NCBI GenBank assembly: GCA_049583465.1 | Contig: JBAUVX010000405.1 | Coordinates: forward strand, 1 to 37,282 | DNA: 37,282 nt | Source: Waddliaceae bacterium | Lineage (GTDB): Bacteria > Chlamydiota > Chlamydiia > Chlamydiales > Waddliaceae | Direction: 5' to 3' | Part shown: positions 1 through 37,282 of the stretch, piece after piece | How the letters are laid out: every line of letters starts with the position of its first letter | Numbering within the stretch: the stretch's first letter is position 1 | Program-made: the position numbers and the translations under genes | Notes under the pieces: model-generated | Told to the model about the DNA's origin: nothing | Database searches by the model: none | The model's input: the letters and a program-made list of their open reading frames with translations, nothing else

Positions 1-1
1 T

Positions 2-466
2 GTTGTCCTTTCGGCCAGAAATCAAGAGCGCTTGAAGGAATATGCGCATTGCCTATTAGCATTCATTCAACATTTTTCATCACAAGAAGAAGAGCTTCAT
101 ATTGACCTTGCCGATCTTGCCTACACATTTCAAGTAGGCCGTGAAGCGATGGAAGTGCGAGTTGGAATGATTGTCCATTCAATGGAGGAGCTGGAGGCGA
201 AATTGCAGGCCTTCATTAATGAGGAAGAGGATGTTGAAGATGTCTATCTTGGACAAGTGAAAACCCATAAAAGGACTTTGGCGGTTTTTGAGGCAGACGA
301 AGATATGGCTAACACGATTGATGCCTGGATCAGCAAAAGGAAATACAACAAGCTTCTCGATTTATGGGTGAAGGGTCTTCTCTTTGATTGGGATAAGCTC
401 TATACAAACAAAACACTCAAACGTATTAGTGCGCCGACGTATCCTTTTATCAAAGAACGGTATTGG
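2..466 (+). other. C-terminal flanking (linker) subdomain of an upstream KS that lies outside the window
   Basis: LSARNQERLKEYAHCLLAFIQ ... DLAYTFQVGREAMEVRVG ... LWVKGLLFDWDKLY ... APTYPFIKERYW (Trp 464-466). The same ~170-aa element follows each of the 8 complete KS domains. Confidence 0.85.
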
Positions 467-3400
467 TTTGATACTCGGAATGTGAAAAGTAGAAGCCGAG
501 AAGAATCAGACAGCAGCAGTGATTTACATCCTTTGTTGCAGGTAAATACATCAAATTTGTTAGAACAGCGTTTCAGCTCTACCTTTACAGGCGAAGAATT
601 TTTCTTAAAAGATCACCAAGTGAATGGGGAGAAAGTGTTGCCTGGAGTGGCCTATCTTGAAATGGCGCTGGCAGCGTTCACACACGCTTGTGGAGAGTTT
701 GCTGGAGACGATCAAACAATTCAGCTTAAGAATGTCGTATGGGCAAGACCGATTATCGTGGGTGATCAACCCATTAACGTGAATATTGGACTATTTGCGC
801 AAGAGAATGGAGAGATTGCCTATGAAATTTATGTTAAGGGTTCTACTCAAACCGAGGATTGCTTGGTGCATAGTCAAGGGACAGCAACCTTTACAGCCTC
901 TAAACAGGCTCCCTCTTTAAACCTGGCTAAATTGCAGCAAACACTCAATCGACATCGTTTAAATCGCCAAGCATGCTACGAATTTTTTACAGAGATGGGA
1001 ATTAACTATGGTCCTGCACACCAGGGTCTGGAGCAAATTTACATTGGCGGTAATGAAGTACTAGCCAAATTATCTTTACCACCTTCTGTGTTAGATACCA
1101 AAGACCAATATACCCTGCATCCTAGCCTGCTAGATTCAGCTCTTCAAGCCTCAATTGGCATGGATTTGAAAGAAGGAATGCCCCCTCATATATCTAAAAC
1201 AAAACGGTTGCAGCCCTTGCTACCGTTTACACTGGAATCCCTTGACATGATTGACAGATGTAAGGAGTCAATGTGGGCGTGGATACGTTGTTCCGGCGGG
1301 TCTGAGGGAGAAGCAACAAGCAGTCAAAAATTGGATATCGATCTGTGTGATGTACAAGGTCGGGTTTGCGTGCAGATGAGAGGTTTTTCTTCTCGCGTAT
1401 TAGGAGGAGAAGCTGGTTTAGCGAAAGAGAGGACAATCTCTCTTGAAGAGACTGTAGAGGCGCCGGTGGGTCTAATCACAATGAGCCCGGTGTGGAACGC
1501 TGTTCCGCTTAAGAAGATGGAGGCTTTGTCAGACAAACTGACGAAAACGATCATTGTAGGAGGCACTCAATGGCAAAAACAAGGGATTAAAACACTCTAT
1601 CCCCATGCTAAAATTTTAGATATTGAGATCGATGGGAGTATTGATGCCATTACCCGGCAACTGGATGAACAGCGCGTGGAGCATCTTGTTTGGATGACTT
1701 CTCACTTTGATCTGCAATCCTTGGGAAGTCAAGAGATTCTTCAAAGGCAAAATCAAGGAATTTTTCTAATTTTTCACCTAGTCAAAGCATTGCTTTTTTT
1801 GGGTTATGGCACAAAAAAATTGACCTGGACAGTGATCACCACAGCTGCCCAAGCTGTCTGCAGAGATGATCAAATCAATCCTACCCATGCCGGTGTACAT
1901 GGTTTCATTGGCTCTTTAGTTAAAGAATATCCTCAGTGGAAAATCCGACTGTTAGATATGGAGGCGAAGAAGGATTGGCCTGTTCAAGAGATGCTTCGTT
2001 TACCCTATGACGCTCAAGGCAACGCATGGGCATATCGAAATCAGGAATGGTTCCGCCTGAAGTTGCTTCCTGTCGATGAATTTTCCCCACAGAAAGTGTA
2101 TGGCAAAACAGGGGGTGTCTATGTGGTGATTGGAGGTGCCGGAGGAATTGGAGGGGTCTTTAGTCAATGGATGCAGGAAAAATACCAGGCTCATATCGTC
2201 TGGATCGGACGGAGAAAAAGAGATCCCGCCATTCAAGAGAAACTGAATGCATTGTCAACAAGTGGACCCGCTCCCGCTTACATTCAGGCTGACGCTACCG
2301 ATTTATCCTCTTTACAGGAGGCTTATAGACAAATTAAGCAACAGCATCCTCACATTCATGGAGTGGTTCATTCTGCGATCGATTTATTGGATGCAAGCTT
2401 AGCAAACATGGATGAAGATCGATTCAAAGCGGGATTAAAAGCAAAAGTAGACGTCAGTGTGCATTTAGCCCGAGTATTTGCAAAAGAACCTTTGGATTTT
2501 GTCCTGTTTTTTTCTTCTATGATTTCTTTTACAAAAGGGCCCGGACAAAGCAACTACGCAGCGGGGTGCACATTTACAGATGCCTTTGGGCATCAATTGG
2601 GCAAAGATTGGCCTTGTGCTGTGAAAATCATCAATTGGGGTTATTGGGACAGTGTGGGGGTTGTGACAGATCCATTTTATCAGCAGCAAATGAAGAAAAA
2701 AGGCATTGGGTCAATTGCCCCTAAAGAGGGCATTGAAGTTTTGGAAAAGCTGCTCAACGGTCCTTTAGATCAGTTGGCTTTAATGAGAACATTAAAAGCG
2801 GATACGATGGAGAATCTTGGAGTCATGGACTCCAGCGAACGCATCACGATCTACCCACAACCCACTCTATCAACGTCGCTGAAACCTCGTGAAAGCCTTG
2901 CTGATAATCGAGAGGGGAAACTTGGTCAAACAATAAGTAGATGGCAAAGTTCCGAACTGGATCCGTTTCTTTACAAATTGCTGTTAGCCAATCTACAACC
3001 TTTTTTGAAATCCTCAGAAGCTGTACTGAGTTGTTACGATCGTTGGATGGAAGAGAGCTTTTCTGTTTTGCTAGAGAAAGGCTATATCCAAGAAAAGAAT
3101 AGAGAGCATCATTCGCCTGTAGATGAAGATCTTGATCTGAAAGAGTTGTGGAAGCAGTGGGATCGTGAAAATATTCTGTGGTGCCAGGATGCTGATAAAA
3201 AAGCTCAAGCGATGTTGGCAGAAGTCTGTTTACGAGCTTTACCTGAGATCTTGACGGGTAAGCGGCAAGCGACAGATGTGATGTTTCCCCGTTCCTCAAT
3301 GGAGCTTGTTGCAGGGATTTATACAGAAAATTCTGTCTCTGACTTATTCAATGACATTCTTGCCGACATGTTGATCCATGCTGTTCAAGAGCGAGTGGAC

Positions 3401-6400
3401 CGAGATCCATTCACTCAGATCAACATCTTAGAGATCGGTGCAGGTACAGGGGGAACAACCGGTAGACTGCTGCCTAAACTTAAGCCCTTTAAGCGATATA
3501 TTGGGGAATATTGCTACACAGACCTTTCCAAGGCGTTTTTAATGCATGCTCAAGAGCGTTATGCACCGGCAGCTCCTTATTTGACAACGCACATTTTTGA
3601 TGCCGAAAAACCGATAGCGACTCAACAGATTAAAGGAGACAACTATGATATTGTGATTGCAACAAACGTTTTGCATGCCACACGAAACATTCGTCAAACC
3701 CTGCGTCATGTAAAAGCAGCCATGCACAATGGAGGAATCCTGCTGTTAAATGAGATCAGTGAAAAGTCTTTATTTGCTCATCTGACCTTTGGTTTGCTTG
3801 AAGGTTGGTGGTTGTACGAGGATACGCCTTTACGTATTCCCGGCAATCCCGGTTTATATCCTGAGGCTTGGAAGAGAGTGTTAACAGAAGAAGGATTTAT
3901 TTCAATCTTCTTTCCTGCCAAAAAACACCATACATTGGGTCAACAAATTATTGTCGCTCAAAGTGATGGAATTGTCAGGCAGCAACAGGTGACAAACCGG
4001 AATTTTTTTCCTGAGAAAAATAAGTCTTCAAAAGTCAAAGTAGCCTCGGTTTCAACAAAGATGACCCCAGGTGTTAATCAGAACCATTTGGTTGATAAAA
4101 TTCAACAAAATTTGATGGGGATTATTTCAAAGTATATGAAATTGAGGATTGAAGATCTGGACGTTGAGACAGAGTTCAGTGAATATGGGTTTGACTCGAT
4201 CACTTTGTCCGGTTTTGCGAACATATTGAACCAACACTATCACTTGGAACTTTCCCCGACGATTTTTTTTGAGTATCCTACGATTGGTCGATTCGCAAAC
4301 TATTTGAGTGAGGCACATCTGGCAGTATTTGCTGACAAGTTTTCTATTCACTCGCAAACGCAAACTGTTGAACATTGTCAGGCAAGTATTGAAAAACCGA
4401 GACGTCTATCCCGATTTATGAGGGTACCAAAGTTGTCTGCATCGGACTCAAAAGATGCCTCTGAGCCGATCGCTATTGTGGGGGTGAGCGGTTGTTTCCC
4501 CGAAGCTTGTGATATTCATGAATTGTGGAGAAATCTTGCTGAAGGCAAGCATTGCATCCAGGAAATCCCTGCAGAGCGTTGGGATTGGCAAGCATTGTAT
4601 GGTGATCCTCAGCAAGAGACGAACAAAACCAATATCAAATGGGGCGGCTTTATCGATGGTGTTGAGGAATTTGATCCACTATTTTTTGGGATATCCCCTC
4701 GCGAAGCCGAATTAATGGATCCTCAGCAGAGGCTAATGATGACTTATATTTGGTTGGTATTGGAGGATGCCGGTTATTCGGCTTCAAGCCTTTCAGGTAG
4801 CAACACAGGGATTTTTATTGGCACGAATAGTAGTGGTTACAGCGGTCTTATCGCTGATGCCAATATGTCCCTTGGAGGCTATAGTTCAACGGGCACGGTC
4901 CCTTCGCTTGGTCCTAATCGAATGAGTTATTTTTTAGATGTTCATGGTCCTAGCGAGCCTATCGAAACAGCCTGTTCATCATCTTTAGTGGCCATTCATC
5001 GAGCGCTAGTTGCCATAGAAAGGGGCGAGTGTGATCAGGCAATTGTCGGAGGAGTGAACACAATCATCACACCAGACCATCATATTAGTTTTAATAAAGC
5101 AGGTATGCTTAGCCAAGATGGTCGCTGCAAAACTTTTTCCAAGGAGGCTAATGGTTACGTTCGAGGGGAAGGTGTAGGCATGCTCTTCTTAAAACGGCTT
5201 CAAGCAGCCAAGAAGGATGAGGATCATATTTATGGATTGATTTGCGGCAGTGCTGAGAATCATGGTGGCAGAGCGAACTCCCTGACCGCACCGAATCCCC
5301 AAGCTCAGGCGGATGTGCTTGTGAGTGCTTATAAGAAGGCAAAGATTGACCCAAGAACAGTGACTTACATTGAAGCGCATGGCACAGGTACAGCTTTGGG
5401 CGATCCAATTGAAATCAATGGGCTAAAAAGAGCATTTAAAATCTTATATCAAGAGACGAGTAACTCTCAGGTCCAGCAAACCCATTGCGGCTTAGGTTCG
5501 TTGAAGAGCAATATTGGTCATTTGGAATTGGCTGCCGGTGTTGCCGGCGTCATTAAGGTTCTTCTACAGTTTCAGCACAAAAGATTAGTGAAAAGCCTTC
5601 ATTGCCATGAAATCAATCCCTTGATTGATTTCAAAGGGAGTCCCTTCTATGTTGTTCAAGAATCACGAGAGTGGCAAGCCTTACAAGATGTTAACGGCAA
5701 ACCTCTTCCTCGCCGAGCAGGGGTTAGTTCGTTTGGATTTGGAGGCGTCAATGCCCATATTGTCCTTGAAGAATACATTCCAAAAGATGATCGACAACCA
5801 AAAGGGATCATTGTCAACTCCTCAAGCCCTGTAGTGATTCCACTTTCCGCCAAAAACTCAGAACGGTTAAGGGAGTATGCGAAACATTTACTGCAATTTA
5901 TCCAACAAAATCCTGTCGATCTTGCCAATCTTGCTTATACCCTACAGGTGGGTCGGGAAGCAATGGAAGAGCGCTTAGGGCTGATTATTTGTTCGTTAGA
6001 TGACCTGAAAAAGAAACTGCAGGCATTCATTGATGAGAAAGGAGATCTAGAAGATCTTTATCTTGGGCAAGTCAAACACAATAAAGATACCTTAGCTGTT
6101 TTTGCTGTGGATGAGGAATTGCAAAAAGCCATTAACAAGTGGATTGAGCATAGAAAGCTATCTAGCCTCCTAGCTCTTTGGGTGAAGGGTCTTATCTTTG
6201 ACTGGAACAAACTTTACGGTGACCACAAACCACAGCGGATAACCGCACCAACCTATCCTTTTGCAAAAGAGCGTTATTGGGTCGAAAGAAAACAGACAGA
6301 ATTTAGCTGTCAAGAGTTACCCAGGAATAGAACACGGCTTCATCCTTTGGTTCATCAGTACCATTTTACCGCGGTTGATAGAGAAGTGGTCGAATTCACC

Positions 6401-9400
6401 AGTATTTTTACCGGGAAAGAGTTTTTTTTGACAGATCATCGGCAAATATTGCCGGGAGTTGCGTATTTGGAAATGGCCCGTGCAGCGGGCAAGTTAGCCT
6501 TTCGGGAAGAGGTGGTTGGTTTGGCAAATATTGTGTGGCCAACACCCATTGAGGTGCATGAAAAACCACAGGAAGTCTTGCTGCGGTTGACGGCGAAAGA
6601 AGACCACTATCACTATCAAGTGATGACGTTGGATGAAACCGGAGAAACCTCCAACCCCGTGATTCATTCTCAAGGAAAATTGATATCAGAGAAAAGCAAA
6701 AAGAGAGAGGACCCTGCTTCCCTCAGTATTCAAGCCATTCAATCACGTTGTACTGCGATGATGGAAACCGAACAATTAGTGGAATATTTTCCTCAATTTT
6801 CTTGCGGTTCAAGTATGTTCCCTTTAGATTGCTTGCACTATAATCGTAAGGAAGCATTGGCAACCTTAAAGCTCCCGGCTTGTGTGGAAAAAGGGCATGA
6901 AAGCTACTTGCTGCATCCAAGCATCATGAATGGAGCTCTGACCGCGGCAGCTGCCTTATCGTTGATTCAACATCCCGCAAATCACTTTTTGTTTGCTTTC
7001 AGTCTTGAATCCCTGTGGATCTATGGAAAGTTGCCTGAAATAACGTATGCCTATGCAACGCAGAGCGCAAAAGAAGGGGCAAAACACTATGACATTGATC
7101 TGGTCGACCAACAAGGGAACATCCTTGTTTCATTGAATGGCTTTACTACGCTATCAGCTCAAACAGAGAAAAAAAGGGATGTGATCTATGCAACGCCTGT
7201 ATGGCAGACACACCCCGTGTCTGACAAGATCGAGCATGAACAAATCACCGACCCGATTTTCATTTTGACAGAGAACAATGCGGCGTTACAACAAGCATTA
7301 AATCAGCAATGGCCTGAAGCGAGGATTGAAATCCTCCCTTCTCTTGGTGGTGATTTGGCCCACCAGATTGCCGCATGTTTTCTGCAGGTTCTTAACCTGA
7401 TTCAAGCCTTGCTAAAGAAGCAACCGGACTGCAGATTGACGATCATGGTGCTGGTTCCCCAAAAAGAACAGGATGATCTGTATAGCCTCTTTGCCGGCTT
7501 ATTCAAAACAGCCAGTCTGGAGCATAGGCGAGTGTTAGGTAAAATCATTCGTTATCCAATCAAGATCGGACAAAAGATTTCACCGCTGCTCGATGCGTTA
7601 GTTGCGGAATTAGCTGATACCGGCAGCGATGTTGAAATTCGATACAATGAAAGAGATAGGCGAGAGGTTAAAAAAATCAAAGAAATTTTTCCTCTTTCCG
7701 ATGAAGCAACCATGCCTCCGCTCCGATCAGGCAGTGTCATTTGGATTACAGGGGGACTGGGTGGCTTAGGACAAATCTTTGCAAAACATCTTGGCTCTAG
7801 GACAGGTGTGACAATCATTCTGAGTGGACGTTCTCCATTGGATGCAAGCAAAGAAGCGATTCTGAAGGCGTTCCGAAAACAAGGGATTGATGTGATTTAT
7901 CGGCAAAATGATCTTAGCAATTCCAAAGCTGTTAAACGATTGATCGAGTCCATTCAAAAGCAATATGGATCATTAACGGGCATCCTTCATGCCGCAGGGG
8001 TGGCAGAGGATGCCTATATCCTTAAAAAAACACCAGACCAGGTCCGGGAAGTATTAAGTCCAAAGATTGCAGGGACCTTAGCAATTGAAGAGGCGACAAG
8101 GGGAATTAAGCTCGATTTTATGGTGTTATTTTCCTCTCTTGCAGCCTATGGCAATGCAGGCCAAGCGGACTACGCTGCAGCCAATGCATTTATGGATGCC
8201 TTCGCAACCTATCGAAATCAACAGGTTAGACAAGGAAAATGTCATGGGAAGACAGTCTCATTGAATTGGCCGTTATGGAAAGAAGGGGGCATGCGACCAG
8301 GGGCCGAAACTGAAAAACTGATCGAGCAAACGATGGGGATGGTTGCCATGGATAGCCAAATAGGGATTAATGCCTGCGGTTTTGCATTGAGCACCGAATA
8401 TGAACAAATTTTGGTTGCTCAAGGCCAGGGTGATAAAATCCGTTCGTGGTTATTCTCCTCCCAGTACGAAGGACAAGCCACCTCCGGTAGAGCTCAGAGA
8501 GTGACAAGAGAGAGTAACGATGACTGCCTATACGAATCAGTCCAACAAGAACTCATCAAGTTGGTCTCCACTCTACAAAAGATACAGTCGGAGCAGCTTA
8601 ATATGGAAACCGAACTCTCGCAGTATGGATTTGATTCCATTAGCTTTACAGAATTGACGAATCTACTGAACCAGGTTTATGGCTTGGAACTGATGCCCAC
8701 GATATTTTTTGAGCATTCCACATTGAAATCGTTGGGTAACTATTTAGTTGAACACCATTTAGACGATTTAAAACGGCCTATTGCTCGAGATTTAGTGCTT
8801 CAAACAGAAGATAGCCAAGACTTACATGTTAAACATAGTCGCTTTGTTGGTCGGCAAAAAAACAATAAACCTTCAGAAATCGATCAACCGGAACCCATTG
8901 CGATTATCGGCATGAGTGGTCGATTTCCCGGTTCTGAGAATTTGCAGGCATTTTGGCAGCACTTGGTATCTAATCACGATTTGATCAGTGAAATCCCCAA
9001 GTCCCGTTGGGATTGGCGGACCTATTATGGAGATCCTCTTCAAGAGAAAGGGAAAACCAAAGTCAAATGGGGAGGTTTTATTGAAGATATCGATAAGTTT
9101 GATCCCTTGTTTTTTAACATATCGCCTAGAGAAGCAGAGGCCATGGACCCTCAATGCCGCCTCTTTTTAGAAACGGCTTGGGCAACAATCGAAGATGCAG
9201 GATATCGAGCAAGTTCCTTGTCCGGGAGTAAGACAGGTGTGTTTGTGGGTGTGTCAACAGCAGATTATAGAGAGCTGACACAGCAAACAGAGAGAGAAAT
9301 CAGTCAGCAATCCATGGGCACATTTCACTTCATATTGGCTAACCGTGTTTCTTATCTACTGGATTTTCATGGTCCTAGCGAAGCAATAGATACTGCGTGC

Positions 9401-11629
9401 TCTAGCTCTTTAGTTGCGATTCATCGAGCAGTAGAAAGCATCAGGCAGGGTAGTTGTGAAATGGCATTGGTGGGAGGTGTTAACATCATTGTCACTCCCT
9501 CTCTATTTATTCTGGGGAGTCAAGGGGGAATATTGAGTGAAGATGGACGCTGTAAAACATTTGATAAGAGAGCCAATGGCTTTAGCCGTGGAGAAGGTGT
9601 AGGCGCGATTTTGCTAAAGCCGCTGAATCAAGCGGTTGAAGAGGGAGATCATATTTATGGGCTTATTCGCGGTACAGCGGAAAACCATGGTGGGAGAGCC
9701 ACATCACCGACAGCGCCGAATCCTGTGGCGCAACGAGAGTTGTTGATCGCAGCATATGGTCAAGCAGGCATTGATCCTAGAACAATCAGTTATATCGAAA
9801 CACATGGCACCGGAACAGAATTGGGCGATCCAATTGAGATTAATGGGCTGAAAAGTGCTTTTTCAACCTTGTATCACACTTGGAAAGTTCCCCAGCCAAA
9901 AGAAGCACATTGCGGCTTGGGTTCTGTTAAAACAAATATTGGTCATTTGGAAGCGGCAGCGGGCATTGCCGGAATGATCAAGATTTTATTCATGCTACAG
10001 CATAAACAGATTCCCGGGAATGTGCATTTAAAGGAGCAAAACCCTTATGTGAAAGTAGAAGGAAGTCCCTTTTATTTAGTTAAAGACACACAGGATTGGC
10101 CGGCAGCCTTTGATCAAAATCATCATGCTATGCCTAGACGAGCGGGGGTGAGCAGTTTTGGCGTGGGAGGAGCTAATGCGCATGTTGTTGTTGAAGAATA
10201 TATCGAAAAGAAATGTAAAACGGAACACTTGCAGAGGCAAGGCAATGATTTTCACTCTTATCTAATTGTGCTGTCAGCAAAGACGGCAACCCAACTCAAA
10301 GCCATTGCCAACAATCTCAACGATTACCTCGAGAACACTGAAGAGCGTGTCACGAACAATTTAAGGAGTCTCGCCTATACCTTGCAGGTAGGTCGAGAAG
10401 CGATGGAAGTACGATTGGCTTTTCTGGCGAGCAATAAAAAGGAGCTTCGTCAACAACTTAAAGCGTTTATCTCCGGGGAAGAGGTCGCAGACAATTGTTG
10501 GAAAAATCAGAGAAAGGATCATGAGAAGGACATCGGTTTTTTAAGCACTGAGGATAAAAAAGAGATCGTTCATCAATGGCTAGTACAAGGAAAATGGGAA
10601 AAAATAGCCGGCTCATGGGTGCGAGGGTGGTCTATCGACTGGGATATCCTCTATGACAGCAATAAGCCAGGTCGGCTGAGTCTGCCGACCTATCCCTTTG
10701 CCAGAGAGCGTTATTGGGTGAATACCCAAGAAGGGAAGATCAGTCAAACGGTCAAAACAGAAAGAGGTGGGCAGTTGCATCCTTTGGTGCAGGTCAATAC
10801 GTCAACCCTTTCCGAACAGCGTTTTAGTTCCACATTTACTGGCAGAGAGTTTTTCTCGAAAGATTGCTATGTCAACGGCAAACAAGTCTTGCCTGGCGGG
10901 GCCTATCTTGAAATGGCTTGTGAAGCAGTCAAGCAAGCGTGTGGAGAATTTACTGAAGAGAAACAAAGCATTCAGCTTAAGGATATTGTTTGGAGCAAAC
11001 CGATTGTTTTTGGTGATCAACCTGCCCAAGTCAATATTGGGCTTTTTCCACAAGAGAAGGGAGAGATTGCCTATGAGATTTACACCGATACCCCCACTCC
11101 AGAAGAAGAGGATTCCACACACTGTCAAGGGATAGCAGCACTTGTTCCCTATTCCGAACCAGCTCACTTAAATCTTTTTAGCTTGCAGAAAAAACTCAAT
11201 CGCCGCAATTTCAATCCCCAATCATGCGATGCAGCCTTTAAAGAGGTGGGCATTGATCATGCTCCTGCTCACAGCAGCCTTCAGGAGGTTTACTCTGGGG
11301 ATCGTGAAATGTTAGCAAAATTAACGCTGCCCCCCTCAATTCAAGAAACCCAGGGACAACTTACTCTTCATCCTTCCCTGTTAGATGCAGCTTTTCAAGC
11401 CTCTGTGATGGGCCTATCCGGCTGGAACTACCGACATTCACCGCTCCCTTTTTCATTGGAAAGTCTTGAGGTGATTGACAGGTGCAAAGAGACGATGTGG
11501 GCATGGATCCGTTTTGCTGCGGGTAAGGCATGTTCAGATGGAGCCAAAACATTAACGATTGACCTGTGTGATGAACAGGGCAAGATTTGTGTAAGAATAA
11601 ACAATGTTAGAACAACAAAAACATACTGA
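2..11629 (+). CDS. Modular type I polyketide synthase subunit, trans-AT (AT-less) type; 5' end outside the window
   Basis: This is track ORF 32..11629. The same phase is open from nt 2 (VVLSARNQERLKEY..., the tail of a KS-flanking subdomain), so the TTG at 32 is an ORF-caller artefact and not the start. Stop is TGA 11627-11629. Hand-read domain order: [KS flank]-DH-KR-cMT-ACP-KS-DH*-KR-ACP-KS-DH(His>Cys). No unassigned ~300-aa segment that could be an AT follows any KS. Confidence 0.95.
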   Translation, partial: VVLSARNQERLKEYAHCLLAFIQHFSSQEEELHIDLADLAYTFQVGREAMEVRVGMIVHSMEELEAKLQAFINEEEDVEDVYLGQVKTHKRTLAVFEADEDMANTIDAWISKRKYNKLLDLWVKGLLFDWDKLYTNKTLKRISAPTYPFIKERYWFDTRNVKSRSREESDSSSDLHPLLQVNTSNLLEQRFSSTFTGEEFFLKDHQVNGEKVLPGVAYLEMALAAFTHACGEFAGDDQTIQLKNVVWARPIIVGDQPINVNIGLFAQENGEIAYEIYVKGSTQTEDCLVHSQGTATFTASKQAPSLNLAKLQQTLNRHRLNRQACYEFFTEMGINYGPAHQGLEQIYIGGNEVLAKLSLPPSVLDTKDQYTLHPSLLDSALQASIGMDLKEGMPPHISKTKRLQPLLPFTLESLDMIDRCKESMWAWIRCSGGSEGEATSSQKLDIDLCDVQGRVCVQMRGFSSRVLGGEAGLAKERTISLEETVEAPVGLITMSPVWNAVPLKKMEALSDKLTKTIIVGGTQWQKQGIKTLYPHAKILDIEIDGSIDAITRQLDEQRVEHLVWMTSHFDLQSLGSQEILQRQNQGIFLIFHLVKALLFLGYGTKKLTWTVITTAAQAVCRDDQINPTHAGVHGFIGSLVKEYPQWKIRLLDMEAKKDWPVQEMLRLPYDAQGNAWAYRNQEWFRLKLLPVDEFSPQKVYGKTGGVYVVIGGAGGIGGVFSQWMQEKYQAHIVWIGRRKRDPAIQEKLNALSTSGPAPAYIQADATDLSSLQEAYRQIKQQHPHIHGVVHSAIDLLDASLANMDEDRFKAGLKAKVDVSVHLARVFAKEPLDFVLFFSSMISFTKGPGQSNYAAGCTFTDAFGHQLGKDWPCAVKIINWGYWDSVGVVTDPFYQQQMKKKGIGSIAPKEGIEVLEKLLNGPLDQLALMRTLKADTMENLGVMDSSERITIYPQPTLSTSLKPRESLADNREGKLGQTISRWQSSELDPFLYKLLLANLQPFLKSSEAVLSCYDRWMEESFSVLLEKGYIQEKNREHHSPVDEDLDLKELWKQWDRENILWCQDADKKAQAMLAEVCLRALPEILTGKRQATDVMFPRSSMELVAGIYTENSVSDLFNDILADMLIHAVQERVDRDPFTQINILEIGAGTGGTTGRLLPKLKPFKRYIGEYCYTDLSKAFLMHAQERYAPAAPYLTTHIFDAEKPIATQQIKGDNYDIVIATNVLHATRNIRQTLRHVKAAMHNGGILLLNEISEKSLFAHLTFGLLEGWWLYEDTPLRIPGNPGLYPEAWKRVLTEEGFISIFFPAKKHHTLGQQIIVAQSDGIVRQQQVTNRNFFPEKNKSSKVKVASVSTKMTPGVNQNHLVDKIQQNLMGIISKYMKLRIEDLDVETEFSEYGFDSITLSGFANILNQHYHLELSPTIFFEYPTIGRFANYLSEAHLAVFADKFSIHSQTQTVEHCQASIEKPRRLSRFMRVPKLSASDSKDASEPIAIVGVSGCFPEACDIHELWRNLAEGKHCIQEIPAERWDWQALYGDPQQETNKTNIKWGGFIDGVEEFDPLFFGISPREAELMDPQQRLMMTYIWLVLEDAGYSASSLSGSNTGIFIGTNSSGYSGLIADANMSLGGYSSTGTVPSLGPNRMSYFLDVHGPSEPIETACSSSLVAIHRALVAIERGECDQAIVGGVNTIITPDHHISFNKAGMLSQDGRCKTFSKEANGYVRGEGVGMLFLKRLQAAKKDEDHIYGLICGSAENHGGRANSLTAPNPQAQADVLVSAYKKAKIDPRTVTYIEAHGTGTALGDPIEINGLKRAFKILYQETSNSQVQQTHCGLGSLKSNIGHLELAAGVAGVIKVLLQFQHKRLVKSLHCHEINPLIDFKGSPFYVVQESREWQALQDVNGKPLPRRAGVSSFGFGGVNAHIVLEEYIPKDDRQPKGIIVNSSSPVVIPLSAKNSERLREYAKHLLQFIQQNPVDLANLAYTLQVGREAMEERLGLIICSLDDLKKKLQAFIDEKGDLEDLYLGQVKHNKDTLAVFAVDEELQKAINKWIEHRKLSSLLALWVKGLIFDWNKLYGDHKPQRITAPTYPFAKERYWVERKQTEFSCQELPRNRTRLHPLVHQYHFTAVDREVVEFTSIFTGKEFFLTDHRQILPGVAYLEMARAAGKLAFREEVVGLANIVWPTPIEVHEKPQEVLLRLTAKEDHYHYQVMTLDETGETSNPVIHSQGKLISEKSKKREDPASLSIQAIQSRCTAMMETEQLVEYFPQFSCGSSMFPLDCLHYNRKEALATLKLPACVEKGHESYLLHPSIMNGALTAAAALSLIQHPANHFLFAFSLESLWIYGKLPEITYAYATQSAKEGAKHYDIDLVDQQGNILVSLNGFTTLSAQTEKKRDVIYATPVWQTHPVSDKIEHEQITDPIFILTENNAALQQALNQQWPEARIEILPSLGGDLAHQIAACFLQVLNLIQALLKKQPDCRLTIMVLVPQKEQDDLYSLFAGLFKTASLEHRRVLGKIIRYPIKIGQKISPLLDALVAELADTGSDVEIRYNERDRREVKKIKEIFPLSDEATMPPLRSGSVIWITGGLGGLGQIFAKHLGSRTGVTIILSGRSPLDASKEAILKAFRKQGIDVIYRQNDLSNSKAVKRLIESIQKQYGSLTGILHAAGVAEDAYILKKTPDQVREVLSPKIAGTLAIEEATRGIKLDFMVLFSSLAAYGNAGQADYAAANAFMDAFATYRNQQVRQGKCHGKTVSLNWPLWKEGGMRPGAETEKLIEQTMGMVAMDSQIGINACGFALSTEYEQILVAQGQGDKIRSWLFSSQYEGQATSGRAQRVTRESNDDCLYESVQQELIKLVSTLQKIQSEQLNMETELSQYGFDSISFTELTNLLNQVYGLELMPTIFFEHSTLKSLGNYLVEHHLDDLKRPIARDLVLQTEDSQDLHVKHSRFVGRQKNNKPSEIDQPEPIAIIGMSGRFPGSENLQAFWQHLVSNHDLISEIPKSRWDWRTYYGDPLQEKGKTKVKWGGFIEDIDKFDPLFFNISPREAEAMDPQCRLFLETAWATIEDAGYRASSLSGSKTGVFVGVSTADYRELTQQTEREISQQSMGTFHFILANRVSYLLDFHGPSEAIDTACSSSLVAIHRAVESIRQGSCEMALVGGVNIIVTPSLFILGSQGGILSEDGRCKTFDKRANGFSRGEGVGAILLKPLNQAVEEGDHIYGLIRGTAENHGGRATSPTAPNPVAQRELLIAAYGQAGIDPRTISYIETHGTGTELGDPIEINGLKSAFSTLYHTWKVPQPKEAHCGLGSVKTNIGHLEAAAGIAGMIKILFMLQHKQIPGNVHLKEQNPYVKVEGSPFYLVKDTQDWPAAFDQNHHAMPRRAGVSSFGVGGANAHVVVEEYIEKKCKTEHLQRQGNDFHSYLIVLSAKTATQLKAIANNLNDYLENTEERVTNNLRSLAYTLQVGREAMEVRLAFLASNKKELRQQLKAFISGEEVADNCWKNQRKDHEKDIGFLSTEDKKEIVHQWLVQGKWEKIAGSWVRGWSIDWDILYDSNKPGRLSLPTYPFARERYWVNTQEGKISQTVKTERGGQLHPLVQVNTSTLSEQRFSSTFTGREFFSKDCYVNGKQVLPGGAYLEMACEAVKQACGEFTEEKQSIQLKDIVWSKPIVFGDQPAQVNIGLFPQEKGEIAYEIYTDTPTPEEEDSTHCQGIAALVPYSEPAHLNLFSLQKKLNRRNFNPQSCDAAFKEVGIDHAPAHSSLQEVYSGDREMLAKLTLPPSIQETQGQLTLHPSLLDAAFQASVMGLSGWNYRHSPLPFSLESLEVIDRCKETMWAWIRFAAGKACSDGAKTLTIDLCDEQGKICVRINNVRTTKTY
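524..1400 (+). other. DH1: dehydratase domain, catalytic motifs intact
   Basis: Starts LHPLLQ. HxxxGxxxxP = DHQVNGEKVLPG (His codon 614-616). GINYGPAH and LPFTLESL present. DxxxQ = LLDSALQ (Asp codon 1133-1135). Confidence 0.85.
1481..2665 (+). other. KR1: ketoreductase (structural + catalytic subdomains), divergent MT-associated subtype
   Basis: Rossmann motif GGVYVVIGGAGGIGG 2111-2155. Lys 2444-2446 (LKAKVDV). FFSSM Ser present. Tyr 2555-2557 (QSNYAAGCTF, with Cys at Tyr+4 where KR2-KR4 have Asn). HSAIDLLD has Asp at His+7 (B-type fingerprint). Confidence 0.75.
2954..3975 (+). other. cMT1: SAM-dependent C-methyltransferase domain
   Basis: SAM motif I ILEIGAGTGG 3425-3454. NVLHATRNIRQTLRHVK and ILLLNEIS present. 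Position is KR-MT-ACP, as is typical for trans-AT PKS C-MTs. Confidence 0.85.
4088..4318 (+). other. ACP1: acyl carrier protein domain
   Basis: EFSEYGFDSITLSGFANIL. Phosphopantetheinyl Ser codon 4196-4198. Phe at Ser+6. Confidence 0.85.
4463..6280 (+). other. KS1 + flanking subdomain: ketosynthase, elongation-competent
   Basis: EPIAIVGVSGCFPE. Cys 4973-4975 (ETACSSS). EAHGTGTALGDPIE and SNIGHLELAAG present. Core ends ~5776. Flank ends APTYPFAKERYW (Trp 6278-6280). Paralogue of KS4 and KS7. Confidence 0.9.
6338..7156 (+). other. DH2*: DH-fold domain with a non-canonical active site; function uncertain (enoyl-isomerase-like, pyran-synthase-like or inactive)
   Basis: Starts LHPLV. His is kept (6437-6439), but the motif is shortened to DHRQILPG. 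That is 4 residues shorter than DHQVNGEKVLPG of DH1 and has no Gly. YGP motif absent (FSCGSSMF). DxxxQ is replaced by MNGALT (Asn codon 6929-6931). Confidence 0.7.
7184..8455 (+). other. KR2: ketoreductase, catalytic residues intact
   Basis: Rossmann motif VIWITGGLGGLGQ 7736-7774. SPKIAG Lys and FSSLAA Ser present. Tyr 8171-8173 (GQADYAAANAF). HAAGVAED has Asp at His+7 (B-type fingerprint). Confidence 0.85.
8528..8760 (+). other. ACP2: acyl carrier protein domain
   Basis: ELSQYGFDSISFTELTNLL. Ser codon 8636-8638. Confidence 0.85.
8891..10717 (+). other. KS2 + flanking subdomain: ketosynthase, elongation-competent
   Basis: EPIAIIGMSGRFPG. Cys 9398-9400 (DTACSSS). ETHGTGTELGDPIE and TNIGHLEAAAG present. 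Core ends ~10201. Flank ends LPTYPFARERYW (Trp 10715-10717). Confidence 0.9.
10775..11626 (+). other. DH3(0): DH-fold domain lacking the catalytic His; C-terminal domain of gene 1
   Basis: Paralogue of DH1 (LHPLVQVNTSTLSEQRFSSTFTGREFF). It reads KDCYVNGKQVLPG, with Cys codon 10865-10867 where DH1/DH4/DH5 have His. YGP is replaced by HAP (GIDHAPAH). The Asp of LLDAAFQ is kept (11384-11386). The polypeptide ends at 11626. Confidence 0.75.
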
Positions 11630-14600
11630 AGATAAAGATCGCCTCTGTTCTGAGGTGATGTGTTTTGAAGAGGTTTGGGAGGAACAAGAGCGACCTTTAA
11701 CTTCCCCAAAGACTCATGAGCAGGCTCACACGATCCTTTGCTTTCTCTCGAACTTAGACAATCAGCAGGCTTGTGAGGAGGCATTACACGCAATTGATCC
11801 ACGAACCCAGATCATTTTTATTGCTGAACAATCGGATAATCGGAGGGAAAACTACCGGGTTGTGCGAGAAGATCGAGAAAGCTATCAAAGCGCTTTACAG
11901 CAGATTCGACACGATCATGAGCACATTGATGGGGTGTTTTATTTATGGCCCCTAGAAGATCCTTGCTGGATTCGAGACCCATCTCCCATCGCAATGCTTT
12001 TGCAAGCGCTATCGATCACCCAACTCCAACCCCGACGGATTTTATTGGCAGGAGAGTTTACAGGGGATTTAGAGCGCTGTTACCTGGAATCATGGATAGG
12101 CTTTGAACGTTCTTTAGAACTGGTGATGCCTAACACTCAGCTTGCAGTGATTTTCCAAAAAAATACTCAAGAAACAGCGTGTGGCAATATCCCTGATTGG
12201 ACAGAGAAGCTTTGGAGAGAGTTCACACACAATCAAACACAGAGTATTTGCTATCAACACAACAAACGGCATGCCTTGCAGATCCATCCAAGAGAGCCTA
12301 ATTTGGATGAGCAATATCTAAACAATTTAATGCTAGGAACGATTTTAATTACTGGAGGTTGCGGGGGACTGGGATTTCTTTTTGCAGAATATTTTGCTAA
12401 AAACATGCACACGAAGGCGATCATTTTAACCGGCCGCTCTCCTTTGACCTCTCAGAAAAAGTCCATGATTAAAGAGTTAGAAAAACTTGAGTGCTCAGTC
12501 TACTACTTGCAAGCTGACGTGTGCGATCAGGAAGCAATGAAGAATGGCTTGAACCGGATCAAAAAACATGTCGGCCCAATCGCCGGTGTGATTCACTCAG
12601 CCGGGATCAACGAGTTTAAAACCATCATCGAAAAAGATTTCAAGGAGTTTCAAGAAGTTTTAGATCCAAAGGTAAAAGGGACACTCATTTTAGATGAAGT
12701 GTTAAGCGAAGAGCCTCTTCATTTCATCTGCTACTTTTCTTCAAGTTCAGCAATATTAGGTGATTTTGGCGCTTGCGATTATGCCGTGGGAAATCGTTTT
12801 GAAATGGCTTATGCACACTATCGCAATGCACTTCTAGCGCAAGGGAAACGCTTTGGCAAAGCCATTGTGATCAACTGGCCTTTCTGGAAAGAGGGAGGGA
12901 TGCAATTTGGAGGAAGCGAGCAGGCCGACTTTTATTTAAAATCCAGTGGACAGCAGCACTTAACCACCAGTTCGGGGGTTGAGGTTTTTAAAAAAATTCT
13001 TTGCCAGCAGCAAACCCAGCATTTAGTGCTTGTCGGACAACCTAGCCGAGTGCATCGTTTTCTAGGGTTGACAACCGCGCCCTTAGGGGTGGATAGCCCT
13101 ATTGTCCCGGCATCGCCAACGCCTACTCAGGGAGAAAGGCGTCCTGAGATGCGGGGATTGAGTGTGGCGCAATGTCTTGAGTGGGATTTGAAAGATCATA
13201 TTAGCCGGCTGCTTAAGATTCCTTGCGAAGCTTTGGATAGGGAAACTCATTTAGCCGAATACGGCCTTGATTCCATCAGTTTAATCGAATTTGCAAGGAT
13301 TTTGAGTCATCATTACGGCTTTGAAGTGACACCGGCCTTGTTTTTTGGCTATTCGACCTTAGAGAAATTGATTCATTATTTTTTAGACACGCACGCAAAA
13401 AACATCACAGAGTTTTATCAGGGAACCCAGGGAAAATCGGTAGTGAATGCGCCATCTTCTACCTTGGATAAACCAAAAAAAGCACGTTTCAAGCGTTCTC
13501 GGTTTTTTGCACAGCCACAGCATTCCACTCTTGAATCGATTGCAATTATTGGGATGAGCGGTCGCTTTCCTCAAGCCCGATCTATTGAAGAGATGTGGGA
13601 GATTTTGTCAGCGGGTAAAGATGCTGTTGAGGAGATTCCGGAAGATCGATTTGATTGGAGGCAATATGACGGAGAGGTGCGTTACAAATGGAGTGGTTTC
13701 ATCCCTGGCATTGAAGAGTTTGATCCACTGTTTTTTGAGATTTCTCCGCGAGAAGCAGAAGAGATGGATCCTCGTCAACGCCATCTGATTCAAGAATCCT
13801 GGAAAGCTTTGGAAGACGCAGGTTATGGCGTCGAACAGATTAAACAGCACAAGATAGGCATGTTTGTAGGAGTGGAAGAGGGAGGTTATGGTTTCCAAGG
13901 AGAAGGAAATATCACTGCCAACCATAATGGAATTTTAGCCGCTCGCATCGCCTACTTCTTAGACCTTCACGGCCCAACAATGGCGATCAATACAGCTTGT
14001 TCCTCGGGTCTTGTCGCAGTCCATCAGGCGATTTTGAGTTTGCGCAGTGGCGAGTGTAGCACAGCCATTGCCGCAGGAGTGAATTTAATGCTCAGCCCGG
14101 CGCCATATGTGGCGATGAATCAGGCTGGAATGCTGTCATCTGATGGAAAATGTTTTGCCTTTGATCACAGAGCCAACGGCATGGTACCGGGAGAAGCCGT
14201 GGCGGTTGTCATTTTAAAAAAATTATCAGATGCAAAATCCGATAAAGATCCCATCCACGCCATAATCCGAGGAAGCGGCATTAATTACGACGGGAAAACA
14301 AATGGGATTACTGCACCTAGCGGTGTTTCTCAAACTGCTCTGTTAACAAGCGTCTATCATACCCATCAGATCAATCCTGAAGAGATCGATTATGTTGTCG
14401 CGCATGGGACCGGAACAAAGCTGGGAGATCCCGTTGAAATTAACGCCTTGAATGATGCGTTTGAAGCCTACACTCAAAAACAAAACTATTGTGCCCTGAC
14501 ATCAACAAAAAGTAATTTTGGACACACCTTTGCAGCTTCGGGTGTGGTGAGTCTGATCAGCCTTGTTGAAGCACTCAAACGCGAGAGCATTCCCGGCAGT

Positions 14601-17600
14601 TTGCATTGCGAAAACGAGAACGCCTACATCCGATGGGAACAAAGTCCTTTTTATGTCAATAAATCCACTAAAGCTTGGCCAAAGTCAGAGGCAAACAAGC
14701 GAATGGGAGCTGTCAGTTCTTTTGGGATGAGCGGCACAAATGCCCATATGGTTGTGGAGAGTTACTCTTGTCATGAAAAGGAGAGAGGAGAAGCTTTTCC
14801 CTCTTACTTGCTGCCTATTTCTGCTAAAACAGCAGAGGCCCTGCAAGAAAAAATCCAACACATGCTCAAGGCCCTGCAACACATCAAAGGAGGTAAAGAG
14901 GGACTAACAGCGATGGGTTATACATTGCAGATGGGGCGCCATCATTTTTCTCATCGTTGTGCGATTGTTGTTGAAGATCTGGAGGACGCAGTTTACGTCT
15001 ATAACAAAATAGACGCGGGGGAGAGGTCTGCGAATGTTTTTCAGGGGAAGGTAAAACGAGACTTCAACGGTCAAAAGGTCATCGAGCAATCCATCACAGA
15101 GCTTTTGATTAAATGTCGCACATTAGAGGAAAATCCGACAGCATATCGGGACATCTTATGTGCATTAGCCGATTTCTATTGTCAGGGCTATGGCATTGCC
15201 TGGGATCTGCTCTATGGAGAGGAAAAACCACACCGCATTCCGGCTCCAACCTATCCTTTTGCTAAAGAACACTATTGGATAAAGAGTCGAGAGGCTAAAC
15301 TCAGCTGTCTTGTTCAATCAAATCGCCGAAGCCAGTTAAATCCTTTACTCCAGGAAAACACTTCAACCCTTTCCGAGCAGCGTTACACCTCTACCCTTAC
15401 AGGAGAGGAATTTTTCTTAAACGATCACAGAATCAAAGGGAAAAAAGTCCTGCCCGGTGCAGCTTATCTTGAAATGGCTTATGAAGGAGTTAAACACAGC
15501 TGTGGATTGTCTGATGGCCAAAGCGTGCAGTTGAAAAATATTGTCTGGGCTCAGCCGATTGTTGTCGAAGGTTCTCCTGTTGATGTCGCAATGGGATTGT
15601 CCCCGGAAGAAAATGGAGAGATTTCTTACGAAATTTTCACAGAAAGAGCAAATAAATCCGGCGATAGTGTTGTCCACAGTCAAGGAGTGGCAGTGTGTAA
15701 GACATCTGCTGAAACGCCTACCTTAAACCTGGCGAATTTAAAGAAAAAGCTCAATCAACAGCGCCTTGATCCAGAGGCATGTTACACAACCTTTACAAAA
15801 GTGGGTCTTGATTATGGCCCTGCCCATAAAGCTCTTGAAGAGGTTTACGCAGGAGATAGTGAAGTTTTAGCAAAATTAACGTTGCCCGCCTCAATAAAAG
15901 AAACTAAAGAACAATTTACCTTGCATCCCAGCCTGTTAGACGGAGCTTTTCAAGCTTCAGTTGGTTTGGGCATGTCCGGCAGTAAAGAGTTGCAGCCCTT
16001 AGTGCCTTTTGCACTGGAAAGCCTTGAAGTGTTTAACGGTTGCGAAGAAACGATGTGGGCTTGGGTTCGCTTTGCTGAGGGCGGCCCAACGGCTGGGAAG
16101 GTACACCGATTATCGATTGACCTGTGTGACGATGCGGGGAAGGTATGCATACAGATCAGGGGGTTTTCTGCCAGAGAGCTAGTAGGAGAAATTTCAGAAG
16201 AATCTGAAAAGGTAGGGACTTTAATCGTGAAGCCCATTTGGCAAGAAAAGCCTCTCGATGACCGGCAACAACTCTTTCACTATCGTGAACGTCGAGTCTA
16301 CTTGTGCGGGTTCAAACAAGCGGGCAAAGAATTGCAAGATAAAGCAGGATTCTCTCTTGAACTTGGTACAGAACACAAGGATTTGGCAGAACAATTTTCC
16401 GCTGCCGCAGTTCAATTATTTGAGGACATTCAAAGGATCTTAAAAGAAAAACACCAAGGACAAACTTTGCTCCAGGTCGTTGTGCCGTCTCAAGGCCCTA
16501 AACAAGTGTTCGCAGCCTTGTCAGGGCTGTTAAAGTCTGCGCATGTAGAACATCCACAATTATTCGGACAAGTGATCGTTGTAAGCGAAACAATTTCGGC
16601 GACAGAATTGATGTCGAAATTGGAGGAAAACAAGAAACAGCCCCAAGATGATCACATCTACTACGAAGGAGGCAGGCGGTTAGTCTCGTTCTTGGAAGAA
16701 ATTCACTCTGTTGATGTAGAAAAAACGATTCCCTGGCGGGATCATGGGGTTTATTTGATCACGGGCGGTGCCGGTGGATTGGGGCAGATATTTGCTGAAG
16801 AGATTGCAAGGAAGTGTACCAGCACAACAGTAATTCTCACCGGTCGTTCGGCATTGAGTAACAACAAGCAGGAGAAACTGCAGGAACTGAAAAGATCAGG
16901 AGCAGATGTTCAATATAAAACTATAGATGTTACTGATAAGCAGGCTGTTGCAGCACTTATTCGGAAGATTCAACACGATTTTGGCAAGCTCAATGGGATC
17001 ATTCATAGCGCAGGAGTAATCAACGATCATTTCATTTTGAAAAAGGGAGCAGAAGAGTTTCAAACAGTGCTTGCCCCAAAAGTGTTAGGAACGATCAATC
17101 TAGATCAAGCAACAAAAACATTAAAGGATCTAGACTTTTTTATTTTATTTTCTTCAAGTGCAGGCAGTCTGGGGAATGCGGGACAAGCAGATTATGCGAC
17201 AGCTAATGCATTTATGGACGCTTTTGCCCACTATCGCAATACTTTGCTGGGCAGCAAACGGACCGGCACCACCTCTTCTATCAATTGGCCGTTGTGGAAA
17301 GCAGGTGGCATGGATGTCGATCAAGCAACAAAAAAGATGATGAAAGAGCGCTTAGGCTTAGTGGCTATGGAGACGGCTGCAGGGATAGAGGCATTTTATC
17401 AAGGCTTATCAGCACAAGTGCCTCAAGTGATGGTTCTGACAGGCTTGCTTAAGCGTATGCGGCACAAACTGTTATCATTTTCTAAAAACACTTCTAAAAC
17501 ACAAGTGGCATCGACTTTAGCAAAGACTGTTTCAGGCGTTGATGCAGGTCATTTGCTTGATAGGATTCAACAGGCTCTGATACAAGTTATTTCTAAATTG

Positions 17601-20600
17601 TTGAAACTAAGAGTTGAGGATCTAGAAGTCGATGCTGAGTTCAGTGAGTATGGCTTTGATTCGATCACGTTGACGGATTTTGCTAACAGGCTGAATGAAC
17701 GCTATCAACTAGAGCTAACTCCTACGGTTTTTTTTGAGCATCCCACGATTGGTCGTTTCGCAAAATATTTGAGTGAAGCCCATCAAAGCACATTTGCTGT
17801 TCAAAAGCCGGCGCAAATGGAAACGATACAAATAGCAGAGGTCGAGATTAGTGAAGAAAGATTAAGACTAAGACGCCGTTGTCGCTTTGCACACACAAGG
17901 AGTTCCTCTGCCTCGTTTGATTCCGACATCTTAGATCCGATTGCTGTTGTAGGGATGAGTGGCTGTTTCCCTGAGGCTTGCGATATTCATGAATTTTGGA
18001 AAAATCTTTCCGAGGGCAAGCATTGCATACAGACAATACCCAAAGAGCGTTGGGATTGGCGAGCATTTTATGGGGATCCTCAGCAAGAGAACAACAAAAC
18101 CAACGTCAAGTGGGGAGGTTTTATCGAGGGCGTTGATGCCTTTGATTCCCTATTTTTTGGGATATCGCCTCGCGAAGCACAATTAATGGATCCTCAGCAG
18201 AGGTTGCTGATGACCTATATTTGGTTGGCATTGGAGGACGCATGTTATCCGGCATCAACCCTTTCGGGTAGCAATACGGGAATTTTTGTTGGCACTGCCA
18301 GTAGTGGTTATACCGGTCTGATCACCAATGCCAAACTCCCTATTGAAGGGTACAGTTCAACAGGTATCGTTCCCTCGGTAGGTCCCAATAGGATGAGTTA
18401 TTTTTTAAATGTTCATGGTCCCAGCGAGCCTATCGAGACAGCCTGCTCATCCTCTTTGGTGGCGATTCATCGAGCTCTTGTTGCAATGAGGACAGGGGAG
18501 TGTGATCAGGCGATAGTTGGTGGAGTGAACACGATTATTGGCCCAGAGGCTCATATTAGTTTTAGTAAGGCGGGAATGCTTTGCCAAGATGGTCGTTGCA
18601 AAACATTTTCGAAACAAGCCAATGGGTATGTGCGAGGTGAAGGAGTGGGCATGCTCTTTTTAAAAAGCCTCGAGGCAGCAGAAAGGGATGGAGATCATAT
18701 TTACGGATTGATTCGAGCAAGTGCGGAGAATCATGGAGGTCGGGCAAATTCTTTAACAGCGCCAAATCCCAAAGCGCAACGGGATCTCTTAATCCGTGCT
18801 TATCAACAAGCGGGAATCCATCCTGAGACAGTCAGTTATATTGAGGCCCATGGAACAGGGACAGAATTAGGAGATCCCATAGAAATCAACAGTTTGAAAG
18901 CTGCATTTAAAGACTTAACTGAAGAGATGGGAAGCTCCCAGGTTCAAGAGGTTCGCTGCGGGTTAGGATCAGTAAAGACAAATATTGGCCACTTAGAACT
19001 AGCAGCAGGCGTTGCGGGTGTGATTAAGGTCCTACTACAGCTAAAGCATAAAAGATTAGTAAAAAGCCTGCATTGTGATGAAATCAATCCTTATATCGCT
19101 CTAAAAGAGAGTCCATTCTATGTCGTTCAAGAATCACAAGAATGGCGCCCTTTACAAGATGCCAACGGAAAGCCCCTTCCTCTCCGAGCAGGGGTGAGTG
19201 CGTTTGGATTTGGAGGAGTCAATGCCCATGTTGTCCTTGAGGAATACATTCCAAAGGATGGGCGGGAATCAAAAGAAAAGGGTGTGGCTCTTCCATCAAG
19301 TCCACTCATTATTCTCCTTTCTGCTAAGAGCAGAGAGTGTTTGCAAGACTATACAAAGAACCTGTTGACATGGATACAAAACGATAAAGACCATCAAATC
19401 AATCTTGTCAATCTTGCCTACACCTTCCAGGTGGGCCGTGAAGCGATGGAAATGCGCTTAGGAATGATTGTTCATTCAATGGAAGAACTGGAACAAAAGT
19501 TGCAGGTGTTCATTAAGGGGGAAGAAGTTGCAGAAGGTCTCTATGTTGGGCAAGTCAAGCGAAACAAAGATGCTTTGGATGTCTTTACAGCTGATGAAGA
19601 TTTACAACAAGCATTGGAAGCTTGGGCTAGTAAGGGGAAATACAGTAAACTCCTCGGTCTTTGGGTAAAAGGTCTGATTTTTGATTGGGGCAAACTGTAT
19701 GGCGCCAACAAGCCCCGGCGTATCAGCGCACCAACTTACCCTTTTGCCAAAGAACGTCATTGGGTAGAAGATGGTTTAGGAAATACCACAAAAGCGGGTC
19801 TGAAAGAAGCGCAAAAAACGTCGGCCGAGTTAGTTCCGATGAGCCCGGTGTGGGAAGCGGTTGTTCTTGAGAAAATGGAGCTTTTATCCGAAAAGGATAA
19901 GCAAATGCTCATCATCGGAGGCACTCAATGCCAAGTAAGGGCTTTAAAAGAGCTTTATCCCCAAGCTAACAATCTAGCCATTAAGACAAATGCAGATATT
20001 GATGCAATCGCCACACAACTTTACACACAAGATTTCAACCATCTTATCTGGGTTTCTTCTCACTTTCCCTTGCGGTCTTTGGACAGTAAAGACCTCATTC
20101 AAGAGCAAGAAAAAGGGGTTTTGCACCTGTTTCGCATCCTCAAGGCATTGCTTTCTTTGGGTTATGGTGAGAAAGAGCTGGCTTGGACATTGATTACCAC
20201 AGCAACCCAGTCTGTCTGCAAAGATGATCGGGTCAATCCTACTCATGCCAGCATACACGGATTCATCGGTTCTTTAGCTAAAGAATACCCTCAATGGAAG
20301 ATTCGTCTTTTGGACATGCAAGAGGATGAGGAGTGGCCTGTTCGGGACATGTTTCGGCTACCTTATGACAGGAAAGGAAACGCATTAGCCTACCGAGCAG
20401 GCGAGTGGTTTGTCCAAAAACTGCTTCCTGTCCGCGAGTGTTTAAGCCAGAATCGACTGTATAAAACAGGAGGCGTTTATGTAGTAATTGGAGGAGCTGG
20501 CGGGCTTGGAGAGGCTTGGACTCAATGGATGATAGAAAACTATCAAGCGCAAATCATTTGGATTGGCAGGAGAGAAAAACAAGCCATTCAGGGTAAATTA

Positions 20601-23600
20601 ACTTCTATGGCAGCGATAGGTTCTAAACCCATTTACATCCAAGCTGATGCTCGCTATCAAGAATCTTTGCAAAAAGCTTATCAGCAAATCAAGCAGCAGC
20701 ATGCACACATTCATGGGGTGATTCATTCGGCACTTGATTTATTTGATTATGCGTTGGCTAATGTAGATGAAAAACGATTTCAATCCATCCTTTCAGTCAA
20801 TATTGATCTTAGTGTATCGATCGCCCGAGTCTTCATGCACGAGCCCTTGGATTTCTTCCTGTTTTTTTCCTCTATGGCAGCTTTCACTAAAAGTGGAGGA
20901 TTTAGCGGTTATTCTTCAGGTTGTACGTTTAAGGATGCTTTTGCTTGTCAACTGTCTCAGGCATGTTCCTATCCGGTAAAAGTGATGAACTGGGGATATT
21001 GGAATATCGGTTCCGGAAGCAGAATTTCTGAACAGATAAAAATTCGTCAAAAGCAAAGTGACATCAAAGCGATTGAGCCCGCCGAAGGAATGACAATATT
21101 GGAAAAATTCCTCAATGGCCCCTTAAAGCAAATGGCTTTAGTCAAAACCTCGAAACCGACAGCAATGGAAGGAGAATGGGTGATCATCTATCCGGGAACA
21201 ATTCCCTCCATGATGAACAAAGACATTTCTTATCTTATCGATGAGCCCGATCCAAACACCCTCGCAAAAGGATTAGAAATCCAGGAGATGGAGAGTTTGC
21301 TCTACAAACTCCTGTGGAGCTGTTTACAGTCTTTAGGATTATTTCAAAAACAATGCTTCAAGTTTTCAGATTTAAGACATCAAGAAGTCTTTATCGAATT
21401 TTATGATCCTTGGATGAAGGAAGTTTTTTCTGTTTTTTGTCACAAGGGCTACCTAAAATTCGACGGAGAGAAATATACAGTAGAGAATTCCGATAAAGTG
21501 GATCTTAACATTGCTTGGGATGAATGGGATCGGCGAAAAAAAGCGAAACAATGGAACGAAGACAGCGATAAAAGGGCTCAAATTGTTTTGGTGGAGGCGT
21601 GTTTGCGCGCTTTGCCGGAAATTTTAACCGGCAAGCGACAGGCCACGGATGTGATGTTTCCTCATTCCTCTATGAATCTGGTCGAAGGAGTTTATCAAGG
21701 GAATCGTGTTTCAGATGCCTTTAATAAGATCCTTGCTCAGGTATTGGCCACTTGCATTCAAGAACGACTCGCTCAGGATGCCTCATCTCAAATACGGATC
21801 CTCGAAGTCGGCGCGGGCACAGGAGGAGCGACAGCTGCCATTTTGCCAACACTTCAACCATTTAAACAACAAATTGTAGAATATTGTTATACCGACCTTT
21901 CAAAATCTTTTCTATTTCATGCAGAAGAACAGTATCTTCCTCAACACCCCTTTCTCTGCACGAAAATTTTCGACGTAGAAAAATCCCTTTCCGAACAAAA
22001 CATTTCAGCAGATACCTATGATTTCGTGATTGCAAACAATGTCCTACATGCCACTAAAAACATTCGGCAAACATTGCGCAATGTAAAAGCAGCCTTACAT
22101 AAAAATGGACTGATTTTATTGAATGAAATCTGCAACAAATCGTTGTTTGCTCATTTGACCTTTGGTTTACTCAAAGGGTGGTGGTTACAAGAAGATGATG
22201 CCCTACGTATTCCCGGTTCTCCGGGATTATATCCCCAAGCTTGGGAAAAGGTACTGAAAGAAGAAGGATTCGATCCCGTTCTGTTTCCGGCAGAAAAGGT
22301 TCACGGGCTAGGTCAGCAAATTGTTGTCGCTGAAAGCAATGGAATCGTTCGGCAAAAAAGGTCAGGTCAAGCCGATCATGAGATGCCTGCAAAAGCATTG
22401 CCTCAAAGTAAGTCTCAAAAAATCCAGAGTGATTCTCGACAATATGAGCCAATAAACGAAATATTGAAAGAAAAAAGCATCAATTATTTTAAAAAATTAC
22501 TCGGAAAAATATTAAGGATAGATAGCAATAAAATTGATTCATTAGAGTCCTTAGAAAGTTATGGTATTGATTCCATATTGATTGTTCAGATCAATAATAG
22601 TTTGCGTGAAATCTTCGGAAATATTAGCAGCAGCTTGCTATTTGAAGTTCAAACTCTCCATGCATTGGTCGAATATTTCATTAATAATAAAAAAGAAGAG
22701 TTAATTAAATTATTTGGTTTGGAATATCAAAAAGTTTCTGACCATCAGGTCTCCGTGAAAGAGACATCTGGCATGAGTGTGGATGATGGGAACGCCGAAG
22801 CTAACTCTCAACCTTTTAGAGAATCGATAGCCATTATTGGCATCAGCGGTCGTTACCCCCAAGCTAAAGATTTAACAACATATTGGGAGAATTTGAAATC
22901 GGGCAAAGATTGTATTGTAGAGATCCCTGAAGAGCGTTGGTCGCTAGAAGGATTTTTTCATTCTCCTATAGAAGAAGCTATCGCACAAGGAAAGAGCTAT
23001 AGTAAATGGGGAAGTTTTTTAGAAGGATTCGACGAGTTTGACCCTCTATTTTTTAATATTTCTCCTCGTGAAGCGATGAGTATGGACCCTCAAGAACGAC
23101 TTTTTCTTCAATCTTGTTGGGCAGTATTAGAAGATGCAGGATATACAAGGGAGCGCCTTTCTACCCAGAAGAACAATAGCGTCGGTGTTTTTGCAGGTAT
23201 TACGAAAACAGATTTTGGTTTACATGGTCCCAAGCTTTGGCAACAAGGGGCACACCTTTACCCGCAGACGTCATTTAGTTCTGTGGCAAACCGGGTTTCT
23301 TATTGTTTGGATTTGCAAGGGCCTAGTATGCCGATCGATACGATGTGCTCTTCCTCATTAACAGCGATTCATGTCGCTTGCGAGTATTTACACCAAAGAG
23401 AGTGTGAAATGGCAATCGCCGGGGGAGTGAATATCTATCTTCATCCATCGGGGTATATCAACCTCTGTGTTCAACATATGTTGTCAGTAGATGGGCGATG
23501 CAGAAGTTTTGGGAAAGGTGCTAATGGCTTTGTACCTGGCGAAGGAGTCGGCGTTGTTTTATTGAAACGCTTATCACAAGCCATTCAAGATCAAGATCAC

Positions 23601-26600
23601 ATTTATGCTGTGATACGCGGAACAAGTGTGAATCATGGGGGTAAAACTAATGGATACACAGTCCCCAACCCTAAAGCCCAGGAAGCTCTTATTCAAGCGG
23701 CATTGGAGAAAGCGGGAGTAGATGCCCGGACAGTGAGTTACATAGAAGCACATGGGACAGGGACGGCCTTGGGAGATCCGATTGAAATCACCGGTTTGAG
23801 TCAGGCTTTTAATAAGGTAACGGAAGACCGAGGGTTTTGTGCACTAGGCTCTGTCAAATCAAACCTTGGCCATTTAGAGGCTGCATCAGGGATTGCAGGT
23901 CTGACAAAAATCCTTCTACAGATGAAACACAAAACACTTGTCCCAAGCCTTCATGCTGAAGAGTTGAATCCACATATCGATTTTGCCAACACCCCGTTTT
24001 TTGTTAACCGAGATTTGCACAAGTGGAAGCGGCCTGTACTGAAAATCAACGGAGAAGAAAAGGAATATCCTAGGATAGCAGGAATTTCTTCCTTTGGTGC
24101 AGGTGGTTCCAATGCTCACATTCTAATAGAAGAGTATTGTTCTGAGGTTAGACAAGCGTCAGGAAAAGGTATTCTCTTTAGGGGGCCTGTCATCATTGTG
24201 CTGTCAGCCAAGGATGTGGAACGATTGAAAGAGTATGCAAAGAGTCTTGTGACATTTGTACAAAACGACAAAAATCGTCAAATCAATCTTGTTGACCTTG
24301 CTTACACACTACAGGTAGGTCGTGAAGCCATGAAAGTACGCTTAGGCATGATTGTCCATTCAATGGAGGAATTGAAAGACAAGTTGCAAGCGTTCATTGA
24401 TGGGAAAGAGGATGTCGGCGATGTATATCTTGGGACGATCAAGCAAAATAAAGAATCTTTGTTCCGCCTCCAAGCTGACGAAGATTTACAAACAGCCGTG
24501 CAAGCCTGGATGAATAAAAGGAAGTACAGCAAGCTCGTCGACCTTTGGGTAAAAGGCTTTGCCTTTGATTGGGATAAACTGTATGTCGCAAACAAGCCAC
24601 AGCGAATCAGCGCGCCAACTTATCCTTTTTCTAGAGAGCGTTATTGGGTAAAGAGAGAAAATTTGCCATCCTCTTTACAGATCAAAGAACCCTCTCCCTC
24701 TATTGCCGAGAAATCTTCTGAGGTGATGTGTTTTGAAGAGGTTTGGCAAGAAGAAGAGCTACCCTCAACACTAAGGACCGATAAACACGTTCACACCATC
24801 CTTTGTTTTCTCTCAAATGTAGACAAGCAGCAGGTTTTTGTGGAGGCAATAAAGGCAATGAATCCACAAACTCAGGTGTTGTTTATTACCGAAAAATCGG
24901 AAGATCAGAGACAACACTACACTGTTGTACGAGGAGAGAGGAAAAGCTATCAACGAGCTCTACAAAATATACAGCAAGATCATGGCCATGTTGATGGAAT
25001 TTTTTATTTATGGCCCCTTGAAAATCCCTGTTGGATTCAAGACCTCTCCCCCATCACAATGCTTTTGCAAGCATTATCGATCACGCAACTGCAGCCTCAG
25101 CGGATTTTATTAGCAGGGGAGTTTACAGATGATTTAGAGCGTTGTTATCTGGAATCATGGATAGGCTTTGAACGTTCCCTGGGACTTGTGATGCCTAATA
25201 CTCAGCTTGGAGTGATTTTCCAAAAAAATACTCAAAAAACGACGTGTGGCAATATCTCTGATTGGACTAAGAAGCTTTGGAAAGAGTTCTCACATAAAAA
25301 AACAAAGAGTGTTTGCTATCAACAAGGAAAACGGCATGCCTTGAAGATTTTTCCAAGAGTGGCTAAATTGGATAAGCAATTTTTAAATTATTTATTGGAA
25401 GGAACGATTTTAATTACCGGGGGTTGTGGGGGACTGGGTTTTCTTTTTGCCGACTATTTCGCTAGAAACACACAAACGAAGAGAATCATTTTAACCGGCC
25501 GCTCTGCTCTGACCTCCCAGAAACAGTCTAGAATGAAACAGCTTGAAAAATTAGGTTGCTCGGTTTTTTACTTACAAGCCGATGTGTGTGATCTAGAAGG
25601 TATGAAGGAGGGATTAAAGAAGGCAAAGGAGCATGTTGGCCCCATCTCGGGTGTGATTCACGCCGCGGGGATCAACGAGTCTAAAACAATCATTGAAAAA
25701 GATTTCAAGGAGTTTCAAGAGGTGTTGGATCCAAAGGTTAAAGGGACACTCGTTTTAGATGAAGTGCTACACGACGAGCCTCTTGAGTTCATCTGCTACT
25801 TTTCTTCAAGTTCAGCAATTTTAGGAGATTTTGGTGCTTGCGACTATGCCGTAGGAAATCGCTTTGAAATGGCTTATGCACACTATCGCTCTGCACTTAA
25901 AGCGCAAGGGAAACGTTTCGGTAAAGCAGTTGTGATCAACTGGCCTTACTGGAAAGAGGGAGGGATGCAGTTTGGAGAGAGTGAGCAAGCCGACTTTTAC
26001 TTAAAATCCAGTGGACAGCAACACTTAACAACGGCTGAGGGAATTGATATTTTTGAAAAAATTCTTTGCCAAGAACAAACACAGCATTTGGTGCTTGTTG
26101 GACAACCCGGTCGAGTGCATCGCTTCCTGGGGTTAACGGATGAACCCTTGCGACTGGATAGCCCCAAAGTTCCGGCATTGCCAGCCTCTACAAAGGGGGA
26201 GAGGCGTCCTGAACTGCGAGGATTGAGTGTAGAGCAATGTCTTGAGTGGGAGTTAAAAGAACATGTTAGCCGGTTGCTGAAAATTCCTCGGGAAAGTGTG
26301 GACACCGGGGACAATTTAGCAGATTTCGGGTTTGATTCCATCAGTTTAGCCGAATTTGCACACATTTTACGTGACCATTATGGGTTTGAAGTGACTCCCG
26401 CCTTATTCTTTGGTTATTCCACTTTAGAGAAGTTAATCAGCTATTTTTTAAAGGAGCATGGAAAAAACCTCGCAGAGTTTTATCAAACAGCCCAGGAAAA
26501 ACAAGCCCTTAATTTGCCATCTTCTCCCATTCAACAGTCTGAGCCGGTTCAGGCAAAGTCAGTTCAGTTTGCCGCCCGTCGATCCGATTCAAGTAACCTG

Positions 26601-29600
26601 GAGCCGATTGCGATTATTGGCATGAGCGGTCGCTTTCCTCAAGCCCAATCCATTGAAGAGATGTGGGAGATTTTGTCAGCGGGTAGGGATGCTATTGAGG
26701 AGATCCCGGAAGGCCGATTGGATTGGAGCCAATATAATCGAGAAGTGCGCTACAAATGGAGTGGTTTTATTCCCGGAATTGAAGAGTTTGACCCCCGATT
26801 TTTTGAGATTTCTCCCCAAGAAGCAGAAGAGATGGATCCTCGTCAACGTCATTTGATTCAGGAATCCTGGAAAGCTTTGGAAGATGCAGGTTATGGAGTC
26901 AATCAGATTAAACAACACAACATAGGCATGTTTGTGGGTGTCGAAGAGGGAGGATATGGTTTTCCGGGAGAAGGTAATATTACCGCCGGCCATAATGGCA
27001 TTTTAGCTGCTCGCATTGCCTACTTTCTCGACTTGCACGGCCCAACAATGGCGATCAACACCGCCTGTTCCTCAGGTCTTGTTGCTGCTCATCAGGCGAT
27101 TTTGAGTTTGCGCAGCGGCGAGTGTAGTACAGCGATTGTTGCGGGAGTGAATTTAATGCTCAGTCCGGCGCCATATGTGGCTATGAATCAGGCCGGCATG
27201 CTATCGTCTGATGGAAAATGTTTTGCCTTTGATCAAAGAGCTAACGGCATGGTTCCGGGAGAGGCGGTAGCCGTTGTCATTTTAAAGAAATTATCAGATG
27301 CAGAATCCGATAAAGATCCCATTCATGCGGTGATCCGAGGAAGCGGCGTCAATTACGATGGCAAAACTAATGGGATCACCGCTCCAAGCGGTGTTTCTCA
27401 AGCTGCACTGTTAAAAAGTGTCTATCAAACATATCACATCAATCCTGAAGAGATTGACTATATTGTGACGCACGGGACAGGAACAAAGCTGGGAGATCCT
27501 GTTGAAATTAATGCCTTGAATGATGCGTTTAAGGAATATACTCAAAAACAAAACTATTGTGCTCTCACCTCAATAAAGAGTCATTTTGGACACACCTTTG
27601 CCGCCTCGGGTTTAGTGAGTCTGATCAGTCTTGTTGAAGCACTCAAACGAAAAAGCATTCCCGGCAGTTTGCATTGTGAAAATGAGAATGACTACATCCA
27701 TTGGGAACAAAGTCCTTTTTATGTGAATAAATCCACTAAAGCTTGGCCAAAGCATGGGACAAACAAGCGAGTGGGGGCTGTGAGTGCCTTTGGAATGAGC
27801 GGTACAAACGCCCATATGGTTGTGGAGAGTTACTCTTGCCATGAAAAGGAGAGAAGAGAAGCTTTTCCCTATTACTTGCTGCCTATTTCTGCCAAAACAC
27901 AAGAAGCACTACAAGAAAAAATCCAAGACATACTCAAGGCCCTGCAAAGCATCCAAGGGGAAAAAGAGGGACTGACGGCGATGTGTTACACGCTGCAAAT
28001 AGGACGCCATCATTTTTCTCATCGTTGTGCAATTGTTGTTGAAGACCTAGAGGAGGCCGTTTACCTCTATAATCAGGTAAAAGCAGGGGAGAGGCCCGCT
28101 AACGTTTTTCAAGGAAAGGTAAAACGAAACTTTAAGGGGCAAAAGGTTATCGAGCAATCCATCACAGATCTACTGATTAAAAGCAGAACAATACAAGAAG
28201 ATCCGGCAACATACCGGGAAATCTTATGTGCATTAGCCGATTTTTATTGCCAGGGCTATGACATTGCTTGGGATCTGCTGTATGGAGAGGAAAAACCCTG
28301 CCGCATTCCGGCACCGACGTATCCTTTTGCCAAAGAACATTACTGGAAAAAGAGTCGGGATGCGACAGCCGATGGTCTCGTTCAATCAAGTCGTAGAAGC
28401 CGATGGCATCCTTTACTCCAGGAAAACATCTCAACCCTTTCCGAGCAGTGTTACGGCTCGACCTTTACAGGGGAGGAGTTTTTCTTAAACGATCACAGAA
28501 TCAAAGGAAAACAAGTACTGCCCGGAGCAGCTTACCTTGAAATGGCTTATGAAGGAGTAAAGCGGAGCTGTGGCTTGCCTGATGGTCAAAATGTCTTGCT
28601 TAAAAATATAGTCTGGACTCAGCCGATTGTTGTCGAAGATTCCCCTGTTGATGTCACGATGGAGTTGTTCTCAGAAGAAAATGGGGAGATCTCCTACGAA
28701 ATTTTCACCGAAAGGGCAAATGAATCCGGCGATAGTGTTGGACACAGTCAAGGAGTGGCAGTATGCAAGGCAAATGGGGAAACGCCCATCCTAAACCTGG
28801 CTGATCTAAAGAAAAAGCTCAATCACCGGTCTCTTGATCTCGAGGGGTGTTATGCAACTTTCAAAGAGATGGGTCTTGATTATGGCCCTGCTCACAAAGC
28901 TCTTGTAGAGGTTTACACAGGAGATCATGAAGTCTTGGCCAAATTAACCCTGCCTGCCTCAATCAAAGAAACGCAAGAGCAATTTACCCTGCATCCCAGC
29001 CTGTTGGATGGAGCTTTTCAAGCGTCAGTTGGTTTGGGTATATCCGGTAGTCAACAGGTTAAGCCCTTACTTCCTTTTGCACTGGAAAGCCTTGAGGTGT
29101 TTGACCGCTGCAAAGAAACGATGTGGGCTTGGGTTCGTTTTGCAGAGGGTAGTACAACAGCAGGCAACATCCATCGATTATCGATCGACCTTTGTGATGA
29201 TGCAGGGAAGCTTTGTATACAGATGAAAGGGTTTTCTGCCCGAGAGCCGGTAGAAGAACCTGAAGCTGTGGATACCTTGATGGTCACACCCATTTGGCAA
29301 GAAAAGCCTCTCGATGACCGGCAGCAACTCCCTCAATATCGTGAACATCGCATCTACTTGTGCGGGTTCAAGCAAACGAGAGAAGAGTTGCAAGAAAAAG
29401 CTCCACATGTCTTCTCTCTTGAACCGGACCCAGAACAAAAAGGGTTGGAAGAACAATTTTCATCCTACGCAGTTCAACTATTTGAGGACATTCAAAGGAT
29501 TTTACAAGAGAAACCCCAAGGACAGACTTTGCTGCAGGTCGTTGTGCCATCTCAAGGTCCTAAACAGGTGTTTGCTGGCATATCAGGACTTTTAAAGACC

Positions 29601-32600
29601 GCGCATTTAGAACATCCACAATTATTCGGACAAGTGATTGCTGTAAGCGAAAAAATTTCGGCGACGGAATTGATGTCGAGATTAAAGGAAAACAAGAAAC
29701 AGCCTCAAGATGATCAGATCTACTACGAAGAAGACCGACGGTTAGTCTCCGTCTTGAAAGAAATGCACTCCGCTGAATTAGAAAAAACGATTCCCTGGCG
29801 TGATCATGGGGTGTATTTGATCACAGGCGGCGCCGGAGGATTGGGGTTGATTTTTGCTGAAGAGATCACGCGTAAGTGTACAAGCACAACATTAATTCTC
29901 ACCGGTCGTTCGACGTTGAGCACCGAAAAGAAGGACAAACTGAAAGAACTGCAAAGATCAGGAGCAGAAGTTCAATACAAAAAGGTAGACATTACTGATA
30001 AGGAGGCGGTTGCAGCACTTATTCGGGAGATTGAACACGACTTTGGCAAGGTCAATGGAATGATTCATAGCGCCGGGGTGATTAACGATGACTATATTGT
30101 GAACAAGCAGACAGAGGAGTTTCGAGCAGTGCTCGCCCCCAAAGTGTTAGGAACGATCAACCTTGATCAAGCAACGAAGACATTGAAGGAATTGGACTTT
30201 TTTATTGTATTTTCTTCAAGTGCAGGTTGTCTAGGCAGTGCAGGACAGGCTGATTATGCCACAGCTAATGCATTTATGGACGCTTTTGCCCACTATCGCA
30301 ATACCTTGCTGGGTAGCAAACGGACTGGCCGCACTTATTCAATCAATTGGCCGCTGTGGAAAGAAGGCGGCATGGATGTCGATCAGACAACAAAAAAGAT
30401 GATGAAAGAACACTTAGGCTTAGTGGCTATGGAGACAGCTGCAGGGATGGAGGCCTTTTATCAAGCCTTATCTGCACAAGTGCCTCAGGTGATGATTATG
30501 AGAGGTTTGCTTAAGCGCATGCAAAGCAAGCTGTTTCCTAAACAACTCTCGAAGGCACGTTCAACACAGACGGACTCAGGCATTGATACAGGCCATTTAC
30601 TTGATAAGATTCAGCAGGCTTTGATGAAAGTGATTTCTCAATCATTGAAACTAAGAATTGAAGAGCTAGACATTGATGCTGAGTTCAGCGAATACGGGTT
30701 TGATTCGATCACGTTGACGGATTTTGCTAACAGATTGAATCAACACTATCAACTAGAGCTAACCCCTACGATCTTTTTTGAGTATCCCACTATTGGTCGT
30801 TTCGCAAAATATTTGAATGAGGACCATCAGAGCGTGTTTGCTATTCAAACGCCACAGCAAAAAGAAGCGACTGAAATTTTGGAGGATCAGACTAGTGTTG
30901 CCAGGCCGAGACGTCGTTGTCGATTTGCAACCACAGCGATTTCTTTTGCGCCAGACTCTAAAACTACCGAACCGATTGCTATTGTGGGGGTGAGCGGCTG
31001 TTTTCCTGAGGCTGGCGATATTCATGAATTTTGGGAAAATCTTAAGGAAGGGAAACATTGCATACAAGAAATACCCCAACAGCGCTGGAATTGGCGAGCG
31101 ATGTATGGCGATCCTCGGCAAGAGAGCAACAAAACCAATATCAAGTGGGGTGGTTTTATCGAAGGCATTGACACATTTGACCCCCAATTTTTTGGGATAT
31201 CCCCTCGTGAAGCACAATTGATGGATCCTCAGCAGAGACTGCTGATGACCTATATTTGGTTGGTATTGGAGGATGCCGGCTATTCAGCATCGAGCCTGTC
31301 GGACAGCAATACGGGGATTTTTATTGGTACCGGCAGTAGCGGCTACACCAATCTCATCACCAACGCTAAACTGCCTGTTGAAGGGTATAGTTCGATAGGG
31401 GTGGTCCCCTCGATCGGTCCCAATAGGATGAGTTATTTTTTAAATATTCATGGTCCAAGTGAGCCTATTGAAACAGCGTGTTCATCATCTTTAATAGCAA
31501 TCCATAAGGCCCTTATTTCGATGGAAGCGGGTGAGTGCGATCAGGCGATTGTCGGGGGGATCAATACGATCCTCAGTCCAGATGTTCATATCAGTTTCAA
31601 TAAAGCGGGCATGCTTTGTCAAGATGGTCGCTGTAAAACATTTTCTAAGCAAGCGAATGGTTATGTTCGAGGTGAAGGGGTGGGCATGCTCATGTTAAAG
31701 CCCCTTGAGATAGCCGAACGGGAAAAAGATCATATTTACGGATTAGTTAGAAGCAGTGCGGAAAATCATGGAGGGCGGGCAAATTCTTTAACAGCGCCAA
31801 ATCCCAAAGCCCAAACGGATCTATTAATCCGTGCTTATCGTAAAGCAGGAATTCATCCCGGGACAGTCAGTTATATCGAAGCCCATGGAACAGGAACAGA
31901 ATTGGGAGATCCCATAGAAGTCAACAGTTTGAAAGCCGCGTTTAAAGAATTGGCTCAAGAGATGGGAAGTGGGCAAATTCAAGAAAGTTATTGTGGGCTA
32001 GGATCAGTAAAGACAAATATTGGCCATTTAGAACTAGCGGCAGGCGTTGCGGGTGTGATTAAGGTTCTTCTCCAACTTCAGCATAAAAGACTAGTGAAAA
32101 GTCTTCATTGTGATGAAATCAATCCTTATATCGAATTAAAAGGGAGCCCGTTCTACGTCGTTCAAGAATCACAAGAGTGGCGAGCTTTGCAAGATTCCAG
32201 CGGAAAACTCCTTCCTCGCCGAGCTGGGGTCAGTTCCTTTGGATTTGGAGGAGTCAATGCCCATGTTGTTCTTGAGGAATACATACCAAAGGATGGGCAA
32301 CAATCAATAGAAGACATTGTCGATCTTCCGTCAAGTCGTGTCATTGTCCCTCTTTCAGCCAAGAACAGGGAACGATTGCAAGACTATGCAAAGAGTCTTG
32401 CAACATGGATACAAAATGACAAAGAGCGTCAAATCAATCTTGTCGATCTTGCTTATACACTCCAGGTAGGGCGTGAGCCAATGGAAGTCCGATTAGGGAT
32501 GATTGTCCACTCAATAAAGCAACTAGAAAAAAAGTTGCAGGCATTCATTACCGAGGCCGAAGAGATAGAAGACCTCTATATTGGGCAAGTCCAGCGAAAT

Positions 32601-35600
32601 AAAGAGACGTCGTTGGCAGTTTTTGGTGCCGATGAAGATTTACAAAACGCCATGCAAGCCTGGGCAAGTAAAGGAAAGTACAATAAACTGCTCGATCTTT
32701 GGGTCAAAGGTCTGGCTTTTGATTGGAATCAATTGTATGGGGCAAACAAGCCAAAGCGCATCAGCGCACCGACCTATCCCTTTGCCAAAGAGCGCTATTG
32801 GATAGAAGCTCAGGATTTGTCGGCTAACAAGAGTATCCAACCAAGCAAGAAAAATCCTTTAACTTCTCTTGAAGAGTACGTTGCAGACGATCAAGGGCGT
32901 GTTTCGAGATCATTGTCTAAACCATTGGGAATAACATTAGCTGCTTTGTCGGAAGAACAAAATTTTTCTGTACGAGGAAATCAGATGCAACAAGCTGTAG
33001 ACATTTCCTTGCCGGCAGACAAGCAAATGTCTTCTACTGCAAGTCATCATGATCCTGGAGAGTCTTCTCTCTTGAAAGAAACCCTGCTAACAGAACTGGT
33101 CATAAGCTTAGCGAACATTTTATACATGAAGCCAAGCGAGATCGACATGAATAAATCGTTTGTTGAGATAGGCTTGGATTCCATTGTGGGAGTAGAATGG
33201 GTACAAGAAATCAATAAGAAGTATTCGCTCAATATCGTTGCGACGAAAGTTTATGATTATGTGACTCTTCAAGAGTTTGCCAAATTTTTAAAAAAAGAAT
33301 TGGATAAGAAAGGAACGGTACCAACTCAAGAGCCATCAAAGCCGCGGCCTTCAGTATCGGTAGAGCAACCACAGAGTACAAAGTCGGAGCCACAAAACGT
33401 GTTGAGTTCCGGGGACAATTACGGCCTTGTTCTTTCTACAGTTAGTTCTTTTGAAAACATCTCTTTAAAAAAATGGGAAATTCCTCCTCCCTCCTGTGGT
33501 GAGGTAACCGTTAAAGTAGAAGCCTCTGCCGTTAATTTTCCTGATACATTGTGTGTAAAAGGATTATACCCCACCATGCCGGACTATCCCTTTGTTCCTG
33601 GTTTTGAAGTGTCGGGAACAATTTCTCGTCTTGGTGATCAGGTCTCGGAGATAAGTTTGGGAGATGAAGTGATTGCGTTCACAGGCGGGCAAATGGGCGG
33701 ACATGCTCGTTATGTCAATGTTCCTGTAGAAAACTTAATGCGCAAGCCTCAATGTGTTTCGTTTGAAGAGGCCTGTAGTTTACCTGTTGTTTTTGGGACC
33801 GTGTATTACGCATTTGAAAAAGGGAAATTATCTCCCGGAGAACACGTGTTAATACAAACAGCTACCGGAGGCTGTGGACTCATGGCTCTTCAATTGGCAC
33901 GATTAAAGAGTTGCGTGTGCTATGGCACATCGAGTCGTCCAGAAAAATTAGCGATACTGAAGGAGCTAGATGTCCCTTATGTGCTGAATTATCAAGAAGA
34001 TTTTGATCGAAAAATTAAAGAGATCACTAATGATCGAGGAGTAGATGTTGTATTAAATACGTTGTCAGGCGATGGCATCCAAAAGGGGTTAAACAGTTTA
34101 GCAGCGTCGGGGCGGTATGTGGAAATTGCTGTACACGCACTAAAAACGAGTCCCAAATTAGACCTTTCTCAGTTAGTCCACAACCAGTCTATTTACAGCA
34201 TTGATTTACGCCGATTACGAGCGCAAAAAGGTGGCAATAAAAATAGCGAAGCTTTTCACACCATGATTTCTTGGCTTGAGTCCGGGATCGTGGTCCCGGT
34301 TGTTTCGAGAATTTACCCAGTTCACCAAATCGTCGATGCTTTGACGTATGTCTCTCAAGGAAAACATATTGGCAAAGTGGTGATTAGTCATACATGTCAA
34401 CACATGGTGGATTGTATGGATCATTGCTTAAACCGGATGTTAGAGCAAAAAAGAAAGGCTGAATCACGGGAATGTTCGAGAGAAAGCAGCCCCTCCATTG
34501 CGATAAACAAAGCGGGAAAAGAGATGACCGAAGCGATTGCAATTATTGGAATGTCCGGTCGATTCCCCAAAGCTCCACATGTCGATAGGTTCTGGGAGAA
34601 TATCTCACAAGGGAAAGATTGCATTTCGGAAATTCCCACAACCCGTTGGCCAATCGATCAATATTATGATTCAAATAAACATGTGCCCGGAAAGACCTAT
34701 TGTAAATGGATGGGGATGTTGGATGATATCGATCAGTTTGACCCCTTGTTTTTTAATATTTCCCCCGCAGAAGCTCAGTGGATAGATCCTCAACAGCGTT
34801 TGTTTTTAGAAAATGCCTGGCATTGCGTAGAAGATGCAGGACTCAATCCAAGTTCTTTATCGGGCAGCTCTTGTGGAGTGTTTGTTGGCTGTGGCGGCAG
34901 CATCTATGGAAGCACAATGCATGAGAAAGAGCTGAGTGTACAGAGTTTAATGGGAGGAAGTTCTTCCATTTTATCGGCTAGAATAGCCTATGTACTCAAT
35001 TTGAAAGGCCCTTGTCTAGCGATTGATACAGCATGTTCTTCTTCTCTAGTCGCCATCGCGGAAGCCTGCAACAGTTTGGTGCTTAAGACAAGTGATCTGG
35101 CACTAGCAGGAGGAGTGTGCGTCTTGTCAGGGCCTGCGCTGCATATCATGACAAGTCATGCAGGGATGTTGTCTGAAGATGGGCGCTGCTTTGCCTTTGA
35201 TGCAAGAGCCAATGGTTTTGTTCCTGGAGAAGGTGTTGGCGTTGTTTTACTCAAGCGGCTTTCAGATGCTATCCGTGATCGCGATCAAATTTATGGAGTC
35301 ATCAAGGGGTGGGGGATCAAGCAGGATGGAAAAACAAACGGAATGACAGCACCAAGCGTGAATTCACAGATTTCGTTGGAAAAAGAGATTTACAATCGTT
35401 TTGGTATTAACCCTGAAACGATTTCCTTGGTTGAAGCTCATGGGACAGGAACAAAACTTGGAGATCCTATCGAAGTCGAGGCGCTAATCGAGTCTTTTAG
35501 ATCCTATACAGATAAGCAGCGATATTGTGCTTTAGGTTCGGTCAAAAGTAATATAGGTCATCTTCAATCTGCATCGGGAATTGCGGGAGTGATCAAAGTC

Positions 35601-37282
35601 TTACTCGCATTACAGAAAAAAATGCTTCCACCCACCATACATTTTGAGAAGCTTAATCAACATATCTCTCTAGAAGATAGTCCATTTTATATCAATACCG
35701 AGTTGCAGCCGTGGGAAACATCTTCAGGAATTTTACGATGTGCAAGTGTGAGTTCGTTTGGTTTTAGTGGGACGAATGCTCATTTAGTGATTGAGGAATA
35801 TCGTCCCCAAAATACTCAATCAGGCCGAAAAACAACTGTTATCGACCTCCCTACCTCAGTGATTATCCTCCTTTCAGCGAAGAACAAAGAACGTTTGCAA
35901 GAGTATGCGAAAAGCCTTGTGACATTTATTCAAAACAATAAAGACAATCAAATCAATCTGGCTGATCTTGCTTACACACTACAGGTAGGTCGCGAAGCAA
36001 TGGAAATCCGTCTAGGAATGGTTGTGCGTTCAATGGAGGAGCTAGAAGAAAAGTTGCAGGCCTTTGCCGAGGGGAAAGAAGAGGCCGAGGATTTATATCT
36101 TGGCCAAGTCAAGGGAAATCAAGAGACAATAGAAGCCTTTACTGCTGATATAGATTTGCAAAAAGCAATGGAAGCCTGGATTGTCAAAGGGAAGTACAAC
36201 AAACTTCTCAATCTTTGGGTCAAAGGTCTGGTTTTTGATTGGAATAAACTCTATGGTCCAAATAAGCCAAAGCGCATCAGCGTACCAACCTATCCCTTTG
36301 CCAAAGAGCGCTACGGGCTTAAGACTCAGGTTTTGCCGATAAACTTACCGATTAACCCCCCTTCTGCGCTTAGTACCGAGGAACCTTCTGAAGTGATGTA
36401 TTTCGAAGAGGTGTGGCAAGAACAAGAGCTTCACTTAAATCACCAAACAGTCAGCACTGAACAAAACGTTAAGACGATTCTTTGTTTCCTCTCAAATATA
36501 GAAAAGCAACAGGCCTTTACTGAAACAACCAAAGCCCTTGATCCTCAAGCGCGAGTGATCTTTATTGCTGAACAATCAGGTGACCGGACACAAAATTACC
36601 GCGTTGTACGAGGAGAACAAAATAGTTATCGACAAGTTTTACAAAACATTAAGAAAGAATATGACCACATTGACGGGGTTTTTTATTTATGGCCACTGGA
36701 AGACCACTGTTGGATTCGAGATCTCTCTCCCATCACCATGCTTCTGCAAGCACTATCGATGACCCAACTGCGATCTCGACGGATTTTATTGGCAGCAGAG
36801 TTTCACGATGACGTAGAGCGTTGTTACCTAGAATCATGGGTAGGCTTTGAACGTTCTCTAGGACTGGTGATGCCTAACACTCAGCTTGCAGTGATTTTCC
36901 AAAAACAGACCCAAGAAACGACCTCTGGCAATATCCTTGATTGGACAAGCAAACTTTGGAAAGAGTTCACACAAAAACAAACACAAAGCGTTTGCTATCA
37001 TCAAGGCAAACGACATGTATTGCAGATCCATCCAAGAGTTCTTAAATGGGATGAGCAGTTTCTAAAAGATGCTTTGCGAGGAACGATTTTAATCACCGGA
37101 GGCTTTGGAGGACTGGGTTTTCTTTTTGCCGACTATTTCGCTAGAAACACACAAACGAAGAGAATCATTTTAACCGGTCGCTCTGCTCTAACCCCTCAGA
37201 AACAGTCCAGACTGAAACAGCTTGAAGAATTAGGTTGCTCGGTTTTTTACTTACAAGCCGATGTGTCCGATCTAGAAGCCAT
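11604..37282 (+). CDS. Giant modular type I polyketide synthase subunit, trans-AT type; 3' end outside the window; not listed in the ORF track
   Basis: ATG 11604-11606 directly follows an in-phase TAA at 11598-11600 and overlaps the gene 1 stop by 26 nt. GTG 11655 and ATG 11658 are alternative starts. The phase (positions = 0 mod 3) reads as PKS to the last base (MLEQQKHTEDKDRLCSEVMCFEEVW ... LQADVSDLEA). None of the 22 plus-strand track ORFs after 11629 is in this phase. Domain order: KR-ACP-KS-DH-KR-ACP-KS-KR*-cMT-ACP-KS-KR-ACP-KS-DH-KR-ACP-KS-ACP-ER-KS-KR(partial). Confidence 0.9.
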   Translation, partial: MLEQQKHTEDKDRLCSEVMCFEEVWEEQERPLTSPKTHEQAHTILCFLSNLDNQQACEEALHAIDPRTQIIFIAEQSDNRRENYRVVREDRESYQSALQQIRHDHEHIDGVFYLWPLEDPCWIRDPSPIAMLLQALSITQLQPRRILLAGEFTGDLERCYLESWIGFERSLELVMPNTQLAVIFQKNTQETACGNIPDWTEKLWREFTHNQTQSICYQHNKRHALQIHPREPNLDEQYLNNLMLGTILITGGCGGLGFLFAEYFAKNMHTKAIILTGRSPLTSQKKSMIKELEKLECSVYYLQADVCDQEAMKNGLNRIKKHVGPIAGVIHSAGINEFKTIIEKDFKEFQEVLDPKVKGTLILDEVLSEEPLHFICYFSSSSAILGDFGACDYAVGNRFEMAYAHYRNALLAQGKRFGKAIVINWPFWKEGGMQFGGSEQADFYLKSSGQQHLTTSSGVEVFKKILCQQQTQHLVLVGQPSRVHRFLGLTTAPLGVDSPIVPASPTPTQGERRPEMRGLSVAQCLEWDLKDHISRLLKIPCEALDRETHLAEYGLDSISLIEFARILSHHYGFEVTPALFFGYSTLEKLIHYFLDTHAKNITEFYQGTQGKSVVNAPSSTLDKPKKARFKRSRFFAQPQHSTLESIAIIGMSGRFPQARSIEEMWEILSAGKDAVEEIPEDRFDWRQYDGEVRYKWSGFIPGIEEFDPLFFEISPREAEEMDPRQRHLIQESWKALEDAGYGVEQIKQHKIGMFVGVEEGGYGFQGEGNITANHNGILAARIAYFLDLHGPTMAINTACSSGLVAVHQAILSLRSGECSTAIAAGVNLMLSPAPYVAMNQAGMLSSDGKCFAFDHRANGMVPGEAVAVVILKKLSDAKSDKDPIHAIIRGSGINYDGKTNGITAPSGVSQTALLTSVYHTHQINPEEIDYVVAHGTGTKLGDPVEINALNDAFEAYTQKQNYCALTSTKSNFGHTFAASGVVSLISLVEALKRESIPGSLHCENENAYIRWEQSPFYVNKSTKAWPKSEANKRMGAVSSFGMSGTNAHMVVESYSCHEKERGEAFPSYLLPISAKTAEALQEKIQHMLKALQHIKGGKEGLTAMGYTLQMGRHHFSHRCAIVVEDLEDAVYVYNKIDAGERSANVFQGKVKRDFNGQKVIEQSITELLIKCRTLEENPTAYRDILCALADFYCQGYGIAWDLLYGEEKPHRIPAPTYPFAKEHYWIKSREAKLSCLVQSNRRSQLNPLLQENTSTLSEQRYTSTLTGEEFFLNDHRIKGKKVLPGAAYLEMAYEGVKHSCGLSDGQSVQLKNIVWAQPIVVEGSPVDVAMGLSPEENGEISYEIFTERANKSGDSVVHSQGVAVCKTSAETPTLNLANLKKKLNQQRLDPEACYTTFTKVGLDYGPAHKALEEVYAGDSEVLAKLTLPASIKETKEQFTLHPSLLDGAFQASVGLGMSGSKELQPLVPFALESLEVFNGCEETMWAWVRFAEGGPTAGKVHRLSIDLCDDAGKVCIQIRGFSARELVGEISEESEKVGTLIVKPIWQEKPLDDRQQLFHYRERRVYLCGFKQAGKELQDKAGFSLELGTEHKDLAEQFSAAAVQLFEDIQRILKEKHQGQTLLQVVVPSQGPKQVFAALSGLLKSAHVEHPQLFGQVIVVSETISATELMSKLEENKKQPQDDHIYYEGGRRLVSFLEEIHSVDVEKTIPWRDHGVYLITGGAGGLGQIFAEEIARKCTSTTVILTGRSALSNNKQEKLQELKRSGADVQYKTIDVTDKQAVAALIRKIQHDFGKLNGIIHSAGVINDHFILKKGAEEFQTVLAPKVLGTINLDQATKTLKDLDFFILFSSSAGSLGNAGQADYATANAFMDAFAHYRNTLLGSKRTGTTSSINWPLWKAGGMDVDQATKKMMKERLGLVAMETAAGIEAFYQGLSAQVPQVMVLTGLLKRMRHKLLSFSKNTSKTQVASTLAKTVSGVDAGHLLDRIQQALIQVISKLLKLRVEDLEVDAEFSEYGFDSITLTDFANRLNERYQLELTPTVFFEHPTIGRFAKYLSEAHQSTFAVQKPAQMETIQIAEVEISEERLRLRRRCRFAHTRSSSASFDSDILDPIAVVGMSGCFPEACDIHEFWKNLSEGKHCIQTIPKERWDWRAFYGDPQQENNKTNVKWGGFIEGVDAFDSLFFGISPREAQLMDPQQRLLMTYIWLALEDACYPASTLSGSNTGIFVGTASSGYTGLITNAKLPIEGYSSTGIVPSVGPNRMSYFLNVHGPSEPIETACSSSLVAIHRALVAMRTGECDQAIVGGVNTIIGPEAHISFSKAGMLCQDGRCKTFSKQANGYVRGEGVGMLFLKSLEAAERDGDHIYGLIRASAENHGGRANSLTAPNPKAQRDLLIRAYQQAGIHPETVSYIEAHGTGTELGDPIEINSLKAAFKDLTEEMGSSQVQEVRCGLGSVKTNIGHLELAAGVAGVIKVLLQLKHKRLVKSLHCDEINPYIALKESPFYVVQESQEWRPLQDANGKPLPLRAGVSAFGFGGVNAHVVLEEYIPKDGRESKEKGVALPSSPLIILLSAKSRECLQDYTKNLLTWIQNDKDHQINLVNLAYTFQVGREAMEMRLGMIVHSMEELEQKLQVFIKGEEVAEGLYVGQVKRNKDALDVFTADEDLQQALEAWASKGKYSKLLGLWVKGLIFDWGKLYGANKPRRISAPTYPFAKERHWVEDGLGNTTKAGLKEAQKTSAELVPMSPVWEAVVLEKMELLSEKDKQMLIIGGTQCQVRALKELYPQANNLAIKTNADIDAIATQLYTQDFNHLIWVSSHFPLRSLDSKDLIQEQEKGVLHLFRILKALLSLGYGEKELAWTLITTATQSVCKDDRVNPTHASIHGFIGSLAKEYPQWKIRLLDMQEDEEWPVRDMFRLPYDRKGNALAYRAGEWFVQKLLPVRECLSQNRLYKTGGVYVVIGGAGGLGEAWTQWMIENYQAQIIWIGRREKQAIQGKLTSMAAIGSKPIYIQADARYQESLQKAYQQIKQQHAHIHGVIHSALDLFDYALANVDEKRFQSILSVNIDLSVSIARVFMHEPLDFFLFFSSMAAFTKSGGFSGYSSGCTFKDAFACQLSQACSYPVKVMNWGYWNIGSGSRISEQIKIRQKQSDIKAIEPAEGMTILEKFLNGPLKQMALVKTSKPTAMEGEWVIIYPGTIPSMMNKDISYLIDEPDPNTLAKGLEIQEMESLLYKLLWSCLQSLGLFQKQCFKFSDLRHQEVFIEFYDPWMKEVFSVFCHKGYLKFDGEKYTVENSDKVDLNIAWDEWDRRKKAKQWNEDSDKRAQIVLVEACLRALPEILTGKRQATDVMFPHSSMNLVEGVYQGNRVSDAFNKILAQVLATCIQERLAQDASSQIRILEVGAGTGGATAAILPTLQPFKQQIVEYCYTDLSKSFLFHAEEQYLPQHPFLCTKIFDVEKSLSEQNISADTYDFVIANNVLHATKNIRQTLRNVKAALHKNGLILLNEICNKSLFAHLTFGLLKGWWLQEDDALRIPGSPGLYPQAWEKVLKEEGFDPVLFPAEKVHGLGQQIVVAESNGIVRQKRSGQADHEMPAKALPQSKSQKIQSDSRQYEPINEILKEKSINYFKKLLGKILRIDSNKIDSLESLESYGIDSILIVQINNSLREIFGNISSSLLFEVQTLHALVEYFINNKKEELIKLFGLEYQKVSDHQVSVKETSGMSVDDGNAEANSQPFRESIAIIGISGRYPQAKDLTTYWENLKSGKDCIVEIPEERWSLEGFFHSPIEEAIAQGKSYSKWGSFLEGFDEFDPLFFNISPREAMSMDPQERLFLQSCWAVLEDAGYTRERLSTQKNNSVGVFAGITKTDFGLHGPKLWQQGAHLYPQTSFSSVANRVSYCLDLQGPSMPIDTMCSSSLTAIHVACEYLHQRECEMAIAGGVNIYLHPSGYINLCVQHMLSVDGRCRSFGKGANGFVPGEGVGVVLLKRLSQAIQDQDHIYAVIRGTSVNHGGKTNGYTVPNPKAQEALIQAALEKAGVDARTVSYIEAHGTGTALGDPIEITGLSQAFNKVTEDRGFCALGSVKSNLGHLEAASGIAGLTKILLQMKHKTLVPSLHAEELNPHIDFANTPFFVNRDLHKWKRPVLKINGEEKEYPRIAGISSFGAGGSNAHILIEEYCSEVRQASGKGILFRGPVIIVLSAKDVERLKEYAKSLVTFVQNDKNRQINLVDLAYTLQVGREAMKVRLGMIVHSMEELKDKLQAFIDGKEDVGDVYLGTIKQNKESLFRLQADEDLQTAVQAWMNKRKYSKLVDLWVKGFAFDWDKLYVANKPQRISAPTYPFSRERYWVKRENLPSSLQIKEPSPSIAEKSSEVMCFEEVWQEEELPSTLRTDKHVHTILCFLSNVDKQQVFVEAIKAMNPQTQVLFITEKSEDQRQHYTVVRGERKSYQRALQNIQQDHGHVDGIFYLWPLENPCWIQDLSPITMLLQALSITQLQPQRILLAGEFTDDLERCYLESWIGFERSLGLVMPNTQLGVIFQKNTQKTTCGNISDWTKKLWKEFSHKKTKSVCYQQGKRHALKIFPRVAKLDKQFLNYLLEGTILITGGCGGLGFLFADYFARNTQTKRIILTGRSALTSQKQSRMKQLEKLGCSVFYLQADVCDLEGMKEGLKKAKEHVGPISGVIHAAGINESKTIIEKDFKEFQEVLDPKVKGTLVLDEVLHDEPLEFICYFSSSSAILGDFGACDYAVGNRFEMAYAHYRSALKAQGKRFGKAVVINWPYWKEGGMQFGESEQADFYLKSSGQQHLTTAEGIDIFEKILCQEQTQHLVLVGQPGRVHRFLGLTDEPLRLDSPKVPALPASTKGERRPELRGLSVEQCLEWELKEHVSRLLKIPRESVDTGDNLADFGFDSISLAEFAHILRDHYGFEVTPALFFGYSTLEKLISYFLKEHGKNLAEFYQTAQEKQALNLPSSPIQQSEPVQAKSVQFAARRSDSSNLEPIAIIGMSGRFPQAQSIEEMWEILSAGRDAIEEIPEGRLDWSQYNREVRYKWSGFIPGIEEFDPRFFEISPQEAEEMDPRQRHLIQESWKALEDAGYGVNQIKQHNIGMFVGVEEGGYGFPGEGNITAGHNGILAARIAYFLDLHGPTMAINTACSSGLVAAHQAILSLRSGECSTAIVAGVNLMLSPAPYVAMNQAGMLSSDGKCFAFDQRANGMVPGEAVAVVILKKLSDAESDKDPIHAVIRGSGVNYDGKTNGITAPSGVSQAALLKSVYQTYHINPEEIDYIVTHGTGTKLGDPVEINALNDAFKEYTQKQNYCALTSIKSHFGHTFAASGLVSLISLVEALKRKSIPGSLHCENENDYIHWEQSPFYVNKSTKAWPKHGTNKRVGAVSAFGMSGTNAHMVVESYSCHEKERREAFPYYLLPISAKTQEALQEKIQDILKALQSIQGEKEGLTAMCYTLQIGRHHFSHRCAIVVEDLEEAVYLYNQVKAGERPANVFQGKVKRNFKGQKVIEQSITDLLIKSRTIQEDPATYREILCALADFYCQGYDIAWDLLYGEEKPCRIPAPTYPFAKEHYWKKSRDATADGLVQSSRRSRWHPLLQENISTLSEQCYGSTFTGEEFFLNDHRIKGKQVLPGAAYLEMAYEGVKRSCGLPDGQNVLLKNIVWTQPIVVEDSPVDVTMELFSEENGEISYEIFTERANESGDSVGHSQGVAVCKANGETPILNLADLKKKLNHRSLDLEGCYATFKEMGLDYGPAHKALVEVYTGDHEVLAKLTLPASIKETQEQFTLHPSLLDGAFQASVGLGISGSQQVKPLLPFALESLEVFDRCKETMWAWVRFAEGSTTAGNIHRLSIDLCDDAGKLCIQMKGFSAREPVEEPEAVDTLMVTPIWQEKPLDDRQQLPQYREHRIYLCGFKQTREELQEKAPHVFSLEPDPEQKGLEEQFSSYAVQLFEDIQRILQEKPQGQTLLQVVVPSQGPKQVFAGISGLLKTAHLEHPQLFGQVIAVSEKISATELMSRLKENKKQPQDDQIYYEEDRRLVSVLKEMHSAELEKTIPWRDHGVYLITGGAGGLGLIFAEEITRKCTSTTLILTGRSTLSTEKKDKLKELQRSGAEVQYKKVDITDKEAVAALIREIEHDFGKVNGMIHSAGVINDDYIVNKQTEEFRAVLAPKVLGTINLDQATKTLKELDFFIVFSSSAGCLGSAGQADYATANAFMDAFAHYRNTLLGSKRTGRTYSINWPLWKEGGMDVDQTTKKMMKEHLGLVAMETAAGMEAFYQALSAQVPQVMIMRGLLKRMQSKLFPKQLSKARSTQTDSGIDTGHLLDKIQQALMKVISQSLKLRIEELDIDAEFSEYGFDSITLTDFANRLNQHYQLELTPTIFFEYPTIGRFAKYLNEDHQSVFAIQTPQQKEATEILEDQTSVARPRRRCRFATTAISFAPDSKTTEPIAIVGVSGCFPEAGDIHEFWENLKEGKHCIQEIPQQRWNWRAMYGDPRQESNKTNIKWGGFIEGIDTFDPQFFGISPREAQLMDPQQRLLMTYIWLVLEDAGYSASSLSDSNTGIFIGTGSSGYTNLITNAKLPVEGYSSIGVVPSIGPNRMSYFLNIHGPSEPIETACSSSLIAIHKALISMEAGECDQAIVGGINTILSPDVHISFNKAGMLCQDGRCKTFSKQANGYVRGEGVGMLMLKPLEIAEREKDHIYGLVRSSAENHGGRANSLTAPNPKAQTDLLIRAYRKAGIHPGTVSYIEAHGTGTELGDPIEVNSLKAAFKELAQEMGSGQIQESYCGLGSVKTNIGHLELAAGVAGVIKVLLQLQHKRLVKSLHCDEINPYIELKGSPFYVVQESQEWRALQDSSGKLLPRRAGVSSFGFGGVNAHVVLEEYIPKDGQQSIEDIVDLPSSRVIVPLSAKNRERLQDYAKSLATWIQNDKERQINLVDLAYTLQVGREPMEVRLGMIVHSIKQLEKKLQAFITEAEEIEDLYIGQVQRNKETSLAVFGADEDLQNAMQAWASKGKYNKLLDLWVKGLAFDWNQLYGANKPKRISAPTYPFAKERYWIEAQDLSANKSIQPSKKNPLTSLEEYVADDQGRVSRSLSKPLGITLAALSEEQNFSVRGNQMQQAVDISLPADKQMSSTASHHDPGESSLLKETLLTELVISLANILYMKPSEIDMNKSFVEIGLDSIVGVEWVQEINKKYSLNIVATKVYDYVTLQEFAKFLKKELDKKGTVPTQEPSKPRPSVSVEQPQSTKSEPQNVLSSGDNYGLVLSTVSSFENISLKKWEIPPPSCGEVTVKVEASAVNFPDTLCVKGLYPTMPDYPFVPGFEVSGTISRLGDQVSEISLGDEVIAFTGGQMGGHARYVNVPVENLMRKPQCVSFEEACSLPVVFGTVYYAFEKGKLSPGEHVLIQTATGGCGLMALQLARLKSCVCYGTSSRPEKLAILKELDVPYVLNYQEDFDRKIKEITNDRGVDVVLNTLSGDGIQKGLNSLAASGRYVEIAVHALKTSPKLDLSQLVHNQSIYSIDLRRLRAQKGGNKNSEAFHTMISWLESGIVVPVVSRIYPVHQIVDALTYVSQGKHIGKVVISHTCQHMVDCMDHCLNRMLEQKRKAESRECSRESSPSIAINKAGKEMTEAIAIIGMSGRFPKAPHVDRFWENISQGKDCISEIPTTRWPIDQYYDSNKHVPGKTYCKWMGMLDDIDQFDPLFFNISPAEAQWIDPQQRLFLENAWHCVEDAGLNPSSLSGSSCGVFVGCGGSIYGSTMHEKELSVQSLMGGSSSILSARIAYVLNLKGPCLAIDTACSSSLVAIAEACNSLVLKTSDLALAGGVCVLSGPALHIMTSHAGMLSEDGRCFAFDARANGFVPGEGVGVVLLKRLSDAIRDRDQIYGVIKGWGIKQDGKTNGMTAPSVNSQISLEKEIYNRFGINPETISLVEAHGTGTKLGDPIEVEALIESFRSYTDKQRYCALGSVKSNIGHLQSASGIAGVIKVLLALQKKMLPPTIHFEKLNQHISLEDSPFYINTELQPWETSSGILRCASVSSFGFSGTNAHLVIEEYRPQNTQSGRKTTVIDLPTSVIILLSAKNKERLQEYAKSLVTFIQNNKDNQINLADLAYTLQVGREAMEIRLGMVVRSMEELEEKLQAFAEGKEEAEDLYLGQVKGNQETIEAFTADIDLQKAMEAWIVKGKYNKLLNLWVKGLVFDWNKLYGPNKPKRISVPTYPFAKERYGLKTQVLPINLPINPPSALSTEEPSEVMYFEEVWQEQELHLNHQTVSTEQNVKTILCFLSNIEKQQAFTETTKALDPQARVIFIAEQSGDRTQNYRVVRGEQNSYRQVLQNIKKEYDHIDGVFYLWPLEDHCWIRDLSPITMLLQALSMTQLRSRRILLAAEFHDDVERCYLESWVGFERSLGLVMPNTQLAVIFQKQTQETTSGNILDWTSKLWKEFTQKQTQSVCYHQGKRHVLQIHPRVLKWDEQFLKDALRGTILITGGFGGLGFLFADYFARNTQTKRIILTGRSALTPQKQSRLKQLEELGCSVFYLQADVSDLEA
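11652..13070 (+). other. KR3: ketoreductase (structural + catalytic), N-terminal domain of gene 2
   Basis: Junction motif SEVMCFEEVW 11649-11678. Rossmann motif GTILITGGCGGLG 12336-12374. DPKVKG Lys and FSSSSA Ser present. Tyr 12780-12782 (CDYAVGN). In HSAGINEF, Phe 12615-12617 sits at His+7, so there is no Asp (A-type fingerprint). Confidence 0.85.
13158..13392 (+). other. ACP3: acyl carrier protein domain
   Basis: LAEYGLDSISLIEFARIL. Ser codon 13272-13274. Confidence 0.85.
13533..15278 (+). other. KS3 + flanking subdomain: ketosynthase, elongation-competent, distinct clade
   Basis: ESIAIIGMSGRFPQ. Cys 13998-14000 (NTACSSG). AHGTGTKLGDPVE and SNFGHTFAASG present. Core ends ~14765. The flank is distinct (GYTLQMGRHHFSHRCAIVV...) and ends PTYPFAKEHYW (Trp 15276-15278). 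Confidence 0.9.
15336..16175 (+). other. DH4: dehydratase domain, catalytic motifs intact
   Basis: Starts LNPLLQ. DHRIKGKKVLPG (His 15426-15428). GLDYGPAH and VPFALESL present. LLDGAFQ (Asp 15939-15941). Confidence 0.85.
16221..17460 (+). other. KR4: ketoreductase, catalytic residues intact
   Basis: Rossmann motif GVYLITGGAGGLGQ 16746-16787. APKVLG Lys present. Tyr 17193-17195 (GQADYATANAF). In HSAGVIND, Asp 17025-17027 sits at His+7 (B-type fingerprint). Confidence 0.85.
17553..17785 (+). other. ACP4: acyl carrier protein domain
   Basis: EFSEYGFDSITLTDFANRL. Ser codon 17661-17663. Close paralogue of ACP1 and ACP7. Confidence 0.85.
17934..19763 (+). other. KS4 + flanking subdomain: ketosynthase, elongation-competent
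   Basis: DPIAVVGMSGCFPE. Cys 18444-18446 (ETACSSS). EAHGTGTELGDPIE and TNIGHLELAAG present. Core ends ~19247. Flank ends PTYPFAKERHW (Trp 19761-19763). Confidence 0.9.
19839..21015 (+). other. KR5*: KR-fold domain, paralogue of KR1, with the predicted catalytic Lys replaced by Asn (possibly inactive)
   Basis: Starts MSPVWEAV (cf. MSPVWNAV of KR1). Rossmann motif GGVYVVIGGAGGLG 20469-20510. FFSSM Ser and Tyr 20910-20912 (FSGYSSGCTF) are kept. The Lys of KR1 (LKAKVDV) is Asn here (LSVNIDL, codon 20799-20801). Confidence 0.7.
21285..22355 (+). other. cMT2: SAM-dependent C-methyltransferase domain
   Basis: SAM motif I ILEVGAGTGG 21798-21827. NNVLHATKNIRQTLRNVK and LILLNEI present. Paralogue of cMT1. 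Confidence 0.85.
22452..22685 (+). other. ACP5: acyl carrier protein domain (distinct sequence type, AT-rich coding)
   Basis: LESLESYGIDSILIVQINNSL. Ser codon 22572-22574. Confidence 0.8.
22821..24647 (+). other. KS5 + flanking subdomain: ketosynthase, elongation-competent
   Basis: ESIAIIGISGRYPQ. Cys 23346-23348 (DTMCSSS). EAHGTGTALGDPIE and SNLGHLEAASG present. Core ends ~24137. Flank ends PTYPFSRERYW (Trp 24645-24647). Confidence 0.9.
24720..26138 (+). other. KR6: ketoreductase, paralogue of KR3
   Basis: SEVMCFEEVW starts at 24717. Rossmann motif GTILITGGCGGLG 25401-25439. Tyr 25845-25847 (CDYAVGN). HAAGINES has no Asp at His+7 (A-type fingerprint). Confidence 0.85.
26226..26460 (+). other. 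ACP6: acyl carrier protein domain
   Basis: LADFGFDSISLAEFAHIL. Ser codon 26337-26339. Paralogue of ACP3. Confidence 0.85.
26601..28346 (+). other. KS6 + flanking subdomain: ketosynthase, elongation-competent, twin of KS3
   Basis: EPIAIIGMSGRFPQ. Cys 27066-27068 (NTACSSG). THGTGTKLGDPVE and SHFGHTFAASG present. Core ends ~27833. Flank ends PTYPFAKEHYW (Trp 28344-28346). All landmarks lie at +13,068 nt from KS3. Confidence 0.9.
28404..29245 (+). other. DH5: dehydratase domain, catalytic motifs intact, twin of DH4
   Basis: Starts WHPLLQ. DHRIKGKQVLPG (His 28494-28496). GLDYGPAH present. LLDGAFQ (Asp 29007-29009). Confidence 0.85.
29277..30520 (+). other. KR7: ketoreductase, twin of KR4
   Basis: Rossmann motif GVYLITGGAGGLG 29808-29846. 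Tyr 30255-30257 (GQADYATANAF). HSAGVIND has Asp at His+7. Confidence 0.85.
30597..30830 (+). other. ACP7: acyl carrier protein domain
   Basis: EFSEYGFDSITLTDFANRL. Ser codon 30705-30707. Confidence 0.85.
30969..32801 (+). other. KS7 + flanking subdomain: ketosynthase, elongation-competent, paralogue of KS1/KS4
   Basis: EPIAIVGVSGCFPE. Cys 31479-31481 (ETACSSS). EAHGTGTELGDPIE and TNIGHLELAAG present. Core ends ~32282. Flank ends PTYPFAKERYW (Trp 32799-32801). Confidence 0.9.
33066..33300 (+). other. ACP8: acyl carrier protein of a different sequence type, with Trp at Ser+6 (candidate beta-branching ACP)
   Basis: FVEIGLDSIVGVEWVQEINKKYSLNIVATKVYDYVTLQEF. Ser 33180-33182, Trp 33198-33200. The other seven ACPs have Phe, Leu or Ile at Ser+6. 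Confidence 0.8.
33417..34391 (+). other. ER: MDR-type enoylreductase domain, located after the ACP and before the next KS
   Basis: GEVTVKVEASAVNFPD and PFVPGFEVSG present. The nucleotide-binding site is LIQTATGGCGLMALQLA (TATGGCG 33858-33878). GVDVVLN, GRYVEIA and GKHIGKVVI present. Confidence 0.85.
34530..36317 (+). other. KS8 + flanking subdomain: ketosynthase, elongation-competent, cis-AT-like N-terminal signature
   Basis: EAIAIIGMSGRFPK, then TRWPIDQYYDSNKHVPGKTYCKWMG. Cys 35034-35036 (DTACSSS). EAHGTGTKLGDPIE and SNIGHLQSASG present. Core ends ~35801. Flank ends PTYPFAKERYG, with Gly 36315-36317 where every other flank has Trp. Confidence 0.9.
36390..37282 (+). other. KR8 (partial): ketoreductase, third copy of the KR3/KR6 type; runs off the window
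   Basis: SEVMYFEEVW starts at 36387. Rossmann motif GTILITGGFGGLG 37080-37118. The window ends at ...LQADVSDLEA. Confidence 0.8.
36390..37282 (+). repeat. Supermodule repeat, copy 3 (partial; continues beyond the window)
   Basis: It starts at the same junction motif (SEVMYFEEVW). By hand count, 37110-37282 differs from 25431-25603 at 11 of 173 positions. In this stretch it is closer to copy 2 than copy 1 is. Confidence 0.8.

What the first reader, a model, noticed from the sequence alone, without database searches (positions are those of the whole stretch)
11652..37282. 8.1-kb KR-ACP-KS-DH-KR-ACP-KS supermodule repeated 2+ times, separated by variable single modules
Copy 1 (11652-19763) and copy 2 (24720-32801) have the same seven-domain order. 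Their catalytic codons are in exact register at +13,068 nt (KS Cys 13998/27066, DH His 15426/28494, DH Asp 15939/29007). A few single-codon indels shift this to +13,035 by KS4/KS7. My hand count gives 14 mismatches in 132 nt at the KS3/KS6 start (about 89% identity). A third copy begins at 36390 and is even closer to copy 2 (11 mismatches in the last 173 nt of the window). The copies are separated by different single modules: KR*-cMT-ACP-KS after copy 1 and ACP-ER-KS after copy 2. The assembly line therefore has a three-module period of KR-only, then DH+KR, then a variable module. That predicts a polyketide with a repeating six-carbon motif (hydroxyl, then double bond, then a variable position). 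The ACP-KS segment also has a third paralogue in gene 1 (4088-6280). This points to growth of the synthase by recent tandem duplication and mosaic gene conversion. It also makes the locus prone to recombination and assembly artefacts.
Basis: partly seen in the sequence, partly recalled or inferred. Interest (0 to 1): 0.65.

Follow-up and report, generated by a model that had tools for sequence, protein, structure and literature searches.

The report
Duplicated two-module block in polyketide synthase
A giant soil-bacterial polyketide synthase gene really does contain an 8.1-kb two-module block twice, plus the start of a third copy, but the copies are old (18% diverged), both look functional, and this is an ordinary way for such enzymes to grow.

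Summary
Window 11648-19770 and 24716-32808 align end to end at 81.9% nucleotide and 78% amino-acid identity. The domain order is KR-ACP-KS-DH-KR-ACP-KS, and a third copy starts at 36386. There are no AT domains, so this is a trans-AT polyketide synthase. Contigs from two soil-metagenome runs match both copies exactly at even depth and span every junction, so it is not an assembly duplication.

The "recent duplication" reading fails. Synonymous divergence is dS 0.64. Mismatch at 4-fold sites is 38% and uniform along the block (p=0.67). The longest identical run is 44 nt, and dN/dS is 0.18.

Mosaicism exists elsewhere. Copies 2 and 3 reach 93% identity in the last ~160 nt. A ~480-nt post-KS linker cassette (73-77% identical) follows four KSs, two of which have unrelated cores (52-56%). 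The repeat ends exactly at the PTYPFx5W "exchange unit" boundary.

The copies are each other's closest relatives (external best 53% over KR-ACP-KS, 63-71% for the KS core). Related synthases from other phyla carry motif-bounded repeats of their own.

The hydroxyl / double bond / variable period is plausible. The variable modules are a C-methylating module and a beta-branching plus ER module. Verdict: an orphan member of a known kind, of modest interest.

The parts
2..11629 (+). Gene 1, truncated at the 5' end by the window edge. Domain order: FSD-DH-KR-cMT-ACP-KS-FSD-DH*-KR-ACP-KS-FSD-DH0. Stop codon TGA at 11627-11629.
   Evidence: The frame is open from nt 2. Pfam domains are and motifs.
4085..6286 (+). 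ACP-KS-FSD paralogue of the second half of the supermodule.
   Evidence: It is 73.7% identical to 17550-19769 and 73.1% to 30560-32807. The KS core is 76-77% nt identical to KS4/KS7.
10778..11620 (+). DH at the C-terminus of gene 1. It forms a split module with KR-ACP of copy 1. The catalytic His is replaced by Cys (TGC 10865-10867), so it is probably inactive.
   Evidence: Pfam PKS_DH_N/PS-DH. The alignment shows KDCYVNGKQVLP where the others have NDHRIKGKxVLP. Logan contig 219-11677 matches with 0 differences.
11604..37282 (+). Gene 2. It has at least 8,559 codons with no stop and runs off the window. The start is ATG 11604, overlapping gene 1 by 26 nt, or alternatively ATG 11658.
11648..19770 (+). 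Supermodule copy 1. Approximate domain positions: KR 12336-12893, ACP 13188-13379, KS3 13533-14762, FSD to 15284, DH 15342-16193, KR 16746-17300, ACP 17571-17771, KS4 17934-19244, FSD 19308-19770.
19771..24715 (+). Spacer module 1: KR* (20472-21005, catalytic Lys replaced by Asn at 20799), cMT (21762-22274), ACP (22488-22676), KS5 core (22821-24134), FSD cassette (24201-24650), then a variable linker.
   Evidence: Pfam; KR alignment; FSD identity.
24716..32808 (+). Supermodule copy 2. Approximate domain positions: KR 25401-25958, ACP 26250-26444, KS6 26601-27830, DH 28407-29246, KR 29808-30365, ACP 30618-30815, KS7 30969-32279, FSD 32340-32808.
32809..36385 (+). Spacer module 2: ACP carrying the Trp flag (33105-33290; Ser 33180, Trp 33198), ER (33498-34385), KS8 core (34530-35798), FSD cassette (35859-36338), then a variable linker. 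Predicted to be a beta-branching module with reduction by the ER.
   Evidence: Pfam. The ACP motif IGLDSIVGVEW matches the tandem ACPs that precede an HMGS/ECH cassette and an ER-KS gene in Brevibacillus laterosporus.
36386..37282 (+). Start of supermodule copy 3: pre-KR region and the first 66 residues of the KR. It is cut by the window end.
37118..37282 (+). Tract where copy 3 is 93% identical to copy 2 (25439-25606). Both are about 75% identical to copy 1 there. This is a candidate gene-conversion tract, and its extent beyond the window is unknown.
   Evidence: 145/156. One search places the breakpoint: 33 of 43 informative sites group c2+c3 downstream, against 84 of 240 upstream (Fisher p=4e-7 for the best of ~230 scanned breakpoints).
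19731..19763 (+). PTYPFx5W motif (exchange-unit boundary) at the 3' end of copy 1. The equivalent motifs start at 434, 6248, 10685, 15246, 24615, 28314, 32769 and 36285.
   Evidence: The meaning of the motif is from PMC11260071.
19308..19770 (+). One of six copies of a shared post-KS flanking-subdomain (FSD) cassette. The others are at 90-466, 5843-6286, 24201-24650, 32340-32822 and 35859-36338. Each starts 65-90 nt after the NAHVxLEE motif and ends at PTYPFx5W.
   Evidence: HSPs. One search gives 66-77% nt identity among cassettes, although the KS5/KS8 cores are only 52-56% identical to the others. One search gives the NAHVxLEE motif positions.

Best explanation
The window is part of an orphan trans-AT polyketide synthase from an uncultured soil bacterium. 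A block of two 'exchange units' (KR-ACP-KS plus DH-KR-ACP-KS with its flanking subdomain) was duplicated within the assembly line long ago. It begins about 23 residues after one PTYPFx5W motif and ends exactly at the PTYPFx5W motif two KSs later.

The block now stands at least twice in full, with a third copy starting at the window end. The copies are interleaved with two unrelated single modules. Both full copies have stayed functional under purifying selection.

Each copy should add a beta-hydroxyl two-carbon unit (A-type KR, no active DH) and then an E-alpha,beta-double-bond unit (DH plus B-type KR). The modules between the copies should add an alpha-methyl unit (cMT with a KR that lacks its catalytic Lys) and a beta-branched, ER-reduced unit (KS-ACP with Trp flag, then ER). 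The chain would therefore have a three-module, six-carbon period.

Later, smaller recombination events acted at the two known trans-AT breakpoints, behind NAHVxLEE and at PTYPFx5W. These spread one flanking-subdomain cassette behind six KSs and produced a local copy 2/copy 3 near-identity tract.

Shown here: the repeat, its boundaries, its age, its selection regime, its reality in raw data, and the genome-wise clustering of paralogues. Inferred: the chemistry, the order of evolutionary events, and that copy 3 is complete.
For: Repeat and domains. No Pfam AT (acyltransferase) domain appears in any chunk, which indicates a trans-AT system.

Age and selection:
- Overall dS is 0.64, dN is 0.115 and dN/dS is 0.18. 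For the KS3/KS6 core, dN/dS is 0.09.
- 338 of 891 4-fold sites differ (38%), and this is homogeneous across 22 bins (p=0.67).
- All eight KSs keep the Cys, HGTGT and NxGH motifs. Both supermodule DHs keep His and Asp.

Boundaries: the repeat ends at 19770/32808, which is 39 nt after the first base of PTYPF at 19731/32769. The published exchange-unit definition is in PMC11260071.

Not an artefact:
- Logan contigs of run X1 match with zero differences at depth 8-15 inside both copies. Unique parts have depth 10.8-13.3.
- Contigs 219-11677, 19224-20974, 20951-24745 and 32645-36892 span all five junctions.
- A second sample, X2, holds copy-specific pieces of both copies.

In-situ duplication:
- The best external protein is 53% identical to copy 2 KR-ACP-KS.
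- KS3/KS6-type cores are 63-71% identical between loci and 90% identical within the window.

Recurrence: an alphaproteobacterial MAG (L005+L004) carries a 3.85-kb unit three times at 93% identity, bounded motif to motif. A Clostridiaceae MAG (L002) carries 4.7-kb repeats at 77%.

Chemistry:
- The gene-1 terminal DH has His replaced by Cys. KR1/KR4 lack the LDD Asp, while KR2/KR5 have it. KR* has Lys replaced by Asn.
- The Trp-flag ACP is homologous to the ACPs next to an HMGS/ECH cassette. The predictive value of the flag is stated in PMC10006238.
Against: - No ortholog of the cluster was found, so the duplication cannot be placed on a tree. An unsampled donor PKS cannot be excluded.
- The protein database seems to lack proteins longer than about 2,040 aa, so full-length megasynthase relatives may be invisible there.
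- The product is unknown, and trans-AT PKSs often break collinearity.
- The HMGS cassette and the trans-AT are not in the window.
- Copy 3 is seen for only 897 nt.
- The three-way comparison of copies is nearly a trichotomy: 117, 103 and 63 informative sites for the three groupings. The order of the duplications is therefore unresolved.
Confidence: 0.8

Rival explanations
1. Recent tandem duplication followed by ongoing mosaic gene conversion between the copies.
For: The copies lie in the same gene and the same order. Copies 2 and 3 are 93% identical in the last ~160 nt, with a significant breakpoint. The FSD cassette is shared behind unrelated KS cores.
Against: dS is 0.64 and 38% of 4-fold sites differ, so the duplication is not recent. 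Divergence between copies 1 and 2 is uniform (p=0.67). The longest identical run is 44 nt, against a permutation mean of 39 (p=0.21). No conversion tract is detectable between the two full copies.
Confidence: 0.12
2. Assembly artefact. Either a single block was duplicated by the assembler, or two strain variants of a single-copy block were concatenated.
For: The source is a metagenome. k=31 unitigs are short inside the repeats (0.6-1.7 kb against 3.8-11.5 kb outside). The literature warns that module duplications can be misassemblies (PMC7930024).
Against: The copies differ at 18% of positions. Copy-specific contigs of both are present at the same depth as the unique flanks. Five distinct junctions are each spanned by an exact contig: gene1->c1, c1->KR*, KS5->c2, c2->ACP-ER and KS8->c3. 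A second sample contains both copies. The reading frame stays open through 8,559 codons.
Confidence: 0.03
3. Independent acquisition. The copies were not duplicated in place but were recruited separately by module-block exchange from related trans-AT PKSs. Their similarity would then reflect a common KS or substrate clade.
For: Module-block exchange is the accepted main mode of trans-AT PKS evolution (PMC7930024). The same block order is colinear at 46-49% aa identity in Paenibacillus sp. ACRRX, a Chitinophaga and an alphaproteobacterial MAG.
Against: Internal identity (78% aa over 2,700 residues, 90% in the KS core) far exceeds any external match (53-71%). The same holds inside the alphaproteobacterial MAG (88-96% internal). 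Linkers and non-catalytic regions are also alignable between copies.
Confidence: 0.05

Closest known systems
Trans-AT PKS 'exchange units' and module blocks (Mabesoone et al. 2024, PMC11260071; Helfrich et al. 2021, PMC7930024)
   Same: There are no integrated ATs. The KS is followed by a flanking subdomain that ends in xPTYPFx5W. The repeat's 3' ends fall exactly at that motif, and the secondary breakpoints fall just behind NAHVxLEE. The block is two consecutive exchange units.
   Different: The published cases are mostly exchanges between different assembly lines. Here the same block is reused within one polypeptide, and paralogues cluster by genome. That is the pattern usually ascribed to cis-AT PKSs.
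Module duplication in cis-AT PKSs, the textbook mode of evolution as summarised in PMC7930024
   Same: Growth of an assembly line by internal duplication and divergence. KS paralogues within one synthase are each other's closest relatives.
   Different: This enzyme has no AT domains. The unit duplicated is a bimodule bounded by FSD motifs. Only some of its KSs (KS3/6, KS4/7/a) are monophyletic, while KS5, KS8 and KS_b are unrelated (52-59% nt).
Lacunalide PKS of Gynuella sunshinyii, with a DH-KR-ACP-KS-KR-ACP-KS series that can be deleted at LPTYPFx5W (PMC11260071)
   Same: It has the same pair of reductive exchange units (KR-only and DH-KR) in a long trans-AT line. Bimodule excision at the motif gave functional enzymes, which shows that such blocks are autonomous.
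   Different: No sequence comparison with lcn was made here, and the product and organism differ. G. sunshinyii did not appear among the GTDB hits, although that search was limited by its peptide patterns.
Beta-branching modules with Trp-flagged ACPs and an HMGS cassette (Haines et al. 2013, as cited in PMC10006238), and the Brevibacillus laterosporus ACP-ACP | HMGS-ECH-ECH | ER-KS locus (L001)
   Same: The spacer-2 ACP has the DSxxxxxW flag and closely resembles the L001 tandem ACPs. The ER-KS part is 62% identical to P0002.
   Different: The window has a single ACP fused directly to the ER, and no HMGS cassette lies inside the window.

Membership tests
trans-AT modular polyketide synthase | Multimodular KS/ACP architecture without AT domains integrated in the modules | tested here: met
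   Pfam scans of all 12,400 residues found 8 complete KS domains (gene 1 also begins inside the FSD of an upstream KS), 8 ACP, 8 KR, 5 DH, 2 cMT and 1 ER, and no Acyl_transf_1 hit.
trans-AT modular polyketide synthase | Flanking subdomain after each KS, ending in the LPTYPFx5W motif, and an NAHVILEE motif at the KS C-terminus | tested here: met
   xPTYPFx5W is found after all nine KS/FSD regions; in the one after KS8 the final Trp is replaced by Gly. NAHVxLEE variants are found in all complete KSs. RhiE-like and CurL-like linker Pfam hits are also present.
trans-AT modular polyketide synthase | A free-standing acyltransferase encoded in the cluster | not testable with these tools
   The window holds only the two PKS genes, and no flanking DNA could be recovered.
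Intragenic duplication of exchange units | Copies are more similar to each other than to any other known sequence | tested here: met
   Internal identity is 78% aa (90% for the KS core). External identity is at most 53% for KR-ACP-KS and at most 71% for the KS core.
Intragenic duplication of exchange units | Repeat boundaries coincide with the LPTYPFx5W boundary | tested here: met
   The 3' ends at 19770/32808 lie immediately after the motifs at 19731/32769. The 5' ends of copies 2 and 3 lie about 70-100 nt after the motifs at 24615/36285, behind a variable linker. Copy 1 starts at the gene start. The same boundaries hold in the alphaproteobacterial MAG.
Intragenic duplication of exchange units | Both copies physically present in one molecule | tested here: inconclusive
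   Short-read unitigs support every junction and show even depth. No single read or contig spans a full 8-kb copy.
Ongoing gene conversion / concerted evolution | Tracts of near-identity, or heterogeneous silent divergence, between copies | tested here: not met
   For copies 1 and 2, 4-fold divergence is homogeneous (p=0.67) and the longest run of 44 nt is not significant. The feature is met only locally for copies 2 and 3 and for the FSD cassette.
HMGS-type beta-branching module (spacer 2) | KS-ACP module without KR or DH, whose ACP carries the conserved Trp flag | tested here: met
   The order is KS7-FSD-98-aa linker-ACP(DSIVGVEW)-ER, and no other ACP in the window has Trp at that position.
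HMGS-type beta-branching module (spacer 2) | An HMGS/ECH1/ECH2 cassette in the cluster | not testable with these tools
   The cassette would lie outside the window. It is present next to the homologous ACPs and ER-KS gene in B. laterosporus.

The most novel reading that the evidence does not exclude
One widespread clade of trans-AT PKS exchange units is the KR-ACP-KS unit with a KS3/KS6-type KS, often followed by DH-KR-ACP-KS. This clade may be repeatedly and independently amplified inside assembly lines of at least three phyla: this Bacillota-like soil bacterium, an alphaproteobacterial MAG with three or four copies at 88-96% identity, and a Clostridiaceae MAG.

If so, a subclass of trans-AT PKSs grows by cis-AT-like internal duplication rather than by exchange between clusters. 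The natural duplicates would then map the functional cut sites to within a few codons of PTYPFx5W, and to a second site about 25 residues behind NAHVxLEE.
Probability: 0.45. Interest if true: 0.45.

Novelty: new member of a known kind. Interest (0 to 1): 0.3.

Why it matters
For PKS evolution, this is a clean, raw-data-backed case of a trans-AT assembly line that grew by duplicating a bimodule. Trans-AT lines are usually described as evolving by swapping blocks between clusters, and reported duplications have been doubted as possible misassemblies.

For engineering, the natural boundaries coincide with the LPTYPFx5W fusion site that was validated experimentally in 2024. They also point to a second natural breakpoint behind NAHVxLEE, where one flanking-subdomain cassette sits behind KS cores of different clades.

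For discovery, the cluster is an orphan, with no relative above about 62% identity. It is predicted to make a long polyketide with a repeating hydroxyl/olefin/branched motif. None of this is unexpected in kind.

Tried and rejected
- An exact look-up of the gene-1 product failed. Gene 1 is truncated at the window's left edge, and the ORF lister's TTG at 32 is not its true start.
- A GTDB scan with the ER region found nothing. Two JGI metagenome scans, one with the KS8-to-copy-3 region and one with a three-copy alignment, also found nothing. The window could therefore not be extended, and copy 3 could not be followed.
- Tandem Repeats Finder, Rfam and an inverted-repeat search found nothing relevant. 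Two antisense ORFs of about 150 aa lie inside PKS coding sequence and were dismissed.
- One search showed an apparent zero depth at 10000-11333 and a "goes back 12950" joint. Both were edge effects of where I cut the reference, and both vanished.
- In one search, a multi-record FASTA file was wrongly read as locus L002. The analysis was redone per locus.
- I considered that the B. laterosporus locus might be the orthologous cluster. I rejected this because the architecture differs and only the ER-KS module type is shared.
- I could not run TransATor or transPACT, so KS substrate clades were not formally assigned.
Full report
**What the window is.** The 37,282-nt window (GC 40-47%) is filled by two co-directional genes on the + strand.

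- Gene 1 is open from nt 2 and stops at 11627-11629, so its 5' end lies outside the window.
- Gene 2 starts at ATG 11604, overlapping gene 1 by 26 nt. ATG 11658 is an alternative start. It runs without a stop for 8,559 codons to the window end.
- Pfam scans of overlapping chunks give this order. Gene 1 is FSD-DH-KR-cMT-ACP-KS-FSD-DH*-KR-ACP-KS-FSD-DH. Gene 2 is KR-ACP-KS-DH-KR-ACP-KS / KR*-cMT-ACP-KS / KR-ACP-KS-DH-KR-ACP-KS / ACP-ER-KS / KR...
- No acyltransferase domain is present anywhere. Every KS is followed by a RhiE/CurL-type flanking subdomain (FSD) that ends in xPTYPFx5W. This is a trans-AT polyketide synthase.
- Nothing else was found on either strand: no Rfam families, no tandem repeats and no meaningful inverted repeats.

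**Checking the observation.**

- A self-BLASTN shows one dominant off-diagonal, 11648-19770 against 24716-32808, at offset +13,068 with 81.9% identity over 8,143 columns.
- A codon-aware alignment gives 78% amino-acid identity and nine in-frame indels of 1-4 codons.
- A third copy begins at 36386. The ACP-KS-FSD segment 4085-6286 of gene 1 is a more distant paralogue, at 73-74%.
- For comparison, unrelated KS cores within the window are 52-59% identical.

**Is it an assembly artefact?** The sequence is found in two small soil-metagenome runs of one study.

- Logan contigs of run X1 match the window with zero differences. Depth is 8-15 for copy-specific pieces and 10.8-13.3 for the unique parts.
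- Exact contigs span every junction. Contig 219-11677 covers gene 1 into copy 1. Contig 19224-20974 covers copy 1 into KR*. Contig 20951-24745 covers KS5-FSD into copy 2. Contig 32645-36892 covers copy 2 into ACP-ER-KS8 and on into copy 3.
- Run X2, from a different sample, contains copy-specific fragments of both copies.
- The longest identical stretch between the copies is 44 nt, well below read length, so phasing is straightforward.
- An apparent joint and a zero-depth stretch were edge effects of where the reference was cut. They disappeared.
- No single molecule spanning a whole copy was available, so a small residual doubt remains.

**Age and selection.**

- Overall dS is 0.64, dN is 0.115 and dN/dS is 0.18. 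dN/dS ranges from 0.09 in the KS3/KS6 core to 0.68 in the ACP1-KS3 linker.
- At 891 conserved 4-fold-degenerate codons, 38% of third positions differ. This is homogeneous over 22 consecutive bins (chi-square p=0.67).
- The longest perfect run is no longer than permutation predicts (p=0.21).
- The two full copies therefore stem from one old event and have since diverged independently under purifying selection. The duplication is not recent, and no conversion patchwork is detectable between copies 1 and 2.
- All KSs keep the Cys/HGTGT/NxGH motifs, and both supermodule DHs keep His and Asp. This is consistent with both copies being active.

**Where mosaicism does exist.**

1. Over the ~900 nt shared by all three copies, the relationship is nearly a trichotomy: 117, 103 and 63 informative sites for c2+c3, c1+c2 and c1+c3. 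Downstream of about 12374/25439/37118, however, 33 of 43 informative sites group copies 2 and 3, against 84 of 240 upstream. Fisher p is 4e-7 for the best of ~230 scanned breakpoints. Identity there is 93%, against about 75% to copy 1. The window ends inside this tract.
2. The ~480-nt FSD behind KS4, KS5, KS7 and KS8 is 73-77% identical in all pairs. It is 66-68% identical to the FSD behind the gene-1 KS that ends at 6286, and a further partial copy lies at 90-466. The cores of KS5 and KS8, in contrast, are only 52-56% identical to the others. The cassette starts 65-90 nt after the NAHVxLEE motif and ends at PTYPFx5W.

**Boundaries.**

- The 3' ends of the repeat (19770, 32808) lie immediately after the PTYPFx5W motifs at 19731 and 32769.
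- Copies 2 and 3 begin (SEVM[C/Y]FEEVW; 24717, 36387) about 23 residues after the preceding motif, behind a variable linker. Copy 1 begins at the N-terminus of gene 2.
- Mabesoone et al. [quoted passage not shown] They also note that similarity between natural hybrids drops within about 100 residues behind NAHVILEE.
- The supermodule is therefore exactly two exchange units, and the FSD cassette is bounded by both published sites.

**Duplication in place or independent acquisition?**

- Against 5.8 billion proteins, the best match to copy 2's KR-ACP-KS is 53% identical. The best match to ACP-ER-KS is 62%, from Brevibacillus laterosporus. That database appears to lack proteins above about 2,040 aa, which limits what it can show.
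- A GTDB scan found colinear blocks at 46-49% aa identity in Paenibacillus sp. ACRRX, Chitinophaga sp. YR627 and an alphaproteobacterial MAG.
- KS3/KS6-type cores are 63-71% identical between loci but 90% identical within the window and 88-96% identical within the alphaproteobacterial MAG.
- That MAG carries a 3.85-kb unit three times at 93% identity, bounded motif to motif. A Clostridiaceae MAG carries 4.7-kb repeats at 77%.
- Paralogues thus cluster by genome, which favours lineage-specific internal duplication. Helfrich et al. (PMC7930024) describe duplication as the cis-AT mode and block exchange as the trans-AT mode. They warn that apparent duplications may be misassemblies, and here the raw data argue against that.

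**Predicted function (inference from motifs).**

- The DH at the end of gene 1, which forms a split module with the first KR-ACP of copy 1, has Cys (TGC 10865) in place of the HxxxGxxxxP His. It is probably dead. Copy 1's first module is then KR-only in effect, like that of copy 2, which fits the 90% identity of KS3 and KS6.
- KR1 and KR4 lack the LDD Asp, which suggests A-type and a retained hydroxyl. KR2 and KR5 have it, which suggests B-type, and with the DH an E-olefin.
- KR* next to the cMT has Asn for the catalytic Lys (20799). This suggests an alpha-methyl unit with an unreduced or otherwise reduced beta-carbon.
- The ACP of spacer 2 carries the Trp flag (Ser 33180, Trp 33198). It closely resembles the tandem ACPs that precede an HMGS/ECH1/ECH2 cassette and an ER-KS gene in B. 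laterosporus. According to PMC10006238, the flag has strong predictive value for beta-branching. Spacer 2 is therefore predicted to install a beta-branch that the ER reduces.
It remains untested.

**Verdict.** The repeat is real and correctly described. It is an old, selectively maintained internal duplication of a two-exchange-unit block in an orphan trans-AT PKS. Smaller recombination footprints lie at the known breakpoints. The kind of event is known, so interest is modest. The main value is as a raw-data-backed natural example of exchange-unit boundaries, and of cis-AT-like growth in a trans-AT line.

Noticed in passing
window 10778-11620 (Cys codon 10865-10867): The DH at the C-terminus of gene 1 has Cys where the catalytic His of HxxxGxxxxP should be, while the DxxxQ Asp (11384) is kept. 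It sits in a split module, DH | KR-ACP, across the gene 1/gene 2 boundary.
   Followed up: partly
window 6341-7156 (His 6437, Asn 6929): A DH-like domain keeps the His but has Asn in place of the DxxxQ Asp. It also has a four-residue deletion in the HxxxGxxxxP motif. This pattern is reminiscent of pyran-synthase or enoyl-isomerase variants of trans-AT DHs.
   Followed up: no
window 20472-21005 (Asn codon 20799-20801): The KR paired with the cMT in spacer 1 has Asn for the catalytic Lys. Its gene-1 paralogue (2115-2650, Lys at 2444) keeps the Lys. The two KR-cMT segments are 68-69% identical (1481-2521/19839-20876 and 3194-3981/21567-22354).
   Followed up: partly
window 33105-33290; locus L001 about 4700-5700: The ACP before the ER carries the DSxxxxxW beta-branching flag. 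It closely matches the tandem ACPs that precede an HMGS/ECH cassette in Brevibacillus laterosporus. In the window, the ACP and the ER are fused in one polypeptide.
   Followed up: partly
window 11604-11629: The gene 2 ATG at 11604 overlaps the end of gene 1 (TGA 11627-11629) by 26 nt. An alternative ATG at 11658 lies inside the conserved SEVMCFEEVW segment.
   Followed up: no
L005+L004 (contig CAVUVR010000001.1, 71642-106465), merged coordinates 306-4156 / 10895-14748 / 20631-24433: An alphaproteobacterial soil MAG has a KR-ACP-KS exchange unit three times at 93% nt identity, bounded exactly by PTYPFx5W motifs. A fourth KS of this type is 88-89% identical.
   Followed up: partly
protein searches: No hit in the 5.8-billion-protein collection was longer than about 2,040 residues. 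Full-length megasynthases therefore seem to be absent or cut there, which limits searches for orthologs of giant PKS genes.
   Followed up: no

What the first reader, a model, noticed from the sequence alone, without database searches (positions are those of the whole stretch)
32802..35801. KS-ACP-ER-KS block: ER placed after a Trp-flagged carrier protein, predicting a beta-branching plus reduction module
No KR or DH follows KS7. After an ~88-aa low-complexity linker comes a single ACP of a different sequence type (FVEIGLDSIVGVEWVQEINKKYSLNIVATKVYDYVTLQEF). An MDR-type ER (33417-34391) follows that ACP, and then KS8. In canonical modules the ER sits upstream of the ACP together with DH and KR. 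This module has an ER but no DH or KR to make an enoyl substrate. ACP8 is the only one of eight ACPs with Trp at Ser+6 (codon 33198-33200). As I recall it, a Trp shortly after the Ser is the published flag for ACPs served by HMG-CoA-synthase-type beta-branching cassettes (Haines et al. 2013, Nat Chem Biol). The best-known place where an ER directly precedes a KS is the ECH2-ER-KS arrangement of the curacin CurF / jamaicamide JamJ beta-branching region. My inference has three steps. KS7 leaves a beta-keto thioester on ACP8. A cassette encoded elsewhere (HMGS, ECH1, ECH2, donor ACP) installs a branch. The in-line ER then processes the branched enoyl before KS8. KS8 alone carries a cis-AT-like N-terminal signature (DQYYDSNKHVPGKTYCKWMG). 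The ACP-ER-KS block therefore looks like a graft from another PKS lineage inserted between repeat copies 2 and 3.
Basis: partly seen in the sequence, partly recalled or inferred. Interest (0 to 1): 0.7.

Follow-up and report, generated by a model that had tools for sequence, protein, structure and literature searches.

The report
Beta-branching plus reduction PKS module
This stretch of a giant trans-AT polyketide synthase gene encodes a module (KS, Trp-flagged carrier protein, enoylreductase, next KS) of a type already described in the pateamine pathway, predicted to add a side-chain methyl to the polyketide and reduce it; it is a correct but ordinary find.

Summary
The window is two huge plus-strand trans-AT PKS genes with no AT domain. 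At 30975-36323 the order is KS7, flanking subdomain, ~90-aa linker, ACP8, MDR-type ER, KS8. ACP8 is the only one of eight ACPs with Trp at Ser+6.

The core interpretation (beta-branching, then enoyl reduction) is well supported:
- ACP8's three best solved relatives are the proven beta-branching ACPs of MmpA, PksL and CurA.
- In 78 genome loci the ER relatives split into two clades. The window's clade (47) follows a Trp-flag ACP in 32 of the 34 loci that have an upstream in-frame ACP, or starts a gene right after HMGS-ECH-ECH. The other clade (32) never does.
- The ER keeps its NADPH motif and conserved residues.
- KS8 belongs to the KS group that always follows this ER.

Papers describe the same module in pateamine PamC (beta-branching ACPs plus ER, giving a saturated beta-methyl).

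Three side claims fail or weaken:
- An ER after the ACP is normal in trans-AT PKSs.
- KS8 is not cis-AT-like. Its best solved relative is the PksL KS.
- The "graft" is an ordinary trans-AT exchange unit bounded by an LPTYPFx5W motif.

The HMGS cassette could not be sought because the source genome is in none of the collections. Verdict: new member of a known kind.

The parts
30975..32300 (+). KS7 core, the elongating ketosynthase of the branching module. It belongs to repeat copy 2.
   Evidence: Pfam ketoacyl-synt and Ketoacyl-synt_C. Cys (IETACSSS, 31467-31511), HGTGT and NIGH motifs are present. It ends at NAHVVLEE (32256-32300).
32301..32807 (+). KS7 flanking subdomain, ending in the LPTYPFx5W-type motif APTYPFAKERYW (32766-32807). 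This is the end of repeat copy 2.
   Evidence: Pfam RhiE-like_linker and CurL-like_PKS_C. The 8.1-kb repeat ends at 32808.
32808..33095 (+). Linker of about 90 aa with no recognisable domain.
   Evidence: No Pfam hit. Sequence shown.
33096..33350 (+). ACP8, a beta-branching (acceptor) type carrier protein. Ser is at 33180-33182 and the Trp flag at 33198-33200.
   Evidence: Pfam PP-binding. The best PDB hits are MmpA 2L22, PksL 5ENY and CurA 2LIU. It is the only ACP of eight with Trp at Ser+6.
33417..34391 (+). MDR-type NADPH enoylreductase of the beta-branch-associated clade. GGxG lies at 33867-33878, the conserved Lys at 34143 and the conserved Asp at 34203.
   Evidence: Pfam ADH_N, ADH_zinc_N and ADH_zinc_N_2. 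PDB hits are CurK, JamJ and CurF ERs. Conserved columns are and clade membership.
34536..35801 (+). KS8 core, the ketosynthase that receives the branched, reduced chain. The Cys motif is at 35022-35066, HGTGT at 35433-35480, and the core ends at NAHLVIEEY (35775-35801).
   Evidence: It is the best window match for 42 of 42 KSs that follow clade-A ERs. Its best solved relative is the PksL KS.
35802..36323 (+). KS8 flanking subdomain, ending in VPTYPFAKERYG (36282-36323). It is 70-88% identical in protein to the flanking subdomains after KS4, KS5 and KS7. Repeat copy 3 starts here.
11648..19770 (+). Repeat copy 1 (KR-ACP-KS-DH-KR-ACP-KS-flanking subdomain).
   Evidence: blastn self-comparison gives 82% identity to 24716-32808 over 8143 nt.
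24716..32808 (+). Repeat copy 2, which ends exactly where the ACP8-ER-KS8 block begins.

Best explanation
The block is one extension module of a trans-AT polyketide synthase, of the type that combines beta-branching with enoyl reduction. Only the sequence features are shown; every chemical step below is inferred.

1. KS7 has an intact Cys-His-His set. It condenses the incoming chain with malonyl-ACP8, which is loaded by a free-standing AT not encoded in the window.
2. The module has no KR or DH, so the beta-keto group persists on ACP8.
3. ACP8 carries the Trp flag six residues after its serine and closely resembles proven acceptor ACPs. It therefore recruits a free-standing HMG-CoA-synthase cassette (donor ACP, decarboxylating KS, HMGS, ECH1, ECH2). 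The cassette turns the ketone into a beta-methyl (or other beta-alkyl) enoyl thioester.
4. The NADPH-dependent MDR enoylreductase fused just after ACP8 reduces that alpha,beta-unsaturated branched thioester to a saturated beta-alkyl unit.
5. KS8 belongs to the KS group that co-inherits with this ER, and it takes the product on.

In evolutionary terms, ACP8-ER-KS8 is a portable trans-AT exchange unit. It lies between two copies of an 8-kb duplicated module block and starts right after an LPTYPFx5W motif.
For: **Domain order and missing domains.** KS-ACP-ER-KS with no KR, DH, ECH or AT in between.

**KS7 is catalytically complete:**

**ACP8 is an acceptor-type ACP.**
- Trp at Ser+6, unique among eight ACPs.
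- ACP8 against the PDB: MmpA didomain 3.7e-24, PksL 6.9e-21, CurA 2.8e-17, then VirA ACP5; the remaining hits are at 2.5e-5 or worse.
- The control ACP7 scores about half as high on the same three and has a different chain (8ODW) as its top hit.

**The ER belongs to a branch-associated clade.**
- 78 genome loci carry relatives. A midpoint-rooted NJ tree splits them into 47 (with the window) and 32.
- By identity to the window ER, 32 of the 34 loci at 49% or more that have an upstream in-frame ACP carry Trp at Ser+6; the other two carry Phe or Tyr. Below 49%, none of 27 does (Fisher p 2.6e-15).
- In L008, L013, L014, L016 and L042 the ER-KS gene starts directly after HMGS-ECH-ECH genes. HMGS lies within 10 kb in 11 clade-A loci and in no clade-B locus.

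**The ER looks active.** It keeps GGxG, Lys250, Asp270, Asn47 and Tyr58.

**KS8 fits the co-inherited KS group.** It is the best window match for 42 of 42 KSs downstream of clade-A ERs (median 66.5% identity against 45% for other KSs). Its best solved relative is the PksL KS that sits directly after the PksL ACP matched by ACP8.

**Published precedent.**
- Pateamine PamC module 7 has three beta-branching ACPs and an ER, read as giving a fully reduced beta-methyl (PMC7157528, PMC7196800).
- In the Ca. Didemnitutus mandela locus L006 the ER is preceded by a Trp-flag ACP. The mandelalide paper assigns a beta-branching ACP and a beta-methyl to module 10 (PMC5698493).
- An ER placed after its ACP reduces the upstream ACP's enoyl thioester in gladiolin module 1 in vitro (PMC10921412).
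Against: - No HMGS, ECH, donor ACP or AT gene lies in the 37-kb window.
- The source genome was not found in the genome, metagenome, viral or plasmid collections, so the cassette is unverified.
- The Trp flag is diagnostic but not sufficient proof of branching.
- ER-like domains of the same clade sit after the branching ACPs in the Ca. Endobugula sertula locus, which I take to be the bryostatin cluster. The bryostatin branches stay unsaturated (own knowledge), so membership of the clade does not guarantee reduction. Those two domains have lost the conserved Lys and Asp, which the window's ER keeps.
- The role of Lys250 and Asp270 in catalysis is inferred from conservation only. The canonical EIGK lysine of cis-AT ERs aligns to Val in this whole trans-AT ER family.
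- The loci counted are related sequences, so the Fisher p-value overstates independence.
Confidence: 0.8

Rival explanations
1. The module branches but the ER is inactive or has another role, as seems to be the case for the ER-like domains in the Ca. Endobugula sertula locus. The product would then keep an unsaturated (endo or exo) beta-branch.
For: ER-like domains of the same clade follow Trp-flag ACPs in Ca. Endobugula sertula (L032, L034). The bryostatin branches are not reduced (own knowledge).
Against: Those two domains have Lys to Leu, Asp to Asn and Asn to Ser changes at columns conserved in nearly all the others. The window's ER has the majority residue at every such column and an intact GGxG.
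Confidence: 0.08
2. There is no branching. The ER is an ordinary in-line trans-AT ER that reduces an unbranched enoyl thioester made on ACP8 by KR and DH activities borrowed from neighbouring modules or supplied in trans, giving a plain methylene.
For: ERs placed after ACPs in trans-AT PKSs do reduce ordinary enoyl thioesters (gladiolin module 1, PMC10921412). A sister clade of 32 ERs follows non-Trp ACPs.
Against: The window's ER falls in the other clade. There, 32 of 34 upstream in-frame ACPs carry the Trp flag and HMGS genes are often adjacent. ACP8 itself is of the acceptor type. The module has no KR or DH.
Confidence: 0.07
3. KS7 is a non-elongating transfer KS. ACP8-ER would then be the second half of a split bimodule that finishes reduction of the unit made by KS6-DH-KR-ACP7.
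For: Split bimodules with non-elongating KSs are common in trans-AT PKSs (own knowledge). The upstream module has DH and KR.
Against: KS7 has the full Cys-His-His set, like its repeat-copy twin KS4, which sits before an ordinary KR-MT-ACP module. This model does not explain the Trp flag or the ER clade.
Confidence: 0.03
4. The block is a curacin/jamaicamide-type (cis-AT cyanobacterial) ER-KS graft, related to CurF/JamJ.
For: The gene order HMGS-ECH-ECH-(ER-KS) in several related loci parallels curD-curE-curF.
Against: No AT domain follows KS8 and no ECH2 is fused to the ER. The ER scores no higher against JamJ or CurF than against the canonical module ER CurK or eukaryotic VAT-1. KS8's best solved relative is trans-AT PksL (526 bits), with cis-AT CurL at 404 bits. 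The ER is 51-67% identical to trans-AT ERs from many phyla.
Confidence: 0.02

Closest known systems
Pateamine PKS PamC module 7 (Candidatus Patea custodiens, Mycale hentscheli symbiont)
   Same: A trans-AT module built from a KS, beta-branching ACP(s) with the recruitment signature and an enoylreductase, with no KR or DH. Both papers read it as installing a fully reduced beta-methyl, with the branching cassette encoded elsewhere (PMC7157528, PMC7196800).
   Different: PamC has three tandem branching ACPs and the window has one. The next module differs (an aminotransferase in PamC). Sequence identity to PamC could not be measured because no PamC sequence was available here.
Mandelalide PKS module 10 (Candidatus Didemnitutus mandela), locus L006
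   Same: The ER is 61-63% identical to the window's and is preceded in frame by a single Trp-flag ACP (GLDSVIGVEW). The paper assigns a beta-branching ACP and a beta-methyl to this module (PMC5698493).
   Different: A different assembly line and product. The paper text that could be read does not discuss the ER of this module explicitly.
Curacin CurA-CurF and jamaicamide JamE-JamJ beta-branching region
   Same: Trp-flag acceptor ACP (CurA ACP is the third-best solved match to ACP8), an HMGS cassette, then an MDR ER directly before a KS. Several relatives share the gene order HMGS-ECH-ECH-(ER-KS).
   Different: Cur and Jam are cis-AT PKSs with ECH2 fused in front of the ER and an AT after the KS. 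The window has neither. The ER is no closer to CurF/JamJ than to CurK or VAT-1. CurF ER makes a cyclopropane from a chlorinated substrate (own knowledge); nothing suggests that here.
Bacillaene PksL beta-branching ACP-KS (PDB 5ENY, 5ERF)
   Same: ACP8 and KS8 both have PksL among their best solved relatives (second for the ACP, first single KS for KS8). In 5ENY the matched PksL ACP is directly followed by the matched KS.
   Different: PksL has no ER between the ACP and the KS, and the bacillaene branch stays unsaturated (own knowledge).
Gladiolin PKS module 1 ACP-ER didomain
   Same: An in-line NADPH ER placed after its ACP in a trans-AT PKS, shown in vitro to reduce the enoyl thioester on the upstream ACP (PMC10921412).
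   Different: That module reduces an ordinary enoyl unit, not a beta-branch. Its clade membership was not tested here.

Membership tests
HMGS-cassette acceptor ACP (beta-branching ACP) | Trp six residues after the phosphopantetheine Ser (Trp flag; Haines 2013 as quoted in PMC7618002) | tested here: met
   GLDSIVGVEW: Ser codon 33180-33182, tgg 33198-33200. It is unique among the eight ACPs.
HMGS-cassette acceptor ACP (beta-branching ACP) | Overall sequence groups with experimentally proven acceptor ACPs rather than ordinary ACPs | tested here: met
   The top three PDB hits are MmpA (87 bits), PksL (77) and CurA (65.5). The control ACP7 scores 43, 31 and 32 bits on the same chains and has a different chain as its top hit.
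HMGS-cassette acceptor ACP (beta-branching ACP) | A beta-keto intermediate is available (no KR or DH in the module, elongating KS upstream) | tested here: met
   Pfam domain order. KS7 has Cys-His-His.
HMGS-cassette acceptor ACP (beta-branching ACP) | HMGS, ECH1, ECH2, donor ACP and decarboxylating KS encoded in the same genome | not testable with these tools
   None lies in the window. The source genome is absent from genome, metagenome, viral and plasmid collections.
trans-AT beta-branching plus ER module (PamC module 7 type) | trans-AT architecture: no in-line AT, KS followed by a flanking subdomain | tested here: met
   No Acyl_transf_1 hit anywhere in 12.4 k aa. RhiE-like linker follows each KS.
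trans-AT beta-branching plus ER module (PamC module 7 type) | An MDR ER directly follows the branching ACP(s) and precedes the next KS | tested here: met
   ACP8 33096-33350, ER 33417-34391, KS8 from 34536.
trans-AT beta-branching plus ER module (PamC module 7 type) | The ER belongs to the lineage that co-occurs with Trp-flag ACPs and HMGS cassettes | tested here: met
   The NJ tree gives a clade of 47 that includes the window: 33 Trp, 10 at gene starts, 4 Phe/Tyr. The sister clade of 32 has no Trp. HMGS lies within 10 kb in 11 clade-A loci and in no clade-B locus.
trans-AT beta-branching plus ER module (PamC module 7 type) | The ER has a nucleotide-binding motif and the residues conserved in the family | tested here: met
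   TATGGCG (33858-33878), Lys250, Asp270, Asn47 and Tyr58 all match the majority residue. A catalytic role for Lys and Asp is inferred, not shown.
trans-AT beta-branching plus ER module (PamC module 7 type) | The product carries a saturated beta-alkyl branch at this position | not testable with these tools
   The organism and product are unknown.
CurF/JamJ ECH2-ER-KS-AT (cis-AT) arrangement | ECH2 domain fused upstream of the ER and AT domain after the KS | tested here: not met
   No ECH or AT in the window.
CurF/JamJ ECH2-ER-KS-AT (cis-AT) arrangement | The ER is specifically related to the CurF/JamJ ERs | tested here: not met
   CurK 143.9, JamJ 139.8, VAT-1 137.3 and CurF 129.1 bits. Trans-AT relatives are 51-67% identical.
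Canonical fully reducing module (KS-DH-ER-KR-ACP) | DH and KR in the same module, with the ER upstream of the ACP | tested here: not met
   no DH or KR between KS7 and KS8, and the ER is downstream of the ACP.

The most novel reading that the evidence does not exclude
The ER belongs to a distinct, phylum-spanning lineage of trans-AT enoylreductases dedicated to HMGS-derived beta-branches. This lineage travels as a three-part ACP(Trp)-ER-KS unit. Its presence, with Lys250 and Asp270 intact, would predict a saturated beta-alkyl branch, and its degenerate form (as in the Ca. Endobugula sertula locus) an unreduced one. On this reading the window captures a recent insertion of such a unit at an LPTYPFx5W boundary between tandem 8-kb module duplicates. 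Individual pathways with this module are published. I did not find the clade-level rule or the degenerate ER-like domains stated in the papers I could read.
Probability: 0.5. Interest if true: 0.4.

Novelty: new member of a known kind. Interest (0 to 1): 0.25.

Why it matters
**For this gene cluster.** The block allows a concrete structural prediction: a saturated beta-methyl (or other beta-alkyl) branch at the unit made by module 7. It also predicts that an HMGS cassette and trans-AT genes lie outside the window.

**More generally.** The comparison gives a simple sequence rule for trans-AT PKS annotation. An ER of this clade after a Trp-flag ACP points to branch reduction, and the sister clade after a non-Trp ACP points to ordinary enoyl reduction. 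The ACP-ER-KS trio also behaves as a natural exchange unit, which is useful for engineering.

None of this overturns current understanding. The module type is already described for pateamine.

Tried and rejected
- **Finding the source contig to look for the HMGS cassette.** None of these found it:
  - exact look-up of the 3865-aa ORF product, which failed because both giant ORFs are cut by the window ends;
  - Genome-contig scan with an ER alignment (best hit 68%);
  - exact 41-mer in viral contigs (none);
  - Metagenome-contig scan with the 2697-aa repeat unit (one relative at 54%, L079);
  - plasmids by blastn (at most 70% over fragments).
- **Protein database search.** It returned only fragments under 1000 aa, so giant PKS proteins seem not to be retrievable there.
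- **KS7 as a non-elongating KS.** Considered and rejected because the catalytic triad is intact.
- **The 800-bit PDB hit 7ZMA for KS8.** Considered as a sign of near identity and rejected. The score is the sum of two KS domains in one chain.
- **Papers not held.** Haines 2013, Buchholz 2010 and Slocum 2018 could not be read. The Trp-flag definition is therefore cited from PMC7618002, and bryostatin chemistry rests on my own knowledge.
- **Structure prediction.** Not run. The tools return no coordinates, so it could not test active-site geometry.
Full report
**What the window is**

The 37,282-nt window holds two very long plus-strand reading frames and nothing else of size.
- Frame 2 runs from nt 2 to a TGA at 11627-11629.
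- Frame 3 runs from an ATG at 11604 off the 3' end.
- Neither protein is complete. The first already begins inside a post-KS linker.

Pfam on overlapping chunks gives this domain order:
- Protein 1: (KS)-DH-KR-MT-ACP-KS1-DH-KR-ACP-KS2-DH
- Protein 2: KR-ACP-KS3-DH-KR-ACP-KS4-KR-MT-ACP-KS5-KR-ACP-KS6-DH-KR-ACP-KS7-ACP8-ER-KS8-...-KR

There is no acyltransferase domain anywhere, and each KS is followed by a RhiE-like flanking subdomain. This is a trans-AT polyketide synthase. GC content is an even 43-46% throughout.

**Checking the observation**

- The translated sequence matches the quoted peptides.
- Between KS7 (from 30975) and KS8 (from 34536) there is only the KS7 flanking subdomain, a domain-free stretch of about 90 aa, one PP-binding domain and one MDR-type reductase (ADH_N, ADH_zinc_N, ADH_zinc_N_2).
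- Local tblastn with HMGS, ECH and AT seeds finds none of these in the window.
- Of the eight ACPs, only ACP8 has Trp at Ser+6. The codons are tcc at 33180-33182 and tgg at 33198-33200.

**Is ACP8 a branching ACP?**

- Against all PDB chains, the three best matches to ACP8 are the three classic acceptor ACPs: the mupirocin MmpA didomain (2L22, 3.7e-24), bacillaene PksL (5ENY, 6.9e-21) and curacin CurA (2LIU, 2.8e-17).
- The virginiamycin branching ACP5 comes next. The remaining hits are at 2.5e-5 or worse.
- As a control, ACP7 scores roughly half as many bits on the same three chains, and its top hit is a different chain, 8ODW.

**What kind of ER is it?**

It is a PKS-type MDR reductase. The best solved relatives are CurK, JamJ, VAT-1 and CurF, all at 1e-36 to 1e-41 with no preference for the branch-processing CurF/JamJ.

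A scan of 185,579 species genomes with an ER alignment found 475 relatives, and 78 loci were kept. I extracted the reading frame around each match, aligned the ERs and built a neighbour-joining tree. The tree, rooted at its midpoint, splits into two groups.
- **Group with the window (47 sequences).** The ACP directly upstream carries Trp at Ser+6 in 33, counting the window, often as a tandem pair. In 4, all from Bacteroidota, it carries Phe or Tyr. In 10 the ER starts a gene.
- **Other group (32 sequences).** The upstream ACP has Leu, Val or Ala and never Trp.
- Counting only loci with an in-frame ACP and splitting at 49% identity to the window ER, the figures are 32 of 34 against 0 of 27 (Fisher p 2.6e-15). 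The loci are related, so this overstates independence.

Clustering the small ORFs of all loci and scanning representatives with Pfam identified HMGS, ECH and AT genes.
- In five loci the ER-KS gene begins directly after HMGS-ECH-ECH (L008, L013, L014, L016, L042).
- HMGS lies within 10 kb in 11 loci of the window's clade and in none of the other clade.
- Where the ER starts a gene in Myxococcus and in Ca. Endobugula sertula (L034), the preceding PKS gene ends with a Trp-flag ACP.

The window's ER therefore belongs to a lineage tied to beta-branching.

**Is the ER likely to be active?**

It has the nucleotide-binding motif TATGGCG. It also has the majority residue at every strongly conserved column I examined: Asn47, Tyr58, Lys250 and Asp270.

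The canonical EIGK lysine of cis-AT ERs aligns with Val or Met in this whole trans-AT family. A catalytic role for Lys250 and Asp270 is therefore an inference from conservation.

A natural contrast exists. The two ER-like domains in the Ca. Endobugula sertula locus follow a KS-MT-ACP(Trp) module. They carry Leu, Asn and Ser at three of these columns. Bryostatin's branches are unreduced vinyl methyl esters (my own knowledge; PMC12560621 notes the retained carboxylated branch).

**KS7 and KS8**

All eight KSs have Cys-His-His, so KS7 should elongate and leave a beta-keto thioester on ACP8.

KS8 is not cis-AT-like.
- Its best single-KS match in the PDB is the PksL KS (526 bits), which sits directly after the PksL ACP that is ACP8's second-best solved match.
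- Other trans-AT KSs score at or below 421 bits, and cis-AT CurL scores 404.
- Among 268 KSs in the related loci, all 42 that directly follow an ER of the window's clade match KS8 best of the eight window KSs. Their median identity is 66.5%, against 45% for other KSs.
- The DQYYD...GKTY.KWMG signature recurs in those KSs.

This is the known pattern of trans-AT KSs co-evolving with the upstream modifying domains (PMC11260071).

**The "graft"**

A self-comparison shows an 8.1-kb direct repeat, 11648-19770 against 24716-32808, at 82% nucleotide identity. A third copy starts near 35871.
- The repeat ends fall within a few nucleotides of LPTYPFx5W-type motifs: 19728-19769 and 32766-32807, and likewise 24612-24653 and 36282-36323.
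- KS7 and KS8 are 35-55% identical across the core. They are 70-88% identical in the flanking subdomain after NAHxxxEE.
- PMC11260071 identifies the C-terminal KS region as a common natural recombination site and the LPTYPFx5W motif as the boundary of trans-AT exchange units.

So ACP8-ER-KS8 does look like an inserted or retained unit between duplicated blocks. It is a standard trans-AT exchange unit, not an import from a different PKS lineage. Its GC content does not stand out.

**Precedent**

- Two independent papers on the pateamine pathway describe PamC module 7 as beta-branching ACPs plus an ER that gives a fully reduced beta-methyl. One of them calls it a rare feature (PMC7157528, PMC7196800).
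- The mandelalide producer carries the same Trp-ACP-ER arrangement (L006), and the paper assigns a beta-methyl to that module (PMC5698493).
- An ER located after its ACP has been shown to act on that ACP's enoyl thioester in gladiolin module 1 (PMC10921412).

**What could not be done**

The source genome is not in any collection available. The closest relative found is a metagenome contig (L079) with an ER at 62% and a following KS at 78.6% identity.

**Verdict**

The central interpretation is supported at about 0.8 confidence. The side claims (anomalous ER position, cis-AT-like KS8, CurF/JamJ kinship, foreign-lineage graft) are not supported or only partly supported. This is a new member of a known module type, and interest is low to moderate.

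Noticed in passing
window 11648-19770, 24716-32808 and 35871-37282: An 8.1-kb block (KR-ACP-KS-DH-KR-ACP-KS-flanking subdomain) is duplicated at 82% nucleotide identity, and a third copy begins at the 3' end of the window. The copy ends coincide with LPTYPFx5W motifs. This suggests recent tandem duplication of multi-module exchange units within one assembly line.
   Followed up: partly
window 19341-19771, 24225-24654, 32340-32822, 35859-36338: The post-KS flanking subdomains of KS4, KS5, KS7 and KS8 are 75-77% identical in DNA (70-88% in protein), although the KS cores of KS5 and KS8 are only 35-55% identical to KS4 and KS7. Either breakpoints lie at the NAHxxxEE motif or the flanking subdomains have been homogenised by gene conversion.
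   Followed up: partly
L032 10001-11023 and L034 10001-11023 (Candidatus Endobugula sertula contig MDLC01000001.1): Two PKS genes in what is presumably the bryostatin cluster (HMGS and tandem AT adjacent) each begin with a docking helix and an ER-like domain of the branch-associated clade. For L034 the preceding gene ends KS-MT-ACP(Trp). Both domains have Leu, Asn and Ser at the otherwise conserved Lys, Asp and Asn columns. They may be dead ERs, which would fit bryostatin's unreduced branches. I could not find this discussed in the papers available.
   Followed up: partly
L038, L041, L043, L045 (Sporocytophaga, Bacteroidia and Cyclobacteriaceae MAGs): In these Bacteroidota loci the ACP before an ER of the branch-associated clade has Phe or Tyr instead of Trp at Ser+6 (DSITAVEF, DSITGVEY). 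This may be a lineage-specific variant of the flag.
   Followed up: no
L046-L078, except L054, which is Trp-flagged and groups with the window's clade (e.g. Paenibacillus, Planktothrix, Sorangium): A sister clade of in-line ERs (40-48% identical to the window's) follows non-Trp ACPs of the type YGVDSIIAV.L.N. A C-methyltransferase precedes that ACP in fragment P0015. No HMGS lies within 10 kb. This is presumably the ordinary trans-AT enoyl-reducing module.
   Followed up: partly
window 11604-11629: The two giant genes overlap by 26 nt (ATG of the second at 11604, TGA of the first at 11627-11629). The protein break falls between the DH and KR of one module, a split module across two polypeptides.
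   Followed up: no
L079 (metagenome contig Ga0209045_1000027, 77033-105780): This is the closest relative found. It has an ER at 62% identity followed by a KS 78.6% identical to KS8, and a module series matching the window's 2697-aa repeat unit at 54%. It may be a homologous assembly line from a related organism. Only 28.7 kb of its 182 kb could be fetched.
   Followed up: partly
Homologous-protein output: All PKS hits were fragments under 1000 aa and the window's own proteins were not listed, so very long proteins appear not to be retrievable from that index. After about 22 PKS-embedded ERs, the next best hits were free-standing quinone-oxidoreductase/VAT-1-like proteins (about 34% identity) rather than cis-AT PKS ERs.
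   Followed up: no
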